In this document: positions 1 to 64,000 of the stretch, piece by piece
Numbering within the stretch: the stretch's first letter is position 1
Layout of the letters: each line of letters begins with the position of its first letter
Translations under genes and position numbers: made by a program
Notes under the pieces: model-generated
Told to the model about the DNA's origin: nothing
The model's database searches: none
What the model saw: only the letters and a program-made list of their open reading frames with translations
DNA from: Chloroflexota bacterium
GTDB taxonomy: Bacteria; Chloroflexota; Anaerolineae; Promineifilales; Promineifilaceae
Length of the DNA: 64,000 bases
Reading direction: 5' to 3'
Assembly (NCBI GenBank): GCA_024275635.1
Contig: JAJRYT010000114.1
Span: 28,292-92,291 of the forward strand

Positions 1-192
1 GGGCGGCCAATGGAAGCGGCGGCGCTGCTGCGGTTGATTGCCGCCCACCCGGCGGCGGAGTCCCAATACCGGGATCGGGCTAGGGAGCGGTTGGCCCAAT
101 TGGGCCAACCGCCCCCCGCAGCGGCGGCGGATGAGGAACGGCCGCTCGACGAGGCGGTGCGCCGGCTGCTCTACCATCCGCATGGGGGATAA
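1..192 (+). CDS. 3' end of a CDS truncated by the window edge; product unknown
   Basis: Frame open from base 1 to the stop at 190-192. Ala/Arg/Pro-rich tail with no domain I recognise. Confidence 0.3.
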   Translation, partial: GRPMEAAALLRLIAAHPAAESQYRDRARERLAQLGQPPPAAAADEERPLDEAVRRLLYHPHGG

Positions 193-217
193 CGTGGGCG
201 GCGGCTCAGCATGAAGG

Positions 218-742
218 ATGAAGCCCGCTTACAGGATAAATCAAATGCAAATTTCGTTGATTGTGGCCATGGACAGGAACCGGGTGATTGGGCGGAACGG
301 CCGTCTCCCCTGGCATTTCCCCGACGACATGAAATGGTTCCGTCGGCAGACAATGGGCAAACCGGTCATCATGGGGCGCAAGACGTATGAGAGCATCCCG
401 GCGCGGTTTCGGCCTCTGCCGGGGCGGCATAATATTGTCGTTACCCGCAACCGGCTGTATCAGGCTGAAGGCGCGGCTGTTGTTCATACTGCGGCTGATG
501 CGTTGGCCGCCGCCGGGGAGGCGCCGGAACTGATGGTGATTGGCGGCGTACAACTGTATGCCCGGCTGCTGCCCCAGGCTGACCGGCTCTACCTGACGCT
601 GATTGATGCCGAGTTTATCGGCGATGCATATTTCCCCGAAATTGACCCGGCCGAATGGCAAGAAATCTCGCGGCAACGGCATGAAGTAGACGGCCGTCAC
701 GCCTACCGCTTTAGCTGGGTTATTTTAACACGCGTCGTTTGA
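218..742 (+). CDS. folA: dihydrofolate reductase
   Basis: ISLIVAMDRNRVIGRNGRLPWHFPDDMKWFRRQTMGKPVIMGRKTYESIP is the canonical DHFR N-terminal signature and the size is right. Alternative ATG at 245. Confidence 0.9.
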   Translation: MKPAYRINQMQISLIVAMDRNRVIGRNGRLPWHFPDDMKWFRRQTMGKPVIMGRKTYESIPARFRPLPGRHNIVVTRNRLYQAEGAAVVHTAADALAAAGEAPELMVIGGVQLYARLLPQADRLYLTLIDAEFIGDAYFPEIDPAEWQEISRQRHEVDGRHAYRFSWVILTRVV

Positions 743-751
743 CTCCCCTCT

Positions 752-1996
752 GTGACTGATAGACAATTCCCCACTAAATTTTCAGGGAAGAAATCTATGC
801 GCTTACATCGCCCACAATTGATTGGTTTGCTTGTCTTTTTGTTTGTGCCGCTGACCTGGCTGGCCTGGCAGTGGCAGCAGGGGGAGGAGGCGGCCCAGGC
901 GGCCGTTTTGCCTACCCTGACGCCGACTGCGCTGCCGGTCAAACTGGCAACTGTTACGCCCATCCCACCGACGAACACGGCCGTTCCCACCCCAACACTC
1001 ACTGCCGCCACAACGCCCACAGCCACGCCCACTAACACCCCTATCCCCACGGCCATGTCCTCGCCGACGTTGACGCCGACGAATACGGCCGTTCCCGTTA
1101 GCCGCACCTGCCCCGACCCAGCCCCGCTCAAACCGTTTTATGACCGCTACACCATCGCCAACGACCGCTGGCCCGCGCCCGACCCGGCATTGGCCGCGCC
1201 TCATTTCTGGCTGGCTAAGCCGTTTCCCGGCGGCGGGCGGTTCCTGATCAACCAAAATTTTCCCTATGGCTACGATTTGAACGGCCGTCTTCTCCTGCAT
1301 AACGCGGTAGATTCGGCCGAGCCGCTGGGAACGCCGGTGCTGGCGGTGGGGGACGGCACGGTTATCGTGGCTCAGGATGACCTGAATGAGTGGTACGGCT
1401 GGCGCTGTGATTGGTACGGCCATCTGGTTGTGATTGAGCTGGATCAAATGTATAGGGGACGGCCGTTATACGCCCTCTACGGTCACGTCCTCAACATCAC
1501 GGTTGAAGCGGGCCAGCGCGTGCAGACCGGCGACCAGGTGGCCGAAGTTGGCTTTGGCGGCGCGGCCACTGCGCCCCATTTGCACTTTGAACTTCGCGCA
1601 GACACAAACGAATTTAACGCAACCTTAAATCCCATGTTGTGGATTAGTCCCGGCGCGACGCGGGGTGTGATTGTCGGCCGTCTGCTCGACCCGGAGGGGC
1701 GGCCCTGGCGCGGCGTCGGGTTGAGCCTGATTGGGTTAAGCGGAGAAACCAGCGGCGGCAATACCTGGACATATCTGGATGACCCGATGCACCTTATCAA
1801 CCCTGACCCCGGCTATGCCGAAAATTTCGTTTTTGCCGATGTGAAGCCGGGCGCGTATGAAGTGTACACTAAAGTGCAGGGTGTCGAGTATCGCGCTTCC
1901 GTACAAGTTCCCGCGGGCAGCGTCGGTGTTGTGGAAATCGTCACGGAGACGTACAAAACCCCTACCCCGGCGCCACCGCCCACGCCGGCGGGATGA
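752..1996 (+). CDS. M23 family metallopeptidase (LytM/murein endopeptidase-like) with membrane anchor and Thr/Pro-rich linker
   Basis: HNAVDSAEPLGTPVLAVGDGTVIVA...YGHLVVIELD...LYGHV...GDQVAEVG...APHLHFELR matches M23 motifs. N-terminal hydrophobic anchor. Possible start at 797. Confidence 0.85.
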   Translation: MTDRQFPTKFSGKKSMRLHRPQLIGLLVFLFVPLTWLAWQWQQGEEAAQAAVLPTLTPTALPVKLATVTPIPPTNTAVPTPTLTAATTPTATPTNTPIPTAMSSPTLTPTNTAVPVSRTCPDPAPLKPFYDRYTIANDRWPAPDPALAAPHFWLAKPFPGGGRFLINQNFPYGYDLNGRLLLHNAVDSAEPLGTPVLAVGDGTVIVAQDDLNEWYGWRCDWYGHLVVIELDQMYRGRPLYALYGHVLNITVEAGQRVQTGDQVAEVGFGGAATAPHLHFELRADTNEFNATLNPMLWISPGATRGVIVGRLLDPEGRPWRGVGLSLIGLSGETSGGNTWTYLDDPMHLINPDPGYAENFVFADVKPGAYEVYTKVQGVEYRASVQVPAGSVGVVEIVTETYKTPTPAPPPTPAG

Positions 1997-2007
1997 TGTA
2001 TCTCGGA

Positions 2008-3072
2008 TTAGCCCAGCGTGTCAAACCGTTTACTCCCCTCAATTTCCAGGATGAAATCGGCGCCGAATGCCTGGGCCGGGGTGGGCGTTCCGGCAGGGGC
2101 CTGACCGGCCAGGATTTTTTCGACGATACGCACCCCGGCAGCGGCCGTTAACCGGTACCCCTCCATCGTTTCCAGCCATGCCTCTGCTTGCTTGCCGTCG
2201 CCATTGGCGGCGCGGGCGTAGATGTAGCTTTTGGCCGTTTGTCGGGTCTGTTCGCCCGGCCCCGTCACCCGGCGGGCGACAATGGCCTGTGCCAGCCGCC
2301 GGATGGGGCCAACGGCCAGCAGACCGCGCGCCAGGGGCATCAGCCGCGCCTGCATGGGGGTGACGCGCATGGTGTTGTAGGTGGTGATGTTGGGAATGCC
2401 GGTTGTGCGGTACGCTGTTGCCAGGTCGCCCCAGGGGATGGGGGCGGCCGTGCGCTGTTTGCCGTTGTTGAAGGTGAAATTTTTGGCTCCCTGGCCGAGG
2501 GGGATGTGCTGGTAACGGCCGTTTCGCCGCACAATGCTTCCCTTTTTCAGCGCGGGCATAGATTCCAGCATCGTGTTTGTCGTCCCTGCGCTGACGCTGC
2601 CCGGGGCCATGAACGCCAGTTCCAGGTCTGCTGCTCCCGGTAGTTTGTCGGCCACGTACCGCGCCAGGCAGTCCGTAGGTACAACGTCAAAGCCCACGCC
2701 GGACATGAGCACGATGCCTTTCTCCCGCGCCTGTTTGTCGTAACGGAACGTATTCTCGAAAACGGCGATTTCGCCAGTGATGTCTACGTAGTGGGTTGAC
2801 CCGGCCAGGCAGGCGCGTATCATCGGGTCGCTGGTGATAGCAAACGGCCCGGCGGCGTGGAAAACGAGGTCGAAGGGGGCGACGGCCGTCACCAACTTAT
2901 CCCCATCATCCAAATCCAAAGCCAGCCAATCCAGACCGAATTGATCGGCTAGCGGCGCTAATTTAGCCACATTGCGCCCCGCCAAAACAGGCTTGTGCCC
3001 GCGCCGTACCGCTTCCTCAATCACCAATCGGCCGGTGTAGCCATACGCGCCATAAAGTAACCAGTTTGCCAT
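2008..3072 (-). CDS. saccharopine dehydrogenase-like NAD(P)-binding oxidoreductase
   Basis: N-terminal Rossmann motif LLYGAYGYTGRLVIEEAVRRGHKPVLAGRN and overall length are typical of the saccharopine dehydrogenase NADP-binding family. Confidence 0.75.
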   Translation of the reverse strand: MANWLLYGAYGYTGRLVIEEAVRRGHKPVLAGRNVAKLAPLADQFGLDWLALDLDDGDKLVTAVAPFDLVFHAAGPFAITSDPMIRACLAGSTHYVDITGEIAVFENTFRYDKQAREKGIVLMSGVGFDVVPTDCLARYVADKLPGAADLELAFMAPGSVSAGTTNTMLESMPALKKGSIVRRNGRYQHIPLGQGAKNFTFNNGKQRTAAPIPWGDLATAYRTTGIPNITTYNTMRVTPMQARLMPLARGLLAVGPIRRLAQAIVARRVTGPGEQTRQTAKSYIYARAANGDGKQAEAWLETMEGYRLTAAAGVRIVEKILAGQAPAGTPTPAQAFGADFILEIEGSKRFDTLG

Positions 3073-3102
3073 CTTCCTACCTCCGCTTGAGTTTATTGAT
3101 TG

Positions 3103-3135
3103 ATCCTCCCGGAGATTCTGAACCTCCGGGAGGAT
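3103..3135. repeat. perfect 12-bp-stem hairpin, CCTCCCGGAGG family
   Basis: atcctcccggag / ctccgggaggat flank a 9-nt loop. Related copies at 4346-4379 and 59925-59957. Confidence 0.8.
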
Positions 3136-3268
3136 GATTACGATTGTAAAGCGAAATGGCAGAATGACTATTTATCGTTACAATTCATTCATCTTTCCGG
3201 GCAGCGGGTAGGCGGCAGGACACCGTTTTCTGCCTTCTTTCTTTTGCCGTAACTGCTCAGGCAGAACT

Positions 3269-3329
3269 AGACTTTTGAAGTTTCCACTCTGGAATCGCTT
3301 CTCTGTGCCGATCGAAACTTCAAAAGTCT
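3269..3329 (+). promoter_or_regulatory. 5' leader hairpin directly upstream of the lplA RBS
   Basis: Perfect 16-bp inverted repeat agacttttgaagtttc / gaaacttcaaaagtct with a 29-nt loop. It ends 4 nt before GGAGG (3333-3337) and the ATG at 3343. Confidence 0.45.
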
Positions 3330-3342
3330 TAACGGAGGCATC

Positions 3343-4326
3343 ATGCTCTTTGTTGATAATCAAAACCACACCGACCCGCGCACGAATCTGGCAATTGAAG
3401 AACATCTGCTGCGTAACGCGCGCGTGGACGAGCCTATTTTGCTGTTTTACATCAACGAGCCGTCGGTCATCATTGGCCGGAACCAGAACACGCTGGAAGA
3501 AATTGACCCTGATTACGTTGAGGCCAACAGTATTCATGTCGTGCGGCGGCTCTCCGGCGGCGGCGCAGTTTATCACGATTTTGGCAACCTCAATTTCAGC
3601 TTTATCACCAACGGCAAGGAAGATTTGCACAACTTTGCCAAGTTCACCGACCCTGTTATTCATGTCCTGCGCGATTTGGGCGTTGACGCTGCGCTGCATG
3701 GCAAGAGCGATATTTTTGTGGCCGGTAAAAAGGTGTCGGGCAACGCGCAGTATCTGACGCGCGGCCGGATGTTCAGCCACGGCACGCTGCTGTTTGATTC
3801 TAATTTGGAGGAACTGCTGAAGGCGATTAACCCGCGCCGGGTGAAGATTGAATCGAAGGCGGTGCAGTCTATCCGCAGTTTTGTGACCAATATCCGCGAC
3901 CATTTGCCGGAAGCGATGGATATACGCCAATTGAAGCAGGCGATTTTGCGCGGCGTGTTTGCCGGCAGCGAGGTGGCAACGTATGATCTGACGGCCGATG
4001 ATTGGGCACAAATCGAGCGGTATCGCGCCCAGCGGTACGATACTTGGGAGTGGAATATCGGCCGTTCGCCCAAATTTACGGTGCAAAAGAGCGAGCGTTT
4101 CCCCATCGGCAAGGTGGACGTGCGGATTGATGTGGCGCGGGGGCGCATCCAGGGGGTCAAAATCTACGGCGATTTTATGGGCAAACGGGAGGTGGCCGAG
4201 TTGGAGAATCGTTTGATTGGGCTGCGGTATGAACGGGGGGCGTTGGCAACGGCCGTGCAGCAAATGGAGATCGCCGCCTACTTCGGCCCCCTGGCCCCGT
4301 CCGACCTTCTAAAATTGTTGTATTAA
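3343..4326 (+). CDS. lplA: lipoate-protein ligase A
   Basis: TNLAIEEHLL...RRLSGGGAVYHDFGNLNFSFI...GKSDIFVAGKKVSGNAQY matches the LplA/BPL-LPL catalytic domain, with a C-terminal LplA accessory domain. Good SD. Confidence 0.9.
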   Translation: MLFVDNQNHTDPRTNLAIEEHLLRNARVDEPILLFYINEPSVIIGRNQNTLEEIDPDYVEANSIHVVRRLSGGGAVYHDFGNLNFSFITNGKEDLHNFAKFTDPVIHVLRDLGVDAALHGKSDIFVAGKKVSGNAQYLTRGRMFSHGTLLFDSNLEELLKAINPRRVKIESKAVQSIRSFVTNIRDHLPEAMDIRQLKQAILRGVFAGSEVATYDLTADDWAQIERYRAQRYDTWEWNIGRSPKFTVQKSERFPIGKVDVRIDVARGRIQGVKIYGDFMGKREVAELENRLIGLRYERGALATAVQQMEIAAYFGPLAPSDLLKLLY

Positions 4327-4345
4327 CCTGCCGTCAAATCGCGGA

Positions 4346-4379
4346 ATCCTCCCAGAGGTTCCCAACCTCCGGGAGGATG
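4346..4379. terminator. hairpin between convergent genes (CCTCCCGGAGG family)
   Basis: atcctcccagagg ... cctccgggaggat, 13-bp stem with one mismatch, between the lplA stop (4326) and the stop of the minus-strand gene (4386). Confidence 0.5.
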
Positions 4380-4385
4380 GTTAAT

Positions 4386-5042
4386 TTACGACGCCACCAC
4401 CCAGCCCAACTGCTCCAACTGCTGCGGCGACGCGGCCAATGCCACCTGCGCGATGGCCTTGTAATCGGCCAGCCATTGGTCCAGTTCATCCAGCTTGGCG
4501 TCCCGCGTTTTTGTTGCCGTCTGCGCTTCGCCCCGTTCCTTATCCTGTGTCTCGCTGGCCGTGGCCACCGCCTCCACCAGCGCCGCTTCCGCTTCCAACT
4601 TCGTTTGGTCGTAGCTGTACGGAGTCATCGTCGCAATAAAGTCGGGGCTGCGCAGCAGGTTGTTGTAAAAGCGGCGCGCCTGATCCAGCCAGCCGCTCAG
4701 GCTTTGCTTGCGGGAGCCGCTCAACCCCAGCGCATTGCGCGCCGTTTCGTTGCCGCGAAAGGCGATGCGGGCGATTTTGAGGGCGGCGCTGTAGGCCGCG
4801 CCGGCCGCGTCCCATGCTTGCCGCACGGCCTGGGTCGCCTCGTACTGTTCGCCGTACTCCTGCTTTTGCTGTTCGTCCAGCGTTCGCGCCTCCTGGTACA
4901 GGGCGCGCGCCGCTTCCAGGCGGGTCTGGTCGTAGCCGAAGCTGGTGACTTTGGCCAGGATGTCGGGGTTGGACAGGCTGTTGTTGATGGCCAGTTCGGC
5001 GTCCAACAGCCGCTGGGCAATACTTTTGGTTGGCTTTGCCAT
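4386..5042 (-). CDS. hypothetical protein (helical, internally repetitive)
   Basis: Long ORF. ATG at 5042 is preceded by AGGAGG, so I prefer it to the ORF-track start at 5090. No recognisable domain. Confidence 0.6.
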   Translation of the reverse strand: MAKPTKSIAQRLLDAELAINNSLSNPDILAKVTSFGYDQTRLEAARALYQEARTLDEQQKQEYGEQYEATQAVRQAWDAAGAAYSAALKIARIAFRGNETARNALGLSGSRKQSLSGWLDQARRFYNNLLRSPDFIATMTPYSYDQTKLEAEAALVEAVATASETQDKERGEAQTATKTRDAKLDELDQWLADYKAIAQVALAASPQQLEQLGWVVAS

Positions 5043-5230
5043 GATAAAACCTCCTATGGGGTGATAAAATGCCCAAACCGGGCGGCCCAAAAGGGCTTGA
5101 AAATAACCGAATCAGAATGACGTTTTATCCCCGGAGGCCGGAAAAGGGTCTCAGGTGGATGAAACGCGGCTGAATCGGATGAAAAACAAGAGAATGGTCT
5201 GAAAATTAGGTGAAAAGTTGTCGTTTAGCT

Positions 5231-5419
5231 CCCCCTAAAGCTCATTTAATCGTTCCTGACACGCGTTGAGTCGTTCCTATGGCTCGTTGAGTCATCCCTA
5301 AAGCTCATTGAGCCGTTCCTGACACGCGTTGAGTCATTCCTAAACATTATTTGGTTATTCCTAAGGCTTGTTGGGCGGCTCCTAAGGCTCATTTGGTCAT
5401 CCCTATGGCTCGTTTTGTT
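5231..5419. repeat. 9 contiguous degenerate 21-bp tandem repeats
   Basis: Units such as gttcctgacacgcgttgagtc, gttcctatggctcgttgagtc and atccctaaagctcattgagcc. Conserved TCCT and GCTC-TT columns. No spacers between units. Confidence 0.85.
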
Positions 5420-5614
5420 ATTGTCGGGGATTATAGCGGGGAAACGGCCGTTTTGCACGCATTTTTTGTTGGGTTTTATGGGGGTTGGGCGGGGGAACGG
5501 TCTCTAAATAAATATTTAAGCAGGGTTCAATTATGCTGAAATCATCTTTACAATTAACCTGTTTTAACAGGTTTCCCTCTTTAGTGAGCGTCCATTAAAT
5601 AAGTTCCCTGTTTT

Positions 5615-5672
5615 GAGACTGGAGACTGGTTAACTGGAGACTGGCAGTCTCCAATCTCCAATCCCTAGTCTC
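5615..5672. repeat. heptamer hairpin, GGAGACT/AGTCTCC family
   Basis: gagactggagactgg...ggagactggcagtctccaatctccaatccctagtctc. Tandem 7-mers on both arms. Confidence 0.8.
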
Positions 5673-5826
5673 AGGAAGTAATTTTTAGATGCTCACTTAG
5701 CGGGGCATTTCAATGCCCCGTGATGGCGGCCATATTGTAAAGATTAATTGTTCAGTTTTGAACCATGCCCTTTTTTCGCTCTTTGCTGTTTTGTACCTTT
5801 GATTAGGGTTCCTGACACTTTTTCAC

Positions 5827-6999
5827 TCAAGCCGCATTCCCAGCGACTTTTACCACACTGGAACTGGCTAATCTTTCCCCTATAATTGTATTGGACAATT
5901 CATCGTGGAACAATTTCTTGGTCTTTTTGAATCTGAAATATTGTACGATCAAGAGAACGCCAACACTAAGGCCGTACAAGTAAAGCACAACGGTCCTCAT
6001 GATATTTCTCCACAAGGCGCGCAGATAAGAAATACGTTCCCCTTCTCTATCGGTTATCTGCAACTTCAATATTCGTTTGCCAATAGTGCCTTGCCATTGC
6101 GACGATTCCATAATTGGAAAGACCACGACATATATGATGATCGTAAGAATTGCTCCTACCTCATCAGCAATGGCAAATGCTATTCCCGTTAAAATGAATA
6201 AAAAGAGCTGGTCAATAAGCATAGCCCCGGCTCGTTTCAGCGTGACCGTTTTGTAGTACTTTTCTCGCCAATCAACAGCTATCGGCGACGATTCTCTTGC
6301 TTTACTCGTAGTCTGACTGTTGGATGTTCCTGAAGCAGCCTTAAAATCAGGGGTGTTTTCCACTTTCGTAGCAGACGATAGTTGCAATGCTTCATCTACT
6401 GGAGAAGCTGCCCTTGGTTGACTCGTAGTCTGACTCTGAGATGTTTCTAAAGTAGCCTTAAGCTCAGGAACGCTATCCATTTCCACAGCAAGCGATGGCT
6501 GCACTGCTTTACTTTGAGCCAACTCGTTAATCGAATCGTAAATATCGCTTGCCACAGCCATCGCCGCATCATCAGGGCTGTTCCAGAATTGTTTATTATT
6601 CAGTGGTTGTAGATTCTTTGGCAGCACATCCAGGCTGTTAAAAGGGGTTGCCGTCCACATGCAGTTACGAACGAGTATCGGAATCATGACAGTCTCATGA
6701 TTATTGTGTTTTTCAATCACCGTTTGATTTCGGCGGTAAATTCCATCGTCATCAATGAAATCAACACTAATAAGAGCGAGTACGATATCTGCATCAAATA
6801 ATCGTTGTTTATATTCTGCTCTATCCGCTCCACTGGGGACATTGAAATCACTATTCACCTGAATGGGTATCGCCGAATTTCTGATGATGGGCGAAAGATG
6901 CTTTTCGATCCCTTCGCAGATATCCTGGTCTTCCAGCGCTGCCAATAGATACACTTCAATGTTTCTATGCTGAGAATCGCGAGTTTCTGTAATCGTCAT
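5827..6999 (-). CDS. TIR-like domain protein fused to a C-terminal RDD-family membrane domain
   Basis: The N-terminal domain (IVLALISVDFIDDD...MIPILVRNCMW...LDVLPKNLQPL) is paralogous to the TIR of the next gene. Duplicated S/T/Q-rich linker. C-terminus has RDD-like motifs (RAGAMLIDQLF, GKRILKLQI, HDELSNT) and TM helices. AAGGAG SD. Confidence 0.7.
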   Translation of the reverse strand: MTITETRDSQHRNIEVYLLAALEDQDICEGIEKHLSPIIRNSAIPIQVNSDFNVPSGADRAEYKQRLFDADIVLALISVDFIDDDGIYRRNQTVIEKHNNHETVMIPILVRNCMWTATPFNSLDVLPKNLQPLNNKQFWNSPDDAAMAVASDIYDSINELAQSKAVQPSLAVEMDSVPELKATLETSQSQTTSQPRAASPVDEALQLSSATKVENTPDFKAASGTSNSQTTSKARESSPIAVDWREKYYKTVTLKRAGAMLIDQLFLFILTGIAFAIADEVGAILTIIIYVVVFPIMESSQWQGTIGKRILKLQITDREGERISYLRALWRNIMRTVVLYLYGLSVGVLLIVQYFRFKKTKKLFHDELSNTIIGERLASSSVVKVAGNAA

Positions 7000-7043
7000 A
7001 AAAGTAACTCCTTCATTTTTTTGATTGCCTTAGGGCACGTTCG

Positions 7044-7073
7044 TTTATAACTTTGGCGTTTGAAAAATTGTAA
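7044..7073 (-). promoter_or_regulatory. possible sigma70-type promoter for the TIR-RDD gene
   Basis: On the minus strand, TTACAA - 18 nt - TATAAA, about 45 nt upstream of the ATG at 6999. Confidence 0.3.
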
Positions 7074-7125
7074 CCAGGTAATTGGTAACTGGTAATTACC
7101 TGGTTACTCAATTACCAATTACCAG
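7071..7125. repeat. heptamer hairpin, GGTAATT/AATTACC family
   Basis: ccaggtaattggtaactggtaattacctgg palindrome followed by ttactcaattaccaattaccag. Confidence 0.8.
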
Positions 7126-7216
7126 CAAACTGCAAAGTTAATTTTGAACGAACCTTTAGAATAGCAGGCCCTCTTATTTTTGATTCGACCGGCTAGTACC
7201 TTAACTTTATGATTTT

Positions 7217-7268
7217 GTAGGGTGAATTTGCAATTCGCCCAGGCTGGCGATTTACAAAATCGCCCTAC
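7217..7268. repeat. imperfect ~23-bp-arm hairpin between the two TIR genes
   Basis: gtagggtgaatttgcaattcgcc ... ggcgatttacaaaatcgccctac. Enclosed by an outer inverted repeat ctagtacc(t)taac / gttac(g)gtactag. Confidence 0.65.
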
Positions 7269-7296
7269 ATTTTTAGAAGGTTACGGTACTAGATCG

Positions 7297-8055
7297 CTAG
7301 GACAAGACGTGGGGGTAATCACTTGTCAATAATTGGAAAAGGCGCGGCGTCATATTTCGCCGCTCAACGTGGGCAATAAGCGCCATGATTTTGGTCGTCT
7401 TAGCTTCACTACCCTCTAAATTCTCATAATCAATATCTAGATCAAAAGCAACTTGTTTCACCTCATTTACACTCAGCCTATCACCGAGTCGCTTGCGTAA
7501 TTCATTTTGGGGCATGACCGGAACCTCAAATAGTTTCTCTTTAATTGGCGCGATATGAGAAGTATTTGCCTTGTTGGGTACGGCCGTTGACTTTTTCAAG
7601 ATATGATCAACGAGATCCTCAACACCTTTGGCAATTTCGGTAAATGCATCGTCGCGATTGGGGTATTCTGTGACTGGCGTCGCATTGCGGGGAAGCGCCT
7701 GCAGATTGGTGTACGGTTGGCTGCTCCAATCACACTTACGGAGTATGATCGGCACCACGTAAGCCGTTCCCTCTTCATGGCGTTTCATAGCTGACTTGAG
7801 TTCGTTATCCCAGATAGAATCTGAGGCGATGAAGTCAACACTTATCAAGAGTAAGATGATATTTGCCTTGTTTAATTCAGACATAATGGTCTGATCCCGC
7901 TCCTGCCCACCCAGAAGCTCCCTGTCGTTCCACGTCTGGATTTTTGAGGAACGCTTTAATACCTTTAAGTGCTTATCCAATTCCTTTTTCAAATCTTCGT
8001 CTTCATGGACATAAGAAATAAAGACGGAAACGCCGGATTGGGAACCTTCTATCAT
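7297..8055 (-). CDS. TIR domain protein with C-terminal effector-associated (Death-like adaptor) domain
   Basis: VFISYVHEDEDLKKEL...ILLLISVDFIASDSIWDNEL...VVPIILRKCDW...LQALP is a TIR_2-type domain. The C-terminal ~70 aa (VKQVAFDLDIDYENLEGS...IMALIAHVERRNM...LFQLL) resembles EAD-type adaptor modules. Confidence 0.75.
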   Translation of the reverse strand: MIEGSQSGVSVFISYVHEDEDLKKELDKHLKVLKRSSKIQTWNDRELLGGQERDQTIMSELNKANIILLLISVDFIASDSIWDNELKSAMKRHEEGTAYVVPIILRKCDWSSQPYTNLQALPRNATPVTEYPNRDDAFTEIAKGVEDLVDHILKKSTAVPNKANTSHIAPIKEKLFEVPVMPQNELRKRLGDRLSVNEVKQVAFDLDIDYENLEGSEAKTTKIMALIAHVERRNMTPRLFQLLTSDYPHVLS

Positions 8056-8118
8056 TATGAATACCTCTGGGATTTAATTACTTTGCTTGGGATGGTTGTG
8101 CGCAACTTAGAGATTTTC

Positions 8119-8146
8119 ATTATATACTCTGGATACAAAACTGCAA
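8119..8146 (-). promoter_or_regulatory. possible sigma70-type promoter for the TIR-EAD gene
   Basis: On the minus strand, TTGCAG - 16 nt - TATAAT, about 60 nt upstream of the ATG at 8055. AGAGG SD 8 nt before the ATG. Confidence 0.35.
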
Positions 8147-8475
8147 GCCGGCGCTCGGTAACGAGCCGCCGCGGCCAGCTTAAACGCTGCCTGAGTATTG
8201 TTAACCTGCGCCGGGCGTCGGATACTGCCAGGTGTCGGATAGCTGCCAGGTTAACCGTCAATTAGGACGAAAAACCGGCAAAATGGGCAAAATATGATGA
8301 GATTTGGGATTTTATTGGGCTTATTGGCTGGATACCCCCCCGATGGGGAACCATTCCGACTCCAAAAACATTCACAATAAGCAAGGGGGCGTATAAGAGA
8401 TTAGAAAAGTATTAAGGGTTCGCTTTGTTTCCGTGTTGTTTATGTTTTTTGGGGGGAAAACGGCCGTCCCCCCCA

Positions 8476-9615
8476 TCATTTCCCATACAAAAAGCGATAA
8501 ACCACATACCCGGTATAAATCCGCTCAATATACAGCCGCGTTTCAGCGAAATTGACCGTTTCCAGGTATAAATCATGGTCATTCCCCGCCTCCTCGTACC
8601 AGATGGCGGCGTTGCCCGGCCCGGCGTTGTAAGCGGACAGCGCGGCGGCGGTGAAGCCGTCGAAGGCGCGTAACTGCTGATCCAGGTAGTAGCTGCCAAA
8701 AGTCAGACCCACGTAAGGCTTAAACAGGTCGTCATTTTCATAATCAGGCCAGGCCAGCCGCTGGGCGATGTAGGCGCCGGTGTCGGGGATGACCTGGGCC
8801 AATCCCTGCGCCGCTGCGCCGGAGCGGGCGAAGCTCTCAAACAGACTCTCCTGCCGCACCAGGGCGAATTGCAAGAGGGGGTCGTAGCCGTGTTGTTCAG
8901 CCAGGGGCAGGATGAGGTCGGCGTAGTAAGCGGGGTAAGCGAGACGGCCGATAAACATTGGCGCGTCAAACACGGTCTGGTTGGTCAGTTCAAGGACGGC
9001 CGTAGCTGCCAGAATAGAGGAGCGGTAAAGGCCCAGGTCGCGGAAGGCGAGGGCGAGCTGGTAGCTGAGCAAGGCGTCATCGGCGGTGTCGGCGCGGAGG
9101 GATTCCAGTTCTCGTTTCGCTTGTTCCCACAAGCCAGCCCGCCACAATTTTACGCCGATGATGAAGCGGGTATCTTCGACCAGCGCGTCGGATAGCGCGG
9201 AGACGTTGGTTTCCGGTTCCAGTTCTAACCAATCGCGCAGCCACGCTTCGGCTGCGGAACGGCCGTCATCCTCATCAGGCAGGTTCAAATCCGGCACAGG
9301 CGGGAAGGGGCCCGCTGCATTAGCCAGGTCGCGGGCGCGCAGCGGATAGTAGTTGGGAGCAGGGGCTAAAGCGAAAGCGAGAGCAAGCGGGTCAGTGGGG
9401 GTGATGGTTGTGGTTGCCGAAATTGTAGCCGTGGGTGTGATGGTCAGCGTGGCGGCGACGGTCGATGAGGGAACGCTGGGGCCGGTTTTGAGCAGCCAGA
9501 CGAGCGATGCCGCGCCGTATTGGGCTTCGGGGTAATTTTGGCTGGCTTGCTGCCACAAAGTGACGGCCGTTTCCCCATCTCCCCGCCTCTCCGCCAAAAA
9601 ACCGGCCCGGAACAA
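8476..9615 (-). CDS. lytic transglycosylase (SLT domain) segment; lacks its own signal peptide and continues the upstream TPR frame
   Basis: QESLFESFARSGAAAQGLAQVIPDTG...YNAGPGNA are SLT catalytic motifs. The ORF begins at a TTG one codon after an in-frame TAA. Confidence 0.8.
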   Translation of the reverse strand: MFRAGFLAERRGDGETAVTLWQQASQNYPEAQYGAASLVWLLKTGPSVPSSTVAATLTITPTATISATTTITPTDPLALAFALAPAPNYYPLRARDLANAAGPFPPVPDLNLPDEDDGRSAAEAWLRDWLELEPETNVSALSDALVEDTRFIIGVKLWRAGLWEQAKRELESLRADTADDALLSYQLALAFRDLGLYRSSILAATAVLELTNQTVFDAPMFIGRLAYPAYYADLILPLAEQHGYDPLLQFALVRQESLFESFARSGAAAQGLAQVIPDTGAYIAQRLAWPDYENDDLFKPYVGLTFGSYYLDQQLRAFDGFTAAALSAYNAGPGNAAIWYEEAGNDHDLYLETVNFAETRLYIERIYTGYVVYRFLYGK

Positions 9616-9618
9616 TGC

Positions 9619-11031
9619 TTACGGCGCGTCTTCGTGCCAGGGATACTTTTCGGCCAATGATTGGTAAAGGGTGATAGCTGTCTCTGTGCCTCCCAATCGT
9701 TCCATCAACGCCGCCGCCCACCAGGCGGCGAAGGGGGCGTCCGGGCCGTCGGGGAATTGGGCGGTGTAATCGAGGTAAAGGGTGACGGCCGTTTCCGCTT
9801 GCCCGGCGCGGGCCATCATTTTAGCCCGTTCCAGCAGCGCGCCCGCCGGCTCGATGGCCGCGTAAGCGTCCAACTGCGCCTGCGCCGCCGCCAAATCCCC
9901 CAGCGCCTCATACGACCAGGCCAGGTAAAGGTAGGCGTCGGCGCGGAAGTCGTCCGGGTTGGCGGCCAGATAGCGTTGGAAGGCGGCGATGGCCGGGTCG
10001 TAGGCGTTGGCGTAATAATCCACCAGCCCGCGCTGGAATTCGTCCACCGGCACGCCGGCCTCGACCAGGGCGACGAGGGCCAGGTAGCTTTCGTAGGCGC
10101 GGGGGTAGTCGTTGACGCCGGTCAGGTAGCGCTGGTAGGCGGCGCTGGCATCGCCGGCATTGAGGACGGCCGTTCCCGCCAGGTAAGTCATCTGCCCGCG
10201 CGTGTTTTCGGTGATGGCCAGATCGTGAATGGCGTCATACTGGGCGGCGGCGGCGGCGTAACTCTCGCCTGCCAGGTACAAATCGGCCAATGTTTGCCGG
10301 ATGGCGATGTGGGTCAGCCGGTGGGCGGGCGCGTCCAGGGCGGCTTCGTAGGCAGCGACGGCCAATTCTTGGCCGTTGGCCGTTTCCCGTTCCCCCAGCG
10401 CCAGATAATCGGCGGCAATACGCGGCTGGACATAGGCGGCCATTTCCGGGTTGGCGGCCAGATAGGCTTGATAAGCGGCGATGGCGTTCTGGTAATCGGC
10501 CGTGCCGTCGAGGGACAAGGCCAGTAGGAATCGGGTTTCGGGGGGTGGGTTATTGGTAATTAGTAATTGGGTAAATGTGTCGGCGGCGGGGGCGAAACGG
10601 CCGTCTTGCAGGTAACTTTTGCCTAAATTGAGCAGCGATTCGGTTTGTTGGGCGTCGGTTAGCGCGCCGGGTTGGCTGAGGCTGGATTCAAATTGGGAAA
10701 CGGCCGTTTCCCAATCGCCTTCCGCCAGAGCCTGCTCGCCCAGGGCGATGCGGGTGGCGGGCAGCGGCGTGGCCGTCGGCGTGGGGCTGGGCGTGAAGGT
10801 GGGCGACGGGCCGATAGTGGGCGGCGGCGGGTCGGTGGGCAGGCCAGGGATGAGGGTAGGCGTGGGCTGGGCAGCGGCGGTTGGCTCTTGCGCCAGCGGG
10901 GTGGGCGCGGACGGCGCGTCGGCGCAGGCGGCCAGCAGCCAGAGCAGGAGGAGAATGATGAATGGTGAATGATGAATGATGAATGATGAATACGGCCGTT
11001 CACCATTCACCATTCGCAATTCATCATTCAT
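9619..11031 (-). CDS. TPR-repeat lipoprotein-like protein (probable N-terminal part of a TPR-SLT transglycosylase)
   Basis: Repeated ...A.A...Y..YL...P TPR-like units. LLLLWLLAAC lipobox-like signal. The first ~25 codons are encoded by a heptamer hairpin, so the start is uncertain. Confidence 0.75.
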   Translation of the reverse strand: MNDELRMVNGERPYSSFIIHHSPFIILLLLWLLAACADAPSAPTPLAQEPTAAAQPTPTLIPGLPTDPPPPTIGPSPTFTPSPTPTATPLPATRIALGEQALAEGDWETAVSQFESSLSQPGALTDAQQTESLLNLGKSYLQDGRFAPAADTFTQLLITNNPPPETRFLLALSLDGTADYQNAIAAYQAYLAANPEMAAYVQPRIAADYLALGERETANGQELAVAAYEAALDAPAHRLTHIAIRQTLADLYLAGESYAAAAAQYDAIHDLAITENTRGQMTYLAGTAVLNAGDASAAYQRYLTGVNDYPRAYESYLALVALVEAGVPVDEFQRGLVDYYANAYDPAIAAFQRYLAANPDDFRADAYLYLAWSYEALGDLAAAQAQLDAYAAIEPAGALLERAKMMARAGQAETAVTLYLDYTAQFPDGPDAPFAAWWAAALMERLGGTETAITLYQSLAEKYPWHEDAP

Positions 11032-11032
11032 T
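10953..11032. repeat. heptamer hairpin, GAATGAT/ATTCACC family, with ACGGCCGT in the loop
   Basis: gaatgatgaatggtgaatgatgaatgatgaatgatgaat-acggccgt-tcaccattcaccattcgcaattcatcattcatt. Confidence 0.85.
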
Positions 11033-11869
11033 ACTTCCTCTTCGTCCGGTTAGCAGTTCCAGCCCCAGGTACAGGGGAGCTAACTGTATCAGTCCCAGCC
11101 AGACGAGGATGATGGCAGCGCCTGTTTTAATCGTGCTGATCTGAGTCTGGAGGCCGGCGCGGGATTGGCGGATGGCGTCGCTGAGTTCGGTAACGAGGCG
11201 AATGTAGTCGTCTATTAAAGCAGGAAGTTCGGCGATACGGCCGTTAATGTTCTCCAAATCCCCGGCAATTGTTTCCATGTCCGCGCTGATGGCAGCCAGA
11301 TTTTCGTCGGCAACAGCCATTTCCGCTCCCAGATTTTCCAATCGTTCCGGCAGGCCGTCCATGCTGCTGCCCAGGCTGATGACGGTTTCGTCGAAGGGGA
11401 CGGAGGGATCGTAGTTGATGCCTAAATCGTACTGGATTTTGAAGCCGAGGATTTCTTGGTCAATGCGGAATTTGCTCAGGGTGACGAGGGTGCTGTCAAT
11501 AACGGCGGCGGCTTCGGCCATATTGGGGATGGCGGCCTGCATGGTGCGGATGCTGGCGGGGACGTCTTCGCTGGTAACGGCCGTCACTTCATCCAGTAAC
11601 GGCCGTGTCTCCTCCATCGTCGTCCCCAAATCGGCCGCCAATGCGCTGACCGAATCCAGACCGTTGTTGGTCTCTTCCACCGTTCTTTTGGCCAGCGCCA
11701 GCGAATCTTGCACCGTATCCAGGCTTTCGACCGTCAGGGCCAGTGTGTTGTCCAAACTAGCGCCGACGGCGTTAATTACGCTGGGCGCTTTTCGGGTTCC
11801 GGCAATGCTCAAGGCCACACCGATTAAGCTGATGAGGATGATAACTGTGCCAATCAATTTGCGAATCAT
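11024..11869 (-). CDS. hypothetical membrane protein with long coiled-coil-like ectodomain
   Basis: N- and C-terminal hydrophobic helices. Central Ala/Leu/Asp/Glu-rich helical region. No domain recognised. Confidence 0.6.
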   Translation of the reverse strand: MIRKLIGTVIILISLIGVALSIAGTRKAPSVINAVGASLDNTLALTVESLDTVQDSLALAKRTVEETNNGLDSVSALAADLGTTMEETRPLLDEVTAVTSEDVPASIRTMQAAIPNMAEAAAVIDSTLVTLSKFRIDQEILGFKIQYDLGINYDPSVPFDETVISLGSSMDGLPERLENLGAEMAVADENLAAISADMETIAGDLENINGRIAELPALIDDYIRLVTELSDAIRQSRAGLQTQISTIKTGAAIILVWLGLIQLAPLYLGLELLTGRRGSNE

Positions 11870-11942
11870 GTGCTTCTCCTGATGTGCTGCGTAATACTCG
11901 GTTTGTCCACAGAATGTGCGTTATGCGCGTTGATTTTTTGCC

Positions 11943-12003
11943 ACGAATTTCACGAATTGCACGAATTAAAACCGTCTAAATTCGTGCAATTCGTGAAATT
12001 CGT
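11943..12003. repeat. perfect 25-bp-stem hairpin built from 9-mer CACGAATTN repeats
   Basis: acgaatttcacgaattgcacgaatt / aattcgtgcaattcgtgaaattcgt. Related copy at 31495-31543. Confidence 0.85.
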
Positions 12004-12042
12004 AGCAGAGATTTTTGATTGCGGCTCTGCTGCGATATGTAT

Positions 12043-12327
12043 TTACGCAGCACGTTCGTACAATGTTTGCCGCCGCCGCCGAAATTCTGGGGAATCGCGC
12101 AGGTCGGCGCTGTGGCTGAACTGGTCAATGCTGCCGGTTAGCAAGTATAGCCAAACATCGCGCGGAAAGCAGGCCAGTTTTTGCCGGATCGGTTCCAGTT
12201 GGCCCAATCCGTCGCTAAAGAGCGCGCCCTGCGTTACGCCGAGTAGATGCTGCTGGGCGAAGTGGTAAAACATCTCATTCAATTTGAGGCCGGGAATAAA
12301 TTTAGGCATTGACACTCTTGTAGTCAA
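12043..12327 (-). pseudogene. short gene fragment, possibly a DUF4037-like remnant
   Basis: 94-aa ORF with ...CFPRDVWLYLLTGS..., which recalls the DUF4037 core. Far shorter than that family. Weak recognition. Confidence 0.3.
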
Positions 12328-12365
12328 GTAGTCGGGTGGTCAGGTATCTCTCGAATTCCTAATCT

Positions 12366-13025
12366 CTAGTCGCCAGTCTTTAGCTGGTAGACAGCGCCGG
12401 TTACTCCTTCGTATTGGAGGTTGGCGAGGGTTTGGGCAACGGCCGTTCTATCCAGTTCCCCCGTATTGGCCGTCAATTCTAACGCCTGCCATAACAGTTG
12501 AAACGCATCGTAAGCCGAAGCGGCATACGGCCCGGCCGTTTCGTCAAACGGGGTGACGGCCTCGTAAGCCTGGGTGAAATCGGCGGGCAGCAGGGCCGGG
12601 TCGTATTGGCCGATGGGAGCCTCTCCGGCGGGGAGAAAGGGCAGTCTGGCGGCGGCGTAGATGGGCGCGGCGGCCTGTGTCGTGTCCGGCTGCCAGTGCC
12701 CGATGACGGCGACGACGGCCGTATCAATGACGAGCGATTGGGCAACTTCCTGCGCCAACTCCGGGTCGCCGCCGTCGTCCAGCGCCACTAGAGCTACCCG
12801 ATAGCCGCCAATTCCGCCCGCTGCATTAATCTGGCGCACCGCCAGCCGGGCGCTGTAAATCACATCATATCCCACCGCCCGTTGCTGCCCCTCAAACGGC
12901 GCAACCAGGCCGATTTTGACGACAGGGGCGACGCTGGCGCAACTTGTGAGGAGGGAAAGGATTAATAGATTAAAGATTAAAGGATTGAAGATTGAAAATT
13001 GAAGATTGGACGATATTTTAATCAT
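12366..13025 (-). CDS. short periplasmic binding protein (type I, LivK/amide-binding-like), probably truncated
   Basis: VKIGLVAPFEGQQRAVGYDVIYSARLAVRQINAAGGIGGYRVALVALDDGGDP is a type I PBP N-lobe. Only ~220 aa. The signal peptide is encoded by a heptamer repeat. Confidence 0.6.
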   Translation of the reverse strand: MIKISSNLQFSIFNPLIFNLLILSLLTSCASVAPVVKIGLVAPFEGQQRAVGYDVIYSARLAVRQINAAGGIGGYRVALVALDDGGDPELAQEVAQSLVIDTAVVAVIGHWQPDTTQAAAPIYAAARLPFLPAGEAPIGQYDPALLPADFTQAYEAVTPFDETAGPYAASAYDAFQLLWQALELTANTGELDRTAVAQTLANLQYEGVTGAVYQLKTGD

Positions 13026-13047
13026 TAATCCCCAATCTTCAATCTTT
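12961..13047. repeat. heptamer hairpin, GATTGAA/TCAATCT family
   Basis: gattaaagattaaaggattgaagattgaaaattgaagattgg ... ccaatcttcaatctttt. Confidence 0.8.
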
Positions 13048-14133
13048 TCAACGACAACGTTCCACATTAGCCAGATGCTCCTCATAGGTGATGCTGAAAA
13101 CGTGGCTGCCGGGGGTAACGGCCGTACAGTCCACGACGAAAAAAATAAATTCAGTTTGTGTCGGTTCGGCGACGGCTTGCAGAGAAGCCAGCCCCGGATT
13201 GGCGATGGGGCCGGGCGGCAGACCAGCAGTGGCGTAGGTGTTGTAGGGGGAGTCCAGCGCCAAATCTTCCAAATAGAGCGGCGTTTTCCACCATTGGCTC
13301 GTATCCGGTTGGTAGCCGAGGGCGTATTGGATGGTGGGGTCGGCTTCCAGGCGCATCCCCTGATGGAGACGGTTGAAGAAGACGCTGGCGATGAACGGCC
13401 GTTCCCCATCCACTACCGCCTCCCGTTCCACAATCGAAGCTAAAACGACCGCCTCGCGCAGGGATAACCCGTTCACGCCAAACGCCTGCCGCAGCGCCGG
13501 GGTCACGCGGCGGCCAAAATTTTGCAGCAGCGCGTCTACCAGATAAGCAGCGTCGGCGTCGGGTGGGACGCGGTAGGTGTCGGGGAAAAGATAGCCTTCC
13601 AGCGTGGCATCCTGTGGCAGGGAAGCCAGAAAATCATAGGTGGAGAGGTCAAAAGGAGCTTGTCTTCGTGTAATCATTAGGAATTGATCGGCATCAATGG
13701 CTGCGGGGCGGGTTTCGGCCAGGGAGGCGGCCATCTCTTCCAACCGCCAGCCTTCGACGAAGCGCAGTTCGATTTCTCGTTTACGGCCGTCGGTCAGCGC
13801 GGCGGCCAGTTCGGGGATGCTCATTTGTGGTGAGAGGGTGAAGTCGCCCGCCTCAAGCTGGGCGTCCAGGCCGTGATAGCGGGCGTAGCGGCGGAACAGG
13901 TCGGCGTCGTTGAGCAGCCCGGCGGCAGACAGGTTGGCGGCGATGGAGTCGGCCGTTTCTCCGGGGGCGATGGTGAAATCGACGGGTAAGCTGCCATCCC
14001 CGGCTGGCTTTTGTAACTGTTCTTGCCGCGATGACAGCCAGGTTTGCAAGTAGATGCGTTCGATAGGATTGAGGGCGGGGTTGTTTGTGGTGGGAGCGGC
14101 GCGCAGGATGAGGAGGAGAACGACCGCGCCCAA
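13048..14133 (-). CDS. mltG: endolytic murein transglycosylase MltG (YceG family)
   Basis: LASIVEREA...IASVFFNRL...ADPTIQYA...YNTYATAGLPPGPIANPGLASLQAV are YceG/MltG motifs. TTG start in the track. The N-terminus may be longer. Confidence 0.85.
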   Translation of the reverse strand: MGAVVLLLILRAAPTTNNPALNPIERIYLQTWLSSRQEQLQKPAGDGSLPVDFTIAPGETADSIAANLSAAGLLNDADLFRRYARYHGLDAQLEAGDFTLSPQMSIPELAAALTDGRKREIELRFVEGWRLEEMAASLAETRPAAIDADQFLMITRRQAPFDLSTYDFLASLPQDATLEGYLFPDTYRVPPDADAAYLVDALLQNFGRRVTPALRQAFGVNGLSLREAVVLASIVEREAVVDGERPFIASVFFNRLHQGMRLEADPTIQYALGYQPDTSQWWKTPLYLEDLALDSPYNTYATAGLPPGPIANPGLASLQAVAEPTQTEFIFFVVDCTAVTPGSHVFSITYEEHLANVERCR

Positions 14134-14221
14134 TCCTGCCAGCGCCGTCAGCCCTCCGCCGGTCCGAATCCAACAGCCAAGTCGTTTTTTGTTGATGAAG
14201 CCCTCCGTTCTCGTAACCCGT

Positions 14222-14279
14222 TTTCCGTAATCCGTGCTTTGTACTTAGACGATGGTTTACGGATTATGGTCTACGGATC
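14222..14279. repeat. hairpin, TACGGAT/ATCCGTA family
   Basis: ccgtaatccgt ... acggattatgg...ctacggatc, between the ruvX stop and the mltG start. Confidence 0.55.
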
Positions 14280-14706
14280 ACCGATGCGCGTCCAAATAAT
14301 TTTGCAAAATAAACGCCGCCGCCACCGCATCCACCCGCGCTGTGGCCTTTTTGCCACGAATGTTGCGGGCGCGCAGACTGGCTTCCGCTTCTACCGTCGT
14401 CAGGCTCTCATCCCAAAATTCAATGGGGATGGTGAGGCGCTGCCGCAAATCGGCGGCGTAATTGCGCACCCAGGCCGTTTTTTGGCTGTCCGCGCCGCCC
14501 AGGGTGATGGGCAGGCCGACGACAAGCAGGGTGATTTTTTGCTCGGCGATGATGGCTTGGTAGCGGGCAAAATCTTCCACCCGCGATTTGCGTTTGAGGA
14601 CGGCATATGATTTGGCAATCAGCTGCAGCTCATCGCTGACGGCGACGCCGATTCGTTTTTCGCCTAAGTCCAGGGCCATGATGCGGCCTTTGAGTTCAAA
14701 CATCAT
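14278..14706 (-). CDS. ruvX: Holliday junction resolvase-like RuvX/YqgF
   Basis: GRIMALDLGEKRIGVAVSD... plus ~140 aa length is typical of YqgF/RuvX. Confidence 0.85.
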   Translation of the reverse strand: MMFELKGRIMALDLGEKRIGVAVSDELQLIAKSYAVLKRKSRVEDFARYQAIIAEQKITLLVVGLPITLGGADSQKTAWVRNYAADLRQRLTIPIEFWDESLTTVEAEASLRARNIRGKKATARVDAVAAAFILQNYLDAHR

Positions 14707-14709
14707 AAT

Positions 14710-14755
14710 TAAGGATTGATGATTGACGCTGCTTTAATCATCAATCTTCAATCTC
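14710..14755. repeat. heptamer hairpin, GATTGA/TCAATC family
   Basis: gattgatgatt ... aatcatcaatcttcaatc. Confidence 0.7.
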
Positions 14756-14934
14756 GAATTTTCCCAGATAACGGCCGTTTTCACTTGCCGCTTGCCCTAC
14801 GGTTGTCCGATTCCGGGTGAGAAAAAGAAGTGTAACGGCCGTTCTCCTACCTGACAAGAGTCCCGCCAAAAGATTAAACCAAAATGAACCGGATAAATTA
14901 GGCCAGTCCATCTGATCCATTACCGCAGGAGTAT

Positions 14935-14970
14935 GGAGATTGGGAGATTTAATCTCTTAATCTCCCAATC
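14935..14970. repeat. hairpin, GGAGATT/AATCTCC family
   Basis: gattgggagatt / aatctcccaatc, a perfect 12-bp stem. Confidence 0.8.
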
Positions 14971-14977
14971 GCTTCCT

Positions 14978-16522
14978 TCATTCACCGGGCCGGATGTTGG
15001 TTTGAATGCGGCTGGTTAAATAGGGCAGGCGGTGGAACCAGAGCGGCCGGATTTCAATTTCGGGCGGCGCTTGCAAGGGTAACTGCCGGTTAAGATAGGC
15101 GACGGCCGTTTCCGTTTCTTGTCCGGCGATGGCTTTCAAGTCGGCGGCTAACTCCATCTCAATCGCCATCATTCCTTCGCCAGTCATCAGGAAAGTCACA
15201 TTACCAGCCTCGTCGGCGCTGACGACCTGGCTTTCGCCAAACCGGATGCTGTCGGGAACCAGGCTGAAGCCGGGCGTTATCTGTCGGGCCAGGGCTTCGT
15301 ATACCAGACCAGAGGCGGCGGTGGTATCAACGGCCGTCCCTTGCAGCGCCGCTTCCATTTCCACGCCCAGCCGTTCGGTCTGCTCACCTACCGCGTGCGA
15401 AAATCGTTCGCTGAATATCTCCACCACGCGCAGCGACTCCCGCGCTAAAAATTCCCGTTCCGTGATCTGGGTTTCCATTTCTGACAGGGCCACCGCTTGC
15501 AAAAATTGCAGCGCTTGTGAGCGCAGACGGGCGACATCAGCTTCAGAAACGGCCGTGACCGCTTGCACCGCCCCGCCTACCATTGGGGCCGGGTTACGGA
15601 CTTTGACTCGTTCGGCCAGCGGTTCGGACAAAATCGTGATGGTTTCTCTGGTCACATTCCCCTGCGGGCCGGGTTCCAGGGCGATAACGTCTGTTTCGGC
15701 CGTGCCGCCGGCGACGCCCACAACGATCACTTCTTCTACAGTCTGGAAGGCGATGTCGCTGCCGTCGTTGGCGCGGATGATGGTTCCGGCGGGGATGGCG
15801 ACCGTTTCGCTGGTGACGTTGGTGAAGACGATGCGCCCGCGGCCCGGGGCGGTGGGCACATCAATCACGCCTGTCGTTTCAATCTCGGTTTTCCAGGTTT
15901 GGGTGATGGTAAGCAGGCGGGCGGGGATGGTGTTTTGCGCGTAGTCAATATCGGAGAAGGTGGGGACGGCCGTAATTTGCTGAACGGCCGTCAGCGGTTG
16001 TACAATTGGTTCCAGCGTAATCGTGGCGCGGGGAACCAGATACAAAAAGGAGATAACGGCCAGCGCGCCAGCCACAAAAAAGAGCAAAATCGCCGCATAC
16101 CGGATGAGCCATTGGCGCGGCGTGATAACCGGTGCGGGCAGCAGTTCCCCGTCATCGTCGGCCTCAGTCTGGTGCGGTTTGCCGTCGTCCAGCGGTTCGC
16201 CGTAGGTGGGCAGGCCCAGCCGTGCCTGCCGCCGCCTGCCGCGCCACCAGCCGCGGCGGCTCGTTTCCGCTTCGGCGACGCTGGCGAAGGCAGGCAGCCC
16301 CACCGCCCGCGCCTGTCGTGATAATTGGCGATTGGTTGTGACTAGGCCGACTTCAACCCGGTTCCTGTCCGCGTAACGGCGCAGGCGGATGAGAGAGAGG
16401 GGGGGGAGAACGGCCGTTTCTTCCTCCGGCAGGACAAACAACACCCGCTTTTCATCCGACCAATCCAGCCGATCACACACGGAGATGATGTCGTCGTCGG
16501 GGGTGAGGGAGATTACTTTCAT
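14978..16522 (-). CDS. hypothetical membrane protein (central region weakly baseplate J/gp47-like)
   Basis: 514-aa ORF with one TM helix. GRIVFTNVTSETVAIPAGTIIRA...ALEPGPQGNV recalls baseplate-J-like proteins. Weak recognition. Confidence 0.6.
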   Translation of the reverse strand: MKVISLTPDDDIISVCDRLDWSDEKRVLFVLPEEETAVLPPLSLIRLRRYADRNRVEVGLVTTNRQLSRQARAVGLPAFASVAEAETSRRGWWRGRRRQARLGLPTYGEPLDDGKPHQTEADDDGELLPAPVITPRQWLIRYAAILLFFVAGALAVISFLYLVPRATITLEPIVQPLTAVQQITAVPTFSDIDYAQNTIPARLLTITQTWKTEIETTGVIDVPTAPGRGRIVFTNVTSETVAIPAGTIIRANDGSDIAFQTVEEVIVVGVAGGTAETDVIALEPGPQGNVTRETITILSEPLAERVKVRNPAPMVGGAVQAVTAVSEADVARLRSQALQFLQAVALSEMETQITEREFLARESLRVVEIFSERFSHAVGEQTERLGVEMEAALQGTAVDTTAASGLVYEALARQITPGFSLVPDSIRFGESQVVSADEAGNVTFLMTGEGMMAIEMELAADLKAIAGQETETAVAYLNRQLPLQAPPEIEIRPLWFHRLPYLTSRIQTNIRPGE

Positions 16523-17163
16523 TCTTGGTTCAAAAGCAGCGTAATAGCGAGAAGGTTAACCGCATCATAATTTTTTAACCGTTTTCGCAGCCAATACCCG
16601 TGCTCTACACCGACTAAAACTAACAATCGCTTTCCAGGATACTTTTGTACGGTTTGCAATACTACGTCGAGGAAATGCTGATTCCACCCATCCCAACCTT
16701 GTTGTTCCTTTGCGCCGTAAATTTCATTTTGGAGGGCATGTTTGGCTGCAAACAACGAATCGGTGAGGGGTGAATTTACCGCGACTGGGGAATCCCAAGT
16801 TTTCAAAAGTAGTTCAAGCAACGCGCTAACATAATTCCCAAAGGCTTCTTCCTTTTCGACATCAATTTCTTGAGCTTCTGATTCGCGTATCAGTTTAACA
16901 AGTTCAGAGAATTTTGGCTCGGCGGGTTCGAGAGGGACAACCACAGAATTATGTTTTTTCAGCAAGGGGAAAACGCTCTTTTGATACTCTTGCTTGATTT
17001 TTTGCTCTTTTTGTTGCGTCAGATCGCTGGAGGTGAGTTCCACAGCCAATACGTGCGGTTTAATGCCTTCGATGATTTCCGACAGTTTGGTGAAGCTATA
17101 ATTGGCCACCGAATCATGAAATTGGTGCAGCGTTGCCAGTACGATTACTTCAGTTTTAATCAT
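16519..17163 (-). CDS. hypothetical protein (possibly TraB/Tiki/DUF5694-like)
   Basis: AT-richer ORF. VIVLATLHQFH...LAVEL...VLVGVEHGYW is reminiscent of TraB/GumN-type erythromycin-esterase-like folds. ATGA overlaps on both sides. Confidence 0.5.
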   Translation of the reverse strand: MIKTEVIVLATLHQFHDSVANYSFTKLSEIIEGIKPHVLAVELTSSDLTQQKEQKIKQEYQKSVFPLLKKHNSVVVPLEPAEPKFSELVKLIRESEAQEIDVEKEEAFGNYVSALLELLLKTWDSPVAVNSPLTDSLFAAKHALQNEIYGAKEQQGWDGWNQHFLDVVLQTVQKYPGKRLLVLVGVEHGYWLRKRLKNYDAVNLLAITLLLNQE

Positions 17164-17606
17164 TTTAATGGGATGCGTATGGTGGACTCAAAGTCGTCGC
17201 AATTGATTTGTAAACTGTCTAGGGTGGGGTTGACACAAGTGTGTTGGTAAACCACTGCACCCGCACGATTTCCGCCGGAAGGGTCGCTGTCATATCGGAA
17301 GTAGAAAATATCGCCGTTATGGGTTGCTGCCCAGCCGTCGGCAACGTGGGAATCTATCCCCTGCTGTTGGATTTGCAGGAAGAATCCCTGGCCCGTCTGC
17401 TGCGCTTTCGAGGCGCAGGCAAACCCTGGCCCTGGATCATCTCCGACGCGGGTGATGCCGCAATCAACGGCCGTTTTCTCTGCATGATCGGCTAAAAATT
17501 TATGGAACACGGCCGTGTCATCCGCGCGTCCCGTCATAAACAGCAGCAAGATGACCAGCATACTTGCCAGTAATATTGTTCCCTGTTTCCAGCCCCATTT
17601 TTTCAT
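17160..17606 (-). CDS. hypothetical secreted protein
   Basis: Start chosen at MKKWGWKQGTILLASMLVILLLF (signal-like). The ORF-track N-terminal extension is Arg-rich and overlaps the upstream gene. Confidence 0.5.
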   Translation of the reverse strand: MKKWGWKQGTILLASMLVILLLFMTGRADDTAVFHKFLADHAEKTAVDCGITRVGDDPGPGFACASKAQQTGQGFFLQIQQQGIDSHVADGWAATHNGDIFYFRYDSDPSGGNRAGAVVYQHTCVNPTLDSLQINCDDFESTIRIPLK

Positions 17607-17614
17607 ATCTGCTT

Positions 17615-18118
17615 TCAGATCGGGTTGGAGCCGCCAGCCTGAAAAATCTCTTCCAGATAGCGGCGGGCTTTGTTGACTTCGTAATTGTAGAAAACCATGC
17701 TGATTCCGTAAAAGAGTATCAGGAAACTGAAAAAGAGGGTAAACGAACCTGCGCCGCCGTTGCCTGTTTCCGGCGAAACGAGGAAACCAAAGGATATGAA
17801 TGCCCAAAAGGGGATGAACAGGGCCATGAAGCCAATAATGAAATAGCTCAAGCGCGTCGTGACCTCAATGCGGCTTGTGTTCAGGTCGTTGTGAATTTGA
17901 CCGGTGATGATAGGCAGGAAGTTGTTGCGGTAATGAATGATGCGATTGATGTTGAATTTGCCGTTTTCTACTGTCCCCGCAAAAAATTTATGATCCCGTG
18001 AAAACCCCCAACGGAACAACTGGCGCGGTTCCACCTCTGCCGCCAGTCGTTGTTCCACCTCATGCGCTTGCAAATATGCCTTGATGGTAAACCGGGTGTA
18101 GGGAATGAGTAGAATCAT
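17615..18118 (-). CDS. hypothetical membrane protein
   Basis: 167-aa ORF with two predicted TM helices in the C-terminal half. No domain recognised. Confidence 0.5.
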   Translation of the reverse strand: MILLIPYTRFTIKAYLQAHEVEQRLAAEVEPRQLFRWGFSRDHKFFAGTVENGKFNINRIIHYRNNFLPIITGQIHNDLNTSRIEVTTRLSYFIIGFMALFIPFWAFISFGFLVSPETGNGGAGSFTLFFSFLILFYGISMVFYNYEVNKARRYLEEIFQAGGSNPI

Positions 18119-18128
18119 GTTTTTGGAT

Positions 18129-18182
18129 AGATTGGGGATTGGAGACTAATTCGCCCAGTCTCCAATCCCCAGTCTCCAGTCT

Positions 18183-18185
<3 letters not shown>
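18129..18185. repeat. heptamer hairpin, GGAGACT family, immediately 3' of alaS
   Basis: ggggattggagact / agtctccaatcccc, a perfect 14-bp stem, then agtctccagtctc. Confidence 0.85.
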
Positions 18186-20876
<2,691 letters not shown>

Positions 20877-20886
20877 TCCTAGTTGT

Positions 20887-20958
20887 GGATTAAAGATTGA
20901 TGATTGAAGATTGATAGGCTAGCGTCAATCGTCAATCTTTAATCTTCAATCATGAATC
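20887..20958. repeat. long heptamer hairpin, GATTGAA/TCAATCT family
   Basis: ggattaaagattgatgattgaagattga ... tcaatcgtcaatctttaatcttcaatcatgaatcc. Confidence 0.8.
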
Positions 20959-20980
20959 CTCCGAATTTTACCGTAGCAAC

Positions 20981-21016
20981 AAAAAACCGCCAGACTGATG
21001 ATGTCCAGTCTGGCGG
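20981..21016 (-). terminator. Rho-independent terminator (minus strand)
   Basis: 11-bp GC-rich stem ccgccagactg/cagtctggcgg followed on the minus strand by TTTTTT. Confidence 0.65.
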
Positions 21017-21046
21017 CGTTTGCTGCGTTTGGTTATCTCGCGTCAA

Positions 21047-21130
21047 TCAGGCACACAAACGATCCAGACCGGAGGTCTGACCGGCAGCAGCGGCAGCGCT
21101 GTTTTGGATGATTGACGAAAACTGATTCAT
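21047..21130 (-). CDS. candidate 27-aa small ORF (MNQFSSIIQNSAAAAAGQTSGLDRLCA)
   Basis: ATG with a weak AGGT upstream. Stop is 30 nt before a canonical terminator. Below the ORF-track length cutoff. Coding status unproven. Confidence 0.25.
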   Translation of the reverse strand: MNQFSSIIQNSAAAAAGQTSGLDRLCA

Positions 21131-21333
21131 GACTTTACCTAATCAAATGATGAAGCACATTTTAGAGGAGATGGCCGTACCTGTCAACCTGCGTTTGGTC
21201 GTTAGCGTTTAGTTAATGATGGGGTATCGTGGGTTGTGTACGGCCGTTCCTCGCGTAAAATGGATGATGTGTTTCCGGATAGATTTTCGGCGCGTTGGCT
21301 GATCGCTAACCGTTGACAGGCTGACAGCTTTCC

Positions 21334-23922
21334 ATGTCTAATTTCAACTGGCAAACCGAAGATGATGTACTTTGGGATGATGAGACAGCGGCGGAGGAAA
21401 CGGCCGTTTCCCGCCGCCGCCCCTGGTTCACCTTCATCATCATCGTGGCCGCCGTTATCACGGCCGGGGTTGTTATTTACCGTCAGGTGAACGAACGTAT
21501 TGAAACGGCAACTGGCAGCGTCAAGAGCGATATCCTGGCCTCCCAAAATTTGATTCAGCAGGCTGGCCGGCAGGTAGATGTTGAGTTGTTCCAGACCTTG
21601 TTATCGGGGCGCGATCCGGCCTGGGCTGATTTGCAGGGGGAGCTTGTGGCGCAGGGCTGGTTGTTTGAGCGGGCGGCGTTGGGCTTGCGCTGGCAGCCGC
21701 CGCAAGCCCCGTTGACATTGGCCGATTTGACGGGGGACAGGGCCCCGGTTGTCATTGATCTCAATCCGGAATTGAGCGCCGCCGAACTGCATTTTAATCA
21801 GGTATATGAAATTGAGATTGGGAATGGGCTGACAAAAACGGTGACGCTGCGGCAAACGGCCGTTTACCGGCGCGGAACCCAGCGCTGGTTATATTCGCCG
21901 CCGAAAGACGCCTTTTGGGGAGCGTATACAACCAACGCCGGCAGCGTTTTGACCCTGGCTTACCCGGAGCGGGATGCCGCAGTTGCCGCAAGGTTGGCCG
22001 TTGATCTGGATGCTAAACTGAACGAAATGTGCCGGACTGTTATTGATATAATCTGCCCCGATGATTTGCGAATTCATTTACGCTTTGACAATAATAGTGA
22101 AAGTTTGATGGATGCAGCGGCCCCCTTGTTTGTATCGAGCAGCGGCTTACAGATCAAACTGCCAGCGCCGACGCTGGTGGGGCTGCCGCTGGATGAGGCC
22201 GGCTACCAGGCATTATTTCGCGGCTACGCCGCCCAGGTGGTAACGGCCGTTATCACCAACCTGGCGGCGTATCAATGTTGTGATCATGTAGCCTTTTACC
22301 AGGCGCTGCTCGATTACCAACTGGATAGGCTGGGGTTACGGCCGTTCCCGCACGATAAAGTTGACTATGCCCGAGTAATCGGTGAAGGCATCACCTTTGA
22401 GGAGATGAACACGCCCTGGCGCAGCAGCCGGATTGATTACCTGGCCGGCGAAAATGGGTGGCTGGTGTATACGGCCGTTGACTTCATACGCCAGCAGTTT
22501 CCCACGCTCTCCCCGGCCCATATGCAGCGAAATATGAACAACCGCCGCTCACTCACCGCCTGGCTGTTGGTTGTGACCAGTGAAACAGCCGCCTCCATCG
22601 CCGACGTGACCGCCGCGGCTGATCTATACCAAAAATGGCAGCAGTTCGCCCTGGCGCAGACCCAGGCTGAGCAAGGGCCGCCGCCCGTTCCTTTGCCGGA
22701 GCAGGACATCTACCTGCTTTGTACGCCGCCACAAGAATCGCCGATAACTGGCTTGTATCAATATGACTTGGCAACTGCGGAATGGACAGAGCATGAGTTT
22801 GATTCATTGGCCGTTTTTATGAGCGCCCTGCCCCAGGCTGACACTCTCCTGCTGCAAACAATCGGCAGTGAAAACGGTGAGAGCCAGGCGATCCTCTGGC
22901 GCGACGACTTAAGCCAACCCTATTTACCAACCGGTTATTTGACTTTCGGGCAGTTTGATCCCCCTAATCGGCGACTTCTTGTGTATGGCTTTAACCAAGA
23001 GGAAACAGTTGTTGTGCATGTGGCAGAGAAGGATGGTTGTGAAGAGGCCGATTGTCCCCTCTTGTTGGCGGCGGGAATTCCGGTTTGGTCGCCGGATGGG
23101 GATCGGTTTATTTTGATCTCGGCAGAGGCTATCGGTCAAAATCCGTTTGTGGTAAACGGCCGTGTCGTCCTGTTTGATCTAACCAGCCAACCGTTCGAGT
23201 GGCCGCTGTATCGCGGCGATGTCACCCAGGTGACGACCAGCATCAACGAATTAACGCGAATTGGCATTGGATACTCACCATTCTGGCTGGATGAGACGAC
23301 TTTTGGCTACATCTGGCAAATTCCGACCTCCTCCGACACCAATCGTCACCAATTGGTTTTGATGTCTACCGGCGACGAAACGCAGCAGCCCGGCCTGACA
23401 GAAACCGAACTGCTGCTGGCGCTGCCGGACAACAACGCCATTCCGGCGCCCACGATGCGGTATGTCGTGGCTCCTCCGCGGCAGCCCAACCTGCTTTTTA
23501 TTGTCGCTTTGGGGGAAGCGCAGCAGTTCTACATTTTTTCGTATGATGTGCGGACGAAAGAGGTGCGTTACCATTTGCAAGTGGGGCCGGGGGAGAATCA
23601 TTCGTTGAGTTTTTCACCGGACGGCCGTTTCCTGGTGTTAACCGGGACCGCGCCTGAGAGCAGTGAACGGCCGTTCTCCGACCAGAGTTACACGCTGTTC
23701 CTTTACGATATTACCGGCGGTCAGGTAGAAACCTTTGCCAGCACATCGTTGGCTTTCGCCCCTTCGTCCACCTATGCCTGGTCGGCTGACGGCGAATGGT
23801 TGGTCATTGTGCAGGATAACCAGATGTTAACCTTGGTCGCACCCAGCTATGGTTACCGGCAGTTTATCCCGCATGGATTAAGCGGCTGTTCCAGCGTAGC
23901 CTGGTTGAACCGGGGAAGCTAG
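21334..23922 (+). CDS. large hypothetical membrane-anchored protein with C-terminal beta-propeller-like repeats
   Basis: N-terminal TM helix. C-terminal repeated WSPDGDRF / FSPDGRFLV / WSADGEWLV motifs like TolB/WD40-type propellers. Confidence 0.7.
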   Translation: MSNFNWQTEDDVLWDDETAAEETAVSRRRPWFTFIIIVAAVITAGVVIYRQVNERIETATGSVKSDILASQNLIQQAGRQVDVELFQTLLSGRDPAWADLQGELVAQGWLFERAALGLRWQPPQAPLTLADLTGDRAPVVIDLNPELSAAELHFNQVYEIEIGNGLTKTVTLRQTAVYRRGTQRWLYSPPKDAFWGAYTTNAGSVLTLAYPERDAAVAARLAVDLDAKLNEMCRTVIDIICPDDLRIHLRFDNNSESLMDAAAPLFVSSSGLQIKLPAPTLVGLPLDEAGYQALFRGYAAQVVTAVITNLAAYQCCDHVAFYQALLDYQLDRLGLRPFPHDKVDYARVIGEGITFEEMNTPWRSSRIDYLAGENGWLVYTAVDFIRQQFPTLSPAHMQRNMNNRRSLTAWLLVVTSETAASIADVTAAADLYQKWQQFALAQTQAEQGPPPVPLPEQDIYLLCTPPQESPITGLYQYDLATAEWTEHEFDSLAVFMSALPQADTLLLQTIGSENGESQAILWRDDLSQPYLPTGYLTFGQFDPPNRRLLVYGFNQEETVVVHVAEKDGCEEADCPLLLAAGIPVWSPDGDRFILISAEAIGQNPFVVNGRVVLFDLTSQPFEWPLYRGDVTQVTTSINELTRIGIGYSPFWLDETTFGYIWQIPTSSDTNRHQLVLMSTGDETQQPGLTETELLLALPDNNAIPAPTMRYVVAPPRQPNLLFIVALGEAQQFYIFSYDVRTKEVRYHLQVGPGENHSLSFSPDGRFLVLTGTAPESSERPFSDQSYTLFLYDITGGQVETFASTSLAFAPSSTYAWSADGEWLVIVQDNQMLTLVAPSYGYRQFIPHGLSGCSSVAWLNRGS

Positions 23923-24086
23923 AGAATGGAGCGTGAGATGGAGGAGATGATAAAGATTAAGAATTAGCTCTTTAGGATTACATGGGGTTGACACCAAATG
24001 TAGGGGGGGGTCGCGAACCGCCCGTATACCGACTCACCCCGTGAAATCCCCAAGACTCTAAGAATTTAGGTTCATTATCCAGGAGA

Positions 24087-24120
24087 GGGGAACGGCCGTA
24101 CACTACAACGGCCGTTCCCC
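24087..24120. terminator. hairpin formed by two ACGGCCGT palindromes
   Basis: ggggaacggccgt / acggccgttcccc, a 13-bp stem with an 8-nt loop, 165 nt after the stop at 23922. No T-run. Confidence 0.4.
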
Positions 24121-24246
24121 CTTCATAATTCATCCTGGCTTATTTAATGATTCCAGTCTAGGAAACGGCCGTTATCACCCTATTACCGCTTCGTTAGCAA
24201 AACATTCAACTTTCGTTAGCACTTTTGATAACATATATAATGGTTC

Positions 24247-24860
24247 ATGGCTCGACTCAACATCTCGCTATTGGGTACATTTCAGGTTATGTTGGAACGA
24301 CGGTTTATTTCCCGTTTTCGCTCAACCAATAATCAGGGATTATTGGTTAAGCTTCTGCTGCAAAACGACAAACCGCTTTCCCGTGAACTGCTGGTCGCAC
24401 TTTTTTGGCCGGAGGAATCGGAGAAGAACACGCGCAACAATCTGCGCCAATCACTTTACCAGCTGCATAAACTGCTGGGCGATTTAGACGAACCGCAGCA
24501 GCCTTATTTTCTGGCGACGCGCCAGATAGTGCAGTTCAACCCCGATAGCGATTATGTGTTGGATGTGGGTCAATTTTACAAGCGATTGACGACGGGGATT
24601 TGGAAACGGCCGTTTCCCACTATCACGACGACCTGCTCCCCGGCTTCACTTGTGACAGCCTTGAATTTGAATCATGGCTGCGGCAAGAAAGAGAGCAACT
24701 GCACCATCTGGCCTTGGCGATGATGTTGGAGGCAACGCGGGATAGTTTGCGAAACGGCCGTTACGCCAAAGCGCAAGCCACCGCACTACCTGTGGCTAGG
24801 CGGGGTAGTTTCTGGTTGGAGAACGGCCGTGTTTCCTGCCTTTTTATCGTTGTAGACTAA
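24247..24860 (+). pseudogene. frameshifted, truncated SARP/BTAD-type transcriptional regulator remnant
   Basis: The winged-helix + BTAD start (LSLLGTFQV...LLV.LFWPE...RNNLRQSLYQL) continues in another frame (ETAVSHYHDDLLPGF...FESWLRQEREQL). Frame change near 24590-24600. No NTPase/TPR tail. Confidence 0.6.
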
Positions 24861-25076
24861 CTTTATCAACTTATCGAGCAGCTTTACAGCATCATTTAAC
24901 CGCTTTATTTCAAGTTCCCCGGGCCAGTCAAAAATACAAAGTCTGCTAAAGTCAGCGCCATTCTCCCCTTTTTGTCACAATAGATCGCTATTCGTCCCCT
25001 CCAGGCGATAAAGCCACGACAGCCGCCTATTATCCTTAGCAAGGCGATATGAAAAATTGTTAAGAAAGGAACGGCC

Positions 25077-25289
25077 GTGTCCCCCAAACGATTTGCTTTT
25101 GTCCTTCGGCTTTGGAATGAAACAGAAAGCCACACAATAATCGGTCCGACGATAATGCGTGGATCATTGCAATTAGCCAACTCTGACGAGGTTATGTACT
25201 TCAATTCCCTGGAACAAATTCCGACAATTTTACAGGAACTAACTGGTTGGTCGGACCCGGCCGAAACCGAGTCGCCCGTATCGGATTAA
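25077..25289 (+). CDS. small hypothetical protein
   Basis: 70-aa ORF (FAFVLRLWNE...MRGSLQLANSDEVMYFNSLEQIPTIL). Plausible composition. No domain recognised. Confidence 0.4.
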   Translation: MSPKRFAFVLRLWNETESHTIIGPTIMRGSLQLANSDEVMYFNSLEQIPTILQELTGWSDPAETESPVSD

Positions 25290-25319
25290 TTTTCTTTCAT
25301 GTCATGGAGGCATTGGATA

Positions 25320-26414
25320 ATGATACAACAATTGAAACAACAGAAATTTTTCTTATTGGTAATAAGCCTGACCTTTCTTTTAGCCGCCTGTGGGGGAAAT
25401 AGTGAGGAAACGGCCGATTCCGAACCGACTGCCGAGCCTGTTGTCGTACAAACGGTGGTTGTCGTAGCCACGCCAACCACAGCCCCAATCGGGGAAGCTT
25501 CTGAACCCTCAGAAGAAACAGCGCCGGCTGTGGATGCGCCGGTTCTGGAAGCCCCCGCCGCCCAACCAGGCGAACCGACAATGACGGCCCTGGTAGATTT
25601 GAATGTCCGCACTGGCCCTGGCACAAATTATCCCTCAGTTGGCGCTTTGCGGGCCGGGAGCAGCGCCCGCATCATTGGGCAAAGTCCCGATGGGTTTTGG
25701 TGGAAAATTGAATGCCCGCCCGGCGCCGGCTCGGAATGTTGGTCTTCGGCCGGAAGCCAATATGCTTCAGCGGCTAATGCCGGCGGTGTGTTGGTAGCGG
25801 CCGTTCCGCCTGCGCCAACCCATGTTCCGGCGGCGACCAGCGCAGCGACGGAAATCGCCCAGGTCTCGCCCACAGCAACTGCAACAATGGACAACAATGG
25901 CGAAACGCCGACTATCACGGCGACGCCCCCTACTGGAAACGAGGCGACGCCAACCGCCGCTGCCACGCCACCAACGGAAAATAATACGCCCACGGCAACA
26001 GCCACAGAACCGGGCGTACCGTTGGCCGATTTTGACAACGATTCACTGCAAAATCCAGCTACATCCGTATTCTTTAGGCCAACAGGCACGCGCAACTTTA
26101 GCTACAGCAACGCTATTTCGTTCCCGGATGGGGATCAGGATGATTGGGTTGAATTTGAGTTCCCGAACAATTCCAACACGGCCCAACGGGTGTGGATCAC
26201 CTTAAACTGCTCAATTACGGGCGATCCTGGGGCGCAGGTCAGGGCAACGGTGTGGGAAGATGGCGTAAAAACCACAAAAATCGTCCTTTGCGGCCAGGGG
26301 GAAACGCAGTTGACGGTGGATAATACCAAAACGCAGCAGTTACAAATTCATTTTGGCATAGCCAGCGATCCGGTTTATGCGACCTATGATTTAACGGTGG
26401 TTGGGTTCAAGTAA
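25320..26414 (+). CDS. SH3b-domain lipoprotein with Thr/Pro/Ala-rich linkers
   Basis: Lipobox LTFLLAACGG. ALVDLNVRTGPGTNYPSVGALRAGSSARIIGQSPDGFWWKI is a bacterial SH3 domain. The ORF track allows a start at 25299. Confidence 0.7.
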   Translation: MIQQLKQQKFFLLVISLTFLLAACGGNSEETADSEPTAEPVVVQTVVVVATPTTAPIGEASEPSEETAPAVDAPVLEAPAAQPGEPTMTALVDLNVRTGPGTNYPSVGALRAGSSARIIGQSPDGFWWKIECPPGAGSECWSSAGSQYASAANAGGVLVAAVPPAPTHVPAATSAATEIAQVSPTATATMDNNGETPTITATPPTGNEATPTAAATPPTENNTPTATATEPGVPLADFDNDSLQNPATSVFFRPTGTRNFSYSNAISFPDGDQDDWVEFEFPNNSNTAQRVWITLNCSITGDPGAQVRATVWEDGVKTTKIVLCGQGETQLTVDNTKTQQLQIHFGIASDPVYATYDLTVVGFK

Positions 26415-26512
26415 AACGATTAATCCTCTCGGCGGTTAGCTCGATGAAAACAGCTAACCTCTCGTGAACCCCCGGGAGGATGTTTTAATCGAAAAATAAT
26501 TCCAGGGTAAGC

Positions 26513-26549
26513 AAAACGGCCGTTCCCCCCACCGGGAAACGGCCGTTTT
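26513..26549. terminator. bidirectional terminator-like hairpin made of two ACGGCCGT palindromes
   Basis: aaaacggccgttcc / ggaaacggccgtttt between convergent genes. T-run after the stem on the plus strand and A-run before it. Confidence 0.55.
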
Positions 26550-26571
26550 CATCTTCACAAGAATCTGCTAG

Positions 26572-27366
26572 CTATATTTTTACTGATTTAGGATCAATCC
26601 CGGCCGCCTTCAACGCCTTCTTGTAAGCTGATTTGGCTTTAGAATTGGCGATACGCGCCTTCCGTTTTTCATCTGGGGGCATATCGGCGGTGATTTTAAT
26701 CAATTCGGGCAGCGGCATATTGGCCGGAGCCGGTTCAGCCGTCGCCGCCGACGCAGAAACAGCCGCCGGAGCCGGGGCGGCTGGCGCGGCCGCAACGGCG
26801 CCAGCCGCTTTAGCCGCCTTCTTAGCCGCTGATTTGGCTTTGGCATTGGCAATGCGCGCCTTACGCACTTCGGCCGGAGGCATATCATCCGTGATTTCGA
26901 TGACCGGATAATCCTTACCCGGCACCAATTCCACACTTTTACCAACAGCGGGGGCGGCGGCAGGAGCAGCAGGTTCCGCGATAACGACTCCAGTACGTAC
27001 CCCTTCCCAACCATGATAGGCGGCAATTTTAACGGCCGTTATCGGATCCTTAGCCACACCCTGCCAGGCCGTCTTTAGTCCATTCGATTGGCCTAAACGT
27101 CTAATCCCCATGTTCGCGCCGCGCGGTAACTGCGCCGCCTGCTTCGCCGCCAGACGGCGCGCTTCTCGTAATTGGGTTTCTAAATCAGCTTCAACAGGAA
27201 TTTCAAAACCTTGAGTCAGCGCCGGATTATACCGGGAACCCGTTTTTACGGCCGTCCCCCGGTCTTTCTGAACCGCTTCATCTAAGCGGGCCATCCCTTT
27301 TGACAGAAGAACAGCCGCGACAATGATAAAAATGACCACAACTACAGCAATGACGTAAATAAGCAT
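26572..27366 (-). CDS. hypothetical membrane-anchored protein with an internal duplicated Lys/Ala-rich module
   Basis: N-terminal TM helix. Two copies of I(T)xDMPPxExRKARIANxKAKSAxKKAxKAAG separated by an Ala/Pro tract. Confidence 0.6.
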   Translation of the reverse strand: MLIYVIAVVVVIFIIVAAVLLSKGMARLDEAVQKDRGTAVKTGSRYNPALTQGFEIPVEADLETQLREARRLAAKQAAQLPRGANMGIRRLGQSNGLKTAWQGVAKDPITAVKIAAYHGWEGVRTGVVIAEPAAPAAAPAVGKSVELVPGKDYPVIEITDDMPPAEVRKARIANAKAKSAAKKAAKAAGAVAAAPAAPAPAAVSASAATAEPAPANMPLPELIKITADMPPDEKRKARIANSKAKSAYKKALKAAGIDPKSVKI

Positions 27367-27428
27367 TTCCTATCCCTCAAAATATCAGGTTGTAATGTTC
27401 AATTAGCCGGGTCATTATACATTTCTTT

Positions 27429-27536
27429 GGCCATAGAACCAGAAAGCGGCGCCGAGATGTCTCGGCGCCGCTTTCTGGTCTGTCCTCTACTTTGATCTGT
27501 GCGCGGCTTTCCTGGTCACTCCCCTTACTTTCTCAC
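27429..27536. repeat. copy A of a ~100-bp repeated element containing a 19-bp-stem hairpin
   Basis: ggccatagaac...aaagcggcgccgaga..tctcggcgccgcttt...ctactttga...gtcactcccc..actttc aligns with 31571-31668 in the same orientation. Confidence 0.7.
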
Positions 27537-27670
27537 AACCGTCTAGCGAAGCTTCGCCTCAAACCGATGAATAGGCCACAAATTTTCATGATTAGCGTAG
27601 TTTTTTACATTTTAGGCCTGAAATCTATTCTTATCAGCGTTAATCAGCGCCCTAAACACAGCCTGTTAGC

Positions 27671-27874
27671 CTATTCTTTCTTGATAGTAGACAGTTTGAA
27701 AGGCGCGTAAAGCGGGCAAAAACTGAGAAAGCTGGTAGCCAAAAATATAACAGCCAGAATGCCCAGGATGATGGCTAACGTCCCGGAAATCACATTGGTG
27801 AAGTAAAGCGCAGCGACGACGACGGCGAAAATGGCGCGAATAATACGATCTGTCGTTCCCATATTAGATTTCAT
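27671..27874 (-). CDS. DUF2892 (YgaP-like) small membrane protein
   Basis: DRIIRAIFAVVVAALYF...ILGILAVIFLATSFLSFCPLY is the DUF2892 pattern. Confidence 0.7.
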   Translation of the reverse strand: MKSNMGTTDRIIRAIFAVVVAALYFTNVISGTLAIILGILAVIFLATSFLSFCPLYAPFKLSTIKKE

Positions 27875-27886
27875 GATAAACCTCCG

Positions 27887-27994
27887 TTTATGCAGTAAAA
27901 GATTGGATTAAAATGGTCAGGCCAGCAACGAGGCCGATACAAATGACGCAAATGATTGCCAGTTTGATGAGTTTCGTTCTTGTTGTGTCTTCCA
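27887..27994 (-). CDS. candidate 35-aa single-TM peptide (MEDTTRTKLIKLAIICVICIGLVAGLTILIQSFTA)
   Basis: ATG preceded by GAGG. Lies between the anti-sigma and DUF2892 genes on the same strand. Below the ORF-track cutoff. Confidence 0.3.
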
Positions 27995-28072
27995 TTCTCT
28001 GCCTCTGTTTTGCCTGTTTGCTCTTTTGACGGAGCAGTCATGAAAAGGTTACAAAATTGGGCGCTGACTTTT

Positions 28073-28318
28073 TCAGCAGTCCGCTTCCGCTTGCAGGAAA
28101 GCGTCTTGGAGTTGGTCAAACAATCGCTGCCGCCGTAGGGTCGGAATCGTCCGTTTACCCTGTTCACGGAAAAGCGAGATGGTTTGCTGGGTGGTATCCA
28201 GCACGACGCGGCAGTTATGGCACGTTGCCAGGTGTTCCTGGGCAGCGGCCGTTAATTCTTCATCTAAATTCTGATCAATGTAGTCGGACAGGTATTGTAA
28301 CAGTTCCTCACAAGTCAT
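28073..28318 (-). CDS. zf-HC2 anti-sigma factor
   Basis: MTCEELLQYLSDYIDQNL...HLATCHNCR is an H-x3-C-x2-C zinc anti-sigma motif. Directly downstream of the ECF sigma gene. Confidence 0.75.
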   Translation of the reverse strand: MTCEELLQYLSDYIDQNLDEELTAAAQEHLATCHNCRVVLDTTQQTISLFREQGKRTIPTLRRQRLFDQLQDAFLQAEADC

Positions 28319-28329
28319 ATTTCGTTCCT

Positions 28330-28902
28330 TTATGCATGCTGCGCGAGCGACTCAGCCAATCGTTCACGTAAAAATAGCCGCGCCCGGTGCAAGCGTACTT
28401 TAGCCGCGCTGATGGAAATGCCGGTGATGTCGGCCGTTTCCTGCGTAGATAACCCCTCAATTTCGCGCAAGATGAAAACCGCCTTGTGTTTCTCCGGCAG
28501 CGCCGTGATGGCCTTGTCCAGTTCCGCCTTGATTTCGGCCTCCGTCAACAGCCGCTCCGGCACATCCCGCCAGTCGGCCAGGATGACCGGCGCCGGTATG
28601 TCATCGTCATCCGCGGCAAAATCCAACATCATGGTCGGACGACGTTGCCGCAGGCGATCCATGGCCGCGTTATAGGCCACACGATACAGCCAGGTGCTAA
28701 TTTTGGCGCGCCCTTCAAACCGATCCAGCCGCTCAAATAAACGCAAGAAGCTCTCCTGCACCACGCCTTCAGCTTCCATGTCATCCTCAAGCAAACCGGC
28801 GGCCAGCCGGTACACTTTGTCCGAATAGCTTTCAAATAAGAAGGTGAATGCATCAGGATCGCGGCGGCGTAGGGTTGTAACGAGTTCTTGTTCAGAATAC
28901 AT
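28330..28902 (-). CDS. ECF-type RNA polymerase sigma factor
   Basis: Sigma-70 region 2 (FLFESYSDKVYRLA...VQESFLRLF..) and region 4 (ALPEKHKAVFILREIEGLSTQETADITGISISAAKVRLHRAR). Confidence 0.9.
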   Translation of the reverse strand: MYSEQELVTTLRRRDPDAFTFLFESYSDKVYRLAAGLLEDDMEAEGVVQESFLRLFERLDRFEGRAKISTWLYRVAYNAAMDRLRQRRPTMMLDFAADDDDIPAPVILADWRDVPERLLTEAEIKAELDKAITALPEKHKAVFILREIEGLSTQETADITGISISAAKVRLHRARLFLRERLAESLAQHA

Positions 28903-29203
28903 ATGCTTTTTCCTTTTGACGATGGTTGGGTCGTTTGGTTACATCGATTATCTTATGCAACGGCCGTTCCTGCTAATTCTATCCCCGTCTTCCTCAGCGC
29001 AAGATTATATACCAGATACTGCCCGCCACGACAACCGCCCATAAAGATAACGCGGACCAATTCGGGCGGCCATTCATCCAATCCGTCCGGCTTTGCGTAT
29101 GTATTGACAGATGGAGCAAAAAGATCGGATCTGTCAGCCCCATTCACCGGTGAAGTTTTAGATTTAATCCGTTTTAGCAAGTTCAAGCACAAGGAGACAA
29201 TAA

Positions 29204-29833
29204 ATGTTCAAGCAGAAAAGACAAACAGGCATCCTCATTTTACTGGTCATACTCATTGTTGCCGCAGTCACAGTCAGTGTGAACGCAGATTCCAAAGAAG
29301 TGGACATAGAACTGTTTGCCCCGCGCAGCGGCGATGTAGCCGGCGTAGGCAGCCGCGGCTTTTTAGTAGATTTGGCCGTCCGTTTTGAAGGCGACCTGGC
29401 CGCTACCGGCGCCGCTTTAGAACTGACCGGCCCGGCCGCCCACGCCAACACGCCGCCCCTTCCTGGCGATTTTGGCCCTGGCGCTGATCCCAGCTTCCCT
29501 GGCCTCATCGTTTTGCTATCATCCAGTAAAGTAGGCGCCGGCCCCGGCCAAAATTTGGCGAATTTGTTCAACATCGTGGCCGTCACCGACCGCAAGGATG
29601 ACGAAACGGAAATTTGGGCCGCCTGGATCATCGGCGCACCCAATCTGTTTGGTACAGTAGGCCAGATGGAAGAGTCGAAACTGCTGGTCGCCGTGGTGGA
29701 TGGCATGGCCCCCAGCGCTATCAGCGACATGGATGGCGATGGCGATTACGATAAGGATGACTTGGCGGCAATGGGGCTCACCATTCTCTCTGATGTGCGC
29801 GAGGTTGATTTTGTTGTGAACGGGTTTAATTAA
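29204..29833 (+). CDS. hypothetical secreted protein with C-terminal Asp-rich Ca-binding-like motif
   Basis: Signal-anchor ILILLVILIVAAVTVSVNA. C-terminal DMDGDGDYDKDDL. Sits between the two sigma modules. Confidence 0.6.
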   Translation: MFKQKRQTGILILLVILIVAAVTVSVNADSKEVDIELFAPRSGDVAGVGSRGFLVDLAVRFEGDLAATGAALELTGPAAHANTPPLPGDFGPGADPSFPGLIVLLSSSKVGAGPGQNLANLFNIVAVTDRKDDETEIWAAWIIGAPNLFGTVGQMEESKLLVAVVDGMAPSAISDMDGDGDYDKDDLAAMGLTILSDVREVDFVVNGFN

Positions 29834-29870
29834 GCGCAGAACCGGAGATTAATTAACGCGGTTGTGAATG

Positions 29871-29908
29871 GAGATTGAGAAATTAGCCAATGGCAATTTC
29901 TCAATCTT
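29871..29908. repeat. hairpin, GAGATTGAGAAATT family
   Basis: gagattgagaaatt / aatttctcaatct. Overlaps the ORF-track start of the next gene. Confidence 0.75.
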
Positions 29909-29922
29909 CAATTTATTTGTTG

Positions 29923-30576
29923 ATGACGCTTTCGCAAACAATTGGCGGCAACATCCCAACTCCTATAAAATTTCATGCTATTCGAGGCGATGAAAAGGAG
30001 TTGCAATCGGCGTTGGCTGTCACGGAGTTGGATGATTTTGCGCTCATACAACGAACGGCCCAAGGGGATGAGACCGCCCTGGGCGCATTGTATGATCGTT
30101 ACGGCCGTCTCGTTTTAAGCGTGGCTTATGGCGTGGTGCAAAATCGGGAAACGGCCGAAGAAGTGACGCTGGATATTTTCACCCGCGCCTGGGAAAAGGC
30201 ACACACGTATGACCCGCAGCAGGCAAAAGTAAGCACCTGGTTGACCCGCATGGCCCGCAACCGGGCCATTGACCGGCTGCGCCGGGAGAAGGTACGGCCG
30301 TTTCACCACAGTGTCCATTGGTCTGATGTAATCGCCGAACCGGTGACAGAAAGCAATCAGCCGGAAACGGCCGTTCATTTGAGCCTGGAACAACAGCGCG
30401 TGCGAGCAGCCGTCGCCAGCCTGCCGCCCGCGCAGCAAGAAGCGCTGGCCCTGGCCTATTTTCAAGGATACAGTCACAGCGAAATCGCCCAGGCGCTTGA
30501 CCAGCCGCTGGGCACAGTGAAGGGGCGCATTCGCGCCGGCATGCAAAAACTGCGGGCCTTGCTGGGAGATGGATAG
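29923..30576 (+). CDS. ECF-type RNA polymerase sigma factor (SigK-like)
   Basis: Region 2 (LYDRYGRLVLSVAYGVV...DIFTRAWEKA) and region 4 (LPPAQQEALALAYFQGYSHSEIAQALDQPLGTVKGRIR). The track start at 29890 lies inside a hairpin, so the ATG at 29923 is preferred. Confidence 0.85.
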   Translation: MTLSQTIGGNIPTPIKFHAIRGDEKELQSALAVTELDDFALIQRTAQGDETALGALYDRYGRLVLSVAYGVVQNRETAEEVTLDIFTRAWEKAHTYDPQQAKVSTWLTRMARNRAIDRLRREKVRPFHHSVHWSDVIAEPVTESNQPETAVHLSLEQQRVRAAVASLPPAQQEALALAYFQGYSHSEIAQALDQPLGTVKGRIRAGMQKLRALLGDG

Positions 30577-30685
30577 TAAGCATTCAATAGTTGATAGGCG
30601 CAATCTTGTGACGAAAGTAATGAAGAACCGTCCAATTAAATGGCGGCAGCGTATAATCAGTCAGAAATTCTTTTAGAGTAGCGCG

Positions 30686-31408
30686 ATGCACAACGAAAAT
30701 CATGACCACATCATAGAGTTGATACCGGCTTATGCCCTGGGTGTACTGGACGCCGATGAGTCGGCTGTGGTAATCCAGCACCTGGGGGGATGCACCGCCT
30801 GTCGGGCAGAGTTGGCCGCCTATGAATCCGTCGTGGACGCGCTGCCCCTGGCTGCACCACAGATTGATCCTTCGCCAGCTTTGAAGGAACGCTTGTTGGA
30901 ACAAATTCAGGCGTCGCCCGCGCCGAAAACGGCCGTTCCTCCCGCATCTCCCTGGCAGCGCTCCATCGCCGACTACATTCAGGAATTCCTGGCCGGGCCG
31001 CGCTGGCAGCCCGCGCTGGCGTTGGCAGTCATCGTTTTACTGGCCGGCGCCTTTTTCATCTGGCAGCAGGCCGGCCCCACCCCGCTCAATCAGGTTGAAC
31101 TTACGGCGACGGACGCGGCCCCGGACGCGCACGGCCTGATTGCGATTGCGGCTAACGGCCGTGACGCCACCCTCACCGTTGCCGGTCTGCCCGCCTTGCC
31201 CCCGGAAAAGCAGTACCAACTCTGGCTGATCGAAGACGGCCAGCGGGACAGCGGCGCTGTTTTCTCTGTCAACGCTGATGGCTCGGCAGATGTGACGGTT
31301 GATTCGGAACGGCCGTTAACCGAGTACAGCGCGTTTGGCGTCACCATCGAACCGGCCGGCGGCAGCCCCGGCCCGACCGGGGAGCGTGTTTTGGGTCATA
31401 ATCTGTAG
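30686..31408 (+). CDS. anti-sigma-K factor RskA-like
   Basis: N-terminal zf-HC2-like H..GC..C, a central TM helix, and a C-terminal RskA domain (YQLWLIEDGQ...AFGVTIEPAGGSPGPTG). Confidence 0.8.
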   Translation: MHNENHDHIIELIPAYALGVLDADESAVVIQHLGGCTACRAELAAYESVVDALPLAAPQIDPSPALKERLLEQIQASPAPKTAVPPASPWQRSIADYIQEFLAGPRWQPALALAVIVLLAGAFFIWQQAGPTPLNQVELTATDAAPDAHGLIAIAANGRDATLTVAGLPALPPEKQYQLWLIEDGQRDSGAVFSVNADGSADVTVDSERPLTEYSAFGVTIEPAGGSPGPTGERVLGHNL

Positions 31409-31494
31409 GCGCTAACAGCGCCTGTAGCGACAAAAAATTGTCGCTGTCCAATAGCTTATCAATGAAAATTTTGTTTTGTGTACAAGAATTTTTT

Positions 31495-31543
31495 GACACG
31501 AATTAGGATGGTTTTAATTCGTGCTATTCGTGAAATTCGTGTC
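31495..31543. repeat. hairpin, CACGAATT family
   Basis: gacacgaatt ... aattcgtg...aattcgtgtc. Confidence 0.75.
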
Positions 31544-31570
31544 GAAATCTTCTCTGGCTTGTCCAGGTCA

Positions 31571-31668
31571 GGCCATAGAACAAAAAAAGCGGCGCCGAGA
31601 CATCTCGACGCCGCTTTATTATCTATTCACTACTTTGAACCATGTCACTCCCCCCACTTTCCCATTTT
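31571..31668. repeat. copy B of the ~100-bp repeated element (includes the tRNA-Leu terminator)
   Basis: Aligns with 27429-27536: shared ggccatagaac, GC-rich hairpin, ctactttga and gtcactcccc blocks. Confidence 0.7.
31586..31618 (-). terminator. Rho-independent terminator downstream of tRNA-Leu
   Basis: Minus strand aaagcggcgtcgaga-tg-tctcggcgccgcttt followed by TTTTTTT. Confidence 0.65.
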
Positions 31669-31700
31669 GATGTTCCAGGGTAACTCATGTTAAAAGCGAA

Positions 31701-31785
<85 letters not shown>

Positions 31786-31856
31786 GGGGTATAGCGGCAT
31801 TTTACCAATTCAAAGCCAAAAGTCAACAAAAATCTAAAATAGGCTAAAATTAGCGC

Positions 31857-32423
31857 ATGAGCCAGACACCCATTTACACCATCGGCTACGGGGCGCGGGA
31901 TGTGGACGAATTCATTGCCGTCCTGAAAACATATCAGATCGCTTTTCTGATTGATGTGCGCTCCAAGCCTTATTCCCGGTACAAGCCGGATTTTTCTAAA
32001 CAAGCGTTGGCAAAGCATCTCCAAACCAACGACATTCGCTATGTGTTTATGGGGGATTTGTTGGGCGGACAACCGGATAACCTGGCTTGTTACACTAATG
32101 GCAAGGTAGATTATGATAAAGTGCGCCAACAGCCGTTTTTTCAGGCGGGAATCGGCCGTTTACAAACAGCCTGCCAGCAGAGCCGACGGGTGGCGCTTAT
32201 GTGCAGCGAAGGCAAGCCAGAACTATGTCATCGCAGCAAACTCATTGGCGAAACATTAACAAGCGCAGGCATTACCGTAACCCATATTGATGAGAAAAAT
32301 CAACTTACCACACAAGAAAACGTTATTTTACGCCTACACAAAGGACAGCCTAGTTTATTTAATGATTTTTTTCAATACACATCTCGAAAACGATATGTAA
32401 ATGACGACGAGGAGGGAGAATGA
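31857..32423 (+). CDS. DUF488 domain protein
   Basis: [36 protein letters not shown]...[10 protein letters not shown]...[15 protein letters not shown] is the DUF488 pattern. Confidence 0.8.
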
Positions 32424-32905
32424 TCAAAATTGTGACGATTGGAGTCTATGGTTTTACTGAGGATGGGTTTTTCCAAGCCTTACAGAAAGCAAAGGTGGAT
32501 ACATTTTGCGATATCCGGCAGCGGCGCGGCGTGCGCGGCGCTAAATATGCGTTTGTCAACAGCAAACGGCTGCAAGAAAGATTGACCGAGTTGGGAATTC
32601 GTTACCTGCATCGCAAAGATTTAGCCCCGACAACGGCCGTTCGCCAACGTCAAAAAGAGGCCGACAAAGCTAACAAAACAGCTAAACGGCAGCGGACAGC
32701 CTTAGGATCGGCTTTCATCGCCGCTTACCAGGCAGAAATTCTGGCCGATTTCGCGCCGCAATCGCTGCTGGACGACTTGGATCCTGATACGCAAACCGTC
32801 GCCCTTTTCTGCGTAGAACGGGAACCGGCCGCCTGCCACCGTTCGTTAGTCGCCAATAAATTGCAGCGAGAGTTGGGTTTAGCAATGGAGCATATCGTGC
32901 CATGA
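32420..32905 (+). CDS. DUF488 domain protein (divergent second copy)
   Basis: [37 protein letters not shown]...[21 protein letters not shown] overlap with both neighbours. Confidence 0.75.
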
Positions 32906-35811
32906 AAGTCGTCATTGTTGCTAAAACGAGGATGGGGAGCGGGGCTTGTGTTGGGGGAATCACGTTTGACGGCCGTTCCCTGCGCCTCATCACGCCCGAC
33001 ATGGATAGCCATGATCATTTCAACATGGAATATAACATCGGTGATGTGTGGGATGTAGATTTTACACCCGCCGCAAACCGTCCCGCCCCGCACACAGAAG
33101 ATGTAATCGTCCACAGTAAACGCAAACTTCCCCCCATTGACAATGTGGCGGAATTCATCGAATATCAAATGCTGCCTCAGGAAGGCGGGGCGACTGTGTT
33201 ATTCGACGGGTTGGCCCAGACCACTAAAGCAGGCGTTCAGTACATTGCCGAGCGCGCAGGGACACCCGCCTACAGCACAATGTTCTGGCGGCCCGACCAA
33301 CCTTTAACCCGCGACGATGACGCCAAACGCATTCGCTATCGCTACCCAACACCCGACGGCGGACGTACGCTGACTTTTGTCGGTTTCCAGGAGCCGTTGG
33401 CTGAGATTCCGGCGGGAACGCTGCTGCGCGTTTCTCTGGCGCATTGGTGGCGGCCCAAAGATATGCCCGACGGCGAACTGCGCTGCTACGTTCAGTTGTC
33501 CGGCTGGTATTTGCCGGAGAGTTTAGAAAATGAAGATTGGCAACCAGATATTGACGCCGACCAAATTCCAATCTCCAATCTCCAATTGCTAGTCTCTAAA
33601 CCGCGCACGCCGGTTCCCCTTGATCTCTCTACCGCCCAGTCCCTCCTCAAAAAAGTGTTTGGCTATGATGAATTCCGGTCGCTGCAGGCGGACATCATCC
33701 AAAATGCGCTGGACAAGCGGGACTCGCTGGTGATTATGCCCACCGGCAGCGGCAAATCATTGTGCTACCAGCTGCCGGCGCTCATGTTCCCCGGTCTCAC
33801 CGTTGTTGTGTCGCCGCTGATTTCGTTGATGGAGGATCAGGTGGCGCAGTTGCGGGAAGCGGGGGTAACGGCCGTTTACCTCAATAGCACGCTCTCTTAC
33901 GACCAATATCTGTACACTACCAACCAAATCCGATCCGGGGCCGTCAACCTGCTCTACGCCGCCCCCGAAACCCTGATGCGCCCCGAAACCTTGCTGCTGC
34001 TGGAACAAAGCCGGGTGGACTGCCTGACCATTGATGAAGCCCACTGCATCTCCGCCTGGGGACACGATTTCCGGCCTGAGTACCGCCAGTTAGTCGAACT
34101 GCGCCGCCGTCTGCCCGACGCCGTCTGCCTGGCCGCCACCGCCACCGCCACCGACCGTGTGCGCCAGGACATCAAAACCTCGTTGGGCATTCCCGCCGCC
34201 GGAGAATTTATTGCCAGCTTCAACCGCGAGAACCTGTTCCTGGCCGTCGAACCCAAAACGGCCGGTCTGCGGCAAACGTTGGCCTTCCTGGACGCCCATC
34301 GAGACCAAGCGGGTATCATCTACTGCGCCACCCGCAAACAGGTGGACGCGCTGACGAATGACCTGGCGGCGAACGGCTGGCCGGTTTTGCCCTATCATGC
34401 CGGACTGGATGCCGGGACGCGCCAACGTAACCAGCGCCGCTTCACGCATGAGGAAGCGGTGGTGATGGTCGCCACAATCGCCTTTGGTATGGGCATTGAC
34501 AAATCAAACGTGCGCTTTATTTTGCATTACGACCTGCCCAAAAATCTGGAAAGTTATTACCAGCAAATTGGCCGCGCCGGGCGCGATGGCCTGCCCGCCG
34601 ACTGCCTGCTCCTGTTCAGCTACAGCGATGTGCAGACGATCAATTATTTCATCATGCAAGCCGCGCCTGACCAGCAAATCGGGGCGCGGATGCGGCTGGA
34701 GGCGATGCTGCGTTTTGTGGAGACGAATGTGTGCCGGATACGGCCGTTACTGGCCTATTTTGGCGAAACCTACGCGACCGAAAACTGCCAAACCTGCGAC
34801 AACTGCACCGCTGAAGCGGAAGATTTAACCGATTTGACCATCCCGGCGCAAAAATTCCTCTCCTGCATCAAACGCACCGGCGAACTGTTCGGCGTCAGCC
34901 ACATCATTGACGTGCTGCGCGGCTCCCAATCGCAAAAAGTGTTACAGCGGCGGCATGACCGGCTTTCCACCTACAACATTGGCCGCGAATTTTCCAAGAA
35001 GGAGTGGCAGCATTTGTCGCGCCAATTCATCCAGCAGGGGTTGATTGCGCAGGACATGGAACATGGCAGCCTGAAACTGACCCCCCAAGCGTATGCCGTC
35101 TTCAAAGGGGAAAAGGTGATGGGGGTTCTGCCAAAGCGGGAAACGGCCGTCGCCCACACCCAAGCCCCCCTCGCCCACGACCCGGTTCTGTTTGGCCTGC
35201 TGCGCCAGAAACGCACCGAACTGGCTGCCGCTGCCGGTGTACCGCCCTATGTCATCTTCTCTGATCGTTCCTTAGTGGAGATGGCCGCCTACTTCCCGCA
35301 ATCGCGGCCGAATTTCGGCGGCATGTACGGCGTCGGTCAGGCTAAATTGGAAAAGTACACGGACGAATTTTTACCCATCATCCAGGCCTACTGCCGGGAA
35401 CATGACATCGCCGAAAAACCAAAGGGGGGCGGGGCCGTATCGCCCGCCTGCCGCATCGTGACCGGCCTCAAAGGGCGCACGGAAGCAGTCATCGAGGCGT
35501 ACAATGCCGGGCATGCCATCCCCGACATTGCCGCCGATTTGGGGGTAAAGACGGGGACGGTGTTAGGCCATTTATGGAAAGGGGTACAGGCGGAACGGCC
35601 GTTACGCGCCGACGGCCTGCTTCAACTTTCCCAACTCGCCGCGGAAGAACAACAGCGTGTCCTGGACGCTTTCGCCGAACTGGGAACTGATTTCTTGCGT
35701 CCGGTGTTTGAAGCGATGGGGGAAACAGTCAGCTACGATGAGTTGAAAATTTTGCGGTTGGTTACGGCCGTGATGAATAATAACCCACATACAGAAGATA
35801 GAAGTAATTGA
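32902..35811 (+). CDS. recQ: RecQ-family DNA helicase with a ~205-aa uncharacterised N-terminal domain and C-terminal HRDC plus helix-turn-helix-like tail
   Basis: FGYDEFRSLQ...MPTGSGKSLCYQLPAL...DEAHCISAWGHDFRPEY...ATATA...VATIAFGMGIDK...QQIGRAGRDG, a Zn-binding Cys cluster, RQC and HRDC (ELAAAAGVPPYVIFSDRSL). Confidence 0.9.
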   Translation: MKVVIVAKTRMGSGACVGGITFDGRSLRLITPDMDSHDHFNMEYNIGDVWDVDFTPAANRPAPHTEDVIVHSKRKLPPIDNVAEFIEYQMLPQEGGATVLFDGLAQTTKAGVQYIAERAGTPAYSTMFWRPDQPLTRDDDAKRIRYRYPTPDGGRTLTFVGFQEPLAEIPAGTLLRVSLAHWWRPKDMPDGELRCYVQLSGWYLPESLENEDWQPDIDADQIPISNLQLLVSKPRTPVPLDLSTAQSLLKKVFGYDEFRSLQADIIQNALDKRDSLVIMPTGSGKSLCYQLPALMFPGLTVVVSPLISLMEDQVAQLREAGVTAVYLNSTLSYDQYLYTTNQIRSGAVNLLYAAPETLMRPETLLLLEQSRVDCLTIDEAHCISAWGHDFRPEYRQLVELRRRLPDAVCLAATATATDRVRQDIKTSLGIPAAGEFIASFNRENLFLAVEPKTAGLRQTLAFLDAHRDQAGIIYCATRKQVDALTNDLAANGWPVLPYHAGLDAGTRQRNQRRFTHEEAVVMVATIAFGMGIDKSNVRFILHYDLPKNLESYYQQIGRAGRDGLPADCLLLFSYSDVQTINYFIMQAAPDQQIGARMRLEAMLRFVETNVCRIRPLLAYFGETYATENCQTCDNCTAEAEDLTDLTIPAQKFLSCIKRTGELFGVSHIIDVLRGSQSQKVLQRRHDRLSTYNIGREFSKKEWQHLSRQFIQQGLIAQDMEHGSLKLTPQAYAVFKGEKVMGVLPKRETAVAHTQAPLAHDPVLFGLLRQKRTELAAAAGVPPYVIFSDRSLVEMAAYFPQSRPNFGGMYGVGQAKLEKYTDEFLPIIQAYCREHDIAEKPKGGGAVSPACRIVTGLKGRTEAVIEAYNAGHAIPDIAADLGVKTGTVLGHLWKGVQAERPLRADGLLQLSQLAAEEQQRVLDAFAELGTDFLRPVFEAMGETVSYDELKILRLVTAVMNNNPHTEDRSN
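33567..33597. repeat. GGAGACT-family heptamer tract embedded in-frame inside recQ (domain linker)
   Basis: ttccaatctccaatctccaattgctagtctct encodes IPISNLQLLVS between the N-terminal extra domain and the helicase core. Confidence 0.75.
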
Positions 35812-35838
35812 ATCGAGTAATTACCAAATTACTCGATT
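35811..35838. terminator. 12-bp perfect hairpin starting at the last base of the recQ stop codon
   Basis: aatcgagtaatt-acca-aattactcgatt. No T-run. Confidence 0.45.
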
Positions 35839-35977
35839 ACTAAATTGTATTGTGTCATAAAACTATCAGTTGGATAAACGCGGTTTTCACCACGCAGAAA
35901 TTATGCCCGGAGGGTAAGGTTGTAATCTTTCACGTCGTCTTTATGGAAGGTGAATCATTTCTGAAAGGAGAACAACC

Positions 35978-36721
35978 GTGACAATGAAACAAAGCTACTA
36001 TTTTGAGCCAACACCGCGCTGGATCCGGGCAAAATTTGGCGGCAAGATTATTGCCGACAGCAAACGCGCCTTATTGGTTTGGGAGGGCGGCGGGCCGCGT
36101 ATCCATTACTATTTCCCGCAGCAAGATGTGTGCATGGATTATTTGCATGAGACGGGACGCAGCGGCCTGAAACGGCAATCGTGGCACGTAAAGGTTGGTG
36201 ATCAGATAGCCGAAAATGCAGCCTGGAGCCATCTTGAACCTCGTGAAGAATTGAAGGGCATTGAAGGGTATGTGGCTTTCCGTTGGAGCAAACTAGACCA
36301 TTGGTATGAGGAAGAGGAAGAACTGTTTGTTCATCCGCGTGACCCGTATCACCGGGTTGATACTTTGCCTAGTTCCCGCCATATCAAAGTGGTGGTAGAT
36401 GGCGTAACGGTAGCGGAGACAACACGGCCGTTTCTTCTCTTTGAAACCGGCTTACCAACACGTTATTATATCCCCCCCGAAGATGTAAGACAGGAGTTGT
36501 TGGAACCGACAAACACCCAGACCAGTTGCCCTTATAAAGGCATTGCCTCTTATTGGTCGGTAAAAGCAGGCGACCAGGTGCATAAAGATATTGTTTGGAG
36601 CTACCCGGAACCCATCGTCGAAATTCCCAAAATTAAAGGTTTGCTGAGCTTTTACAATGAAAAAGTAGCCATTTATGTGGATGGCGAACTGGAACATATA
36701 ACGGATTCTCCCTTTGCCTAA
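35978..36721 (+). CDS. DUF427 domain protein (two DUF427 repeats)
   Basis: IRAKFGGKIIADSKRALLVWE...YYFPQQDV... and a second copy VVDGVTVAETTRPFLLFETGLPTRYYIPPEDV...CPYKGIASYWS. Confidence 0.75.
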   Translation: MTMKQSYYFEPTPRWIRAKFGGKIIADSKRALLVWEGGGPRIHYYFPQQDVCMDYLHETGRSGLKRQSWHVKVGDQIAENAAWSHLEPREELKGIEGYVAFRWSKLDHWYEEEEELFVHPRDPYHRVDTLPSSRHIKVVVDGVTVAETTRPFLLFETGLPTRYYIPPEDVRQELLEPTNTQTSCPYKGIASYWSVKAGDQVHKDIVWSYPEPIVEIPKIKGLLSFYNEKVAIYVDGELEHITDSPFA

Positions 36722-37484
36722 AAAAATTGGCTTTTGGCTGTTCTTCATTTTATTTTTGGCGGCCTGCCGTTCGGCAGCCATTGAACCGGGAACGGCCGTT
36801 AATACGAATTTAGACACGGCCGTTCCTGTCGCTGCCCCACTGGAGAAACCGATCATGCGTTATGAAACGATGACCTTGTTCGCTGGAACGACCGTCCGCT
36901 ATGCTATCGTTTTGCCGGCCGGATTTACCCCCGAACAGCCCTATCCCACGCTGCTGGCGCTGCCACCGGGCGGGCAAACACAGCCAATGGTGGAAGCCGG
37001 TCTGGGCTATTGGCAGGCCGAAGGGCAAAAACGGGGCTGGGTGGTAGTCAGCCCCATCGCGCCGGACAGCGTGCTGTTTTTCCAGGGATCGGAAGCGCTG
37101 CTGCCAGAGTTTATGGATGGGATTGCGGCGCGGGTTCGAGTGGAGAACGGCCGTTTCCACCTGGCCGGAGTCAGCAACGGCGGCATCAGCGCCTTTCGCA
37201 TTGCCCTCAACGAGCCAGAGCGGTTCCAATCAATGCTGGTCGTGCCTGGCTTACCGGGGACAGATGACGACTTTGCCCGACTCGACAGGTTGGTAGACCT
37301 GCCCATCGCCATGTTTGTGGGTGAAAATGATACAACCTGGCTGGTCCGGATGCAGGCCACGAAAGAGGAGTTACGCCGGTTAGGAGCTGATGTATCATTG
37401 GAAATTGTGCCTGGCGAAGGTCATGTCATTCAGAGCCTGGGAGATGGGGCGCGCTTTTTTGACTTTTTCGATTCCCATCGCTGA
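36714..37484 (+). CDS. secreted alpha/beta hydrolase (esterase/PHB-depolymerase-like)
   Basis: Lipobox-like FILFLAAC. Nucleophile elbow LAGVSNGG. C-terminal ...PGEGH catalytic His context. TTG start. Confidence 0.65.
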   Translation: MPKKIGFWLFFILFLAACRSAAIEPGTAVNTNLDTAVPVAAPLEKPIMRYETMTLFAGTTVRYAIVLPAGFTPEQPYPTLLALPPGGQTQPMVEAGLGYWQAEGQKRGWVVVSPIAPDSVLFFQGSEALLPEFMDGIAARVRVENGRFHLAGVSNGGISAFRIALNEPERFQSMLVVPGLPGTDDDFARLDRLVDLPIAMFVGENDTTWLVRMQATKEELRRLGADVSLEIVPGEGHVIQSLGDGARFFDFFDSHR

Positions 37485-38217
37485 TTGCCGCCGTAATCAA
37501 GGATTTTAACTTGCCGTAATGGGATCCTTTCCAATAAATCTGGTTGCAGCCGCGGCAAATCCGGAACTCGTGAAAATATAACTTTGTTTTTGGCGCCAGC
37601 CGGTGCATGATCGTTTCTTTCTTCACCGGCTGGAGTTGGCCGTTACAGCGCAGGCAGCGGCTCCAAGGGGTGATTTGGTTGTAGAGTTGGTAGCGGTGGA
37701 GAACGGCCGTTACCTGTTCCCGTGAATCCTTCGTCCGCAAGCAATAACCAAAAGTCACCAGACTACGCTTCAGCAAACCCCGATCCCGCGTCAACAAAAT
37801 ACGCCCCTCATCATGTGCAATTTGAGCCAGTTCCGGGTCGTCGGCTGTGTCATTGAGATAGAGCGCATCAAAACCCAGCAAACGCAAATAACGGGCCAAC
37901 CGTCCCAGATGATTATCCAGAATGAAGCGGTGCGGTTTAGGTAAAGGCGGGCGCAGCTGTGTCACTGGCGACACGTCAATCGTGGCGAAGGCCGGGTAAA
38001 TACTGATCCGGTCGCCATCCTGCACCAGGTAATTAAAGCCCACTGGCTGCCCGTTAGCCAGAATCAGTTCGACTTCGGTGTGGGGGATGCCCGCCGCCTC
38101 AATCATATGTTTGACAGAGACCGGGCCTTGAAAGGGGTAGACGACCGTGCGTTGCCGCTTCTTCGGCGGCGCAAAATCATTCAACTCTGCATAAAATCGA
38201 AAGTAAGCGGCGTCCAT
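37426..38217 (-). CDS. Mut7-C RNase domain protein with N-terminal ubiquitin-like (beta-grasp) domain and C-terminal Zn ribbon
   Basis: SVKHMIEAAGIPHTEVELILANG..V...LVQDGDRISIYP (Mut7-C ubiquitin), FILDNHLGRLARYLRLLGFD (PIN-like Mut7-C) and CLRCN...CRGCNQIYWKGSH. Confidence 0.75.
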   Translation of the reverse strand: MDAAYFRFYAELNDFAPPKKRQRTVVYPFQGPVSVKHMIEAAGIPHTEVELILANGQPVGFNYLVQDGDRISIYPAFATIDVSPVTQLRPPLPKPHRFILDNHLGRLARYLRLLGFDALYLNDTADDPELAQIAHDEGRILLTRDRGLLKRSLVTFGYCLRTKDSREQVTAVLHRYQLYNQITPWSRCLRCNGQLQPVKKETIMHRLAPKTKLYFHEFRICRGCNQIYWKGSHYGKLKSLITAAISDGNRKSQKSAPHLPGSE

Positions 38218-38224
38218 CGTTACC

Positions 38225-38257
38225 AGAAATCCGATTTCTTGGAGAAATCGGATTTCT
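38225..38257. repeat. perfect 15-bp-stem hairpin
   Basis: agaaatccgatttct-tgg-agaaatcggatttct, between the tex stop and the Mut7-C gene start. Confidence 0.8.
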
Positions 38258-38259
38258 AA

Positions 38260-40386
<2,127 letters not shown>

Positions 40387-40571
40387 AATTCGTTCGGTGC
40401 CATCTATAAATCGTTTCAACCGCCTTCGCTTCGATACCTTCCGGCGAGATATTGTAAGCTGTTTGAGAATTACCCTCAAACATTTGCCTCAACCGCGCAA
40501 ATAATGATGAGTGGCGATTAGTACTCTAGCCACTTCCCATTTTAGTCACTTCCCACTTGCGGTTTACCGCG

Positions 40572-41657
40572 TTATGATTTTGCGCTGTTTTGTTGCACTG
40601 TTTCCACCACCATATCCCCTACCTGCGTTGTACTCAGCCCGCTGCGGGCATTGACTGATGGAATCTTGCCGCTGGAGAGGAGTTGGGCGACGGCCGTTTC
40701 AATCCGCTGCGCCCCCTGTTTCTCCCCCACATAATCCAGCATCATACTCACCGCCATAATCGCCCCCAATGGGCAGGCCACATTCTTGCCGCCGTACTTG
40801 GGCGCGGAACCGTGAATCGGCTCAAACATCGAAGTCTTGCCCGGATGCAAATTGCCGGAAGCGGCGATGCCCACCCCCCCTTGCAGCATCGAACCCAGGT
40901 CGGTGATGATATCGCCAAACAGATTCGTCGTCACAATCACCTCAAACCATTCCGGGTTCTTCACCATCCACATGGTGCAGGCATCCACGTAAGCGTGATC
41001 CTGCTGCACGTCCGGGTACTCCTCGCCTACTTCGGCAAAAGCGCGCGTCCAGATGTCGTGCGGCCGTACCGCGTTCGCCTTATCCACCAGCGTCAGCCGG
41101 GCTGGTTTGCCCAATTCGGCCGCCCGCGTCTGCGCCAGCTCATAGCCGTAGCGGATCGCCCGTTCCACCCCCTTGCGCGTGTACACCCCGGTGACGGTCG
41201 CCACCTCATCCGGCGTCCCTTTCTTCAGGATGCCGCCGATTTGGGCGTACAGCCCCTCGGTGTTCTCGCGGACGACGACCATGTCAATGTCCTCCGGCCC
41301 CTTATCCTTCAGCGGGCACAAATGGGCGGCGTACAGCTTGATAGGGCGCAGATTGATATACAAATCCAGGCCAAAGCGCAGCCCCAGGATGACTGACCGT
41401 TCCACCAGCCCCGGCTCCACGTCCGGGTGGCCGATGGCTCCCAGGTAAACGGCGTCCAGCCCGCGCCACTCCTCAATCACCCGTTCCGGCACCAGCTCCT
41501 TCGTCTTCAAATAATATTCGCCGGAATAGGGGTACTCGACCAGGTTGCAGTCGAACCCTTCATCCTTCATCACTGTGCGCAGCACCTTCAGCCCTTCATT
41601 CGCTACCTCCGGGCCAATGCCGTCGCCGCCGAGTACACCGATATTGTAAGTTGTCAT
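40572..41657 (-). CDS. isopropylmalate/tartrate/isocitrate dehydrogenase family enzyme (LeuB-like)
   Basis: [13 protein letters not shown]...LGAIG...NLRP...[10 protein letters not shown]...[10 protein letters not shown]...GSAPK. The ATG at 41657 has AAGGAG 6 nt upstream. Confidence 0.85.
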
Positions 41658-41693
41658 GGTTGCTCCTTTTTCCACTTTGTGTTTGATGTGACA

Positions 41694-41801
41694 GGAGATT
41701 GGAGACTGGAGACTGGAGACTGTAAATCTTCGCCGCTAGTCTCTAGTCTCCTAGTCTCTAGTCTCTAATCTCTAATCTCTAATCTCTAATCTCTAATCTC
41801 T
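41694..41801. repeat. long heptamer hairpin (GGAGACT x3 / TAGTCTC x4) followed by (TAATCTC)x6
   Basis: ggagattggagactggagactggagactg...ctagtctctagtctcctagtctctagtctc taatctc taatctc taatctc... Confidence 0.9.
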
Positions 41802-41803
41802 TA

Positions 41804-42958
41804 TCATCTACTTCCCGCCAACTTCCGCGCAATTATCAATCTTTGAATCTGCGCTGTTCCCTCATAAATCTGCAAAATCTTGGCGTCCCGCATCCACTTT
41901 TCCACCGGATAGTCGCGGATAAAGCCGTAGCCGCCCAGTACCTGCACCGCGTCCGTCGTCACCTTCATCGCCACGTCGGCCGCGAACAATTTAGCCATAC
42001 TCGCCTCTTTCGTACACGGCTTCCCCCGGTCGGCCAGGCGGGCGGCGCGCCAGGTGAGCAGGCGAGCAGCATCAATCTGCGTCGCCATCTCTGCCAGCAT
42101 GAAGGCGATGGCCTGGCGCTGGATGATCGGCTTGCCGAACTGCACCCGCTCCTGGGCGTATTGCAGGGCATATTCGTAGGCGGCGCGGGCCAGCCCAACG
42201 GCCGCAGCCGCGATGTGTGTCCGCGTGATCTCGAAGGTCTTCATGGCGAGCTTGAACCCTTCCCCTTCTTCGCCCAACCGGTTCTCGACAGGGACGCGCA
42301 TATCTTCAAATGCCAGCGTCGCTGTGGGCGAGGCGCGAATGCCCATCTTCTTCTCCTTCTTACCGATGACCAGGCCGGGCGTGTCCTTCTCCACGATGAA
42401 GGCGGTGATCCCCCGGTGTCCCCGGCTGACGTCCACGGTGGCGAAGACGACGAAGATGTCAGCGATGGGGGCGTTGCTGATGAAATGTTTGTAGCCGTTG
42501 AGGATGTAATGACGGCCGTCCCGCCACGCTTCCGTCGCCAAACTGGCCGCATCCGACCCGGCCGAAGGTTCTGTCAGGGCAAAGGCGCCGATGGCCGGTT
42601 TACGGCCGTAGCTAAACTCGGACAGGAACTTGAATTTCTGGTCGTCGCTGCCGGCCAGGATGATGGGAGTAGCGGCCAGAGCGGTAGCGCCGATGATGGA
42701 GCGCACGGCCGTACACCCCCAGGCCAGCTCCTCATTCACCAGCGCCTGGGTCACCTTATCGGTCACGTCCCCGCCGCCGTACCGTTTGGGAATGTAATAG
42801 GAAAAGAACCCGGCTTCGGCCGCTTTTTCGATGACCTTCCAGGGCACTTCTTCCCGCTCGTCGTATTCAGCGGCGACGGGCCGGATATCTTTCTCGGCAA
42901 AGCGGCGGGCCATCTCCCGCATTTCGCGCTGTTCGTCACTCAGTTCAAAATCAATCAT
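41804..42958 (-). CDS. acyl-CoA dehydrogenase
   Basis: MIDFELSDEQREMREMARRFAEKDIRP...ALTEPSAGSD...YEGTAQIQRLIIAR is the classic ACAD pattern. Confidence 0.9.
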   Translation of the reverse strand: MIDFELSDEQREMREMARRFAEKDIRPVAAEYDEREEVPWKVIEKAAEAGFFSYYIPKRYGGGDVTDKVTQALVNEELAWGCTAVRSIIGATALAATPIILAGSDDQKFKFLSEFSYGRKPAIGAFALTEPSAGSDAASLATEAWRDGRHYILNGYKHFISNAPIADIFVVFATVDVSRGHRGITAFIVEKDTPGLVIGKKEKKMGIRASPTATLAFEDMRVPVENRLGEEGEGFKLAMKTFEITRTHIAAAAVGLARAAYEYALQYAQERVQFGKPIIQRQAIAFMLAEMATQIDAARLLTWRAARLADRGKPCTKEASMAKLFAADVAMKVTTDAVQVLGGYGFIRDYPVEKWMRDAKILQIYEGTAQIQRLIIARKLAGSR

Positions 42959-42977
42959 ATGCCCTCACTCTCTCGCT

Positions 42978-43535
42978 TTACTTGTTCCTACGCTCAGCAT
43001 GAAAAGAGGCAGAATTATTCAAGACAATAGGCAGGAATATTTTTGTAGACCCTAACTGTGAAATCACTATCCAAGTGCCAGACGCTCTACACAGACTTTG
43101 TAAAGTCTCATCATAATAATAGACATAATAATCGCCCGTTCCGGTAATTGCTGATGTGAAGGTTCCTGTAAAGACTTTTCCAAAGCCATCGATTATGAAA
43201 GTATCGTCAACAATTGGAGTTCCGGGAGCATTGCCCAGGGTAATGGAGCTAAAGATTGCAGGTCTGATCAACGTGCCACATCGTTCATCATAACTAATTT
43301 CGAAAGGAGTCACATGGGTGCGGGTTTCATTAACTGTGAAACTAATCGAATATCCCTCGCTTGTATTACCTTGCCAGTTACCCTTAGATGGTGCAAATGA
43401 AAATGCGAGAATCGGTTTGGTCGACTGATTACCAAGCGAAACAAACCTTATTGTGAGCAATAGAAGAATAAGTGAGTATGTAAATGTAAAGCAAAGTCTT
43501 ACAAAAAGATGTTTCCTCATTTTTCTCATTCTCAC
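42978..43535 (-). CDS. hypothetical secreted protein (AT-rich insertion)
   Basis: 185-aa ORF with a signal-like N-terminus. Markedly AT-richer than both flanks. No domain recognised. Confidence 0.5.
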   Translation of the reverse strand: MRMRKMRKHLFVRLCFTFTYSLILLLLTIRFVSLGNQSTKPILAFSFAPSKGNWQGNTSEGYSISFTVNETRTHVTPFEISYDERCGTLIRPAIFSSITLGNAPGTPIVDDTFIIDGFGKVFTGTFTSAITGTGDYYVYYYDETLQSLCRASGTWIVISQLGSTKIFLPIVLNNSASFHAERRNK

Positions 43536-43628
43536 ACTCTGTGTAGAGATGCTTGCCGGAACGCTCCGTATTTTACTTGACGCGGAGCGTCTGCCCGTTC
43601 AGTCTACGCTCCGCGTGGAATGAGGCAA

Positions 43629-45665
43629 TTATGCTTCCTGCGCCAGCCGATCCTCGACGTAGGCCAACAGGCCGCCCCGGTCAATGATGCGCTGGAGGAA
43701 GTCGGGGAAGGGTTGGGCGCGGTAGGTTTCGTCTCGCGTCAAGTTGCGAATGACGCCGGCGGCCGGTTCCACTTCCACCCGGTCGCCCTCCTGGATGCGG
43801 TCTACCGCTTCCGGGCATTCCAGGATGGGCAGGCCGATGTTGATGGCGTTGCGGAAGAAGATGCGGGCGAAGGATTTGGCGATGACGGCCGATACCCCCG
43901 CCGCTTTAATCGTCAACGGGGCCACTTCCCGCGAGGAGCCGCAGCCGAAATTGGCGTCGGCCACGATCAGGTCGCCGCGGCTCATGTTATTGACGAACTC
44001 CGCGTCGGCGTCTTCCATGCAGTAGAGGGCCAGTTCGCGCGGGTCGGCCGTGTTACAGCGGCGGGCGGGGATGATGGCGTCGGTGTCTATGTTTTGGCCG
44101 AATTTCCAGGCCGTGCCGTGGATGCGCACCCGTTCCCGCAGATATTCCTTCCACACCGGGCCGCCGCCGCGCCGGGGCAGGGCGTCGAAGAAGAGGACGC
44201 GGTCGGGCCGGGCGTAATCGGCTAAATGTTCGGCGGCGAAGTTGAGTAAATCTCCCTCGCTGAAATCGGCCGACGGCCGTTTCACCACACAGGCGCACGA
44301 TATTTCCCCGTAAATCAGGTCGGGGATGCTGACGACGGCCGCTTCCTTCACCCCCGGATGGGAGCGCAAAACCATTTCCACCGGGCCGGGGTACACTTTG
44401 AAGCCGCCGCGGTTGATCACCTCATCCTTGCGGCCGACGATACGCGCCGGGCCGTCGGGGTCAATCACCGCCAGGTCGCCGGTGCGCAGCCAACCGTCGC
44501 TGTCAATCGCCTCCGCCGTTGCCTCCGGGTCGTCCCAGTACCCCTTCATCACGTTGTAGCCGCGCACGCATAATTCGCCCTCCGCCCCTGGGGGCAAATC
44601 GCGTCCCTGCTCGTCCACCACTTTTAGCTCAATGCCCTCGTGGGGACGGCCGACGGTTTCCACGGCCGTCACTGGGCCATCGTCAAAGCGCGTAATCGTC
44701 ACGCCGGGGGAGGCTTCCGTCAGCCCGTAAGCCAACAGCAACTGGCAGCCCATCTCCTCGCGGACGCGGCGCACCAGTTCCGGCGGGCAGGGCGCGCCGG
44801 ACATGATGCCGGTGCGCATCCGGCAGGCGGCGGGGTCAAAATCGGGGTGGTTCAATTCCAGGCTGAACATGGTGGGGACGCCGTGATGGATGGTGACGCT
44901 CGCTTCCCGGATGAGGCGCAGGGCGTCGCCGGGGCGGTAGCGGGGCAGGCAGACGAGTTCGGCCCCGGCGATGGCGCCGGCCAGGATGGTGGGCGTAATG
45001 CCGAAGGCGTTGGAGAAGGGGACGGCTCCCAGGAAGACGTCGTCGGGTGTGGCGGCCAGTATCTGGGCGACGGCGGCGGCGTTGCGCGCCAGGCCGCCGT
45101 GCGTCAACATCGCCCCGCGCGGCTGGCCCGAGCTGCCCAGCGTATGGGCGATGACGGCCGTGTCCTCCAGTCTGGTTGTAGGTGCGGGGGGAACGGCCGC
45201 GCTTCCCAACAAATCCGCCCATTCCGCGCTGCCAACGGCAATCACGCGCTCCAAGTCGGGCAAATCGGCCTGCAAACGGCGGGCCAGAGCCAGGTGATCC
45301 ACGCCGTGAAAATTATCCGGGTCGGAGAAGGTAAGCAGTGCGCGGGGGCGGGTCTTTTCCAGCCGGGCGGCCACCTCTGTCTCGTGGCGGCGGACGTTGA
45401 TGGGGACTAAAATCAGCCCCACTTTGGCGGCGGCGAACAGCGCCAGCACATATTCCGGCAGGTTGGGCAGGAGGACGGCCAGCCGGTCGCCCGCTTCCAG
45501 CCCCAGCCGGCGCAGCCCGGCGGTCAGAGCGTTGGCCTGTCGCTCCGCTTCGGCGTAGGTGATGCGGTCATTTCCCAGGCGCAAGAACGGCCGTTGGCCA
45601 TATTTCGCCGCCTGGGTAGCTAGTAGTTCGCCAATGGTCATTTGGTGGGTAGGTTCGTAGGTCAT
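43629..45665 (-). CDS. fusion protein: AMP-dependent acyl-CoA synthetase/ligase + LeuD-like (aconitase-family small subunit) domain
   Basis: N-terminal ~500 aa AMP-binding (TLGSSGQPRGAMLTH...YGLTE...GWLRTGD). C-terminal ~165 aa GQNIDTDAIIPAR...ANFGCGSSRE...FFRNAIN, as in LeuD/HacB. Confidence 0.8.
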   Translation of the reverse strand: MTYEPTHQMTIGELLATQAAKYGQRPFLRLGNDRITYAEAERQANALTAGLRRLGLEAGDRLAVLLPNLPEYVLALFAAAKVGLILVPINVRRHETEVAARLEKTRPRALLTFSDPDNFHGVDHLALARRLQADLPDLERVIAVGSAEWADLLGSAAVPPAPTTRLEDTAVIAHTLGSSGQPRGAMLTHGGLARNAAAVAQILAATPDDVFLGAVPFSNAFGITPTILAGAIAGAELVCLPRYRPGDALRLIREASVTIHHGVPTMFSLELNHPDFDPAACRMRTGIMSGAPCPPELVRRVREEMGCQLLLAYGLTEASPGVTITRFDDGPVTAVETVGRPHEGIELKVVDEQGRDLPPGAEGELCVRGYNVMKGYWDDPEATAEAIDSDGWLRTGDLAVIDPDGPARIVGRKDEVINRGGFKVYPGPVEMVLRSHPGVKEAAVVSIPDLIYGEISCACVVKRPSADFSEGDLLNFAAEHLADYARPDRVLFFDALPRRGGGPVWKEYLRERVRIHGTAWKFGQNIDTDAIIPARRCNTADPRELALYCMEDADAEFVNNMSRGDLIVADANFGCGSSREVAPLTIKAAGVSAVIAKSFARIFFRNAINIGLPILECPEAVDRIQEGDRVEVEPAAGVIRNLTRDETYRAQPFPDFLQRIIDRGGLLAYVEDRLAQEA

Positions 45666-45683
45666 AATATTTCCTGTGTATTT

Positions 45684-45787
45684 GGTAATCGGTAATTAGT
45701 AATTGGTAATCGGTAATTAGTAATTGGTAATCGGTAATTAGTAATTGGTAATTGGTTAATTACTCAATTACCAATTACCCAATTACC
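45684..45787. repeat. heptamer array: 3 x 21-bp (ggtaatc ggtaatt agtaatt) then an inverted AATTACC arm
   Basis: Three exact 21-mers at 45684-45746, then ggtaattggttaattactcaattaccaattacccaattacc. The 3' part encodes the last residues of the PaaI-like ORF. Confidence 0.9.
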
Positions 45788-46213
45788 ATCTTCCAAAAAC
45801 TGCTCCTTCTTCCGGTAAGCCATGCCGTGCAGCTCGGCAATCAAGTTCTCCTCGTCATCCGTCACCGTCATCCGGCAGAGGGCGGTGCGGCCGCCGCGAC
45901 GGATTTCAACGGCAACGGCCGTCAGCACGGCCCCCGGTTTCGGCGTGGTCACAAAATGGATGTCCATGCTCAAGGCCAGCGCCGTCTGCCCCGACGAGTT
46001 ACAGGCAGCGGCAAAAGCGACGTCGGCCAGAGCAAAAACGGCCGCGCCGTGCAGCAGGCCGTGCCCGTTGGTCAGGTGCGGAGCCATCCGCATCTCCGTC
46101 CGGGCGTACCCCGGCCGCACCGCTACCAGTTCAACCCCCAAGCGCCGGGCCAACTGGTCTCGTTCTGCCATAAAGCGGTGGACGGCCGCGGCCGTTTCGT
46201 TTTCGTTCATCAA
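45764..46213 (-). CDS. PaaI-family hotdog thioesterase
   Basis: HLTNGHGLLHGAAVFALADVAFAAACN... is the PaaI/YdiI signature, ~140 aa. The C-terminal NWVIGN tail is encoded by a heptamer repeat. Confidence 0.8.
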   Translation of the reverse strand: MMNENETAAAVHRFMAERDQLARRLGVELVAVRPGYARTEMRMAPHLTNGHGLLHGAAVFALADVAFAAACNSSGQTALALSMDIHFVTTPKPGAVLTAVAVEIRRGGRTALCRMTVTDDEENLIAELHGMAYRKKEQFLEDGNWVIGN

Positions 46214-46219
46214 TGACTA

Positions 46220-46328
46220 CACAGAGAGCACAGAGGAGACGCGGAGATCACAGAGAGAATACAAAGATTTGTTCCTTTTTTCTCTTCTTTCTCCGTGTTC
46301 TCTGTGTCATCTCCGTGCCCTCTGCGTC
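46220..46328. repeat. CACAGAG/CTCTGTG hairpin element, left copy flanking the GxxExxY gene
   Basis: cacagagagcacagaggagacgcggagatcacagagag...ctccgtgttctctgtgtcatctccgtgccctctgcgtcc. Confidence 0.85.
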
Positions 46329-46724
46329 CTATCCCATTACAAAACGTCGAATCCCGTTTTTGAGCAGTTTGACCTGGAAGTTGAGCAGCAGGCCAACTTT
46401 GCAGCCAGACAATTTCAAGTAGGACAAAACTTGGGCTTCGTGAACGGGTAAAATGTGTTCAACAACTTTAAGTTCGACAACAATCTTGTCTTCAACCAGT
46501 AAATCAATCCGGTAGCCCTGCTCCAAACGAATTTCTTTGTAAACCAGCGGCAGCGCCTTTTGTCGCTCAACCTTCAATCCTAACTTTTCTAACTCATAAA
46601 CCAGACAGGTCTCGTAAGCAGATTCCAGCAACCCCGGCCCCAAATGCCGATGCACCTCAATCGCCGCGCCGATAATCTGCTCTGTCAACTTGTTCATCTT
46701 AGCCCGGATTCCATTCATAACCAT
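46329..46724 (-). CDS. GxxExxY family protein
   Basis: LTEQIIGAAIEVHRHLGPGLLESAYETCLVYEL...YRIDLLVEDKIVVELK...SYLKLSG..VGLLLNF matches the GxxExxY family pattern (GLLESAY). Possible start at 46697. Confidence 0.8.
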   Translation of the reverse strand: MVMNGIRAKMNKLTEQIIGAAIEVHRHLGPGLLESAYETCLVYELEKLGLKVERQKALPLVYKEIRLEQGYRIDLLVEDKIVVELKVVEHILPVHEAQVLSYLKLSGCKVGLLLNFQVKLLKNGIRRFVMG

Positions 46725-46743
46725 TATTTCTTTCTAAGAATTA

Positions 46744-46859
46744 CACAGAGCGCACAGAGAGGGGATACAAAGATTCATAGAGAGGACACAAAGTTGTTGT
46801 TTTTCTTTTCTCTCCTTTCTTTCTGTTCTCTGTGTCTTCCCTCCGTGCTCTCTGTGTCC
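46744..46859. repeat. CACAGAG/CTCTGTG hairpin element, right copy flanking the GxxExxY gene
   Basis: cacagagcgcacagagagg...ctgttctctgtgtcttccctccgtgctctctgtgtcc. Same orientation as 46220-46328. Confidence 0.85.
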
Positions 46860-48121
46860 TAATTCATCACCTCGTCCGGCGACGTAATCACGCCGGTGAT
46901 GGCCGAGGCCGCCGCCACGTAAGGATTCGCCAGGTAGACCTCGCTCTCAATATGTCCCATCCGGCCGTGGAAATTACGGTTGCTGGTGGAGACGCAGCGT
47001 TCCCCTTCGGCCAGGACGCCCATGTGCCCGCCCAGACAGGGGCCGCAGGTCGGCGTCGTCACCGAGCAGTTGGCGTCCACGAAAATCTCGATCAGCCCTT
47101 CGCGCAGGGCGTCCAGGTACACTTTTTGGGTGCCAGGAACGATGACAGCGCGCACGTGTGGGTGAATTTTGCGCCCTTTCAGCACCTCGGCCGCCGCCCG
47201 CAAATCGGCCAGGTTGCCGTTGGTACACATGCCGATGACCACCTGGTCAATTTCCAGCCCGGCCAGTTCCGATACCGGCTTGACGTTGGAGGGGAGAAAG
47301 GGGGCGGCGATGAACGGTTCCATCTGTGTCACGTCGTATTCGTACACGGCCGCATATTCCGCATCCGGGTCGCTCTCAAAATATAATCCTTCCCGGTCGC
47401 CCCGCTGGCGCACAAATGCCCGCGTCACCTCGTCGGCGGCAAACAGCCCGGCCATCGCCCCCGCCTCAATCGCCATGTTGGCCATCGAGAAACGGGAGGC
47501 CATGCTCAAATGGGGCACGGCCTCGCCAGTGAACTCCATCGCCTGGTAGCGCGCCCCGGCCACGCCGATGTCGCCAATCGTGTGCAAAATTAAATCCTTG
47601 CCGCCGACCCATTTGGGGGGACGGCCGTGATAGACGAATTTGATGCTCTCCGGCACTTTCAGCCATACTTCCCCCAGCGCCATCGCCGCCGCCGCGTCCG
47701 TCGAGCCGATGCCGGTTCCGAACGCGCCCAGGAAACCATAGGTGCAGGTGTGCGAATCGGCTCCGGCCACCAGGTCGCCGGGGACGACGATCCCCTGTTC
47801 CGGCAGGAGGACGTGCTGAATCCCGGCCCGGCCCACGTCGTAAAAGCGGATGCCGTGCTTGCGGGCGAAGTCGCGGCAGCGTTTGACGATTTGGGCGCTT
47901 TTGATGTCTTTGGCCGGGGTGAAATGATCCATGACGAAGACCACCTTCTCCGGCTCGCGCACCCGCGCCCCTTTGATTTTCTCGAATTCCTCAATTGCCA
48001 GGACGCCGGACAGTTCCGAAGCCAGCGCCACGTCTACGCGGGCATTGATGAATTCCCCCGGATACACTTCATCCTGGTCGCATTTAGCAGCCAATATTTT
48101 TTCGGCAAGGGTGTGTCCCAT
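46859..48121 (-). CDS. LeuC/HacA-like aconitase-family dehydratase large subunit
   Basis: MGHTLAEKIL...DHF.P...GADSHTCT...CTNG...CGPCLG...SNRNFHGRMG, with the three Fe-S Cys ligands. ~420 aa archaeal-type LeuC. Confidence 0.85.
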   Translation of the reverse strand: MGHTLAEKILAAKCDQDEVYPGEFINARVDVALASELSGVLAIEEFEKIKGARVREPEKVVFVMDHFTPAKDIKSAQIVKRCRDFARKHGIRFYDVGRAGIQHVLLPEQGIVVPGDLVAGADSHTCTYGFLGAFGTGIGSTDAAAAMALGEVWLKVPESIKFVYHGRPPKWVGGKDLILHTIGDIGVAGARYQAMEFTGEAVPHLSMASRFSMANMAIEAGAMAGLFAADEVTRAFVRQRGDREGLYFESDPDAEYAAVYEYDVTQMEPFIAAPFLPSNVKPVSELAGLEIDQVVIGMCTNGNLADLRAAAEVLKGRKIHPHVRAVIVPGTQKVYLDALREGLIEIFVDANCSVTTPTCGPCLGGHMGVLAEGERCVSTSNRNFHGRMGHIESEVYLANPYVAAASAITGVITSPDEVMN

Positions 48122-48156
48122 ACTGTCTCCTTAATTAACGAGTTGGTTATTGGAAA

Positions 48157-48213
48157 TTAGAGACTGGAGACTAGAGATTAGAACAGTCTCCGATCTCTAG
48201 TCCCTAGTCTCTC
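48157..48213. repeat. heptamer hairpin, GGAGACT/TAGAGAC family
   Basis: ttagagactggagactagagatta...cagtctccgatctctagtccctagtctctc. Confidence 0.8.
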
Positions 48214-49200
48214 TCAAGTCACAAACTCCGGCCGATCCCTTAACGGCGGCGGGGAAGTCGGCAGTAATTTGCCCGTTTCGATAGATTCCACCAGCGCGGC
48301 CTCGTCGAACCAGCTTGAGGGCGGCTTGTGGCCCCAGAAGGTGGCCCGGCGCGGGTCGTTGATGCGCCAGCGAATCGGTTCCCAATCGGGATCGGGGATG
48401 ATGTAATCGTTGGTGTACAGCTCGATGCGGTTGCCGTCGGGGTCGCGCAGGTAGACGAAGAGGGCGTTGCTGATGCCGTGCCGGCCGGGGCCGCGTTCGA
48501 TGCTGTCGGCGTAGCCGCTGGCGGCCAGCACGTCGCAGGCGCGCAGGACGCTCTCCTGGTTGGCCAGCCAGAAGCCGGCGTGGTGCAGCCGCGGGCCGAC
48601 GCCGTTCATGAGGGCGATGTCGTGGACGTTTTGCTTGCGGTGCAGCCAGGCGGCCCACAGGCTGGGCGGCTCCTCCTCGGTGACGGTCAGTTCGGAGCAG
48701 TAGAAGCCGAGGGTCTGGGTGAACCAGTCGTAGGCGGCCTGCACCTGGGGAACCTGGACGTTGAAATGATCCAGGCGCATGACGTTGGCCCCGCGATATT
48801 GATCAAAACGCTGCAGCCGCCAGTCGCGCCGCTCCATCTCGTGGTAAAACTCCAGGGGCAGGCCGGTGGCGTCTTGCACGCGCAGGGCGCGCCCCTGGCC
48901 CGCTTCTTCGCCGGGAGCCAGCCAGCGGGTGGGACGGCCGTTTTCCGCATACAGCCGCGCCAGCCGTTCCAAATCGCCGGGGTCGGCCACGCGGAAGGCG
49001 AGGTGAGAGACGCCGGGGCTGTCGGCCAGCCGCAGCGTCAGGCCGTGATGTTCCCGCTCTTCCAGGCCGCCCAGGTAGAGGTGTTGGTCGTCACGGCCGT
49101 TTTCCAGGAACCCCAATACTTCCACATAAAAATGGCGCGCCCGCTCCAGGTCTGTCACCCGGAACTCGATGTGTCCGGCGCGGGTGATGGAGAATGTCAT
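48214..49200 (-). CDS. two-domain VOC-family extradiol ring-cleavage dioxygenase (catechol/homoprotocatechuate 2,3-dioxygenase-like)
   Basis: ITRAGHIEFRVTDLERARHFYVEVLGF...HLAF... with a repeated second VOC module (MRLDHFNVQVP...HDIAL...HHAGFW...YLRDPDGNRIELY). Confidence 0.8.
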   Translation of the reverse strand: MTFSITRAGHIEFRVTDLERARHFYVEVLGFLENGRDDQHLYLGGLEEREHHGLTLRLADSPGVSHLAFRVADPGDLERLARLYAENGRPTRWLAPGEEAGQGRALRVQDATGLPLEFYHEMERRDWRLQRFDQYRGANVMRLDHFNVQVPQVQAAYDWFTQTLGFYCSELTVTEEEPPSLWAAWLHRKQNVHDIALMNGVGPRLHHAGFWLANQESVLRACDVLAASGYADSIERGPGRHGISNALFVYLRDPDGNRIELYTNDYIIPDPDWEPIRWRINDPRRATFWGHKPPSSWFDEAALVESIETGKLLPTSPPPLRDRPEFVT

Positions 49201-49216
49201 GGTTTACCTCCAAAGA

Positions 49217-49256
49217 GAATTGCCAATTGTGAATTATGAATTGTCAATTGTTAATT
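49217..49256. repeat. heptamer tract, GAATTGT/CAATTGT family
   Basis: gaattgccaattgtgaattatgaattgtcaattgttaatt. Inverted partner at 49454-49492, 200 bp away. Confidence 0.75.
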
Positions 49257-49453
49257 TCCTCGCTGCCATGGATCGTAGAAAACCTGCACCGGCTCCGCTT
49301 CCCAGCCCAGGTCAGGGGCGGGGGGAGACTCGGTGGTGTGAAGACGGCCGTACCTGCCGCCGTAAAAGAGGAGCTGCCGTCGTGGTTCAATCCTCTCTAT
49401 CCTCAATATCGTCCCCTTTCGCCATTACATTTGTCTCCCCAGAAACCATCCTC

Positions 49454-49492
49454 ATTCACAATTTACAATTCACCATTCACCATTCACAATTT
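49454..49492. repeat. heptamer tract, ATTCACA/ATTCACC family
   Basis: attcacaatttacaattcaccattcaccattcacaattt. Confidence 0.75.
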
Positions 49493-50935
49493 CTCATCAT
49501 TTCGCCGCAAAAACTCCCTCACCATCTCCATATACGGTGTCATATCATGACTCCGCACCAGGACGCCGGCCATGCGCACCGGGTCGCCGAAGAAGTAGCG
49601 TTCGTACAGGGCCTGCCGCGCAGCAAAGGCGGACAGCGCCGTATCCCAGGCCAGGCGGAAGATGGGGATGCGCTCCAGGGCGTCGGCGCGGGCGGCCTGG
49701 TAAAAGCGCTGAATTTCCTCACGCAGCGGCCCGTTGACGTCCGCTTCGGTGGGCGCGGCGACCAGCCCGCTGGCTCCCAACTGCTGGATGATCTCCACCA
49801 TGCGCGGGTAGAGGTGGGGGTAGAGGTTGCGGGCAGCGTCCAGCGGATCCCAGGCGGGGCGCATGACGCCGTAGTCGTCCAGGGCGGCGTCGGCTTCGGC
49901 CGCTTTCAGGAACGCTTTCATCGTCTCCAGGTTGACCCAAATCGTGGACAGCTTCTCCTGCACGTGCTGGAAGACCTCGATGCCGATGGTGTGTACCAGC
50001 AGGGATGCCACCCCCAGCAGGAATTCCGTCTTGGCGATGTTTTTGACGAGCACCTGGTGGGCCATGTTAACGATGGCCCCGGTGGCTGAGTACGCTTTGT
50101 TGCAGGTTTCCACGTCGCGGTACAAAAAGACGCGCTCCCAGGGGACGAAAACGTCGTCGAAGATGACGACGGCGTCCATTTCTTCGTAGCGGGAGCCGAG
50201 GGGGTGGTCGTAGTGGGAACGGCCGTAATCCAGGCTCTCCCGGCAAATAAACTTCAGCCCCGGCGTGTTGCAGGGAATAGAAAGGCCAAAAGCGTAGGGC
50301 GCGTCCTCCGGCCGGTTCTTGAGCAGCGTGGAGGGAAAGACCATGATCTCGTCGGCCATGGGCAGCGTGGCCAGCATCCGCGCGCCGCGAATGACGATGC
50401 CGGCGTCTGTTTCCTCTTTGACGCGGGCGGCGAGGAAGGGGTCCGCTTGATCGGCCGTGCCTTTGGCCCGGTTGGCCTGGGGCGTGATCAGCGTATGCGT
50501 CAGGCAAAGGTCGTTTTCGCGGATGTGTTCGTGGTAATCGGTGACATTTTGCCCGAAGCGGGGGTCGTGGGCGGCGATGAACGCCGCGCCGCCGGCATAG
50601 CCGGTCATGGCCCGGTTCAGGTAATCGGGCGCGCGCCCCATCATGCCGTGATGATGGTCGGCCCACACCTTCATCATCCGGCTGACGCTGAGCAGTTCCT
50701 CTTGGGTGCGCGGGATCAGGAAAGAACGGCCGACTTTCTCCCCCGTCGTCGGCGAATCAAACAACATCACGTCCGGCTGCTGCCACTGCACGTCGTACAG
50801 CTCCGCCAGACTGCGCGCGCCGTTCTTAAAGGCCGGATGCGTTGTCACATCCGCCACCCGCTCCCCCCGGTACCAGATTGCCGGCCCTTCCTCGCGCAAT
50901 TTTTGAATGACCTGTTCGCCTCGTCTCGCTGGCAT
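49484..50935 (-). CDS. hpaB: 4-hydroxyphenylacetate 3-monooxygenase, oxygenase component
   Basis: ~483 aa with an HpaB-family N-terminus (EGPAIWYRGERVADVTTHPAF.N.ARSLAELYD) and C-terminal domain. The ATG at 50935 is preceded by GGAGG. Confidence 0.85.
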   Translation of the reverse strand: MPARRGEQVIQKLREEGPAIWYRGERVADVTTHPAFKNGARSLAELYDVQWQQPDVMLFDSPTTGEKVGRSFLIPRTQEELLSVSRMMKVWADHHHGMMGRAPDYLNRAMTGYAGGAAFIAAHDPRFGQNVTDYHEHIRENDLCLTHTLITPQANRAKGTADQADPFLAARVKEETDAGIVIRGARMLATLPMADEIMVFPSTLLKNRPEDAPYAFGLSIPCNTPGLKFICRESLDYGRSHYDHPLGSRYEEMDAVVIFDDVFVPWERVFLYRDVETCNKAYSATGAIVNMAHQVLVKNIAKTEFLLGVASLLVHTIGIEVFQHVQEKLSTIWVNLETMKAFLKAAEADAALDDYGVMRPAWDPLDAARNLYPHLYPRMVEIIQQLGASGLVAAPTEADVNGPLREEIQRFYQAARADALERIPIFRLAWDTALSAFAARQALYERYFFGDPVRMAGVLVRSHDMTPYMEMVREFLRRNDEKL

Positions 50936-50950
50936 TCTAACCTCCAAAAA

Positions 50951-51030
50951 TTATGAATTGTGAATTGTCAATTGTGAATTATGAACGGGATCATTCACCA
51001 TTCACAATTCATCATTCGCAATTCACAATT
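50951..51030. repeat. heptamer hairpin, GAATTGT/ATTCACA family
   Basis: ttatgaattgtgaattgtcaattgtgaattatgaa-cggga-tcattcaccattcacaattcatcattcgcaattcacaatt. Confidence 0.85.
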
Positions 51031-52495
51031 ATTCTGCTCCTAATTTTGGTATCTTGTGTTCGCCCAAGGCCACGTGAATGGTGGTCACTTCGGTGTAAAA
51101 ATCAAAGCTGTAACGGCCGCCTTCCCGACCGATGCCGCTGTGCTTGCTGCCGCCGAACGGGGTGCGTAAATCGCGCACGTTTTGGGAATTGATCCAGACC
51201 ATGCCTGACTCAATCGCTTCGGCGACGCGATGCCCCCGCGTCAGGTCGCCCGTCCAGACGTAGGCGGCCAGGCCATACTTGATGTCGTTGGCGATGCGCA
51301 GCGCCTCAGCTTCGTCCTGGAACCGGATGACCACCAGCGCCGGCCCGAAAATCTCTTCCTGGGCGATGCGCATCCGGTTGTCCACGTTGGTGATGAGGGT
51401 GGGCTGGAAGTAGTTGCCGTGGGGGAGGTGCGACGGCCGTTCCCCGCCCACCGCAATCACCGCCCCCTCATCACGGGCCACATTCATGTACGCCCGCACC
51501 CGCCCCCAATGCTCCGGGTGAATCAGCGGGCCGACTTCCGTGTTCATGTCCATCGGGTCGCCCACCCGGATTTTGGCCACGCGGGCCGCCAATTTGTTTA
51601 CAAAATCGTCGTAAATGGAGGCCTGAACCAGCAGCCGCGATCCGGCCGTGCAGCGCTCGCCATTGAGCGAATACACCTGCCAGATGGCCCCATCCAGCGC
51701 CCGATCCAAGTCGGCGTCCTCAAACACCATCGTCGGCGACTTGCCGCCCAGTTCCATGGAGAACCGCTTCAATGTGGCCGCGCCGTTGCGCATGATCTCC
51801 TGCCCCGTCGTCGTCTCGCCGGTGAAAGAGATCAACTGCACGCCGGGATGAGCCACCAGGGCGGCCCCGGCCGTTTCGCCGATGCCCTGCACCACGTTGA
51901 AGACGCCCGGCGGCAGGTCGGCTTCCTGGATGATTTCGGCCAGCTTATTGGCGGAGAGGGGCGCCCATTCGGCCGGTTTGAGGATGCAGGTGTTGCCCGC
52001 CGCCAGGCAGGGGGCCACCTTCCACGTTTCCAGCATGAAGGGGACGTTCCAGGGGGTGATCAGCCCGGCCACGCCCACCGGCCGGCGGACGGTGTAATTC
52101 ATGAACTGGCCGTCTTTGGGGAAAGATTCGCCGCTGATTTGCGTCACCATTTCGGCGAAGAAATAAAAGTTTTGGGCGGCGCGGGCGATAACCCCTTTCC
52201 TGAGCTGGCTGGCGGGGACGCCGGTGTCCGTGATTTCCACATCGGTGATTTCTTCGGCGCGCTTTTCGATGAGGTTGCCGATTTTGCGTAACGCTTTGGC
52301 CCGGTCGGCGGCCGTCATGCGCGGCCAGGGGCCTTCGTCAAACGCTTGGCGCGCCGCCTGGACGGCCCGGTCAATATCGGCCGCGCTGCCGGAGGCGACG
52401 GCCGTGATGGGCTGGTTGGTGGCCGGGTTTAAGGTCTCAAATGTCTCCCCCTCAACGGGGGGGACAAATTCGTTCTCAATAAAATGATGAATCAT
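51029..52495 (-). CDS. NAD(P)-dependent aldehyde dehydrogenase (ring-fission semialdehyde dehydrogenase-like, HpaE/XylG type)
   Basis: ALDH motifs: FTGETTTG, ELGGKSP, ...ERCTAGSR (catalytic Cys), EEIFGP. The track allows a GTG start at 52516. Confidence 0.9.
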   Translation of the reverse strand: MIHHFIENEFVPPVEGETFETLNPATNQPITAVASGSAADIDRAVQAARQAFDEGPWPRMTAADRAKALRKIGNLIEKRAEEITDVEITDTGVPASQLRKGVIARAAQNFYFFAEMVTQISGESFPKDGQFMNYTVRRPVGVAGLITPWNVPFMLETWKVAPCLAAGNTCILKPAEWAPLSANKLAEIIQEADLPPGVFNVVQGIGETAGAALVAHPGVQLISFTGETTTGQEIMRNGAATLKRFSMELGGKSPTMVFEDADLDRALDGAIWQVYSLNGERCTAGSRLLVQASIYDDFVNKLAARVAKIRVGDPMDMNTEVGPLIHPEHWGRVRAYMNVARDEGAVIAVGGERPSHLPHGNYFQPTLITNVDNRMRIAQEEIFGPALVVIRFQDEAEALRIANDIKYGLAAYVWTGDLTRGHRVAEAIESGMVWINSQNVRDLRTPFGGSKHSGIGREGGRYSFDFYTEVTTIHVALGEHKIPKLGAE

Positions 52496-52588
52496 TTTTG
52501 CGTTTCCTTTTTCCACAATCCGCAGATGGCGCCGATTATGCAGATGAATTGGTCTTAAATCGGCGCAATCCGCGTAATCAGCGGATTT

Positions 52589-53332
52589 TTATTCCGCCAC
52601 CACCCGATTCTCCAACGCGCCCAGCCCATCTATTTCCAACCGCATCTCGTCGCCGGGATAGACGTGGGAGATGCCTTTGGGCGTGCCCGTCCAGATCATG
52701 TCGCCCGGTTCCAGGGTCATGATCATGGAGATGAAGGCGATCAGGTCGGGCACGGGGCGAATCAGTTGGCCGGTGTTGCCCTGCTGCCGCAGTTCGCCGT
52801 TGACGAATGCCCGCAGGTTCAGGTCGGCCGGGTCGGGGATTTCATCGGCCGTCACCAGATACGGGCCGACGGGGCCGAAGGTGTCGTACCCTTTGGCGCG
52901 CACCGGCGGCCGGTAAAAATCCATCACAAAGTCGCGCACGGTAACGTCGTTGCCGATGGTGTAGCCGGCGATGACTTCGTGCGCCCGTTCCGGCTTCACG
53001 CGGCGGCAGCGACGGCCGATCACTACCACTAGTTCAACTTCATAGTGCATGTACGCGATCCCTGCCGGAGCCGTCACCTCCCCTTTGTGCCCGATGAGCG
53101 AGCTGGTCGGCTTGAAGAACAGGGCCGGTTCCGGCGGCGACTCCATCTTCAACTCGGCGGCGTGGTCGGCGTAGTTGAGGGCCAGGCCTATGGCTTTGGT
53201 AGGCGTAACCGGCGGCAGCCAGACCACATCGTCGGGGGCGTAAATGGCGCCGTCGGCGGCAGCCAGTTGGCCGTCGTTGTTGACTGCGCCCTCGTGGATA
53301 CGGCCGTTTACGGCAAAGCGAGCCAGTTTCAT
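52589..53332 (-). CDS. fumarylacetoacetate hydrolase (FAH) family enzyme (HpaG/2-oxohepta-3-ene-dioate hydratase-decarboxylase-like)
   Basis: IGLALNYADH...FFKP.SSLIGH...YEVELVVVIG...AGYTIGNDVT.RD...KG.DTF.P.GP...GD.I.TGTP.G. Confidence 0.85.
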   Translation of the reverse strand: MKLARFAVNGRIHEGAVNNDGQLAAADGAIYAPDDVVWLPPVTPTKAIGLALNYADHAAELKMESPPEPALFFKPTSSLIGHKGEVTAPAGIAYMHYEVELVVVIGRRCRRVKPERAHEVIAGYTIGNDVTVRDFVMDFYRPPVRAKGYDTFGPVGPYLVTADEIPDPADLNLRAFVNGELRQQGNTGQLIRPVPDLIAFISMIMTLEPGDMIWTGTPKGISHVYPGDEMRLEIDGLGALENRVVAE

Positions 53333-53347
53333 CGTCTAGACCTTTTT

Positions 53348-53451
53348 GGGACACAGAGGGCGCGGAGAAGACACAGAGATTCACAGAGATAAGGAGAAAA
53401 ATCTCTCCAATCTCCGTGTTCTCCGTGTATCCTCAGTGTCCTCTGTGTCCC
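53348..53451. repeat. CACAGAG/CTCTGTG hairpin element, third copy without cargo gene
   Basis: gggacacagagg...cacagagattcacagag...ctccgtgttctccgtgtatcctcagtgtcctctgtgtccc. 12-bp perfect terminal stem. Confidence 0.85.
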
Positions 53452-53453
53452 AC

Positions 53454-54317
53454 TCATCCTTCCTCCTCGAACACCATACCCAAAAACGCCCGGATCGGCG
53501 GCACAACGCGCGGGTTATCGTGCAGGATCATCGTGAAATGGTTGACGCCGGGGATGTCCACCCGCCAGCAGTTGGGAATCCAGGCCACGAAAGCGGCCGC
53601 TTCCCGTTCGTCCAGCACATGCGCCTTGTCGCCCAGCAGCCCGTTTTGCGGCCGGATAAACAGTGTGGGGCATTGCAAGGTAGGAAAGTGAACGCACATG
53701 CTGTAGTAAAAATGAACGTCTAAATCCTTTTTGATGGCGGCGGCGGAAGATTTGGGTTGGACACGGCCGTTCCCCGCCTCCGCCAAATGATCCAACAAAA
53801 ACCGCTCCAATCCCGGATTCCAGGGCGCGTAAAAAGGGAGTTCCCGCATCGCTGCCAGGTACGCCTCCGCCGATTCATAAGCGTGCCCCAGCCGCTCAAT
53901 CGCCGGATACATCGCCTTCATCACTTCCTCTTTCGGGTCCGCGCCGCCGTCAATCAGCGTCAGCGAACGCACCTGCATCGGCCGGATAGAAGCCAGATAC
54001 ACACCCACCGTGGCCCCAAACGAATGGCCGATGATGTGAAACCGCTCAAATCCCATCGCCTCCACAAAAGCCATGACGTCCCGCGCGTGGTAAGAAAAGC
54101 CGTACCCTTCCGCCGGTTTGTCGCTGTCCCCCCGGCCGCGCAAATCCAGGGCGAACAGGTGATATTCCGGGGCCAACCGGCCGGCGACCTGGTCAAACGT
54201 CCCCTTATGGCCGATGAGGCTGTGCAGGCAGATCACCGGCCCCTTTTCCCCCGGCCATTCTTTGTAGGCCAGGGTGATGTCGTTGACCTGGATGGTTTGG
54301 GTATCTGAATTCATCAT
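53454..54317 (-). CDS. alpha/beta-fold hydrolase (possible meta-cleavage product hydrolase)
   Basis: HG..G....F, nucleophile elbow IIGHSFGATV and a C-terminal ...PGVNHF. ~285 aa. Confidence 0.8.
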   Translation of the reverse strand: MMNSDTQTIQVNDITLAYKEWPGEKGPVICLHSLIGHKGTFDQVAGRLAPEYHLFALDLRGRGDSDKPAEGYGFSYHARDVMAFVEAMGFERFHIIGHSFGATVGVYLASIRPMQVRSLTLIDGGADPKEEVMKAMYPAIERLGHAYESAEAYLAAMRELPFYAPWNPGLERFLLDHLAEAGNGRVQPKSSAAAIKKDLDVHFYYSMCVHFPTLQCPTLFIRPQNGLLGDKAHVLDEREAAAFVAWIPNCWRVDIPGVNHFTMILHDNPRVVPPIRAFLGMVFEEEG

Positions 54318-54321
54318 GATT

Positions 54322-54387
54322 GGGGGATTGGAGACTAGAGACTAGAAATTGAGTCGCCCGGTCTCCAGTCTCTAGCCCCTAGTCTCC
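54322..54387. repeat. heptamer hairpin, GGAGACT/TAGAGAC family
   Basis: gggggattggagactagagactagaaattgagtcgcccggtctccagtctctagcccctagtctcc. Confidence 0.8.
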
Positions 54388-55274
54388 ACTATTCCATACT
54401 CCGCCAACACCTGCCGCAGTTTCGCTTCATTTTCCGGCCGTAACGGGGCCAGCGGCGGCCGTACCTCCGGGCTGATTTTGCCCATCATGCCCAGCGCCGT
54501 TTTGGCCGGGACGGGGTTGATTTCGATAAAAATGGCGTCATTGAGCGGCATCAAGCGGTAGTGCAAATTTTGGGCTTCTTGCCATCTACCCGCCGCCGTC
54601 AGGTCGTACAGCCGGGCTACTTTGGCGGGCAGGATGTTGCCCGTTGCGCTGACGTATCCGGCCCCGCCGATGGCCAGCACTGGGAAGCAGAGCAGTTCGA
54701 TGCCGGAGTAAACCAGGAAATCGCGGCCCAGCTTTCCCAGCAGGCGGGTGATGTGGGAGAAATCTTTGTTGGCTTCCTTGACGCCGATGATATTGGCGCA
54801 ATCATCGCGCAGGCGGGCGACGGTATCAATTCCCAGGTTGACGGCCGTCCGTCCGGGAATATTGTAGAGGATAATCGGCAGCGACACCGCGTCTGCCACT
54901 GCCTTAAAGAACCGGTACAGCCCTTCCTGGCTGGGACGAATGTAGTAGGGAACGATGAGCAGCAAGGCGTCAGCCCCGGTCTTTTGGGCGAAGCGGGAGT
55001 AATGCAGGGTTTCCTCCAGATTGTTGCTGCCCGTTCCGGCGACGAAGGGGACACGGCCGTTCACCGTTTCCGCTCCGATTTGAATCACCCGCTCCCGTTC
55101 GGCCCGGCTGAGCGCGCTCGGCTCGCCCGTCGTCCCCGTCACCGAGACGCCGTGACTGCCGCTGGCGATCTGCCATTCAATCAGATCGGCCAGCCCCGTT
55201 TTGTCCAGCTTTCCATCCCGGAAGGGCGTCACCACTGGCACAATCGAGCCGCGCATCTGTTCTGGCTTAAACAT
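54372..55274 (-). CDS. DapA/NAL-family class I aldolase (dihydrodipicolinate synthase family)
   Basis: GSIVPVVTPF...G.HGV.V.GTTGE...LS..ER...GTGSN...YY..P....L..HF..., and the lysine region IIGVKEA. Start set at MFKPEQMRG. Confidence 0.8.
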   Translation of the reverse strand: MFKPEQMRGSIVPVVTPFRDGKLDKTGLADLIEWQIASGSHGVSVTGTTGEPSALSRAERERVIQIGAETVNGRVPFVAGTGSNNLEETLHYSRFAQKTGADALLLIVPYYIRPSQEGLYRFFKAVADAVSLPIILYNIPGRTAVNLGIDTVARLRDDCANIIGVKEANKDFSHITRLLGKLGRDFLVYSGIELLCFPVLAIGGAGYVSATGNILPAKVARLYDLTAAGRWQEAQNLHYRLMPLNDAIFIEINPVPAKTALGMMGKISPEVRPPLAPLRPENEAKLRQVLAEYGIVETRG

Positions 55275-56427
55275 CCTGCACCCTCCGGCGCAGCCGTTCC
55301 CCCGCCGCCTGCAACGTTTCGATTTTCTTGGCAAAGGCAAAGCGAATCAGATTCGTCCCCATGTCCGGCGTGCCGAAAAAGGCGGAGCCGGGCACAACCG
55401 ACACCCCTAGATGCTGCGGCAGCCAGCGGGCCAGGTCAAAATCGTCGCCATCAAACGCCCAGCCGCTGAAATCGGCCATGACGTAGTATGCTCCTTGCGG
55501 TGGTTGGGCGGCCAGGCCGATGTCGTCCAAAATTTTCATCATCAACGCCCGGCGTTCGGCGTAATCCCGTTTGAGCTGCGTGTAGTAATCGTCCGGCAGA
55601 TTAAGAGCGGTCACGGCCGCCGCCTGCAGCGGCGCGGCGGCGCAAATGGTCGTAAAGTCGTGGACGGTACGCAGAGCGGTACTCAATGCTGCCGGCGCGC
55701 AGGCGTAGCCCAACCGCCAGCCGGTAGCGGCATACGTCTTGCCCAGGCCGCCAATCGTCACCGTCCGTTCGGCCAGGCCGGGAATGGTAGCGGGGGGGAT
55801 GTGGGCGCGGCCGTCATACACGATAAACTCATAAATCTCATCCGTGATCAGCGCCACGTCAAACGCATCACAAAGCGCGGCTACCCCTTCTAGTTCGGCG
55901 CGGGTGAAGACATGCCCCGTCGGGTTGTGTGGCGTGTTCAGGATGATCGCCTTCGTATTTTGATTAAACGCCGCTCGCAGCCGCTCTAAATCCAGGGCAT
56001 AATCCGGCGCTTCCAGGGCCACAAAGCGCGGGCTGGCTCCGGTAAACGTCACCGCTGGGGCGTACCCCTCGTGGAACGGCTCAATGATGATCACCTCGTC
56101 GCCCGGATTACACAGGCTCATCAGCGTCGCCGCAATCGCCTCCGTCACGCCGCAGGTGACAGTGACGTGCTTATCCGGGTCAAAATCCAGGCCGTACAAC
56201 CGCGCCATCTTGGCGGCAATCGCCTGGCGCAGCGCCGGGTTGCCCCAGGTGATGGTGTACTGGTTGGCCCCTTCGTCCAGCGCCCGGTGCGCCGCGGTAA
56301 TCACCTCTGGCGGCGGCCCAAAGTCGGGAAAACCCTGCGACAGGTTGATAGTTTGGTGCTGAATTGCCAGCCGCGTCATTTCGCGGATAAACGATTCGCG
56401 CATACCGGATAATCGTTGTGCAAACAT
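55267..56427 (-). CDS. class I/II pyridoxal-phosphate aminotransferase
   Basis: INLSQGFPDF..P......A.......NQYT...G...LR.AIA... and SLGKTYAATGWRLGY (PLP-Lys context). Start set at MFAQRLSGM. Confidence 0.85.
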   Translation of the reverse strand: MFAQRLSGMRESFIREMTRLAIQHQTINLSQGFPDFGPPPEVITAAHRALDEGANQYTITWGNPALRQAIAAKMARLYGLDFDPDKHVTVTCGVTEAIAATLMSLCNPGDEVIIIEPFHEGYAPAVTFTGASPRFVALEAPDYALDLERLRAAFNQNTKAIILNTPHNPTGHVFTRAELEGVAALCDAFDVALITDEIYEFIVYDGRAHIPPATIPGLAERTVTIGGLGKTYAATGWRLGYACAPAALSTALRTVHDFTTICAAAPLQAAAVTALNLPDDYYTQLKRDYAERRALMMKILDDIGLAAQPPQGAYYVMADFSGWAFDGDDFDLARWLPQHLGVSVVPGSAFFGTPDMGTNLIRFAFAKKIETLQAAGERLRRRVQDV

Positions 56428-56428
56428 A

Positions 56429-57682
56429 TTACGCTTCCTGTATGGTAACGGCCGGCCGGAGCAAAAATGAACCAACCAGACCCAAGACGGATACGCCCCC
56501 GGCCAGCAAAAAAGCGGGCGCAAACGAGCCAGCAGCGTCGGCGATGGCCCCGGCGACGCCTGGCCCCAATGCCTGCCCAATGCCAAAAAATAACGTGAGA
56601 AATCCCAGCGCCGCCGGGGCCAGCCGGGAGCCGAGCAAGTCGCCGCAAGTGGCCGACATGATGGCCGGGATACTCCAGGCTGATAGACCGAACAAAACGG
56701 CCGATACCGTCAGCCCGGCCGGCGTCGGCCACAGGGCGAACAGGCTGAAGGCAATTGCGTGAAACAGGTAGACGCCCATCAGCGCCAGTTTACGTCCGAT
56801 CACGTCCGACACTGTCCCCCACAGCAGGCCGCACAGCAGGCTGAACCAGCCCATCGTCATAAACAACGACCCGGCTGCCGCCGCCGTGTAGCCCGCTTCG
56901 GCGATCAGGTACTTGGTGAAAAAGGTGATGTAAATGATGTAAGCAAACCCAAAAGCGGAATAGACCAATCCCAGATGCCAGACCGCGCCCGACCGGTAAA
57001 CGCGCGGCCAATCAACCGGCCGCCGGGCGGGGCGGGGGGGCGGCGGTTCGTCTGACTCATCGCCCAACGGCCCCAGCCCTTTGTCGCCGGGATGGTCGCG
57101 CAGCAGCAGCCAGACCAGGACGGCTAACGCCAGCGTGACGCCGCCGAAAACAATCCAGGTCAGCCGCCAGCCATTCTCGCCGTTGGCGGCCAGGATGCGG
57201 GGCACGGTCGGCCCGATGAGGATGATGGCCAGCGACGAGCCGGAGACGACGATTCCCGACGCCAGGCCGCGCCGCCGGGGAGCAAACCAGGCGGTCATCA
57301 AGCCCATCACCGGCACGTTGCTGGCGCCGCTGCCGACGCCGGTCAGCAAGCGCCAGACGGCCGCCGCCAGGAAGCCTCCCGCCAACCCCGTCAGCGCCAT
57401 GCCGCCGCCCACCAGCGCTACGCCCAGCGCGATCACCCGGCGCGGCCCGTAGCGGGCGGCCAGCATCCCGCCAATCAAGGAGAGCGCCAGGTAGCCGACC
57501 ACGTTGGCCGAGGCCAGGACGCCGGCCTGGGTGTTGTCCAACTTCAGGCTGGTTTGCATGGCGGGCAGCAGCATCGTGTAACCGAAGCGGGCCAATCCTA
57601 GCACGCCAAACACGACCAGCGTGCCCATGATGAGTACGATCCAGCCGTAGTGGAGGCGATGCGTAGCGGGTGTAGTTTCCAT
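56429..57682 (-). CDS. MFS transporter
   Basis: ~12 predicted TM helices and a G..A.RYGPRRV-type loop 2-3 motif. 417 aa. Confidence 0.8.
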   Translation of the reverse strand: METTPATHRLHYGWIVLIMGTLVVFGVLGLARFGYTMLLPAMQTSLKLDNTQAGVLASANVVGYLALSLIGGMLAARYGPRRVIALGVALVGGGMALTGLAGGFLAAAVWRLLTGVGSGASNVPVMGLMTAWFAPRRRGLASGIVVSGSSLAIILIGPTVPRILAANGENGWRLTWIVFGGVTLALAVLVWLLLRDHPGDKGLGPLGDESDEPPPPRPARRPVDWPRVYRSGAVWHLGLVYSAFGFAYIIYITFFTKYLIAEAGYTAAAAGSLFMTMGWFSLLCGLLWGTVSDVIGRKLALMGVYLFHAIAFSLFALWPTPAGLTVSAVLFGLSAWSIPAIMSATCGDLLGSRLAPAALGFLTLFFGIGQALGPGVAGAIADAAGSFAPAFLLAGGVSVLGLVGSFLLRPAVTIQEA

Positions 57683-57688
57683 GATTTT

Positions 57689-57755
57689 GGGGATTAGAGA
57701 CTGGAGATTAGAGATTTGAGACTGGTAATCTCTAATCTTCAGTCTCTAGTCTCTC
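57689..57755. repeat. heptamer hairpin, TAGAGAC/GGAGATT family
   Basis: gggattagagactggagattagagatttgagactggtaatctctaatcttcagtctctagtctctc. Confidence 0.8.
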
Positions 57756-59597
57756 GCCTAGTCCTTCAATTTCCGCCTGTCGTTCAGTCGGCACACGGCC
57801 GTCCGCGTCCCAACCTCTTTCTTCATAATACTCATCCAGCATTCGCTGGAACTGTTCCCGGTCTACGTGATGCCCTTTCGTTTTGCGGGCGGGCATGGGA
57901 TCGTCAAAATAACGCTTGGGCAGCGTGTCGTCGGCGCGGGAGAGGCCGAAGTCGGCGTTGATCAGCCGCTCCGTATCCAGCGCCCGGCGGCCGACTTCGC
58001 GCAGGCTCTCCGGGGTAAATTTCAGCCCGGCGGCGGCGGCGATCAGGTCGCAAAAATGGTCGTAACCCAGCAAATGGGGGCTGTTGAAACCGTGCGTCAC
58101 GAACTTGCAAATGCCCAGGCTGTCGGTGACGGCGAAGATGTCGTCGCCCCAGGCGACGATCAGCCCTTTGTCTTTGTAGCCGGTGGGATCGGGGTCGTTG
58201 GGGCGGCCGTAAATCTTCTCTCTCACCTCATCCGGCAGCTTGAATACTTCCAGCGTCGGCCGGTTGCGCAAATGATCCGCCCCCCGGCTGGCGACGGCGA
58301 TGCCCAGGGCAAACCCCTTGAAATAACGCACGTCGTGCGGGTCAGACTGGGGCAGCCCCTTGACGGCGATCAGGTAATCCTGCGCTTCCGGCGGAAAAAA
58401 ACGGATCGCCCGCGTGCTTTCCGCCAGCACGTCGCCAAAGCCGCGCCGGTGGGCGATGTCCTCGATCAGGCCGTGAACGGTCTCGTAATCGCCCCAATTA
58501 AGCGGCCCGCCGGTCAAGTCGTCGCCAATCAGGCCGCGCTGGTACAGTTCCATCGCCCAGGCGATGATCGTGCCCACCGAGGAAGCGTCCAGCCCCAAAT
58601 CATTAACCAGGTTGTTGAGCGTGATCACCTGGTCGGTAGGGGCGATGCCCAGGTTGGCCCCCAGCAGGCCGATGGTGGAGTATTCCGGCCCTTCGCCGCC
58701 CAGGGTGTTGCGGTGGCGGCAGTGGACGACGCAGGAGGTGCAGGCCAGCATCTTGTCGGAGTATTTCTCGATCTCCTCGGCGTTGAGGCTGTCCTCGAAG
58801 TAGTTGTCCTGGCTGTTGCGGGTGCGGATCGCCCCCAGCCGGTTGCTGACTTCGTAGAGGAGCGGCGTGCCGACGTGGCCCAGCACCTGCACGATTTTGG
58901 AGCTTTTGAGGTATTTCTGCTGCTGGATGCGGACGGCGCGCAGCGTCTCTTTTTGGGCGACAGCAATCGCTTTGCCGCCGCGGGCGACGACGGCTTTGAG
59001 GTTTTTGCTGCCCATCACCGCGCCCATGCCGCCGCGGCCGGCGGTGTTTTTCTGGCCGGTCATCACGCCGGCCATGCGCACTTTGTTTTCGCCGGCCGGG
59101 CCGATGACGGCCGAGATCGTCCCCCGGCCGAACCGTTCTTTCAAGGCGTTCTGGGCGGGCATGTTTTCCAGCCCCCACAGGTCGCTGGCGTCCTGGACGT
59201 GGACACGGCCGTCTTCCAGCAGGATGAGCGACGGCCGTTCGGCCCGCCCCAAAATCACCAGCCGGTCAAAGCCCGCCTTGCGCATCGCCGCCGCAAAAAA
59301 GCCGCCGCAGTTGGCGTCGCCCAAAATACCGCTCTCCGGCGATTTGGCGGAGACGTTGAAGCGGGCGGCGTTGGGGGCAATCGTCCCCGTCAGCAGCCCT
59401 GCGCCGAAGATGAGCGGGTTGTCCGGCCCCAGCGGATCAACCTGGCGGGGATCGCCGGCGGCGTGCAGGTAGCGGCGCAGGTAGGCCATGTTCAGCCCCC
59501 GGCCGCCCAGGTACGCCCGCACCAGCTCCGGCGGCGTTTCTCCGACCCGCACCTCTCCCGTTGTCAGGTTGATAATCGCTGTGGTTGATTCACTCAT
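57732..59597 (-). CDS. aor: aldehyde:ferredoxin oxidoreductase (tungstopterin AOR family)
   Basis: N-terminal AOR domain (INLTTGEVRV...YLGGRGL...) and a C-terminal AFOR domain with a CxxCxxxC-type cluster region (ACTSCVVHC). 621 aa. Confidence 0.9.
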   Translation of the reverse strand: MSESTTAIINLTTGEVRVGETPPELVRAYLGGRGLNMAYLRRYLHAAGDPRQVDPLGPDNPLIFGAGLLTGTIAPNAARFNVSAKSPESGILGDANCGGFFAAAMRKAGFDRLVILGRAERPSLILLEDGRVHVQDASDLWGLENMPAQNALKERFGRGTISAVIGPAGENKVRMAGVMTGQKNTAGRGGMGAVMGSKNLKAVVARGGKAIAVAQKETLRAVRIQQQKYLKSSKIVQVLGHVGTPLLYEVSNRLGAIRTRNSQDNYFEDSLNAEEIEKYSDKMLACTSCVVHCRHRNTLGGEGPEYSTIGLLGANLGIAPTDQVITLNNLVNDLGLDASSVGTIIAWAMELYQRGLIGDDLTGGPLNWGDYETVHGLIEDIAHRRGFGDVLAESTRAIRFFPPEAQDYLIAVKGLPQSDPHDVRYFKGFALGIAVASRGADHLRNRPTLEVFKLPDEVREKIYGRPNDPDPTGYKDKGLIVAWGDDIFAVTDSLGICKFVTHGFNSPHLLGYDHFCDLIAAAAGLKFTPESLREVGRRALDTERLINADFGLSRADDTLPKRYFDDPMPARKTKGHHVDREQFQRMLDEYYEERGWDADGRVPTERQAEIEGLGERLETED

Positions 59598-59660
59598 TAC
59601 TCATTACTCATTACTCATTACTCATTACTCATTACTCATTACTCATTACTCATTGCTCAT
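59591..59660. repeat. pure tandem heptamer array (TTACTCA)x~10, no inverted partner
   Basis: cactcat tactcat x8 tgctcat. The first unit overlaps the aor start codon (59595-59597) and the array extends upstream of it. Confidence 0.9.
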
Positions 59661-59663
59661 TTA

Positions 59664-59915
59664 TTACCCGCCGGCAATGGGCCAGACGAGGTGGACGTGA
59701 CGGCCGTCCCCCAACACCGTCGCCTCATCCGCCTCATCCTCGCCCACAAACAACAGCGGCGGCGCATCGGCAAACTCCTGCGCCAGCGCCGGGTACTGCG
59801 CCAGCAGCGCCGCCAGCAAATCCGCCATCCGCGATCCGGCCGCTAGTTCCACGTCCAGATTACGCTGACCCACGACCCGCCAAAACGGTTCCGCCAGCCG
59901 CACGTGTACGTTCAT
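59664..59915 (-). CDS. MoaD/ThiS-family ubiquitin-like beta-grasp protein (C-terminal GG)
   Basis: 83 aa ending ...VHLVWPIAGG. Size and Gly-Gly terminus are typical of MoaD/ThiS sulfur carriers. Adjacent to aor. Confidence 0.6.
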   Translation of the reverse strand: MNVHVRLAEPFWRVVGQRNLDVELAAGSRMADLLAALLAQYPALAQEFADAPPLLFVGEDEADEATVLGDGRHVHLVWPIAGG

Positions 59916-59924
59916 CGGTGAAAA

Positions 59925-59957
59925 AACCTCCGGGAGGTTCCGAACCTCCCGGAGGTT
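59925..59957. repeat. 15-bp perfect hairpin, CCTCCCGGAGG family
   Basis: aacctccgggaggtt-ccg-aacctcccggaggtt, between the paaK stop and the moaD-like start. Confidence 0.85.
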
Positions 59958-59963
59958 GAAATC

Positions 59964-61283
59964 TCAGCCCTTATACAAATCCCGCTTATCCACAATCCGC
60001 TTCGCCTTGCCGATAGAGCGTTCAATCGAATGCGGCCCGGTCAGCTTCACCTCAGCCCGGATACCCAGAGCGTCGTTCAGATGTGCTTCAGTGGCGGCCC
60101 GCAAATTTTCCAACGCGCCCGTGTCAATCGGCTCAAAGAAGCGTTGGTTCGCCTCGACCCAGATTTCCAGCTTGTCCAACTGCTCCTGAGTCCGGTCTAC
60201 AATAATCTGGTACTGCGGCTCCAGACCTTCGACACTCAGGAGCGTTTTTTCGATGAGTGACGGGAACACGTTCACGCCGCGCACAATCAACATGTCGTCG
60301 GAACGGCCGCGAATCTTCTCCATGCGCACCATCGTCCGGCCGCAGGCGCACTTCTCCGCGTGCAGCACCGTCAAATCGCGAGTGCGGTAGCGGAGAATAG
60401 GCATCGCTTCCTTCGTCAGCGTGGTGAAGACCAGTTCCCCTTCCTCGCCGTAGGGCAGCTGCTCGCCCGTGTTCGGGTCAATGATTTCGGCCAGGAAATG
60501 ATCCTCATTGATGTGCAGCCCGTTGTGATGCTCGCACTCCACCGACACGCCGGGGCCGATAATCTCCGTCAGGCCATAAATGTCATACGCCTCAATGCCC
60601 AGTCGGGCCTGAATTTCCTGGCGCATCTCTTCTGTCCACGGCTCTGCGCCAAAAATGCCCACCCGTACTTTCATCCGAGACTTAAAATCAATACCTAGTT
60701 CGGCCGCTTCCTCGGCCAGCACCAGCGAGTAAGAGGGGGTGGCGGTCATCACCGTCGCCCCGAAATCCTCCAGCAGCATAATCTGCCGCCGCGTCATACC
60801 GCCGGAAACAGGCACCACCGTTGCCCCCACTGTTTGGAACCCCAGGTGGAAGCCCAAACCGCCGGTGAACAACCCGTAGCCATACGCATTGTGAGCGACG
60901 TCCTTGTCCGTTACGCCGCAGGAAGTAACCGTGCGCGCCATTACCTCGGCCCACAATTTCAAATCATTCTGTGTGTAACCGCCAACAACCGGCTTGCCGG
61001 TCGTGCCGCTGGAAGCGTGCAGGCGAATCACTTCTTCCAGAGGAACAGCGAAATTGTTGAACGGGTACTCATCACGCAAATCTTGCTTGGTGGTGAATGG
61101 CAGTCGTTTTAGATCATCCAGCCCTTTAATCTCATCCGGCGCGATGCCCAACGCCTTAAATTTGCGCTGGTACATTGGAATTTTGTTAAAGGTGTAGGCG
61201 GCGATTTTGCTCAGCCGTTCCCCCTGGAGTTTCTCCAGGTCGCCGCGTTCCATACTCTCAAATTCAGGGTTCCACATTGGCAT
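59964..61283 (-). CDS. paaK: phenylacetate--CoA ligase
   Basis: WNPEFESMERGDLEKLQGERL...SSGTTGKP...YGLTE..GPGV..EC... and a C-terminal ACT-like tail. ~439 aa, typical PaaK. Confidence 0.9.
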   Translation of the reverse strand: MPMWNPEFESMERGDLEKLQGERLSKIAAYTFNKIPMYQRKFKALGIAPDEIKGLDDLKRLPFTTKQDLRDEYPFNNFAVPLEEVIRLHASSGTTGKPVVGGYTQNDLKLWAEVMARTVTSCGVTDKDVAHNAYGYGLFTGGLGFHLGFQTVGATVVPVSGGMTRRQIMLLEDFGATVMTATPSYSLVLAEEAAELGIDFKSRMKVRVGIFGAEPWTEEMRQEIQARLGIEAYDIYGLTEIIGPGVSVECEHHNGLHINEDHFLAEIIDPNTGEQLPYGEEGELVFTTLTKEAMPILRYRTRDLTVLHAEKCACGRTMVRMEKIRGRSDDMLIVRGVNVFPSLIEKTLLSVEGLEPQYQIIVDRTQEQLDKLEIWVEANQRFFEPIDTGALENLRAATEAHLNDALGIRAEVKLTGPHSIERSIGKAKRIVDKRDLYKG

Positions 61284-61300
61284 AGTTTTCCTCCCAAAGT

Positions 61301-61398
61301 AATTGTCAATTGTGAATTGTCAATTGACAATTGTTAATTCATTGTTTGTCGCCAGGTCTCATTCACAATTTATCGTTCACAATTCATCATTTACAATT
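61301..61398. repeat. heptamer hairpin, CAATTGT/ATTCACA family
   Basis: aattgtcaattgtgaattgtcaattgacaattgttaattcattg...attcacaatttatcgttcacaattcatcatttacaatt. Confidence 0.8.
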
Positions 61399-61999
61399 AG
61401 TCCCCTAGTTCCCACGCTCCTTCTCGTCCGGCTAAAAAGGCTTTGCGGTTGACCTCTTTGTGACGGGCGGGCACTTTTTCCATGATTACCTCTAACCAGG
61501 GCTGTTCGTCTTCGGCCAGTTCGGCCGAGAGCGCGCCCAGCAGGACGCTGTTGGCGGTGCGCCGGTTGCCCAGGCTTTCGGCGACGCCGACGGCGTCGAG
61601 CGCCAGCAGTTTGCCGGCGATCTGGCCGATGGTGGTGAATATCCGCTCTTTATCCGGGTAGACGGCGCTGCCAAAAACTGTGCCTGTCGGCGGCAGCTCT
61701 TGCTGGCTGAGGATGACGGTTCCGCCGGGCCGCAAATATTCCAGCCAGCGCATCGCTTCCAACATTTCCTGAGCGACAAAGAAATCTACAGTTCCTTTTT
61801 CGCAGAGGGGGGAGGCGACTTTTTCGCCCCAGCGCACGTGGCTGGTGACGGCGCCGCCCCGTTGGGACATGCAGTGTACTTCGGATTTTTTGGCTTCTAG
61901 CCCCTGGCGCAGGCCTACTTCGGCAACGATGTCGCTGGCCAGCAGGGTCCCCTGCCCGCCGACGCCGGCGAGTAGAAAGTTGGCTTTTTTGTTGGTCAT
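61397..61999 (-). CDS. iorB: indolepyruvate:ferredoxin oxidoreductase subunit beta
   Basis: NFLLAGVGGQGTLLASDIVAEV.....V...E.HGMSQRGG-type motif (here HCMSQRGGAV). ~200 aa, directly downstream of iorA. Confidence 0.85.
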   Translation of the reverse strand: MTNKKANFLLAGVGGQGTLLASDIVAEVGLRQGLEAKKSEVHCMSQRGGAVTSHVRWGEKVASPLCEKGTVDFFVAQEMLEAMRWLEYLRPGGTVILSQQELPPTGTVFGSAVYPDKERIFTTIGQIAGKLLALDAVGVAESLGNRRTANSVLLGALSAELAEDEQPWLEVIMEKVPARHKEVNRKAFLAGREGAWELGD

Positions 62000-62015
62000 A
62001 ATTTCTCCTTTTTCG

Positions 62016-62108
62016 ATTGGGAAACTGGAGATTGAAGAGTGGAGACTAGAGACTGGAGACTGCCTGTCTCCAAATCTCCAATCTCTAGCCTTCAGTCTCT
62101 AATCTCTC
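62016..62108. repeat. heptamer hairpin, GGAGACT/TAGAGAC family
   Basis: attgggaaactggagattgaagagtggagactagagactggagactgcctgtctccaaatctccaatctctagccttcagtctctaatctc. Confidence 0.85.
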
Positions 62109-63899
62109 TCATGCAGCCATCACCGGGATTTCTTTGCCGGGTTCGATTGCCTGCCGGGCGCAGACGTCGTAGCAGAGGCCGCAGCCGACACATTGAACCG
62201 GGTCAATCCACGCTTTGGGGCGCTGTGTTTTTTCGTCTAATTCGTCGCTCTTGAAGATGGCCGGGCAGCCGATGCGGAAGCAGAGGGTGCAGCCGTTGCA
62301 GTCGTCGTTATGGACGATGTAGGGTTCGCGGTTGTGGCTGGTCTCGAAGACGCAGATGGTGCGGGCGACGATGACGGCCGGTTCGCCCGATTTTTGCGCT
62401 TCTTTGATGGTGTTCTGCATCTCTTTCAGTTCGCGGGCTTCTAGCTCGTACACGTGTTTGACGCCCAGGGCGCGGGCGACTGCGGCGATGTCAATGCGGT
62501 GGCCGTGTTCGCCGCGCAGGGTTTCGCCGGAGCCGGGGTTGCCCTGGTGTCCGGTCATGCCAGTGGTGCGGTTGTCTACGACGATGACGACGATGGGGGT
62601 GTTGTTGTAAACGGCCGTTGCCAGCGCCGATAACCCCGAATGGAAAAAGGTGCTGTCCCCAATCACCGCCACATTCTCTTTTTCCAGCCCGGCGTGCCGC
62701 ATTCCCATGGCCACGCCGATGCTGGCCCCCATCGCGCCGATGGTATCGCTCGATTCCAGCGGCGGCAGGACGCCCAGGGCGTAACAGCCGATGTCGGAAT
62801 TGACCGTCACCTTCAGCCGACGCAGAGTCCAGAACACGTCCCGGTGGCCGCAGCCGGCGCAGAGGACAGGCGGGCGGATGGGCAGCGCGCCTACATCCGG
62901 CGTGTGACCGTTGCCGTTTTTAGCCAGAACGCCGGCTTCAACCGCCGCCGCCCGCACCCGTTCCGGCGTCAATTCGCCAATGGCCGGGAAGATGCTCTTA
63001 CCTTCCACAGCGATGCCCATTTGACGCACGTGCTCTTCGATGAACGGCTCCAGCTCTTCGATGATCAGCAGCCGGTCTACCTGGGCGGCGAAGTCGCGGA
63101 TTTTTTGTTCCGGCATGGGCCAGGCCATTCCTAATTTGAGGATGGAGGCGTTGGGGAAGATTTCGCGGGCGTACTGGAAGGCGGCGCCGGCGGAGATGAT
63201 GCCGATTTTCTTGTCGCCCCATTCGATGGTGTTGATGGCGCAGGTTTCGGCCCACTGGCGCAGTTTTGCAGTGCGTTCCTCGATGACGGGATGGCGGCGG
63301 CGGGCGTAGGCGGGGATCATGACGAATTTGGGCGGGTTTTTGATGTACGGCCGTTTCTCCTTCGTCTCCCGGTCTTCCAACGTGATCACCGACTTGGCGT
63401 GCGAGGTGCGCGTAGTGGTGCGGATCAGAACCGGCGTATCATGTTCTTCACTCAACGCCAACGCCAGGGCCACAAACTCCTTCGCCTCCTGACTGTCCGA
63501 CGGCTCCAGCATGGGCGCTTTGGCGAAGCGGGCGTAGTTTCGGTTGTCCTGCTCGTTTTGCGAGGAGTGCATACCGGGATCATCGGCGGTGATGATGACC
63601 AGCCCGGCGTTGACGCCAGTGTAGGAGGCGTAAAACAGCGCTTCGGAAGCGACGTTGAGGCCGACGTGTTTCATCACCGCCATCGTCCGCCGCCCGGCGT
63701 AGGCTGAGCCGATGGCCGTATCCAGCGCCACCTTCTCGTTCGCCGCCCACTCCGAATAAATATCGTCGTACAGGGCGACGTTCTGTAAAATCTCTGTGCT
63801 GGGCGTGCCCGGATAAGCCGTCGCTACCTCCACGCCCGCTTCCCAGGCTCCCCGCGCCAATGCTTCGTTGCCACTCATCAATGCTTTATCCATAGTCAA
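62109..63899 (-). CDS. iorA: indolepyruvate:ferredoxin oxidoreductase subunit alpha
   Basis: MSGNEALARGAWEAGV..A.AYPGTPSTEI, a TPP-binding region (GDSTFFHSG) and a C-terminal 2x[4Fe-4S] motif CNGCTLC...CP / CVGCGLCYDVC. Confidence 0.9.
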   Translation of the reverse strand: MTMDKALMSGNEALARGAWEAGVEVATAYPGTPSTEILQNVALYDDIYSEWAANEKVALDTAIGSAYAGRRTMAVMKHVGLNVASEALFYASYTGVNAGLVIITADDPGMHSSQNEQDNRNYARFAKAPMLEPSDSQEAKEFVALALALSEEHDTPVLIRTTTRTSHAKSVITLEDRETKEKRPYIKNPPKFVMIPAYARRRHPVIEERTAKLRQWAETCAINTIEWGDKKIGIISAGAAFQYAREIFPNASILKLGMAWPMPEQKIRDFAAQVDRLLIIEELEPFIEEHVRQMGIAVEGKSIFPAIGELTPERVRAAAVEAGVLAKNGNGHTPDVGALPIRPPVLCAGCGHRDVFWTLRRLKVTVNSDIGCYALGVLPPLESSDTIGAMGASIGVAMGMRHAGLEKENVAVIGDSTFFHSGLSALATAVYNNTPIVVIVVDNRTTGMTGHQGNPGSGETLRGEHGHRIDIAAVARALGVKHVYELEARELKEMQNTIKEAQKSGEPAVIVARTICVFETSHNREPYIVHNDDCNGCTLCFRIGCPAIFKSDELDEKTQRPKAWIDPVQCVGCGLCYDVCARQAIEPGKEIPVMAA

Positions 63900-63910
63900 C
63901 CTCCACGTAT

Positions 63911-63974
63911 GGGAGATTAGAGATTGGAGATTAAGTCTCCAATCTCTATCTCTAGTCTCTAGTCTCTAGTCTCT
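63911..63974. repeat. heptamer hairpin, GGAGATT/TAGTCTC family
   Basis: gggagattagagattggagattaagtctccaatctctatctctagtctctagtctctagtctc. Confidence 0.8.
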
Positions 63975-64000
63975 TATGATTCACCCGCCCTAAATACGCT

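Follow-up and report, generated by a model that had tools for sequence, protein, structure and literature searches.

The window, that is the whole 64-kb stretch of DNA analysed, comes from a filamentous member of the Chloroflexota (Anaerolineae; Ardenticatenaceae/Promineifilaceae group), is 86% coding and carries the 8-base palindrome ACGGCCGT in genes and spacers. Counting gave 113 copies, one per 566 bp or 1.77 per kb, close to the estimate made by eye in an earlier note on this DNA (about 110 copies, roughly one per 0.6 kb). No other 8-mer in the window is as frequent; the runner-up among palindromic 8-mers has 10 copies and the cyanobacterial palindrome HIP1 (GCGATCGC) has 0. Markov models of orders 0–4 predict 1.56, 1.63, 3.42, 6.01 and 13.8 copies, and dinucleotide-preserving shuffles (n = 100) gave a mean of 1.82 (SD 1.45, maximum 6). 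The expectation rises to 43 and 87 at orders 5 and 6 only because the octamer itself accounts for most of the 6- and 7-mer sub-words. The earlier note had set two outcomes against its own claim, loss of the excess in a k-mer census at Markov order 3 or higher and an equal count in relatives with the same codon usage; the excess survives orders 3 and 4, and related genomes of similar GC content and composition have 0 copies. In 22 pooled loci (434 kb) ACGGCCGT occurs 858 times (1.98 per kb) against 18–32 expected.

Of the 113 copies, 98 fall within ORFs and 15 between genes, at equal density in coding and non-coding DNA. The ORF copies fall in all three codon phases, as had been claimed, with 48 encoding TAV, 30 xGRx and 20 xRPx, and the peptides cited as examples were all found (GRNGRLPW in DHFR, ENGRFPN in Tex, WETAVSQF in the TPR protein and RETAVAH in RecQ). 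Shuffling of synonymous codons leaves 12.1 ± 3.4 copies in genes versus 98 in the real sequence, an excess of about eightfold. In the window's curated gene set all 48 TAV tripeptides are encoded by the word, as are 28 of 34 [NHDY]GR and 20 of 32 RP[FLSYCW]; the corresponding shares in other word-bearing genomes are 95%, 79% and 65%, falling to 0% in genomes of similar GC content that use another word and to 0–6% in the outgroup. TAV occurs at 2.75–3.6 per 1000 amino acids in word-bearing genomes versus 0.2–0.6 elsewhere (6–12 times the level in relatives), with the frequencies of TAI, SAV and TAL unchanged, and among alanyl-tRNA synthetase (AlaRS) genes there are 37 TAV in 18 that bear the word versus 9 in 55 others. 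The word occupies essentially every synonymously permitted position and many tolerated non-synonymous sites besides. Its spacing is random and about exponential (CV 0.93), which together with the saturation of opportunities argues for an advantage per site and not for a requirement of about one site per kb.

ACGGCCGT behaves as a unit, recognised whole as a symmetric 8-mer: counts of full, half and no word are 904/280/214 versus 780/529/90 under independence of the flanks, and CGGCCG lies inside the word in 93% of cases in G-type and 84% in T-type genomes. A 10-mer extension had been called usual and a 14-mer frequent, which overstates minority forms, as AACGGCCGTT is found at 34 of the 113 copies (30%) and GAAACGGCCGTTTC at only 3. 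Beyond the word there is a preference for A at −1 (56/113) and T at +1 (67/113), and for G at −4/−3 and C at +3/+4 (62–72/113), symmetric irrespective of gene strand; within the footprint of about 16 bp the CGGCCG core is strict, the outer bases depend on the lineage and the flank preferences are weak and independent. Some copies belong to larger structures (Table 1). That one copy lies in a hairpin loop was correct, the hairpin having GAATGAT-type repeats and standing where two minus-strand ORFs meet. Pairing of copies as terminator stems is possible, and the stem between the convergent genes, followed by TTTCATCTT, looks like a terminator from its sequence, but close pairs are not enriched (7 seen versus 5.8 expected from a Poisson distribution).

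Table 1. Copies of the word, structures and AlaRS sites in the window
Feature	Coordinates	Strand	Remarks
DHFR-gene copy	297..304	+	Dihydrofolate reductase gene; peptide GRNGRLPW
Long imperfect hairpin	10960..11035		Word at apex (10992–10999); −31 kcal/mol
Alanyl-tRNA synthetase gene	18183..20876	-	Six copies: 18409, 19167, 19354, 19438, 20016, 20693
Val-to-Thr replacement site	18409..18416	-	Outgroup GVAVLA, here GTAVLA
Replacement-to-Gly site	19167..19174	-	DxERR or DxARR elsewhere, DNGRR here
Replacement site	19354..19361	-	Conserved VTAATP in word-less genomes, xTAVTP here
Synonymous-only site	20016..20023	-	Invariant peptide DHGRAA; AlaRS comparison
Site in conserved EKRPY	20693..20700	-	AlaRS comparison
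Two intergenic copies (24092/24108)	24092..24115		16 bp apart; stem with GGGGA/TCCCC flanks
Two intergenic copies (26516/26539)	26516..26546		23 bp apart; stem between convergent genes

The AlaRS gene was used as the orthologue test case, with 73 genomes compared. At the DHGRAA site word-bearing genomes have CAC-GGC-CGT and word-less genomes use CGC or CGG as the Arg codon; at the EKRPY site the window has AAA-CGG-CCG-TAC versus AAG-CGC-CCC-TAT in word-less genomes, a difference that includes transversions. At the Val-to-Thr site relatives in which the word is weak show an intermediate, GCGGCCGT (GAAV). The sites align gap-free, with no indels, so that the alignment of orthologues advised in the earlier note shows them to have been made by substitutions, synonymous or replacement, within conserved codons. 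More than 20 related genomes carry ACGGCCGT at about 2 per kb in conserved positions. Between distant genome pairs, where the amino acids are identical, the word is retained in 85% of cases versus 23% for other 8-mers, and close relatives have 43 sites in common at a background 8-mer identity of 0.14; judged from these comparisons the word is maintained at the DNA level across deep divergence. Equally related genomes have GCGGCCGC, TCGGCCGA or TGCCGGCA in its place, these dialects being found at equal phylogenetic distance from the window and leaving specific peptide imprints of their own (AAA, SA[DE] or CR[HQ]); some relatives have a looser CGGCCG word, some have none, and in the outgroup CGGCCG is avoided. 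Sister lineages have, on this comparative evidence, switched to other words. Inner one-off variants stand at or below background (109 versus 148 expected, 0.68 times the control density) despite the flux from 858 perfect sites.

ACGGCCGT is a lineage-specific highly iterated palindrome, spread genome-wide by point substitution. It is not a mobile repeat, nor does it result from selection on protein or codons. The earlier proposal of a drive on DNA rather than on protein is upheld by the equal densities, the use of all phases, the eightfold excess over codon shuffles, the encoding of 100% of TAV by the word and a conservation of sites far above what amino-acid conservation explains. Its likening of the signal to HIP1, with a different word, held in all tests run, relatives using alternative words included, and we consider a DNA-level word system of the HIP type very probable. 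HIP1 and variant HIPs are known from cyanobacteria (Gupta, 1993; Robinson, 1995/97; Elhai, 2015, PMC4390886; Xu et al., 2018, PMC5861425), and ACGGCCGT matches HIP1 in all behavioural features tested but spacing. Both are palindromic octamers at about 0.3–2.7 per kb, tens of fold above expectation, present in coding and non-coding DNA and in all frames, spread by substitution without indels and conserved beyond what codons or amino acids explain; both have a strict inner 6-mer with deviations mostly at positions 1 and 8, palindromic extensions in some genomes, relatives with replacement words or loss, and a core that is a classic restriction/methylation site. They differ in host phylum (here Chloroflexota, Anaerolineae), in core (CGGCCG or GCCGGC versus CGATCG/GATC), in the several co-equal dialects at the same phylogenetic depth versus one dominant phylum-wide word, in the active avoidance of the core by the outgroup here and in the lack of periodic or regular spacing at the available scale. 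As the outer bases may be A..T, T..A or G..C, Elhai's G-methyl-C rule does not hold in general. Both the phylum and the family of words are new, no earlier report having been found in the literature, and this is apparently a second, independent instance of the unexplained cyanobacterial HIP1 phenomenon.

The best explanation overall, to which we give a probability of roughly 0.45, is a HIP-type word with a site-autonomous conversion bias. A sequence-specific enzyme reading the palindrome, for which a methyltransferase of the EagI/NotI kind and a partner nickase are candidates, would mark the word-bearing strand, most plausibly by methylation, and mismatches or heteroduplexes over a word or near-word, whether caused by errors of replication, by recombination or by gene conversion among chromosome copies, would be resolved by repair toward the word. 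Words would then be shielded from decay and one-off variants short-lived, new words would spread up to limits set by protein constraint, and a reader that came to prefer other outer bases would switch the dialect. EagI recognises CGGCCG, NotI GCGGCCGC and HaeIII GGCC, and from established knowledge a link to a methyltransferase or restriction system is plausible. Biased repair as the specific mechanism is proposed tentatively, with somewhat less than an even chance of being right. Counting against it, no gene for a methyltransferase, a nuclease or a Vsr/MutH-like protein lies in the window, intergenic density is not above coding density though free of protein constraint, and the C-to-T one-off variant ATGGCCGT showed no specific depletion; transversions among the site-creating substitutions count against repair of the classical very-short-patch type, which acts on T:G at methylated C only. 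Positional conservation could equally come from purifying selection on a function. We know of no characterised repair system that converts all eight positions of a site, and the only experimentally grounded precedent known to us for a repair-driven word excess is Vsr/Dcm (CCWGG, enterobacteria). There too methyltransferase-linked biased repair turns near-cognate into cognate sites, but the effect is well under twofold and confined to T:G mismatches at methylated C, whereas here the excess is 30- to 50-fold, eight positions are fixed and transversions contribute. Scanning 1.3 Mb of related loci for motifs turned up a single DNA methylase, which was rejected.

The word might instead be a transformation or recombination signal of the DUS/USS or Chi kind, accumulating by uptake or recombination drive because fragments that carry it, perhaps methylated, are better imported, protected or recombined, with dialects as barriers between lineages; we think this unlikely. 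DUS (Neisseria) and USS (Pasteurellaceae) are likewise short words, at about 1 per kb (here about 1–2, within genes as well as spacers and in every frame), that carry some cost in amino acids, differ in dialect between lineages and accumulate through molecular drive in place of transposition, and their occasional inverted pairs acting as terminators have a parallel in the terminator-like stems formed by some intergenic copies. Dialects here differ between sister lineages, and DUS dialects occur within the Neisseriaceae. Chi (RecBCD/AddAB) is similarly a lineage-specific 5–8-mer, over-represented in the core genome independently of frame, that marks 'self' in recombination. A Chi-like role has been put forward for HIP1 (bioRxiv 10.1101/2024.09.10.611283), methylated sites boosting natural transformation by up to 100-fold and a combined uptake-plus-Chi-like role being suggested (bioRxiv 10.1101/2024.09.10.611283; 10.64898/2026.06.24.733823). 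Mobile-element-like IMG/VR contigs have the word at 3–4 per kb, although they were chosen for containing word pairs and are without viral hallmark genes. Known uptake sequences and Chi sites are, however, non-palindromic: DUS and USS are 9–12-mers whose synonymous opportunities are unsaturated and for which competence and uptake specificity have been demonstrated, and Chi is asymmetric and strongly strand-oriented, with an excess of a few-fold only at about 1 per 5 kb. The benefit of uptake should level off at one site per fragment, yet the word fills about 100% of the synonymous opportunities offered by TAV; a balance of mutation and drive predicts enriched inner one-off variants, and none is enriched; close inverted pairs are not in excess, and competence genes are absent from the window.

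We regard it as improbable that the word serves the organism as a functional site kept by ordinary purifying selection, for instance as a methylation mark directing strand choice in mismatch repair or as a target bound by a protein that organises the nucleoid or chromosome. Such a role would fit the strong positional conservation and the symmetric footprint of about 16 bp, whose independent half-site preferences are typical of a dimeric DNA-binding protein. In Elhai's model for HIP1 a methylation mark directs mismatch repair to the new strand, and the density of about 1 per kb argued for there (Elhai, 2015, PMC4390886) is near that found here; selection on HIP1 was also inferred by Xu et al. 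(2018, PMC5861425). Against this, the spacing is random and not regular, essentially all synonymous opportunities are filled where a spacing of about 1 kb would suffice, and some 10^4 sites at 85–100% occupancy would be hard to square with a tiny benefit per site; under Elhai's G-methyl-C ratchet the outer bases should be G..C and 7-mer intermediates plentiful, whereas the outer bases here vary by lineage and half-words reach about half the number predicted under independence. There is next to no chance that composition, codon usage or a recurrent protein motif produces the excess incidentally, or that it reflects many insertions of a small REP/MITE-like mobile element. The genome is GC-rich (57%), the word consists of common codons (ACG, GCC, CGG, CCG, GGC and CGT) and a few copies lie in hairpins, but the counts from Markov models of orders 0–4 and from dinucleotide shuffles are too low by 8- to 70-fold and those from codon shuffles by eightfold, and the word occurs in three phases, on both strands and in intergenic DNA. 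The flanks show no hairpin covariation, their complementarity being no more than column composition gives (mean stem extension 0.57 versus 0.54 under the null). Such an origin is refuted by the Markov, shuffle, phase, relatives, alignment and flank tests, relatives of similar GC content having other words instead and the AlaRS copies lying gap-free in conserved codons.

The palindromic octamer ACGGCCGT (core CGGCCG) occurs 113 times in the 64 kb window, or once per 566 bp, compared with 1.82 ± 1.45 copies (maximum 6) in dinucleotide-preserving shuffles of the window and Markov expectations of 1.6, 1.6, 3.4, 6.0 and 13.8 at orders 0–4 (observed/expected ratio, O/E, of 33 at order 2). The hyper-abundance claimed in an earlier note is therefore real, the excess persisting against Markov orders 3 and 4; expectations at orders 5–6 come near the observed count because the 6- and 7-mer sub-words derive mostly from ACGGCCGT itself. 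It is the top 8-mer of the window, where the second-ranked palindromic 8-mer has 10 copies and the cyanobacterial highly iterated palindrome HIP1 (GCGATCGC) has none. Pooled DNA of the ACGGCCGT type (434 kb) gave 858 copies (1.98 per kb) against 18–32 expected (O/E 47 at order 2). The longer extensions had been overstated, AACGGCCGTT accounting for 34 and GAAACGGCCGTTTC for three of the 113 copies, although a weaker symmetric flank preference, roughly GG-N-A[ACGGCCGT]T-N-CC, does exist. Nearest-neighbour spacing of the words is approximately exponential (CV 0.93, 762 intervals), with slightly fewer very short gaps than expected, and shows no regularity or periodicity at this scale. Word-poor islands do not stand out as marks of foreign DNA, as gaps longer than 2 kb number three with about three expected from a Poisson distribution. 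One of these three adjoins a gene of a defence or signalling type, whose product combines a TIR domain with effector-associated domain 7 (EAD7) at the C terminus.

Of the copies in the window 98 lie in ORFs and 15 are intergenic and, as the window is 86% coding, the density is equal in coding and non-coding DNA. The word falls in each of the three codon phases (48 T-A-V, 30 x-G-R-x and 20 x-R-P-x), and shuffling of synonymous codons within each gene gave 12.1 ± 3.4 copies (maximum 21) compared with the 98 observed. In a curated non-overlapping gene set of the window the word encodes every Thr-Ala-Val (48/48), 28 of 34 [N/H/D/Y]-Gly-Arg and 20 of 32 Arg-Pro-[F/L/S/Y/C/W]; all four of the peptide examples previously cited are present. 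The flank bias (G-rich 5′, C-rich 3′) is identical for genes on both strands. Phase use, codon shuffle, intergenic density and the sister-genome controls described below all agree with the proposal that the word originates at the DNA and not the protein level, and rule out codon or peptide selection. Selection for hairpins or other structure is likewise ruled out: flank complementarity inside single sites is what column composition predicts (mean stem extension 0.57 versus 0.54 ± 0.07 in the permuted null), so the extended palindrome represents two independently biased half-sites, and the flanks point to symmetric recognition over about 16 bp. The hairpins and paired stems suggested in the earlier note are possible at three places (see table), one of them, a long hairpin, where the TPR-protein gene meets its upstream ORF, but close word pairs are not enriched (7 versus 5.8 expected by chance). 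A REP- or MITE-like interspersed repeat can be dismissed because 87% of copies lie in ORFs, with no indels and no flank covariation, and a mobile element as source of the copies because there are neither indels nor conserved flanks.

Coordinates of features in the window and in loci of relatives (L-numbers)
Feature	Position	Remarks
Word-free stretch	5444-7580	one of three longer than 2 kb
TIR-EAD7 gene	7297-8055	word at 7580 inside gene
Long imperfect inverted repeat/hairpin	10960-11035	GAATGAT-type heptamer repeats, −31 kcal/mol; word (10992) exactly at tip
Region containing Baseplate_J-like gene	14978-18183	gene product 514 aa
Two uncharacterised ORFs	16519-17163; 17160-17807	about 215 aa each
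AlaRS gene	18183-20876	minus strand
Stem-capable intergenic word pairs	24092/24108; 26516/26539
ECF sigma genes, clustered (28330-31408)	28330-28902; 29890-30576	minus; plus
Anti-sigma factor gene	30686-31408	zf-HC2 + RskA_C
Tandem DUF488 genes and RecQ	31857-35811	one DUF488 of 'active DUF488-N3a' type
PF01555 methylase + 317-aa partner	L033:12809-14781; L204:10001-11973; L201:10001-11952

The history of individual sites was read from 73 AlaRS genes aligned codon by codon without gaps. Word sites lie at identical columns in genomes that are only 65–70% identical, and genomes with other words carry their own words at different columns. The invariant peptide DHGRAA is encoded by CAC-GGC-CGT in word-bearing genomes and with CGC or CGG in the others, and EKRPY by AAA-CGG-CCG as against AAG-CGC-CCC elsewhere; amino acids have also been replaced at sites (VTAATP to VTAVTP, GVAVLA to GTAVLA and DxERR to DNGRR). 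The orthologue alignment called for previously thus reveals synonymous and replacement substitutions in conserved peptides, with no indels. In genome pairs below 80% AlaRS identity, which are phylogenetically non-independent, word retention was 85% at identical amino acids compared with 23% for other 8-mers, and unconditional retention was 46% compared with 9.5%, a large effect. Between the window and its closest relatives 43 sites are common and 48 differ; the non-word orthologue is mostly 2–5 bases away from the word, which shows that one-off intermediates do not last long. One-off variants of the inner CGGCCG do not exceed background (109 versus 148 expected; 0.68× the control-genome density) and outer-base one-offs are 2–5-fold enriched. 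The 1398 CGGCCG hexamers in ACGGCCGT-type DNA comprise 904 full words, 280 half-words and 214 with neither outer base, where independence of the outer bases predicts 780, 529 and 90. The two outer bases are therefore not fixed independently and the 8-mer behaves as a unit.

Relatives were found with the window AlaRS in a species-level genome collection, yielding 80 loci, all from Chloroflexota MAGs labelled Anaerolineae, Ardenticatenaceae or Promineifilaceae (best match 88% identical), and words were counted in loci of 3–23 kb, most of about 20 kb. More than 20 of the relatives' genomes carry ACGGCCGT at 1.2–3.4 per kb, splitting into three 10-mer sub-dialects (AACGGCCGTT, TACGGCCGTA and CACGGCCGTG), and three more Ardenticatenaceae contigs, found by a separate route, have it at 2.2–2.6 per kb. 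Three genomes (L027, L030 and L047), one of them 'Ca. Trichofilum aggregatum', lack ACGGCCGT altogether and instead carry GCGGCCGC at 1.6–2.0 per kb, mostly extended to CGCGGCCGCG; one (L031) has TCGGCCGA (TTCGGCCGAA) at 1.6 per kb, and two (L041 and L044) have TGCCGGCA. These alternative words are also far above shuffles (42 versus 1.5, 36 versus 0.6 and 46 versus 0.9), and CGGCCG lies within the word in 93% of cases in GCGGCCGC genomes and 84% in the TCGGCCGA genome. Two further relatives (L006 and L021) show loose enrichment of CGGCCG or RCGGCCGY at 4.6–5.5 per kb with mixed outer bases, a form that could be intermediate between dialects; the word of L006 is approximately RCGGCCGY (63/104), a 6-mer or degenerate form. 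No such word was seen in the loci counted from high-GC Promineifilum genomes. The other-word genomes have 65–67% AlaRS identity to the window, as near as many ACGGCCGT genomes, and among mutually equidistant genomes there are at least five word states: ACGGCCGT with its three sub-dialects, GCGGCCGC, TCGGCCGA, TGCCGGCA, loose CGGCCG and none. Example MAGs of these states are JACKCC01 and JABTTU01/GCA_015075765.1 (ACGGCCGT), JADJUV01 'Ca. Trichofilum' (GCGGCCGC), JAMLHW01 (TCGGCCGA), OZ244996.1 (TGCCGGCA), JBHHTQ01 (loose) and JADJHJ01 'Ca. Promineofilum' (none). In more distant Anaerolineae (L052–L078, about 50% AlaRS identity) CGGCCG is avoided (O/E 0–0.8), outgroup loci often having 0–5 copies in 22 kb at 60% GC; it is also avoided in the TGCCGGCA-type genome L041 (O/E 0.1), as is GCCGGC in GCGGCCGC-type genomes (O/E 0–0.4). 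These avoidances suggest EagI/NaeI-like restriction pressure around a clade in which the same core turned hyper-abundant. Within the word-bearing clade the CGGCCG palindrome is over- and not under-represented, so that it does not behave there as a target of restriction avoidance, which is confined to the outgroup and L041.

The word leaves a clear imprint on the proteome. Thr-Ala-Val occurs 2.75–3.6 times per 1000 residues in ACGGCCGT genomes compared with 0.2–0.6 elsewhere, with no difference between the two sets in the frequencies of TAI, SAV and TAL; counted in AlaRS alone, TAV appears 37 times in 18 word-bearing genes and 9 times in the other 55. Every dialect marks its own phase-0 peptide: in GCGGCCGC genomes the word encodes 90% of AAA, SA[D/E] is 6-fold enriched in the TCGGCCGA genome (19/22 word-encoded) and CR[H/Q] is enriched about 10-fold in the TGCCGGCA genome. 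The ORF sets of the relatives are crude and include some shadow ORFs, but the curated window set gives the same answer. Forced amino-acid replacement within AlaRS alone is modest (15% versus 10% at conserved codons), and the proteome-wide TAV excess is the clearer measure.

Mobile DNA carries the word as well. A scan of IMG/VR for two words no more than 30 bp apart, which ascertains contigs by their word content, gave 120 loci, 28 of them with at least one word per kb. Four loci of 6.6–15 kb (L096, L149, L081 and L092), ascertained by such pairs, have ACGGCCGT at 3–4 per kb, at or above host density, which speaks against restriction of the word in these cells. Word-rich contigs encode ParA, FtsK/SpoIIIE, an SLT transglycosylase, a DnaC-like loader and an N6-methylase fragment, and the fetched parts of these viral-classified contigs had no matches to capsid, portal or terminase; judging by this gene content, these hosts probably harbour them as conjugative or integrative elements. 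As a strong lineage signature the word could aid host assignment of mobile elements and binning.

The word is thus a symmetric 8-mer unit with a strict core. It propagates by substitution, occupies practically every position where it is tolerated, withstands decay, sits at random and switches identity between sister lineages. We infer that these properties fit an advantage autonomous to each site, a drive, better than a need for a set density of sites. The version that we tentatively prefer, at somewhat less than even odds, is that mismatch or heteroduplex repair would be biased by a palindrome-reading enzyme, probably linked to methylation, with dialect switches reflecting changes in its recognition of the outer bases. 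Such palindrome readers exist, as the specificities of EagI (CGGCCG) and NotI (GCGGCCGC) illustrate. Classical very-short-patch repair as the sole mechanism is unsupported, transition one-offs not being specifically depleted and site-creating changes including transversions. The biased-repair version has the same logic as Elhai's model for HIP1, a methylase core with a G-methyl-C-directed repair ratchet (PMC4390886), but the G-methyl-C rule does not hold in this system, since most lineages have A..T or T..A as outer bases and half-words are rarer than expected. A role in transformation and recombination resembling that of uptake or Chi sequences, as proposed for methylated HIP1, is the main rival and would account for the dialects and for the enrichment in mobile elements; we consider it somewhat less probable, and palindromy and the roughly 100% occupancy are less well explained by it. 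Ordinary selection for a binding site would fit the conservation of word sites, but neither the saturation of opportunities nor the random spacing, and is improbable.

Among known systems the closest likeness is to HIP, also a palindromic octamer with a tens-fold excess at about 0.3–2.7 per kb. Common to both are occurrence in coding and non-coding DNA and in all frames that codon usage does not explain, spread by substitution, conservation beyond that of control octamers or codons, a strict inner 6-mer with deviations at positions 1 and 8, and variant or lost words in relatives. The earlier description of a HIP-like signal with a different word therefore matches for most testable features, periodic spacing being the one that was not seen: HIP1 has a quasi-periodic distribution (Xu et al. 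2018, PMC5861425) whereas no regularity appears here at the scale of loci, a comparison for which whole chromosomes are needed. Association with a methylase is a defining correlate of HIP, and the likeness of ACGGCCGT is judged on sequence features. With 0 copies of GCGATCGC and a Chloroflexota host, ACGGCCGT is not HIP1 itself but an analogue. The uptake sequences DUS and USS are likewise over-represented at about one per kb with lineage dialects, but they have a non-palindromic core and inverted pairs enriched as terminators, whereas ACGGCCGT is a perfect palindrome with close pairs near the chance level.

HIPs are treated in the literature as a cyanobacterial feature (PMC4390886, PMC5861425, bioRxiv 10.64898/2026.06.24.733823), and a non-exhaustive literature search returned no mention of ACGGCCGT as a genomic element and no link between iterated palindromes and Chloroflexota. 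We would assign a probability of roughly 0.4 to the reading that this is a second, independent origin of HIP-type genome-wide word writing, in a phylum not related to cyanobacteria, driven by a rapidly evolving palindrome-reading enzyme system. Whenever the reader changed its specificity (to A..T, G..C or T..A outer bases, or to a permuted GCCGGC core), some 10^4 sites in each genome would be rewritten, along with thousands of codons. To our knowledge the function and spread of HIP1 have been open for about 30 years, with cyanobacteria the only group studied; the Chloroflexota offer an independent system with several dialects, a natural experiment on what drives HIPs. If the reading is true, HIPs would represent a kind of sequence drive general to bacteria, sister lineages could be kept from recombining by their dialects, and the imprint on the proteome (e.g. 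the 6–12-fold Thr-Ala-Val excess) would be a measurable cost. The gene that sets the word should co-vary with it, which is testable in existing MAGs, several of them, such as the MFD*, OZ244996 and tig* assemblies, from long-read datasets. Models are already constrained, in that there is no universal G-methyl-C rule for the outer bases, the 8-mer acts as a unit, and opportunities are saturated and not spaced. In practice the word biases the proteome and predicts dense EagI/NotI-type sites and, by analogy with HIP1, its methylated form may be needed for efficient transformation of these wastewater-relevant filamentous bacteria.

The 64 kb window, with housekeeping and catabolic genes for DHFR, M23 peptidase, SLT, TPR, YceG, AlaRS, ECF sigma and anti-sigma factors, RecQ, Tex, an isocitrate/isopropylmalate-type dehydrogenase, aconitase, HpaB, aldehyde dehydrogenase, AFOR and an indolepyruvate-type oxidoreductase, contains no DNA methyltransferase, restriction enzyme, Vsr/MutH-like nuclease or competence gene, and two exact-protein look-ups aimed at extending its contig had no match. 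A DNA-methylase motif scan of 1.3 Mb of related loci and the viral loci found one genuine DNA methylase, a PF01555 protein (174 bits) with an overlapping 317-aa partner, situated in L033 and L204–L206 between AlaRS and a Baseplate_J-like gene. Homologues 75–80% identical occur in Roseiflexus, Chloroflexus, Caldilinea and a gammaproteobacterium, and the Roseiflexus and Caldilinea contigs bearing them have no hyper-abundant palindrome; as the gene is also absent from the syntenic slot of the window, it is not the determinant of the word. PF01555 is an N6/N4 DNA methylase family and the partner has no Pfam match; the cassette is also found in Ardenticatenaceae, in some inserted directly after AlaRS, and in Caldichromatium, a distribution that suggests a restriction-modification-like pair transferred very widely. 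The conserved housekeeping context (AlaRS ... Baseplate_J-like – RuvX-like – YceG) is syntenic in L204–L206, and in the window the slot of the cassette is filled by two uncharacterised ORFs. Elsewhere in the window two tandem DUF488 genes lie directly upstream of recQ, whose 969-aa product carries a dual-OB (DuOB) domain at its N terminus and an HTH_40 at its C terminus; judged by its domains this group may be a DNA-processing or repair module. The clustered ECF sigma genes and the anti-sigma factor gene beside them all have word copies inside, as other genes do.

Follow-up and report, generated by a model that had tools for sequence, protein, structure and literature searches.

REP/BIME (REPIN) sequences of enterobacteria and pseudomonads are intergenic, often intercistronic, hairpin-forming elements of high copy number that serve as mRNA 3'-end stabilisers. 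Hairpins can also be built from short tandem repeats, as in filamentous cyanobacteria, where STRR hairpins lie between the co-transcribed genes hupS and hupL and a role in stability or translational coupling has been proposed (PMC2670836). Xanthomonas genomes each carry 70-75 convergent GGGAATC pairs that are stem-loop-capable, mostly intergenic between co-oriented genes and near one neighbouring ORF, and that vary in length among related strains while keeping their type (single or paired) (Rehm et al. 2015, PMC4692102). In the 5'-UTR of H. influenzae hmw1A, an RNase III cut in an (ATCTTTC)n hairpin sets expression, and changes in unit number require the hairpin as well as transcription (PMC12721329). 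Direct TAACTGA heptamer arrays of Beggiatoaceae, cyanobacteria and Bacteroidetes immediately precede start codons and share one orientation, and a translational role has been proposed for them (MacGregor 2015, PMC4679880).

The 64-kb stretch of DNA analysed here (the window), from an Anaerolineales (Chloroflexota) genome, contains STRR-type heptanucleotide SSR arrays arranged as inverted pairs between genes. An ungapped hairpin scan (score at least 11, loop 3-40) found 40 strong hairpins in the window versus 0-3 in shuffles; 35 of them fall in the predicted non-coding 13% of the sequence, two more merely overlap over-extended ORF starts, and the intergenic pieces alone hold 30 versus 0-1 in shuffles. 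TRF returned ~45 period-7 rows for the window, and a lag-7 self-match scan gave 21 tracts against 0.1 expected from dinucleotide shuffles, with four tracts at period 9 and 0-2 at each of periods 4-6, 8 and 10-12 in scans of the same type. A first-pass annotation had reported hairpins in nearly every gap, at more than 30 heptamer-built loci; the hairpins are real but were over-counted, and only about 19 consist of heptamers as true inverted arrays, with 9-mer arrays making up three of the window hairpins. Its description of STRR-like arrays organised as hairpins between the genes of a co-directional cluster agrees with the presence of a hairpin at 15 of the 19 junctions of the minus-strand cluster at 41.7-64 kb. 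The 14 stems tested have fold energies of -21 to -46 kcal/mol (z = -3.8 to -11.9). The heptamer hairpins are as follows.

5615..5663, GGAGACT/AGTCTCC hairpin in the 784-nt gap 3' of an RDD-domain gene, nearest stop codon ~165 nt away (-31.6 kcal/mol, z -5.8)
7070..7124, GGTAATT/AATTACC hairpin (z -4.5)
10953..11030, sense on the minus strand, GAATGAT/GGTGAAT hairpin with the upstream gene's stop codon in its 5' arm and a ACGGCCGT copy in its loop (z -7.5)
12960..13048, GATTGAA/GATTAAA hairpin beginning 2 nt past the mltG (YceG) stop codon (fold tested)
14708..14754, GATTGAT-family hairpin, 3' end 8 nt ahead of the ruvX ATG
14938..14970, short hairpin GATTGGGAGATT/AATCTCCCAATC of fewer than 2 units, 7 nt past the upstream stop codon
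18129..18183, GGAGACT/GGGGATT hairpin beginning at the alaS stop codon itself, whose TAG belongs to a TAGAGAC unit (z -6.4)
20887..20959, GATTGAA/GATTAAA hairpin within the alaS 5' leader, preceded by a T-run terminator and followed by the alaS ribosome-binding site (fold tested)
29868..29910, short hairpin GGAGATTGAGAAATT/AATTTCTCAATCTTC of 2 units, periodicity marginal
41690..41810, unequal-arm hairpin at the ACAD-to-IDH junction, 4.7 GGAGACT units (plus strand) facing 10.4 units of CTAATCT/CTAGTCT (fold tested)
45678..45788, 12-unit GGTAATY array (super-period 21 nt) versus a short arm of only 4 inverted units, which includes the 4HBT stop codon
48157..48212, TAGAGAC/GGAGACT hairpin 1 nt past a dioxygenase stop codon (z -5.0)
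49217..49491, single long-range GAATTGT/ATTCACA hairpin (arms 49217-49256 and 49454-49491), the HpaB stop codon inside an arm and a ~197-nt structured insert with a ACGGCCGT copy between the arms
50946..51033, GAATTGT/ATTCACA hairpin with 40-nt arms that starts at the ALDH stop codon and ends 13 nt ahead of the HpaB ATG (z -7.1)
54322..54388, GGAGACT/TAGAGAC hairpin, the stop codon of a DHDPS-like gene within an arm and the stem end 12 nt ahead of the next ATG (fold tested)
57688..57754, hairpin of GATTAGA/GACTGGA units whose 5' arm supplies the AOR gene with its stop codon and the ~7 codons before it (ERLETED) (z -6.9)
61301..61398, CAATTGT/GAATTGT versus ATTCACA hairpin, the IOR-beta stop codon paired in the stem (z -3.8)
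62016..62106, GGAGACT/GGAGATT hairpin filling the 109-nt IOR alpha/beta gap (z -5.8)
63911..63974, three GGAGATT units versus six AGTCTCT units, upstream of IOR alpha

All loci that had been listed under GGAGACT, GGTAATT, GAATTGT and GATTGAA prove to be inverted heptamer arrays, with the qualifications that the one at 29871 has two units only and that 49217 and 49454, entered as separate loci, are the two arms of one hairpin. Three of the seven families originally proposed (CACAGAG, the 9-mer and CCTCCCGGAGG) are elements of other kinds, listed here with the remaining arrays.

11939..12007, 9-mer hairpin, three CACGAATTN units facing their complement in a 29-bp stem (-46.1 kcal/mol, z -11.9)
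31485..31553, partial 9-mer hairpin of the CACGAATTN family
52517..52588, FAH-to-ALDH junction, hairpin whose GCGGATTNN units are 9-mer-like
59592..59661, minus (sense) strand, direct array (AATGAGT)x10 with no inverted arm, extending into the AOR start codon
46214..46328, CACAGAG/CACGGAG hairpin element of ~115 nt flanking a PD-(D/E)XK_3 gene, not a heptamer array
46725..46858, CACAGAG element again (second copy), on the opposite side of that gene, not a heptamer array
53333..53453, solo copy of the CACAGAG element, not a heptamer array
59925..59957, minus strand, CCTCCGGGAGG 15-bp hairpin followed by T6, not periodic

The CACAGAG loci are copies of one conserved dispersed element of ~115-135 nt (71% mean column identity) that also occurs in a relative (L082), and a unit related to GCGGATTNN is present in another (L081). 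The CCTCCCGGAGG loci hold plain GC hairpins of 12-15 bp without periodicity, with a T-run at one of them; CCTCCGGGAGG-type hairpins recur at 3103-3135 and 4346-4378, the latter between convergent genes, and the hairpin at 59925..59957 is consistent with an intrinsic terminator. Canonical T-run terminators lie at 59925, 27438, 31586 and 20987. The palindrome ACGGCCGT occurs 113 times versus 1.8 expected, a HIP1-like signature.

At all 12 co-directional junctions with a heptamer hairpin, the 5' arm either contains the upstream stop codon or comes within 3 nt of it, and 7-36 nt separate the end of the 3' arm from the next start. Hairpins separate the subunits of a single enzyme (IOR alpha/beta) and successive steps of one pathway, and among these only 61298 matches a terminator scan that demands a T-run 3' of the stem; the scan matches just one other of the hairpins first listed (59944), in keeping with the original remark that most stems lack a T-run. 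The G-rich, C-poor arm is the 5' arm in 16 of 16 window hairpins (G>C) and in 33 versus 9 hairpins of relatives, compared with 121 versus 102 for non-periodic hairpins, and arrays adjacent to start codons are G-poor on the sense strand (24 versus 6 for hairpin arms, 15 versus 10 for direct arrays). No asymmetry between sense and antisense was found: the sense fold is more stable in just 15 of 23 cases, and G:U pairs number 73 versus 73. Arms differ by whole units (4.7 versus 10.4, 12 versus 4, 3 versus 6), some arrays show a 21-nt super-period, and for 15 of 20 unit variants the opposite arm carries the mirrored change, a count biased by the register chosen in the scan.

The relatives recovered with HpaB, AOR and AlaS are Anaerolineales/Chloroflexota MAGs, which does not fit the cyanobacterial frame implied at first. 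When 38 related loci were folded downstream of the alaS stop codon, about 14 showed an array or hairpin of other 7- or 9-mers within a few nt of the stop (L085, L091, L093, L094, L096, L098, L107, L109, L139, L150, L156, L161 and others), and many relatives had no hairpin there. L163, whose alaS is 85% identical in DNA to that of the window, has none. Other hairpin families occupy the same junctions as in the window in L081-L083, and turnover at a given junction is therefore very fast. The alaS leader of the close relative L162 has (GACTACW)x5, a direct array, in place of the window hairpin 20887..20959, and in L083 the IOR alpha and beta genes overlap by 4 nt (ATGA) where the window has the 109-nt hairpin spacer. 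The GGAGAYT, GGTAATT, GAAGATT and GGTGATT families recur in genomes with AlaS only 65-68% identical, and gene content around the hairpins is rearranged between relatives.

Several features are shared with STRRs, namely 7-nt units, dispersed intergenic arrays, several unit families per genome and possible hairpins between co-transcribed genes, and the commonest window unit, GGAGA(C/T)T, which has GGGGATT variants, differs at 0-1 positions from GGGGA(C/T)T, the unit of Nostoc (PMC4692102). The host here is Anaerolineales rather than a filamentous or heterocystous cyanobacterium, 9-mer analogues are present, and inverted pairs are the rule (about 19 hairpins versus one direct array), whereas few repeats are paired in Nostoc. 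As in Xanthomonas, convergent intergenic pairs lie between co-oriented genes with the G-rich arm first; however, Xanthomonas has one G-tract family, for which G-quadruplexes are proposed, while the window has several unrelated families and most of its units lack a G3 run, and its relatives swap unit family at a junction in addition to changing length. Hairpin form had been taken as a difference from STRRs, an idea at odds with the published hupS-hupL hairpins (PMC2670836) and convergent GGGAATC pairs (PMC4692102). The hmw1A repeat is likewise a transcribed heptamer SSR forming one arm of a long RNA hairpin, and its RNase III cleavage is the one mechanism tested for structures of this kind, but it is a single phase-variable locus in a 5'-UTR rather than between cistrons, with a G-rich non-repeat second arm and the opposite polarity (C/T-rich arm 5'). 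TAACTGA repeats are also heptamer arrays, and loci L001 and L083 contain units related to theirs (ACTGAAY/TCAGTWT); the TAACTGA arrays differ in using essentially the same unit throughout and in being direct, with one inverted case out of 170 sets (PMC4679880). The suggested REP/BIME membership is not supported despite the intergenic, intercistronic, hairpin-forming habit and many copies: REPs are copies of a conserved 20-40-nt palindrome tied to a RAYT transposase, while the window hairpins share units and no conserved full-length sequence, and no RAYT-like gene was seen in the window.

The preferred reading, given a probability of about one half, is that slippage and arm-to-arm copying build the arrays, which are then transcribed as functional intercistronic stem-loops. 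Replication slippage would add or remove whole 7-nt units within one arm, and intrastrand template switching (quasi-palindrome correction) would copy one arm onto the other; the arrays would persist only outside genes because a 7-nt indel breaks the reading frame. In polycistronic mRNAs they would form stem-loops of 20-35 bp, spanning from the upstream stop codon to just ahead of the next ribosome-binding site, that may be RNase III-type processing substrates or 3' exonuclease barriers, and may act as mRNA stabilisers or translational couplers; downstream translation could be coupled to upstream translation because a terminating ribosome must melt the stem base. The G-poor 3' arm would keep false start codons and Shine-Dalgarno-like motifs off the real start. 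A stability or processing role, as for REP/BIME, appears more plausible than termination because T-runs are lacking. Terminators without a U-tract, ending the transcript after nearly every gene, are the least probable of the alternatives: strong hairpins do start directly after stop codons, but a T-run is found at 61298 only, one enzyme's subunits and consecutive pathway steps would be cut apart, the window has its own canonical terminators, and one heptamer hairpin follows such a terminator within a 5' leader.

Against the functional reading, the hairpins carry no RNA-level strand signature and are not required in relatives, and one of them (5615) is ~165 nt away from any stop codon. Its strong rival, possible rather than probable, is that slippage and quasi-palindrome copying make hairpins anywhere as a tolerated mutational by-product that does nothing useful, while selection purges arrays from coding DNA and G-rich start- or Shine-Dalgarno-like sequence from beside real starts. 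The rapid exchange of unrelated families at one junction, the absence of hairpins from many relatives, the equal folding and G:U pairing of both strands, the unequal arms and the splitting of an IOR junction that is tightly coupled in L083 all suit this explanation, and negative selection on ribosome-binding-site context could account for the polarity rule. It sits less easily with the extreme density in one operon-like cluster, with 7- and 9-mer hairpins built independently at the alaS stop in many diverged genomes, with the recurrence of four unit families among them, and with the enrichment of periods 7 and 9 only, though any period not divisible by 3 would be kept out of genes equally. Elements acting as DNA are unlikely. 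Omega, a ribbon-helix-helix protein, recognises arrays of WATCACW heptads in either direct or inverted order, and heptads bound by an abundant protein, or adopting a cruciform or non-B structure with an effect on supercoiling or recombination, would explain the symmetry of the strands, the strict head-to-head (never tail-to-tail) orientation, the 21-nt super-period (three units, or 21 bp, make two helical turns) and the rearranged gene content; yet at least four dissimilar families plus 9-mers would require several proteins, no candidate gene for one lies nearby, and placement follows stop and start codons rather than promoters. Mobile hairpins of the MITE/REPIN type, dispersed by a transposase whose gene lies elsewhere in the genome, are quite improbable. 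One unit family does occur at up to nine loci, the IOR alpha/beta gap looks insertion-like, and the separate CACAGAG element is truly a conserved dispersed copy, but heptamer hairpins of one family lack a common length, loop or flank and differ by whole units, and the 64 kb contain no transposase, RAYT or integrase.

Since the arrays are the same kind of element as STRRs and the Xanthomonas heptamer pairs, they represent a new host for a known repeat class rather than a new class. What they add to its description is the G-rich 5' arm, the placement between stop and start codons, and the fast turnover at junctions.

Repetition with a period of seven nucleotides is abundant in the window and is closely tied to its non-coding DNA. 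Tandem Repeats Finder returns ~45 period-7 rows, and a lag-p self-match scan recovers 21 period-7 tracts versus 0.1 in dinucleotide-preserving shuffles, with four tracts of period 9 and 0-2 of periods 4-6, 8 and 10-12. An inverted-repeat scan (ungapped, score at least 11, loop 3-40 nt) identifies 40 hairpins versus 0-3 across ten shuffles. The 13% of the window without predicted genes holds 35 of these 40; the hairpins at 10953 and 12979 are only seemingly coding, as a result of over-extended ORF starts. When the intergenic pieces are shuffled one by one, the 30 hairpins that they contain fall to 0-1. The RNA folds of 14 hairpins (-21 to -46 kcal/mol, z -3.8 to -11.9) have AT-rich heptamer stems with predicted lengths of 20-35 bp, which in a transcript would supply the near-continuous double-stranded RNA of at least ~20 bp that characterizes RNase III hairpins such as those of T7 early mRNA and the hmw1A 5'-UTR. 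The central proposal of the first-pass annotation, that hairpins built from heptamers occupy intergenic gaps, is thus supported by the period-7 excess, by the hairpin excess over shuffles, and by the 35 of 40 hairpins in non-coding DNA. An assembly or low-complexity artefact, which it had also considered, is rejected, since the arrays lie between intact ORFs and similar structures are present in many independent assemblies. The heptamer hairpins match no known RNA family, given that the sole hit in the window at Rfam gathering thresholds is tRNA-Leu.

More than 30 heptamer loci had been proposed; inverted heptamer arrays are indeed present, but the true ones number only ~19 and fall into four unit families, with analogous 9-mer arrays and a direct array also found.

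Repeat units and arrays in the window
Unit family 1: GGAGAYT / AGAGAYT / GGGGATT
Unit family 2: GAAGATT / AAAGATT / GATGATT
Unit family 3: GTGAATT / GTCAATT / GATGAAT / GGTGAAT
Unit family 4: GGTAATY / AGTAATT
11939, 31485, 52517: three 9-mer array hairpins
59592-59661: direct (AATGAGT)x10 array without an inverted partner

As in STRRs (short tandemly repeated repetitive heptamers), the arrays consist of imperfect 7-nt units in tandem, head to tail, with at least 2-3 copies, and a few unit families are dispersed over many intergenic loci (within 64 kb). Other loci were reassigned. The positions 49217 and 49454, previously counted separately, are the arms of one hairpin with a ~197-nt structured insert between them. 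The supposed CCTCCCGGAGG arrays are plain GC-rich hairpins without periodicity (one with a T6 tail, another between convergent genes), and the supposed CACAGAG heptamers belong to a conserved, dispersed hairpin element of ~115-135 nt. Unlike the heptamer hairpins, copies of the CACAGAG element can be aligned over their whole length, both within the window and with the related locus L082 (71% mean column identity). Several further features were observed beside these repeats.

Other elements in the window and in related loci
46329-46724, minus strand: PD-(D/E)XK_3 (PF13366) gene between two CACAGAG/CACGGAG element copies (46214-46858), with the aconitase-like large-subunit gene on one side and the small-subunit fusion gene on the other
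L082:4699-5358: the same arrangement of PD-(D/E)XK_3 gene and CACAGAG elements
53333-53453: solo CACAGAG element
43536-43628: the one window copy of a second dispersed family, of nested hairpins (ACGC-N-GAGCGT and CCACGC...GCGTGG modules), found at many junctions in the closest relatives L081, L082 and L083
20985-21170, minus strand: ~27-codon ORF (MNQFSSIIQNSAAAAAGQTSGLDRLCA) upstream of alaS, after which comes a conserved GC hairpin and its T-run (20987-21016); arrangement shared with the related fragment L162
5233-5351: 63-nt tandem repeat (1.9 copies, 21-nt sub-period) in a 784-nt gap (5043-5826), in a stretch of lower GC (48%) with a TIR/EAD7-domain gene at 7297-8055

The PD-(D/E)XK_3 gene with its flanking elements looks like a hairpin-bounded insertion, and the ~27-codon ORF and hairpin may attenuate alaS through an alanine-rich leader peptide, or the ORF may be a small gene.

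Judged by its gene content, the 23-kb minus-strand cluster (41.7-64 kb) encodes an aromatic amino-acid/4-hydroxyphenylacetate-type catabolic pathway (indolepyruvate:ferredoxin oxidoreductase (IOR) alpha and beta, PaaK-like ligase, aldehyde:ferredoxin oxidoreductase (AOR), MFS transporter, aminotransferase, DHDPS-like enzyme, hydrolase, FAA hydrolase, aldehyde dehydrogenase, HpaB, extradiol dioxygenase, aconitase-like subunits, acyl-CoA dehydrogenase, and isocitrate/isopropylmalate dehydrogenase). Hairpins had been placed at nearly every junction of this cluster, which holds for hairpins of some kind (15 of 19 junctions) but not for heptamer hairpins, which occur at only nine of those 15, with the direct array at one further junction. 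The housekeeping genes alaS, ruvX and mltG are also flanked by heptamer hairpins, so these are not peculiar to one island. An integron attC reading, in which hairpins part co-directional genes, was set aside because relatives have these pathway genes in synteny and not as cassettes, and because the window has no integrase; a Pfam scan of the ~55 genes in the window likewise revealed no transposase or RAYT, the IS200/IS605-like transposase associated with REP/BIME elements. By the affinities of its proteins, the window does not come from a cyanobacterium: HpaB has its best genome matches in Anaerolineales MAGs (79-86% identity), AOR homologues are annotated as Anaerolineales, Anaerolineae or Chloroflexi, and AlaS relatives in metagenomes reach at most 68% identity over the full length. 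The closest relatives of all three are Anaerolineales/Chloroflexota MAGs, not filamentous or heterocystous cyanobacteria.

The heptamer hairpins follow consistent rules of polarity and position. In all 16 period-7 hairpins of the window the 5' arm has more G than C and the 3' arm is G-poor, with the opposite design absent, and this polarity holds on both strands, since reverse-complementing a hairpin returns the same arrangement. Related Chloroflexota loci favor a G>C 5' arm by 33 v 9 (the exceptions are mostly short GC palindromes), non-periodic hairpins have no bias (121 v 102), and the 9-mer hairpins break the rule. Where a heptamer hairpin separates co-directional genes, the stop codon of the upstream gene is within the 5' arm or no more than 3 nt away in 12 of 12 cases, and it frequently belongs to the repeat unit (e.g., TAGAGAC, AATTGTGA). 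The next start codon follows 7-36 nt beyond the end of the 3' arm, which leaves space for a ribosome-binding site only. Repeat arms also lengthen ORF calls, as in AOR, where the last seven codons (ERLETED) are encoded by repeat units and the ends of homologues differ. On the sense strand, arrays that adjoin a start codon are poor in G by 24 v 6 for hairpin arms and by 15 v 10 for direct arrays (~15 v 4 by reading, after palindromic and GC-noise cases are dropped). The arms are unequal by whole units (4.7 v 10.4, 12 v 4, 3 v 6), and 15 of 20 deviations from an arm's consensus unit are matched by a complementary deviation in the opposite arm, a count biased by the scan-chosen register. The idea that the G-rich 5' arm supplies stop codons in three frames was rejected as a general rule, as pure (GGAGACT)n contains no stop in any frame. 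Sigma-70-like promoter matches at 44001-64000 (17 v 6.1 expected) fall almost entirely inside GAATTGT/ATTCACA heptamer hairpins (TTGTCA...CACAAT); a promoter reading was rejected because of this confinement to TTGTCA/CACAAT-type heptamers, and the excess is probably a by-product of unit sequence.

Comparison with related loci shows differences in the repeats found at equivalent junctions. In L083, whose AOR is 87% identical to that of the window, IOR alpha and IOR beta share an ATGA overlap, and the Shine-Dalgarno sequence is located within alpha; in the window, a 109-nt GGAGACT hairpin and a new Shine-Dalgarno sequence lie between them. At the ThiS-like/AOR junction, the window has (AATGAGT)x10, L081 and L082 have the nested ACGC-N-GAGCGT hairpin element, and L083 has only part of this element. 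L083 also carries heptamer hairpins of its own (CAGTGAA, GAATTGC, GAAGATT). In 38 AlaS-bearing loci, the region after the alaS stop was folded; by reading, ~14 of them carry an array or hairpin of 7-mers or 9-mers no more than a few nt from the stop, with unit families that vary among relatives (GGAGAYT, GGTAATT, CRCAGATTN, GGGCAGATT, CGCAAAGAN); in other loci, alaS runs directly into the next gene. The nearest DNA-level relatives of the window are two short fragments, L162 and L163, and the alaS leader of L162 (85% DNA identity in alaS) contains a direct (GACTACW)x5 array in place of the GATTGAA hairpin of the window. Junction occupancy therefore recurs and unit sequence does not, indicating very fast turnover.

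Mazel is said to have reported, in 1990, the STRR1-3 units CCCCAGT, TTGGTCA and CAACAGT. The GGGGATT (14 copies) and GGAGACT (18 copies) units are 1-2 mismatches from the complement of CCCCAGT, reportedly the STRR1 unit, and GGGGACT is not enriched in the window (2 copies). STRR heptamers of filamentous cyanobacteria are able to form hairpins (PMC2670836), and direct TAACTGA repeats precede start codons in Beggiatoaceae, cyanobacteria and Bacteroidetes (PMC4679880). Satellites of the form (GATAGRA)n are known from Chloroflexus aurantiacus (PMC6749651). Most GGGGA(C/T)T repeats of Nostoc stand unpaired, and Xanthomonas genomes each contain 70-75 convergent, stem-loop-capable pairs of GGGAATC heptamers, which are mostly intergenic, near one ORF, variable in length between species, and transcribed (PMC4692102). 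Like the Xanthomonas pairs, the window hairpins comprise two close arrays in convergent orientation with the G-rich strand first (16/16). Unlike Xanthomonas-type units, with G-tracts of at least 3 (G-quadruplex), the main GGAGACT, GAAGATT, GTGAATT and GGTAATT units lack G3, which among window heptamers is found only in the minor GGGGATT units. The REP/BIME-type membership suggested by the first-pass annotation is not sustained: in contrast to the full-length palindromic consensus of REP/BIME (REPIN), arm length, unit order, loop and flanks all vary among the heptamer hairpins of a single family. MITEs are elements of fixed length that have terminal inverted repeats and a target-site duplication; the length of the heptamer hairpins is not fixed. 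We conclude with high confidence that the elements are inverted pairs of STRR-type heptamer simple sequence repeat arrays and that the phylum is a new host for them; the literature searched yielded no paper linking heptamer repeats to Anaerolineae. The kind of element is already known, and its hairpin density here is above the published examples compared. What is new is the lineage of the host, the predominance of hairpins, in several unit families and with analogues made of 9-mers, and explicit rules for polarity and for how the arm abuts the stop codon.

Such elements could arise if units were gained or lost by slippage in one arm and if one arm was copied onto the other by intrastrand template switching, which would explain both the unequal arms and the mirrored variants, and the cost of frameshifts would restrict them to non-coding DNA. 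The odds are about even that the hairpins act as transcribed intercistronic stem-loops serving as RNase III substrates, exonuclease barriers, or translational couplers. With the stem rooted at the stop codon, a ribosome terminating there would melt it, and downstream initiation could thereby be coupled to upstream translation; the G-poor 3' arm would keep the true start clear of false starts and of motifs that resemble a Shine-Dalgarno sequence. In Nostoc, deletion of heptamer arrays near recO alters regulation (bioRxiv 10.1101/2022.06.06.494920). In the Haemophilus influenzae hmw1A 5'-UTR, (ATCTTTC)n forms one arm of a long RNA hairpin that is cut by RNase III, and changes in unit number need both the hairpin and RNase III (PMC12721329).

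The main rival is that the hairpins may be tolerated products of slippage and copying mutation, shaped by negative selection only. Fast turnover and patchy presence favor this account, as does the absence of a strand signature (15/23 folds are more stable in the sense direction, and G:U pairs number 73 v 73); recurring junction occupancy, the reappearance of unit families in diverged genomes, and the confinement to periods 7 and 9 speak against it. Without asymmetry in G:U pairs or folding energy, the sense/antisense test cannot separate RNA-level from DNA-level function; DNA-binding arrays are a less likely reading, as is MITE/REPIN mobility for elements so variable in length. U-less terminators are also less likely. 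Intrinsic terminators combine a GC-rich stem with a U-tract, and among the listed loci the terminator scan matches only 61298 and 59944, bearing out the earlier remark that T-runs are usually missing after the stems.

A second repeat in the window is the octamer palindrome ACGGCCGT, by far its commonest 8-mer, with 113 copies versus 1.8 expected and a maximum of 6 in 100 shuffles.

Example sites of ACGGCCGT in the window
297
10992
24092/24108
26516/26539
36792/36816
49344

Its overall density is 1.8 copies per kb, coding DNA (1.74/kb) being as densely occupied as non-coding DNA (1.93/kb), and is lower across the catabolic cluster at 48-64 kb. The palindrome occurs in all three codon phases, its one-mismatch variants are rare (0-12 copies each), and it is conserved at 5/5 sites in the segments alignable with L162 and L163. 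Some related Chloroflexota loci have it in abundance (1-2.6/kb; L052, L081-L083, L085, L092, L130 and others), and it is almost missing from the rest. By eye, heptamer hairpins show no tie to its density across loci; L060, L116, L128 and L157, without the palindrome, also carry heptamer hairpins. ACGGCCGT is a HIP1-like highly iterated palindrome outside cyanobacteria, and it may be the more novel signal compared with the hairpins. No paper describing it was found in the literature searched.

STRR arrays and iterated octamer palindromes, usually treated as cyanobacterial hallmarks, thus co-occur in an Anaerolineales lineage, where the GGAGAYT/GGGGATT and ACTGAAY units echo those of Nostoc and Beggiatoa. 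A speculative and rather improbable extension is that a shared, possibly transferable DNA/RNA-handling machinery builds and maintains both features, in which case the hairpins would be genome-wide intercistronic processing or coupling sites, not passive repeats. Relatives also contain very long arrays that may break MAG assemblies (L061:1-83, with (TGTTGGG)x12 at the contig end facing (ATCACCY)n; L133:9772-9986, with 215 nt of GCGAGTG/CAGTAAC). Short-read assemblies of Anaerolineales MAGs are probably interrupted at such hairpins; for several of the nearest relatives the contigs are only 4-7 kb long, and the L061 array stands at a contig end. MacGregor described Elizabethkingia assemblies as likewise affected by repeat arrays (PMC4679880). 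On the function of STRRs, tested data were found for only a few single loci. The window adds a second, unrelated filamentous phylum in which the same element occurs at very high density with clear positional rules, and the conservation of junction occupancy without conservation of sequence leads to testable predictions concerning RNase III processing, translational coupling, and slippage dynamics.

Follow-up and report, generated by a model that had tools for sequence, protein, structure and literature searches.

A conserved two-gene cassette of a catalytic-type TIR and a pseudo-TIR–RDD membrane protein, recently imported into a Chloroflexota genome

Two neighboring genes in a 64,000-nucleotide stretch of a Chloroflexota bacterium contig (hereafter the window) make up a conserved, previously undescribed bacterial two-gene cassette, of which the window copy is a recent import. 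The upstream gene, A (7297..8055, minus strand; 252 aa), encodes a TIR domain, a linker and an EAD7 domain, and the downstream gene, B (5827..6999, minus strand; 390 aa), encodes a pseudo-TIR, a linker and an RDD membrane domain. A preliminary description of this DNA, made from the letters alone, had placed both ORFs here on the minus strand and had called TIR_2, EAD and RDD domains in them; these assignments were borne out by profile searches and by AF2 and Foldseek analysis of each protein, TIR_2 and EAD7 of gene A lying above the Pfam gathering cutoffs. We give an even chance to the reading that the locus is an imported, self-contained TIR cassette whose active and inactive TIRs form a membrane-bound pair acting as a conflict or stress module.

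The TIR domain of gene A spans residues 9–158 (7582..8031, minus strand) and is of the catalytic type. It matched Pfam TIR_2 over residues 11–113 (E = 5.8e-12, 46.6 bits, cutoff 28) and the PADLOC ThsB (ThsB1) profile at 1.6e-49. Short TIR homologues of 155–160 aa, found across phyla, are 59–84% identical to it, and gene A itself is a singleton at 90% clustering. Residue E85 (codon 7801–7803), which sits in a W-x-x-E-L motif and aligns with the Cat1 glutamate, showed no exception among 35 aligned sequences, and its conservation was at least 95% in a 42-sequence set. The AF2 model of the domain was confident and had its best TM-score with AbTir bound to 3AD (7uxu, TM 0.77); the Foldseek matches of the A model were TIR domains, with 4c6t at the top. 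Judged from its sequence, the product of A is a small cytosolic TIR in which the NAD-cleaving catalytic glutamate is retained and for which NAD+ activity is predicted. Conservation is high throughout the domain, with 83 of the ∼157 columns at least 93% conserved. A linker (7510..7581, minus strand) begins where family homology ends in the C-terminal alignment, and its disorder is predicted from AF2 confidence (pLDDT<50 at residues 160–180).

Gene B opens with a TIR-like domain that is non-catalytic (residues 10–165; 6505..6972, minus strand). Although this domain falls under the Pfam cutoff (16.1 bits vs 28), it matched the PADLOC ThsB profile at 2.3e-18, was modeled by AF2 with a pLDDT of ∼90, and had only TIR domains among its top 27 PDB matches (probability 0.99–1.00), 4c6t again being the Foldseek top match. 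The two TIR domains of the cassette are paralogous, as had been proposed (BLASTP, 29% identity over 160 aa, E = 7e-21). In window B the catalytic-Glu position is occupied by N91 (6727–6729), and throughout the B family this column is T or N, beside Y88 and R90, which are both invariant; across the family alignment the TIR domain has no invariant Glu at all. The family also has FISY changed to FLAA and carries a nearly invariant QPLNNKQFWNS-DDA loop. Because the catalytic Glu has been lost across the family, we regard the B TIR as a pseudo-enzyme and would not treat it as a second NAD-consuming effector.

The pseudo-TIR is connected to the membrane by an S/T/Q/P-rich tether (6271..6504, minus strand) that AF2 predicts to be disordered. 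It contains a 117-nt tandem duplication (6276–6392 and 6393–6509, 73% identical), the duplicated linker noticed in the preliminary description, and linker length varies across the family; B proteins without FHA range from 368 to 516 aa. The RDD integral-membrane domain follows at residues 244–378 (5866..6270, minus strand) and matched Pfam PF06271 over residues 254–370 (E = 9.9e-16, 58.7 bits, cutoff 24.1), with B-family members scoring 69–82 bits. In the AF2 model of B (mean pLDDT 74.8, pTM 0.70), RDD helices were predicted at 245–277, 279–299, 325–344 and 348–360 (pLDDT 83–94). The RDD signature residues R256, D263 and D366, which lie within or beside the predicted helices 245–277 and 364–369, were invariant in 43 sequences, as were E298, K308, R327, R331, H365 and E375. 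Since its polar residues are invariant, the RDD is likely to be more than a mere anchor. In 12 other loci B also carries FHA, a phospho-threonine reader, giving an FHA–TIR–RDD architecture. RDD domains have a conserved cytoplasm-facing intramembrane site and are frequent fusion partners (PMC12419801, Aravind lab). The biochemical roles reported for RDD proteins so far are two, that of a Na+(Li+,K+)/H+ antiporter (PMC5996927) and that of a regulator of the SppA protease (PMC7568657). A cytoplasmic signaling domain tethered to RDD is likewise found in FHA-RDD and VanZ-RDD proteins and in the kinase-type PD-T4-6, whose C-terminus is RDD-like (positions 354–470 of the PADLOC PD-T4-6 profile matched the B RDD at 8.3e-10), but none of these carries a TIR.

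A and B are functionally linked, as their association across genomes shows. Scanning 185,579 species, each represented by one genome, with a pattern search that reaches close relatives only yielded 43 loci. In 41 of the 43 genomes, which belong to Chloroflexota, Acidobacteriota and Bacteroidota, the TIR-RDD gene had an A-type TIR directly upstream on the same strand. The cassette was also found on ∼25 metagenome contigs. B homologues numbered 246; most were 360–520 aa, with coverage of 93–100%. Every metagenomic A homologue of at least 59% identity with enough downstream sequence had B, and across the loci collected we found no A-family gene without B and a single B without A (locus L018). Because B occurs without A at L018, B may have an A-independent role. 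The A and B distance matrices were correlated (Mantel r = 0.41–0.62; 0 of 2000 permutations as high), and no third gene was conserved across the 43 loci. A and B are thus inherited and transferred together, on one strand and with no third partner. Aequorivita-like flavobacteria share synteny at the cassette, and the identity of 59–84% between A proteins of different phyla points to its horizontal spread. Since some hosts are in culture (Aequorivita lipolytica, A. todarodis and Hwangdonia seohaensis), the cassette idea is directly testable. A TIR-RDD fusion had been thought to be undescribed, and we likewise found no description of such a protein in the literature searched.

What sets the window copy of gene A apart is its C-terminus, a Death-like all-helical adaptor of the EAD7 family (residues 183–250; 7306..7509, minus strand) recognized by Pfam, phmmer and AF2. 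The tail matched PF19960 over residues 186–244 (E = 2.2e-10, 40.6 bits, cutoff 32) and scored 3.6e-27 against a 260-domain EAD7 profile built in this analysis; AF2 predicted helices for residues 183–251, with low confidence. Because the score is well above the Pfam cutoff, we take the tail to be a maintained domain and not read-through junk. An exhaustive phmmer search returned 267 relatives of the tail. All 72 that were scanned had EAD7, together with EAD1, AAA_16, nSTAND1, NACHT, Roc-COR, CHAT or TIR, and TIR_2 was present on 7 of them, indicating that TIR-EAD7 proteins occur elsewhere; the 150 nearest EAD7 proteins all lacked the A-family TIR. Elsewhere in the family, A proteins end at 155–160 aa, and sequence comparison indicates that in this cassette family the window copy alone gained a Death-like adaptor tail. 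The module described earlier, a TIR-EAD gene followed by a TIR-RDD gene, therefore holds as regards the linkage of A to B in 41 genomes but not as regards the EAD tail, which is confined to the window, the family A being a bare TIR.

The EAD principle and TIR-EAD effectors have been described (PMC7159879, PMC8195603), with EAD7 classed as an effector-recruiting EAD (PMC7159879), and EADs tag effectors of NTPase-centered systems that include vWA-MoxR-VMAP, iSTAND, GAP1 GTPase and STAND-FGS (PMC7159879, PMC8195603). Gene A shares the architecture of the EAD-tagged effectors (Kaur, Burroughs, Iyer and Aravind, 2020, 2021), in that a non-catalytic EAD at the protein terminus is fused to an effector domain. 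It differs from them in that its TIR comes from a cassette family whose other members have no EAD, that it brings its own membrane partner, B, and that no cognate EAD7 core protein lies next to it. Indeed, a six-frame profile search of the 64-kb window found no EAD7 partner (next best E = 0.62), and the window has no STAND NTPase, its other large ORFs being housekeeping, in agreement with the preliminary description.

The imported cassette lies within a low-GC island (5100..8480, no strand assigned; GC 0.38–0.48 vs 0.58–0.69 in the flanks). The GC content of the window cassette is 0.433 compared with 0.598 for its flanks, a deficit of 0.165; in contrast, cassette GC equaled flank GC within ∼0.055 in other genomes (n = 38), and such a deficit was seen in the window only. 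The host palindrome ACGGCCGT is rarer inside the island (1 copy vs 5.3 expected, P = 0.03), and copies lie at both island edges (5444 and 8460); the sole internal copy (7580–7587) covers codons 157–159 of gene A, at the start of the linker. One island edge bears an array of about nine 21-nt tandem repeats (5221..5409, no strand assigned). The structured non-coding tail of the island (5460..5826, minus strand) contains nested long inverted repeats (I1 and I5), had an RNA fold of −115 kcal/mol vs −75.5±5.0 (z = −7.9), and matched no Rfam family. A decayed cassette relic of 91–93% nucleotide identity (L089) was found in an unrelated context on another metagenome contig, with A and B decayed together in a low-GC patch that adjoins a candidate BrnA-like antitoxin ORF, a call made from sequence alone.

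The spacer between A and B (7000..7296, minus strand) is also expanded in the window, at 297 nt compared with 40–75 nt in most other loci. It contains two long hairpins (∼7186–7296, with a core at 7216–7269, and 7070–7123), a perfect 14-nt inverted repeat and a nested one, and its RNA fold of −98.8 kcal/mol vs −60.3±4.6 for shuffles (z = −8.4) agrees with the two hairpins reported previously. The hairpin sequences are unique within the window, and the coding strand of the spacer has no T-run terminator. SD-like GGAG and AGAGG motifs were read ahead of both ATGs, as had been suggested, but the promoters proposed alongside them were at chance levels (7 sites vs 6.5±2.8).

We consider the cassette a probable conflict or stress module of new design, for which a defence role is plausible. 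In plants, the inactive TIR of RRS1 pairs with the active TIR of RPS4, and in AbTir and SARM1 TIR-TIR interfaces build composite active sites; from this likeness we infer that the pseudo-TIR of B may pair with the active TIR of A. The plant genes are likewise adjacent, one TIR having the catalytic Glu and the other lacking it. Similarity to the RPS4/RRS1 TIR heterodimer entry (4c6t) is at the level of the fold only (10–16% identity to its chains), and the cassette differs in having no NLR domains and in tethering the inactive member of the putative heterodimer to the membrane via RDD. Pairing would place the NAD-consuming or signal-making activity of A at the membrane under the control of B, with the RDD serving as a membrane-side input or output, for example in ion or ligand passage or in sensing. 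Activation would then lower NAD+ and/or perturb the membrane, leading to growth arrest of the abortive-infection type. The core pair could be a plug-in unit, fitted in different lineages with different upstream couplers, such as the FHA on B. The EAD7 of window A would dock homotypically onto an EAD7-bearing STAND, GTPase or VMAP sensor encoded elsewhere in the genome. Window A departs from the family at 7 of the 83 near-invariant columns (I11V, A16V, W53R, N76I, F80S, K84N and A116T), the most of any of 120 members, compared with 1 in 84 columns for window B, and the substitutions around its active site and BB loop probably reflect re-wiring to EAD7. Operons of a TIR and a TM effector are validated anti-phage designs (bioRxiv 10.64898/2025.12.03.692087).

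The genomic neighborhoods bear on how far a defence role can be taken. The 134 flanking proteins from ∼40 loci were overwhelmingly housekeeping, with no recurrent defence system, and five annotated ±10 kb neighborhoods were also housekeeping apart from an additional TIR and a single Gp49/HTH pair; in this limited sample, neither set showed enrichment of defence genes beside the cassette. A survey of TIR-RDD neighborhoods, as the preliminary description had recommended, thus revealed linkage to A but not to defence islands. Cassette copies were likewise absent from 72,556 plasmids, 50,697 phage genomes and IMG/VR contigs. Support for the conflict or defence reading therefore comes from the logic of the domains, the patchy distribution and the horizontal transfer, and guilt by association contributes none. 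The amelioration of GC in most hosts and the flavobacterial synteny look like stable residence and not rapid defence turnover, and the conservation of A is unusually high for an immune sensor, which counts against a conflict role.

An alternative that we consider doubtful is that the cassette follows classical Thoeris logic with no stable A-B complex: on infection A would make a diffusible ADP-ribose-derived signal, which B would bind through its pseudo-TIR pocket or a cytoplasm-facing RDD site before oligomerizing and breaching the membrane. Gene A scores highly on the ThsB profile, and Thoeris types II (ThsB with TM-Macro), V (ThsB with DUF2270/ThsF) and VII (ThsB with SLATT/ThsH), as well as several putative types, likewise place a small catalytic TIR gene next to a membrane-protein gene; the predicted outcome, growth arrest via NAD+-derived chemistry and the membrane, is also alike. 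A ligand site could be provided by the conserved cytoplasm-facing pocket of the RDD (PMC12419801) or, judging from the alignment, by the QPLNNKQFWNS-DDA loop with R90. However, the cytosolic module of the partner is here a dead TIR paralogue and not a SLOG, Macro or SLATT sensor, and its membrane part is RDD. None of the recognized Thoeris effector domains (SIR2-SLOG, Macro-TM, caspase-like, DUF2270, DUF6650, SLATT and others) was found in B or in the window, no gene with such a domain was conserved across the 43 loci, and neither the window nor the 43 loci contained a ThsA-type gene. We know of no TIR fold that has been demonstrated to act as a receptor for TIR products. Furthermore, the family, known here from sequence analysis, is not enriched beside defence genes, the criterion by which Thoeris types were defined; the conservation of A is higher than is typical of infection sensors; and RDD is not named in the main text or four supplements of the 29-type 2025 Thoeris catalogue (bioRxiv 10.64898/2025.12.03.692087).

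It is unlikely, in our estimation, that A and B are instead a non-immune physiological membrane-signaling pair, in which the RDD would be a transporter or sensor serving ion, pH or envelope homeostasis, regulated by an NAD+ derivative that the TIR makes or by the NAD+ level itself, with FHA and EAD7 as ordinary regulatory inputs. This explanation accommodates the housekeeping and metabolic flanks of the ∼40 loci (several neighbors are cation-efflux or MscS genes), the ameliorated GC in 38 hosts, the synteny in one flavobacterial lineage, the very strong purifying selection on A, the lack of copies among the mobile elements searched, and the antiporter and SppA-regulating RDD precedents. It does not sit easily with a distribution as patchy as 43 loci in the one-genome-per-species scan, with the cross-phylum identity of A that signals horizontal spread, with recent import in the window and decay in L089, or with the acquisition of an EAD7 from a family described in conflict systems. 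The catalytic bacterial TIRs characterized to date, as far as we are aware, all act in conflict.

Still less probable is an addiction pair of the toxin-antitoxin type, in which A would be an NAD+-depleting toxin and the B pseudo-TIR its dedicated inhibitor, as RRS1 restrains RPS4, with RDD merely anchoring B or sensing the conditions for release. The tight same-strand adjacency of the genes with B downstream, their transfer across phyla as a unit, the finding of A only with B among the loci collected while B turned up once without A, and the low-GC setting of the L089 relic beside the candidate antitoxin ORF would all fit. However, the invariant polar residues of the RDD argue for more than an anchor, both genes decayed jointly in L089, and the asymmetry between A and B hangs on the single locus L018. 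It is highly improbable that the window cassette is a non-functional passenger whose A drifts following a chance 3′ fusion, since, despite the record number of deviations in A, the spacer filled with palindromic elements and the decay of a related copy, neither ORF is broken or truncated and each has an SD motif, A keeps E85 and most of the invariant residues, B is family-typical, and the EAD7 tail is well above the Pfam cutoff.

If the preferred reading of an active/inactive membrane TIR pair is correct, the cassette would be an instance of such a pair in bacteria, would give the enigmatic RDD membrane domain its first functional context, and would be a natural case of one effector module re-wired to different sensors (FHA or EAD7). 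Were it a housekeeping NAD-signaling device, it would be among the few non-immune roles of an enzymatic bacterial TIR. Catalogues of TIR systems draw chiefly on the defence islands of Pseudomonadota and Bacillota, and such screens would miss this cassette because it occurs mostly in Bacteroidota, Chloroflexota and Acidobacteriota and outside defence islands. More tentatively, the TIR/pseudo-TIR-RDD proteins may be an unrecognized, widespread family in which the tethered inactive TIR is the obligate partner, receptor or gate of the active one and couplers are modular, the window locus being a cross of a Thoeris-like cassette with a network of the STAND/ternary apoptosis-like kind. The TIR immunity of plants and animals has its evolutionary roots in bacterial TIR systems, and on this broader reading the cassette would be a prokaryotic counterpart of the sensor/helper TIR pairs of plants.

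Both open reading frames of the preliminary description were recovered exactly, on the minus strand: gene A (7297-8055), encoding 252 aa, and gene B (5827-6999), encoding 390 aa. Profile searches upheld the assignment of TIR, EAD and RDD domains, with A scoring above the Pfam cutoffs for TIR_2 (E = 5.8e-12; 46.6 bits, cutoff 28) and EAD7 (E = 2.2e-10; 40.6 bits, cutoff 32) and B for RDD (E = 9.9e-16; 58.7 bits, cutoff 24.1). The N-terminal TIR of B fell below the Pfam threshold (16.1 bits) and is secure on other evidence: it matched the PADLOC ThsB profile (2.3e-18), aligned with A by BLASTP (E = 7e-21, 29% identity across 160 residues), and gave an AlphaFold model (residues 10-165 at pLDDT ∼90) whose top PDB neighbours were all TIR domains (27 of 27, probability 0.99-1.00). 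The linker of B, described as duplicated, proved to be a 117-nt tandem duplication lying in a predicted disordered region; sequence matches of B to calicivirus capsids in the PDB (E ∼0.1-0.9) lie inside this low-complexity linker and were set aside as noise. The 297-nt spacer between the genes, where two hairpins had been noted, folds at −98.8 kcal/mol versus −60.3±4.6 kcal/mol for shuffles (z = −8.4), and the hairpins, which are unique within the window, were rejected as copies of a MITE or REP element. SD-like motifs precede both start codons, as proposed, whereas the accompanying claim of a plausible promoter for each gene was dropped as evidence because a sigma-70 promoter scan gave counts at chance level. 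The other genes of the window are housekeeping (AlaRS, RecQ, Tex, acyl-CoA ligase, AFOR and TPP oxidoreductase). The RecQ helicase (32902-35811) has an uncommon architecture, with an N-terminal DuOB (dual-OB) and a C-terminal HTH_40 domain.

Searches with B detected 246 homologues, most of those listed being 360-520 aa long with 93-100% query coverage. A had 578 homologues, and the 119 listed (the window's own protein excluded) were 145-209 aa long, mostly 155-160 aa, with 68-84% identity covering only ∼60% of A. The nearest homologues of the window's cassette (an A-type TIR gene directly upstream of a TIR-RDD gene) carry the labels Anaerolineales and Chloroflexota. When one genome of each species was scanned, 43 loci were recovered, in Chloroflexota, in Acidobacteriota and in many Bacteroidota (among them Chitinophagaceae, Aequorivita, Hwangdonia, Draconibacterium, Prolixibacteraceae and Saprospiraceae). 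Cultured carriers of the cassette are Aequorivita lipolytica Y10-2, A. todarodis KCTC 62141 and Hwangdonia seohaensis HD-3. Linkage between A and B homologues, which the preliminary description anticipated, was very strong: in 41 of the 43 loci an A-type TIR (56-79% identical) lay on the same strand directly upstream of the TIR-RDD gene, in most loci at a spacing of 40-75 nt. The two exceptions are a locus cut off by a contig end (L014) and a Saprospiraceae MAG (L018, 10001-11104) in which a TIR-RDD gene occurs without any A-type TIR in 15.9 kb. When neighbouring ORFs of the 43 loci were clustered, A and B alone were common to the loci; the next cluster, found in 9 loci, reflected lineage synteny. 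The same arrangement was seen on independent metagenome contigs, where each A homologue of at least 59% identity, provided that 200 nt or more lay downstream of it, was followed by B, and only distant TIRs (44-49% identity to A) had no downstream B. Distance matrices of A and B were correlated (Mantel r = 0.41 for the B TIR and 0.62 for the B RDD; 0 of 2000 permutations as high), which is as expected of genes inherited together and adds nothing beyond that. We conclude that the pair, made up of a TIR of catalytic type and a TIR-RDD membrane protein of non-catalytic type, is obligate and co-transferred.

The two TIR domains of this pair differ in their conserved residues. The A family retains the W-x-x-E-L motif with E85 invariant, and this residue aligns with the Glu of the CRISPR-associated TIR Cat1, the sole PDB sequence match; the best superposition of the A model was on AbTir with the NAD analogue 3AD (TM 0.77, rmsd 3.1 Å). 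The B family has T or N at the column equivalent to E85, between invariant Y88 and R90, carries FLAA in place of the N-terminal FISY motif, and has no invariant Glu anywhere in its TIR domain, so that this domain is a conserved pseudo-enzyme, a point absent from the preliminary description. B was ruled out as a second NADase, its family being without the catalytic Glu. A loop at residues 131-145 of B (QPLNNKQFWNS-DDA) is nearly invariant. Within the RDD domain the R-D-D signature (R256, D263 and D366) is invariant, as are E298, K308, R327, R331, H365 and E375, and the domain is more than a passive anchor.

Other proteins of the A family stop at ...GIEKLVDHVNAK..., and the window's A alone runs on, through a linker of ∼25-30 residues, into EAD7. 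No counterpart of this tail was found among the genome or metagenome loci, and the window's A and B are each a singleton at 90% clustering. A word-index homology search with the tail alone returned 0 matches; an exhaustive phmmer search returned 267 relatives. EAD7 was present in all 72 of the relatives scanned, often in multiple copies, together with EAD1 (14), AAA_16 (12), TIR_2 (7), nSTAND1 (6), NACHT (5), Roc-COR (3), CHAT (3) and bDLD1 (3), and an A-family TIR occurred on none of the 150 EAD7 relatives listed. The tail is a bona fide EAD7; the low confidence of its AF2 model (pLDDT 44-68) made a fold comparison with Death domains uninformative. The absence of a matching EAD-bearing NTPase from the window, previously noted, was borne out by a profile of 260 EAD7 domains run in six frames, which matched only the A tail (3.6e-27; next best 0.62). 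The window's A also departs from its family at 7 of 83 near-invariant columns, the highest count in a set of 120 members (median 1, 95th percentile 4). Four of these changes surround the retained E85 (W53R, N76I, F80S and K84N), and the remainder are A116T and the conservative I11V and A16V. The window's B is typical of its family (1 of 84 columns deviates).

The window's cassette lies in a low-GC island (∼5100-8480), its GC content being 0.433 versus 0.598 in the flanks, whereas in 38 other hosts cassette GC is within ∼0.055 of the flanks. There are 113 copies of the palindrome ACGGCCGT in the 64 kb, spread across the whole window (for example at 2514, 10699 and 62610), compared with 10 copies of the runner-up 8-mer palindrome, and the 10-mer AACGGCCGTT occurs 34 times versus 0.1 expected; as a highly iterated palindrome of its host genome, ACGGCCGT is comparable to HIP1. 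It is often set inside G-rich/C-rich extended arms and encodes 'ETAV' in many ORFs. The island holds 1 copy versus 5.3 expected (P = 0.03). This sole copy (7580-7587, A codons 157-159) lies exactly where A-family homology stops and the window-specific linker and EAD7 start, and could reflect recombination at the palindrome or, as a post hoc observation, coincidence. Further copies mark the island edges (∼5444-5451 and 8460-8467). The downstream edge also carries about nine degenerate 21-nt tandem repeats (5221-5409; consensus like TCGTTCCTAACACGCGTTGAG, 63-nt super-period), and an additional 77% match to the repeat (5808-5829) overlaps the stop codon of B. The non-coding stretch after B (5460-5826) has an exceptionally stable fold (−115 kcal/mol, z = −7.9) and contains nested long inverted repeats; it may be made of stacked palindromic insertions; an Rfam scan of the island gave a chance-level match only and no family for this stretch. 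Upstream of A, ∼160-195 nt from its start codon, two copies of an 18-nt direct repeat, GTCGGATAGCTGCCAGGT (8217-8251, 94% identical), could be an operator-like site. No tRNA integration site was found near the island, and the repeats that flank it (D4, direct, and I3, inverted) were not taken as att sites, being by our estimate about as many as chance would give.

A relic of the same cassette lineage was found on a metagenome contig (L089, UOEU01000074.1, 2631-3151). Over ∼520 bp it is 91-93% identical in nucleotides to the window (75% over the linker), internal deletions fuse its A and B fragments, and a palindromic insert interrupts it; it lies inside its own low-GC patch, with flanks unrelated to the window's. 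An adjoining ORF (2336-2674) is read, from sequence alone, as a putative BrnA-like antitoxin. Together, the unique EAD7 tail, the deviations of A, the low GC, the palindrome depletion, the spacer and 3′ palindromes and the L089 relic indicate that the cassette was recently imported into the window's genome and has undergone turnover elsewhere.

One explanation for these features, to which we give about an even chance, is a paired-TIR conflict or stress module. The pseudo-TIR of B would pair with A; plant RRS1/RPS4 pairs provide a precedent for TIR pairing, and AbTir and SARM1 form composite TIR-TIR active sites. Such pairing would position and control the NAD+ chemistry of A at the membrane, with the RDD domain serving as membrane input or output. 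RDD domains are reported to have a conserved cytoplasm-facing intramembrane site (Aravind lab, PMC12419801), and cation/proton antiport is the function of one RDD protein (PMC5996927). By the EAD principle (PMC7159879, PMC8195603), the EAD7 of A is predicted to dock onto a sensor of the STAND, VMAP or GTPase kind that bears EAD7 and is encoded elsewhere in the genome. The readings considered here partly overlap, and our estimates for them are not exclusive probabilities.

The nearest known designs are Thoeris with membrane effectors, EAD-tagged TIR effectors, plant paired TIRs and other fusions of cytosolic domains to RDD. Classical Thoeris logic with a diffusible signal is doubtful: unlike Thoeris, the cassette has neither a recognised effector or sensor domain nor, in the neighbourhoods sampled, defence-island enrichment, and it falls outside that class on both counts. 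The expected linkage to defence islands was not borne out in this sample, since neighbouring genes are metabolic or housekeeping and cassette copies are absent from plasmids, phages and IMG/VR. In five fully annotated neighbourhoods and 134 immediately flanking proteins (∼40 loci), neighbours included radical-SAM/SPASM and TPR proteins, cation efflux proteins, Ddl, sulfatases and peptidases; 72,556 plasmids and 50,697 phage genomes contained no full-length homologue, IMG/VR contigs contained no A homologue, and all that these searches turned up were unrelated TIRs of ∼30% identity. The only defence-like neighbours occurred in one of the five annotated neighbourhoods (L048, Prolixibacteraceae; 14097-15203 and 17600-18273), where a second, unrelated TIR of 368 aa lies ∼3 kb downstream of the cassette and a Gp49 (HigB-like)/HTH pair is present. 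PADLOC 'pVip' matches among the neighbours were discounted as a defence signal, being most likely the generic radical-SAM/SPASM proteins that a Pfam scan showed in that set. We consider a physiological, non-immune signalling role unlikely; in its favour are the housekeeping contexts, the amelioration of base composition and the strength of conservation. A toxin-antitoxin-like relation of A and B, suggested by A never being found alone and B alone once, is decidedly improbable, and that the window carries a decaying passenger, with E85 retained and B typical of its family, is very improbable indeed.

The cassette takes other forms in other lineages. In 12 of the 43 loci B carries an N-terminal FHA domain (FHA-TIR-RDD, 441-630 aa), and A is a bare TIR in every FHA-bearing locus. 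One FHA is present in Bacteroidota (L029-L032, L034-L038 and L042), and two in L002 (Acidobacteria), L003 (labelled Heliobacteriaceae) and L046. This suggests a phospho-threonine-dependent input in those lineages, and the FHA variants would couple instead to Ser/Thr-kinase signalling.

The literature searched contains no account of a TIR-RDD protein or the A/B pair, and in the systematic survey of TIR systems from 2025 (bioRxiv 10.64898/2025.12.03.692087) RDD is mentioned neither in the text nor in four supplements. In a screen for association with CRISPR, both an RDD protein and EAD7 figure among the linked genes (PMC10910872), which lends weak support to RDD in conflict contexts. Compared with EAD systems, A has the EAD-effector fusion and the 64-kb window has no cognate EAD7 partner, so that the likeness is half complete. 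With FHA on B in some loci and A still a bare TIR there, adaptor domains differ among lineages, and separate lineages have joined different coupling domains onto one core pair. The cassette thus belongs with two-gene TIR systems, and the copy in the window is a unique hybrid that bears EAD7.
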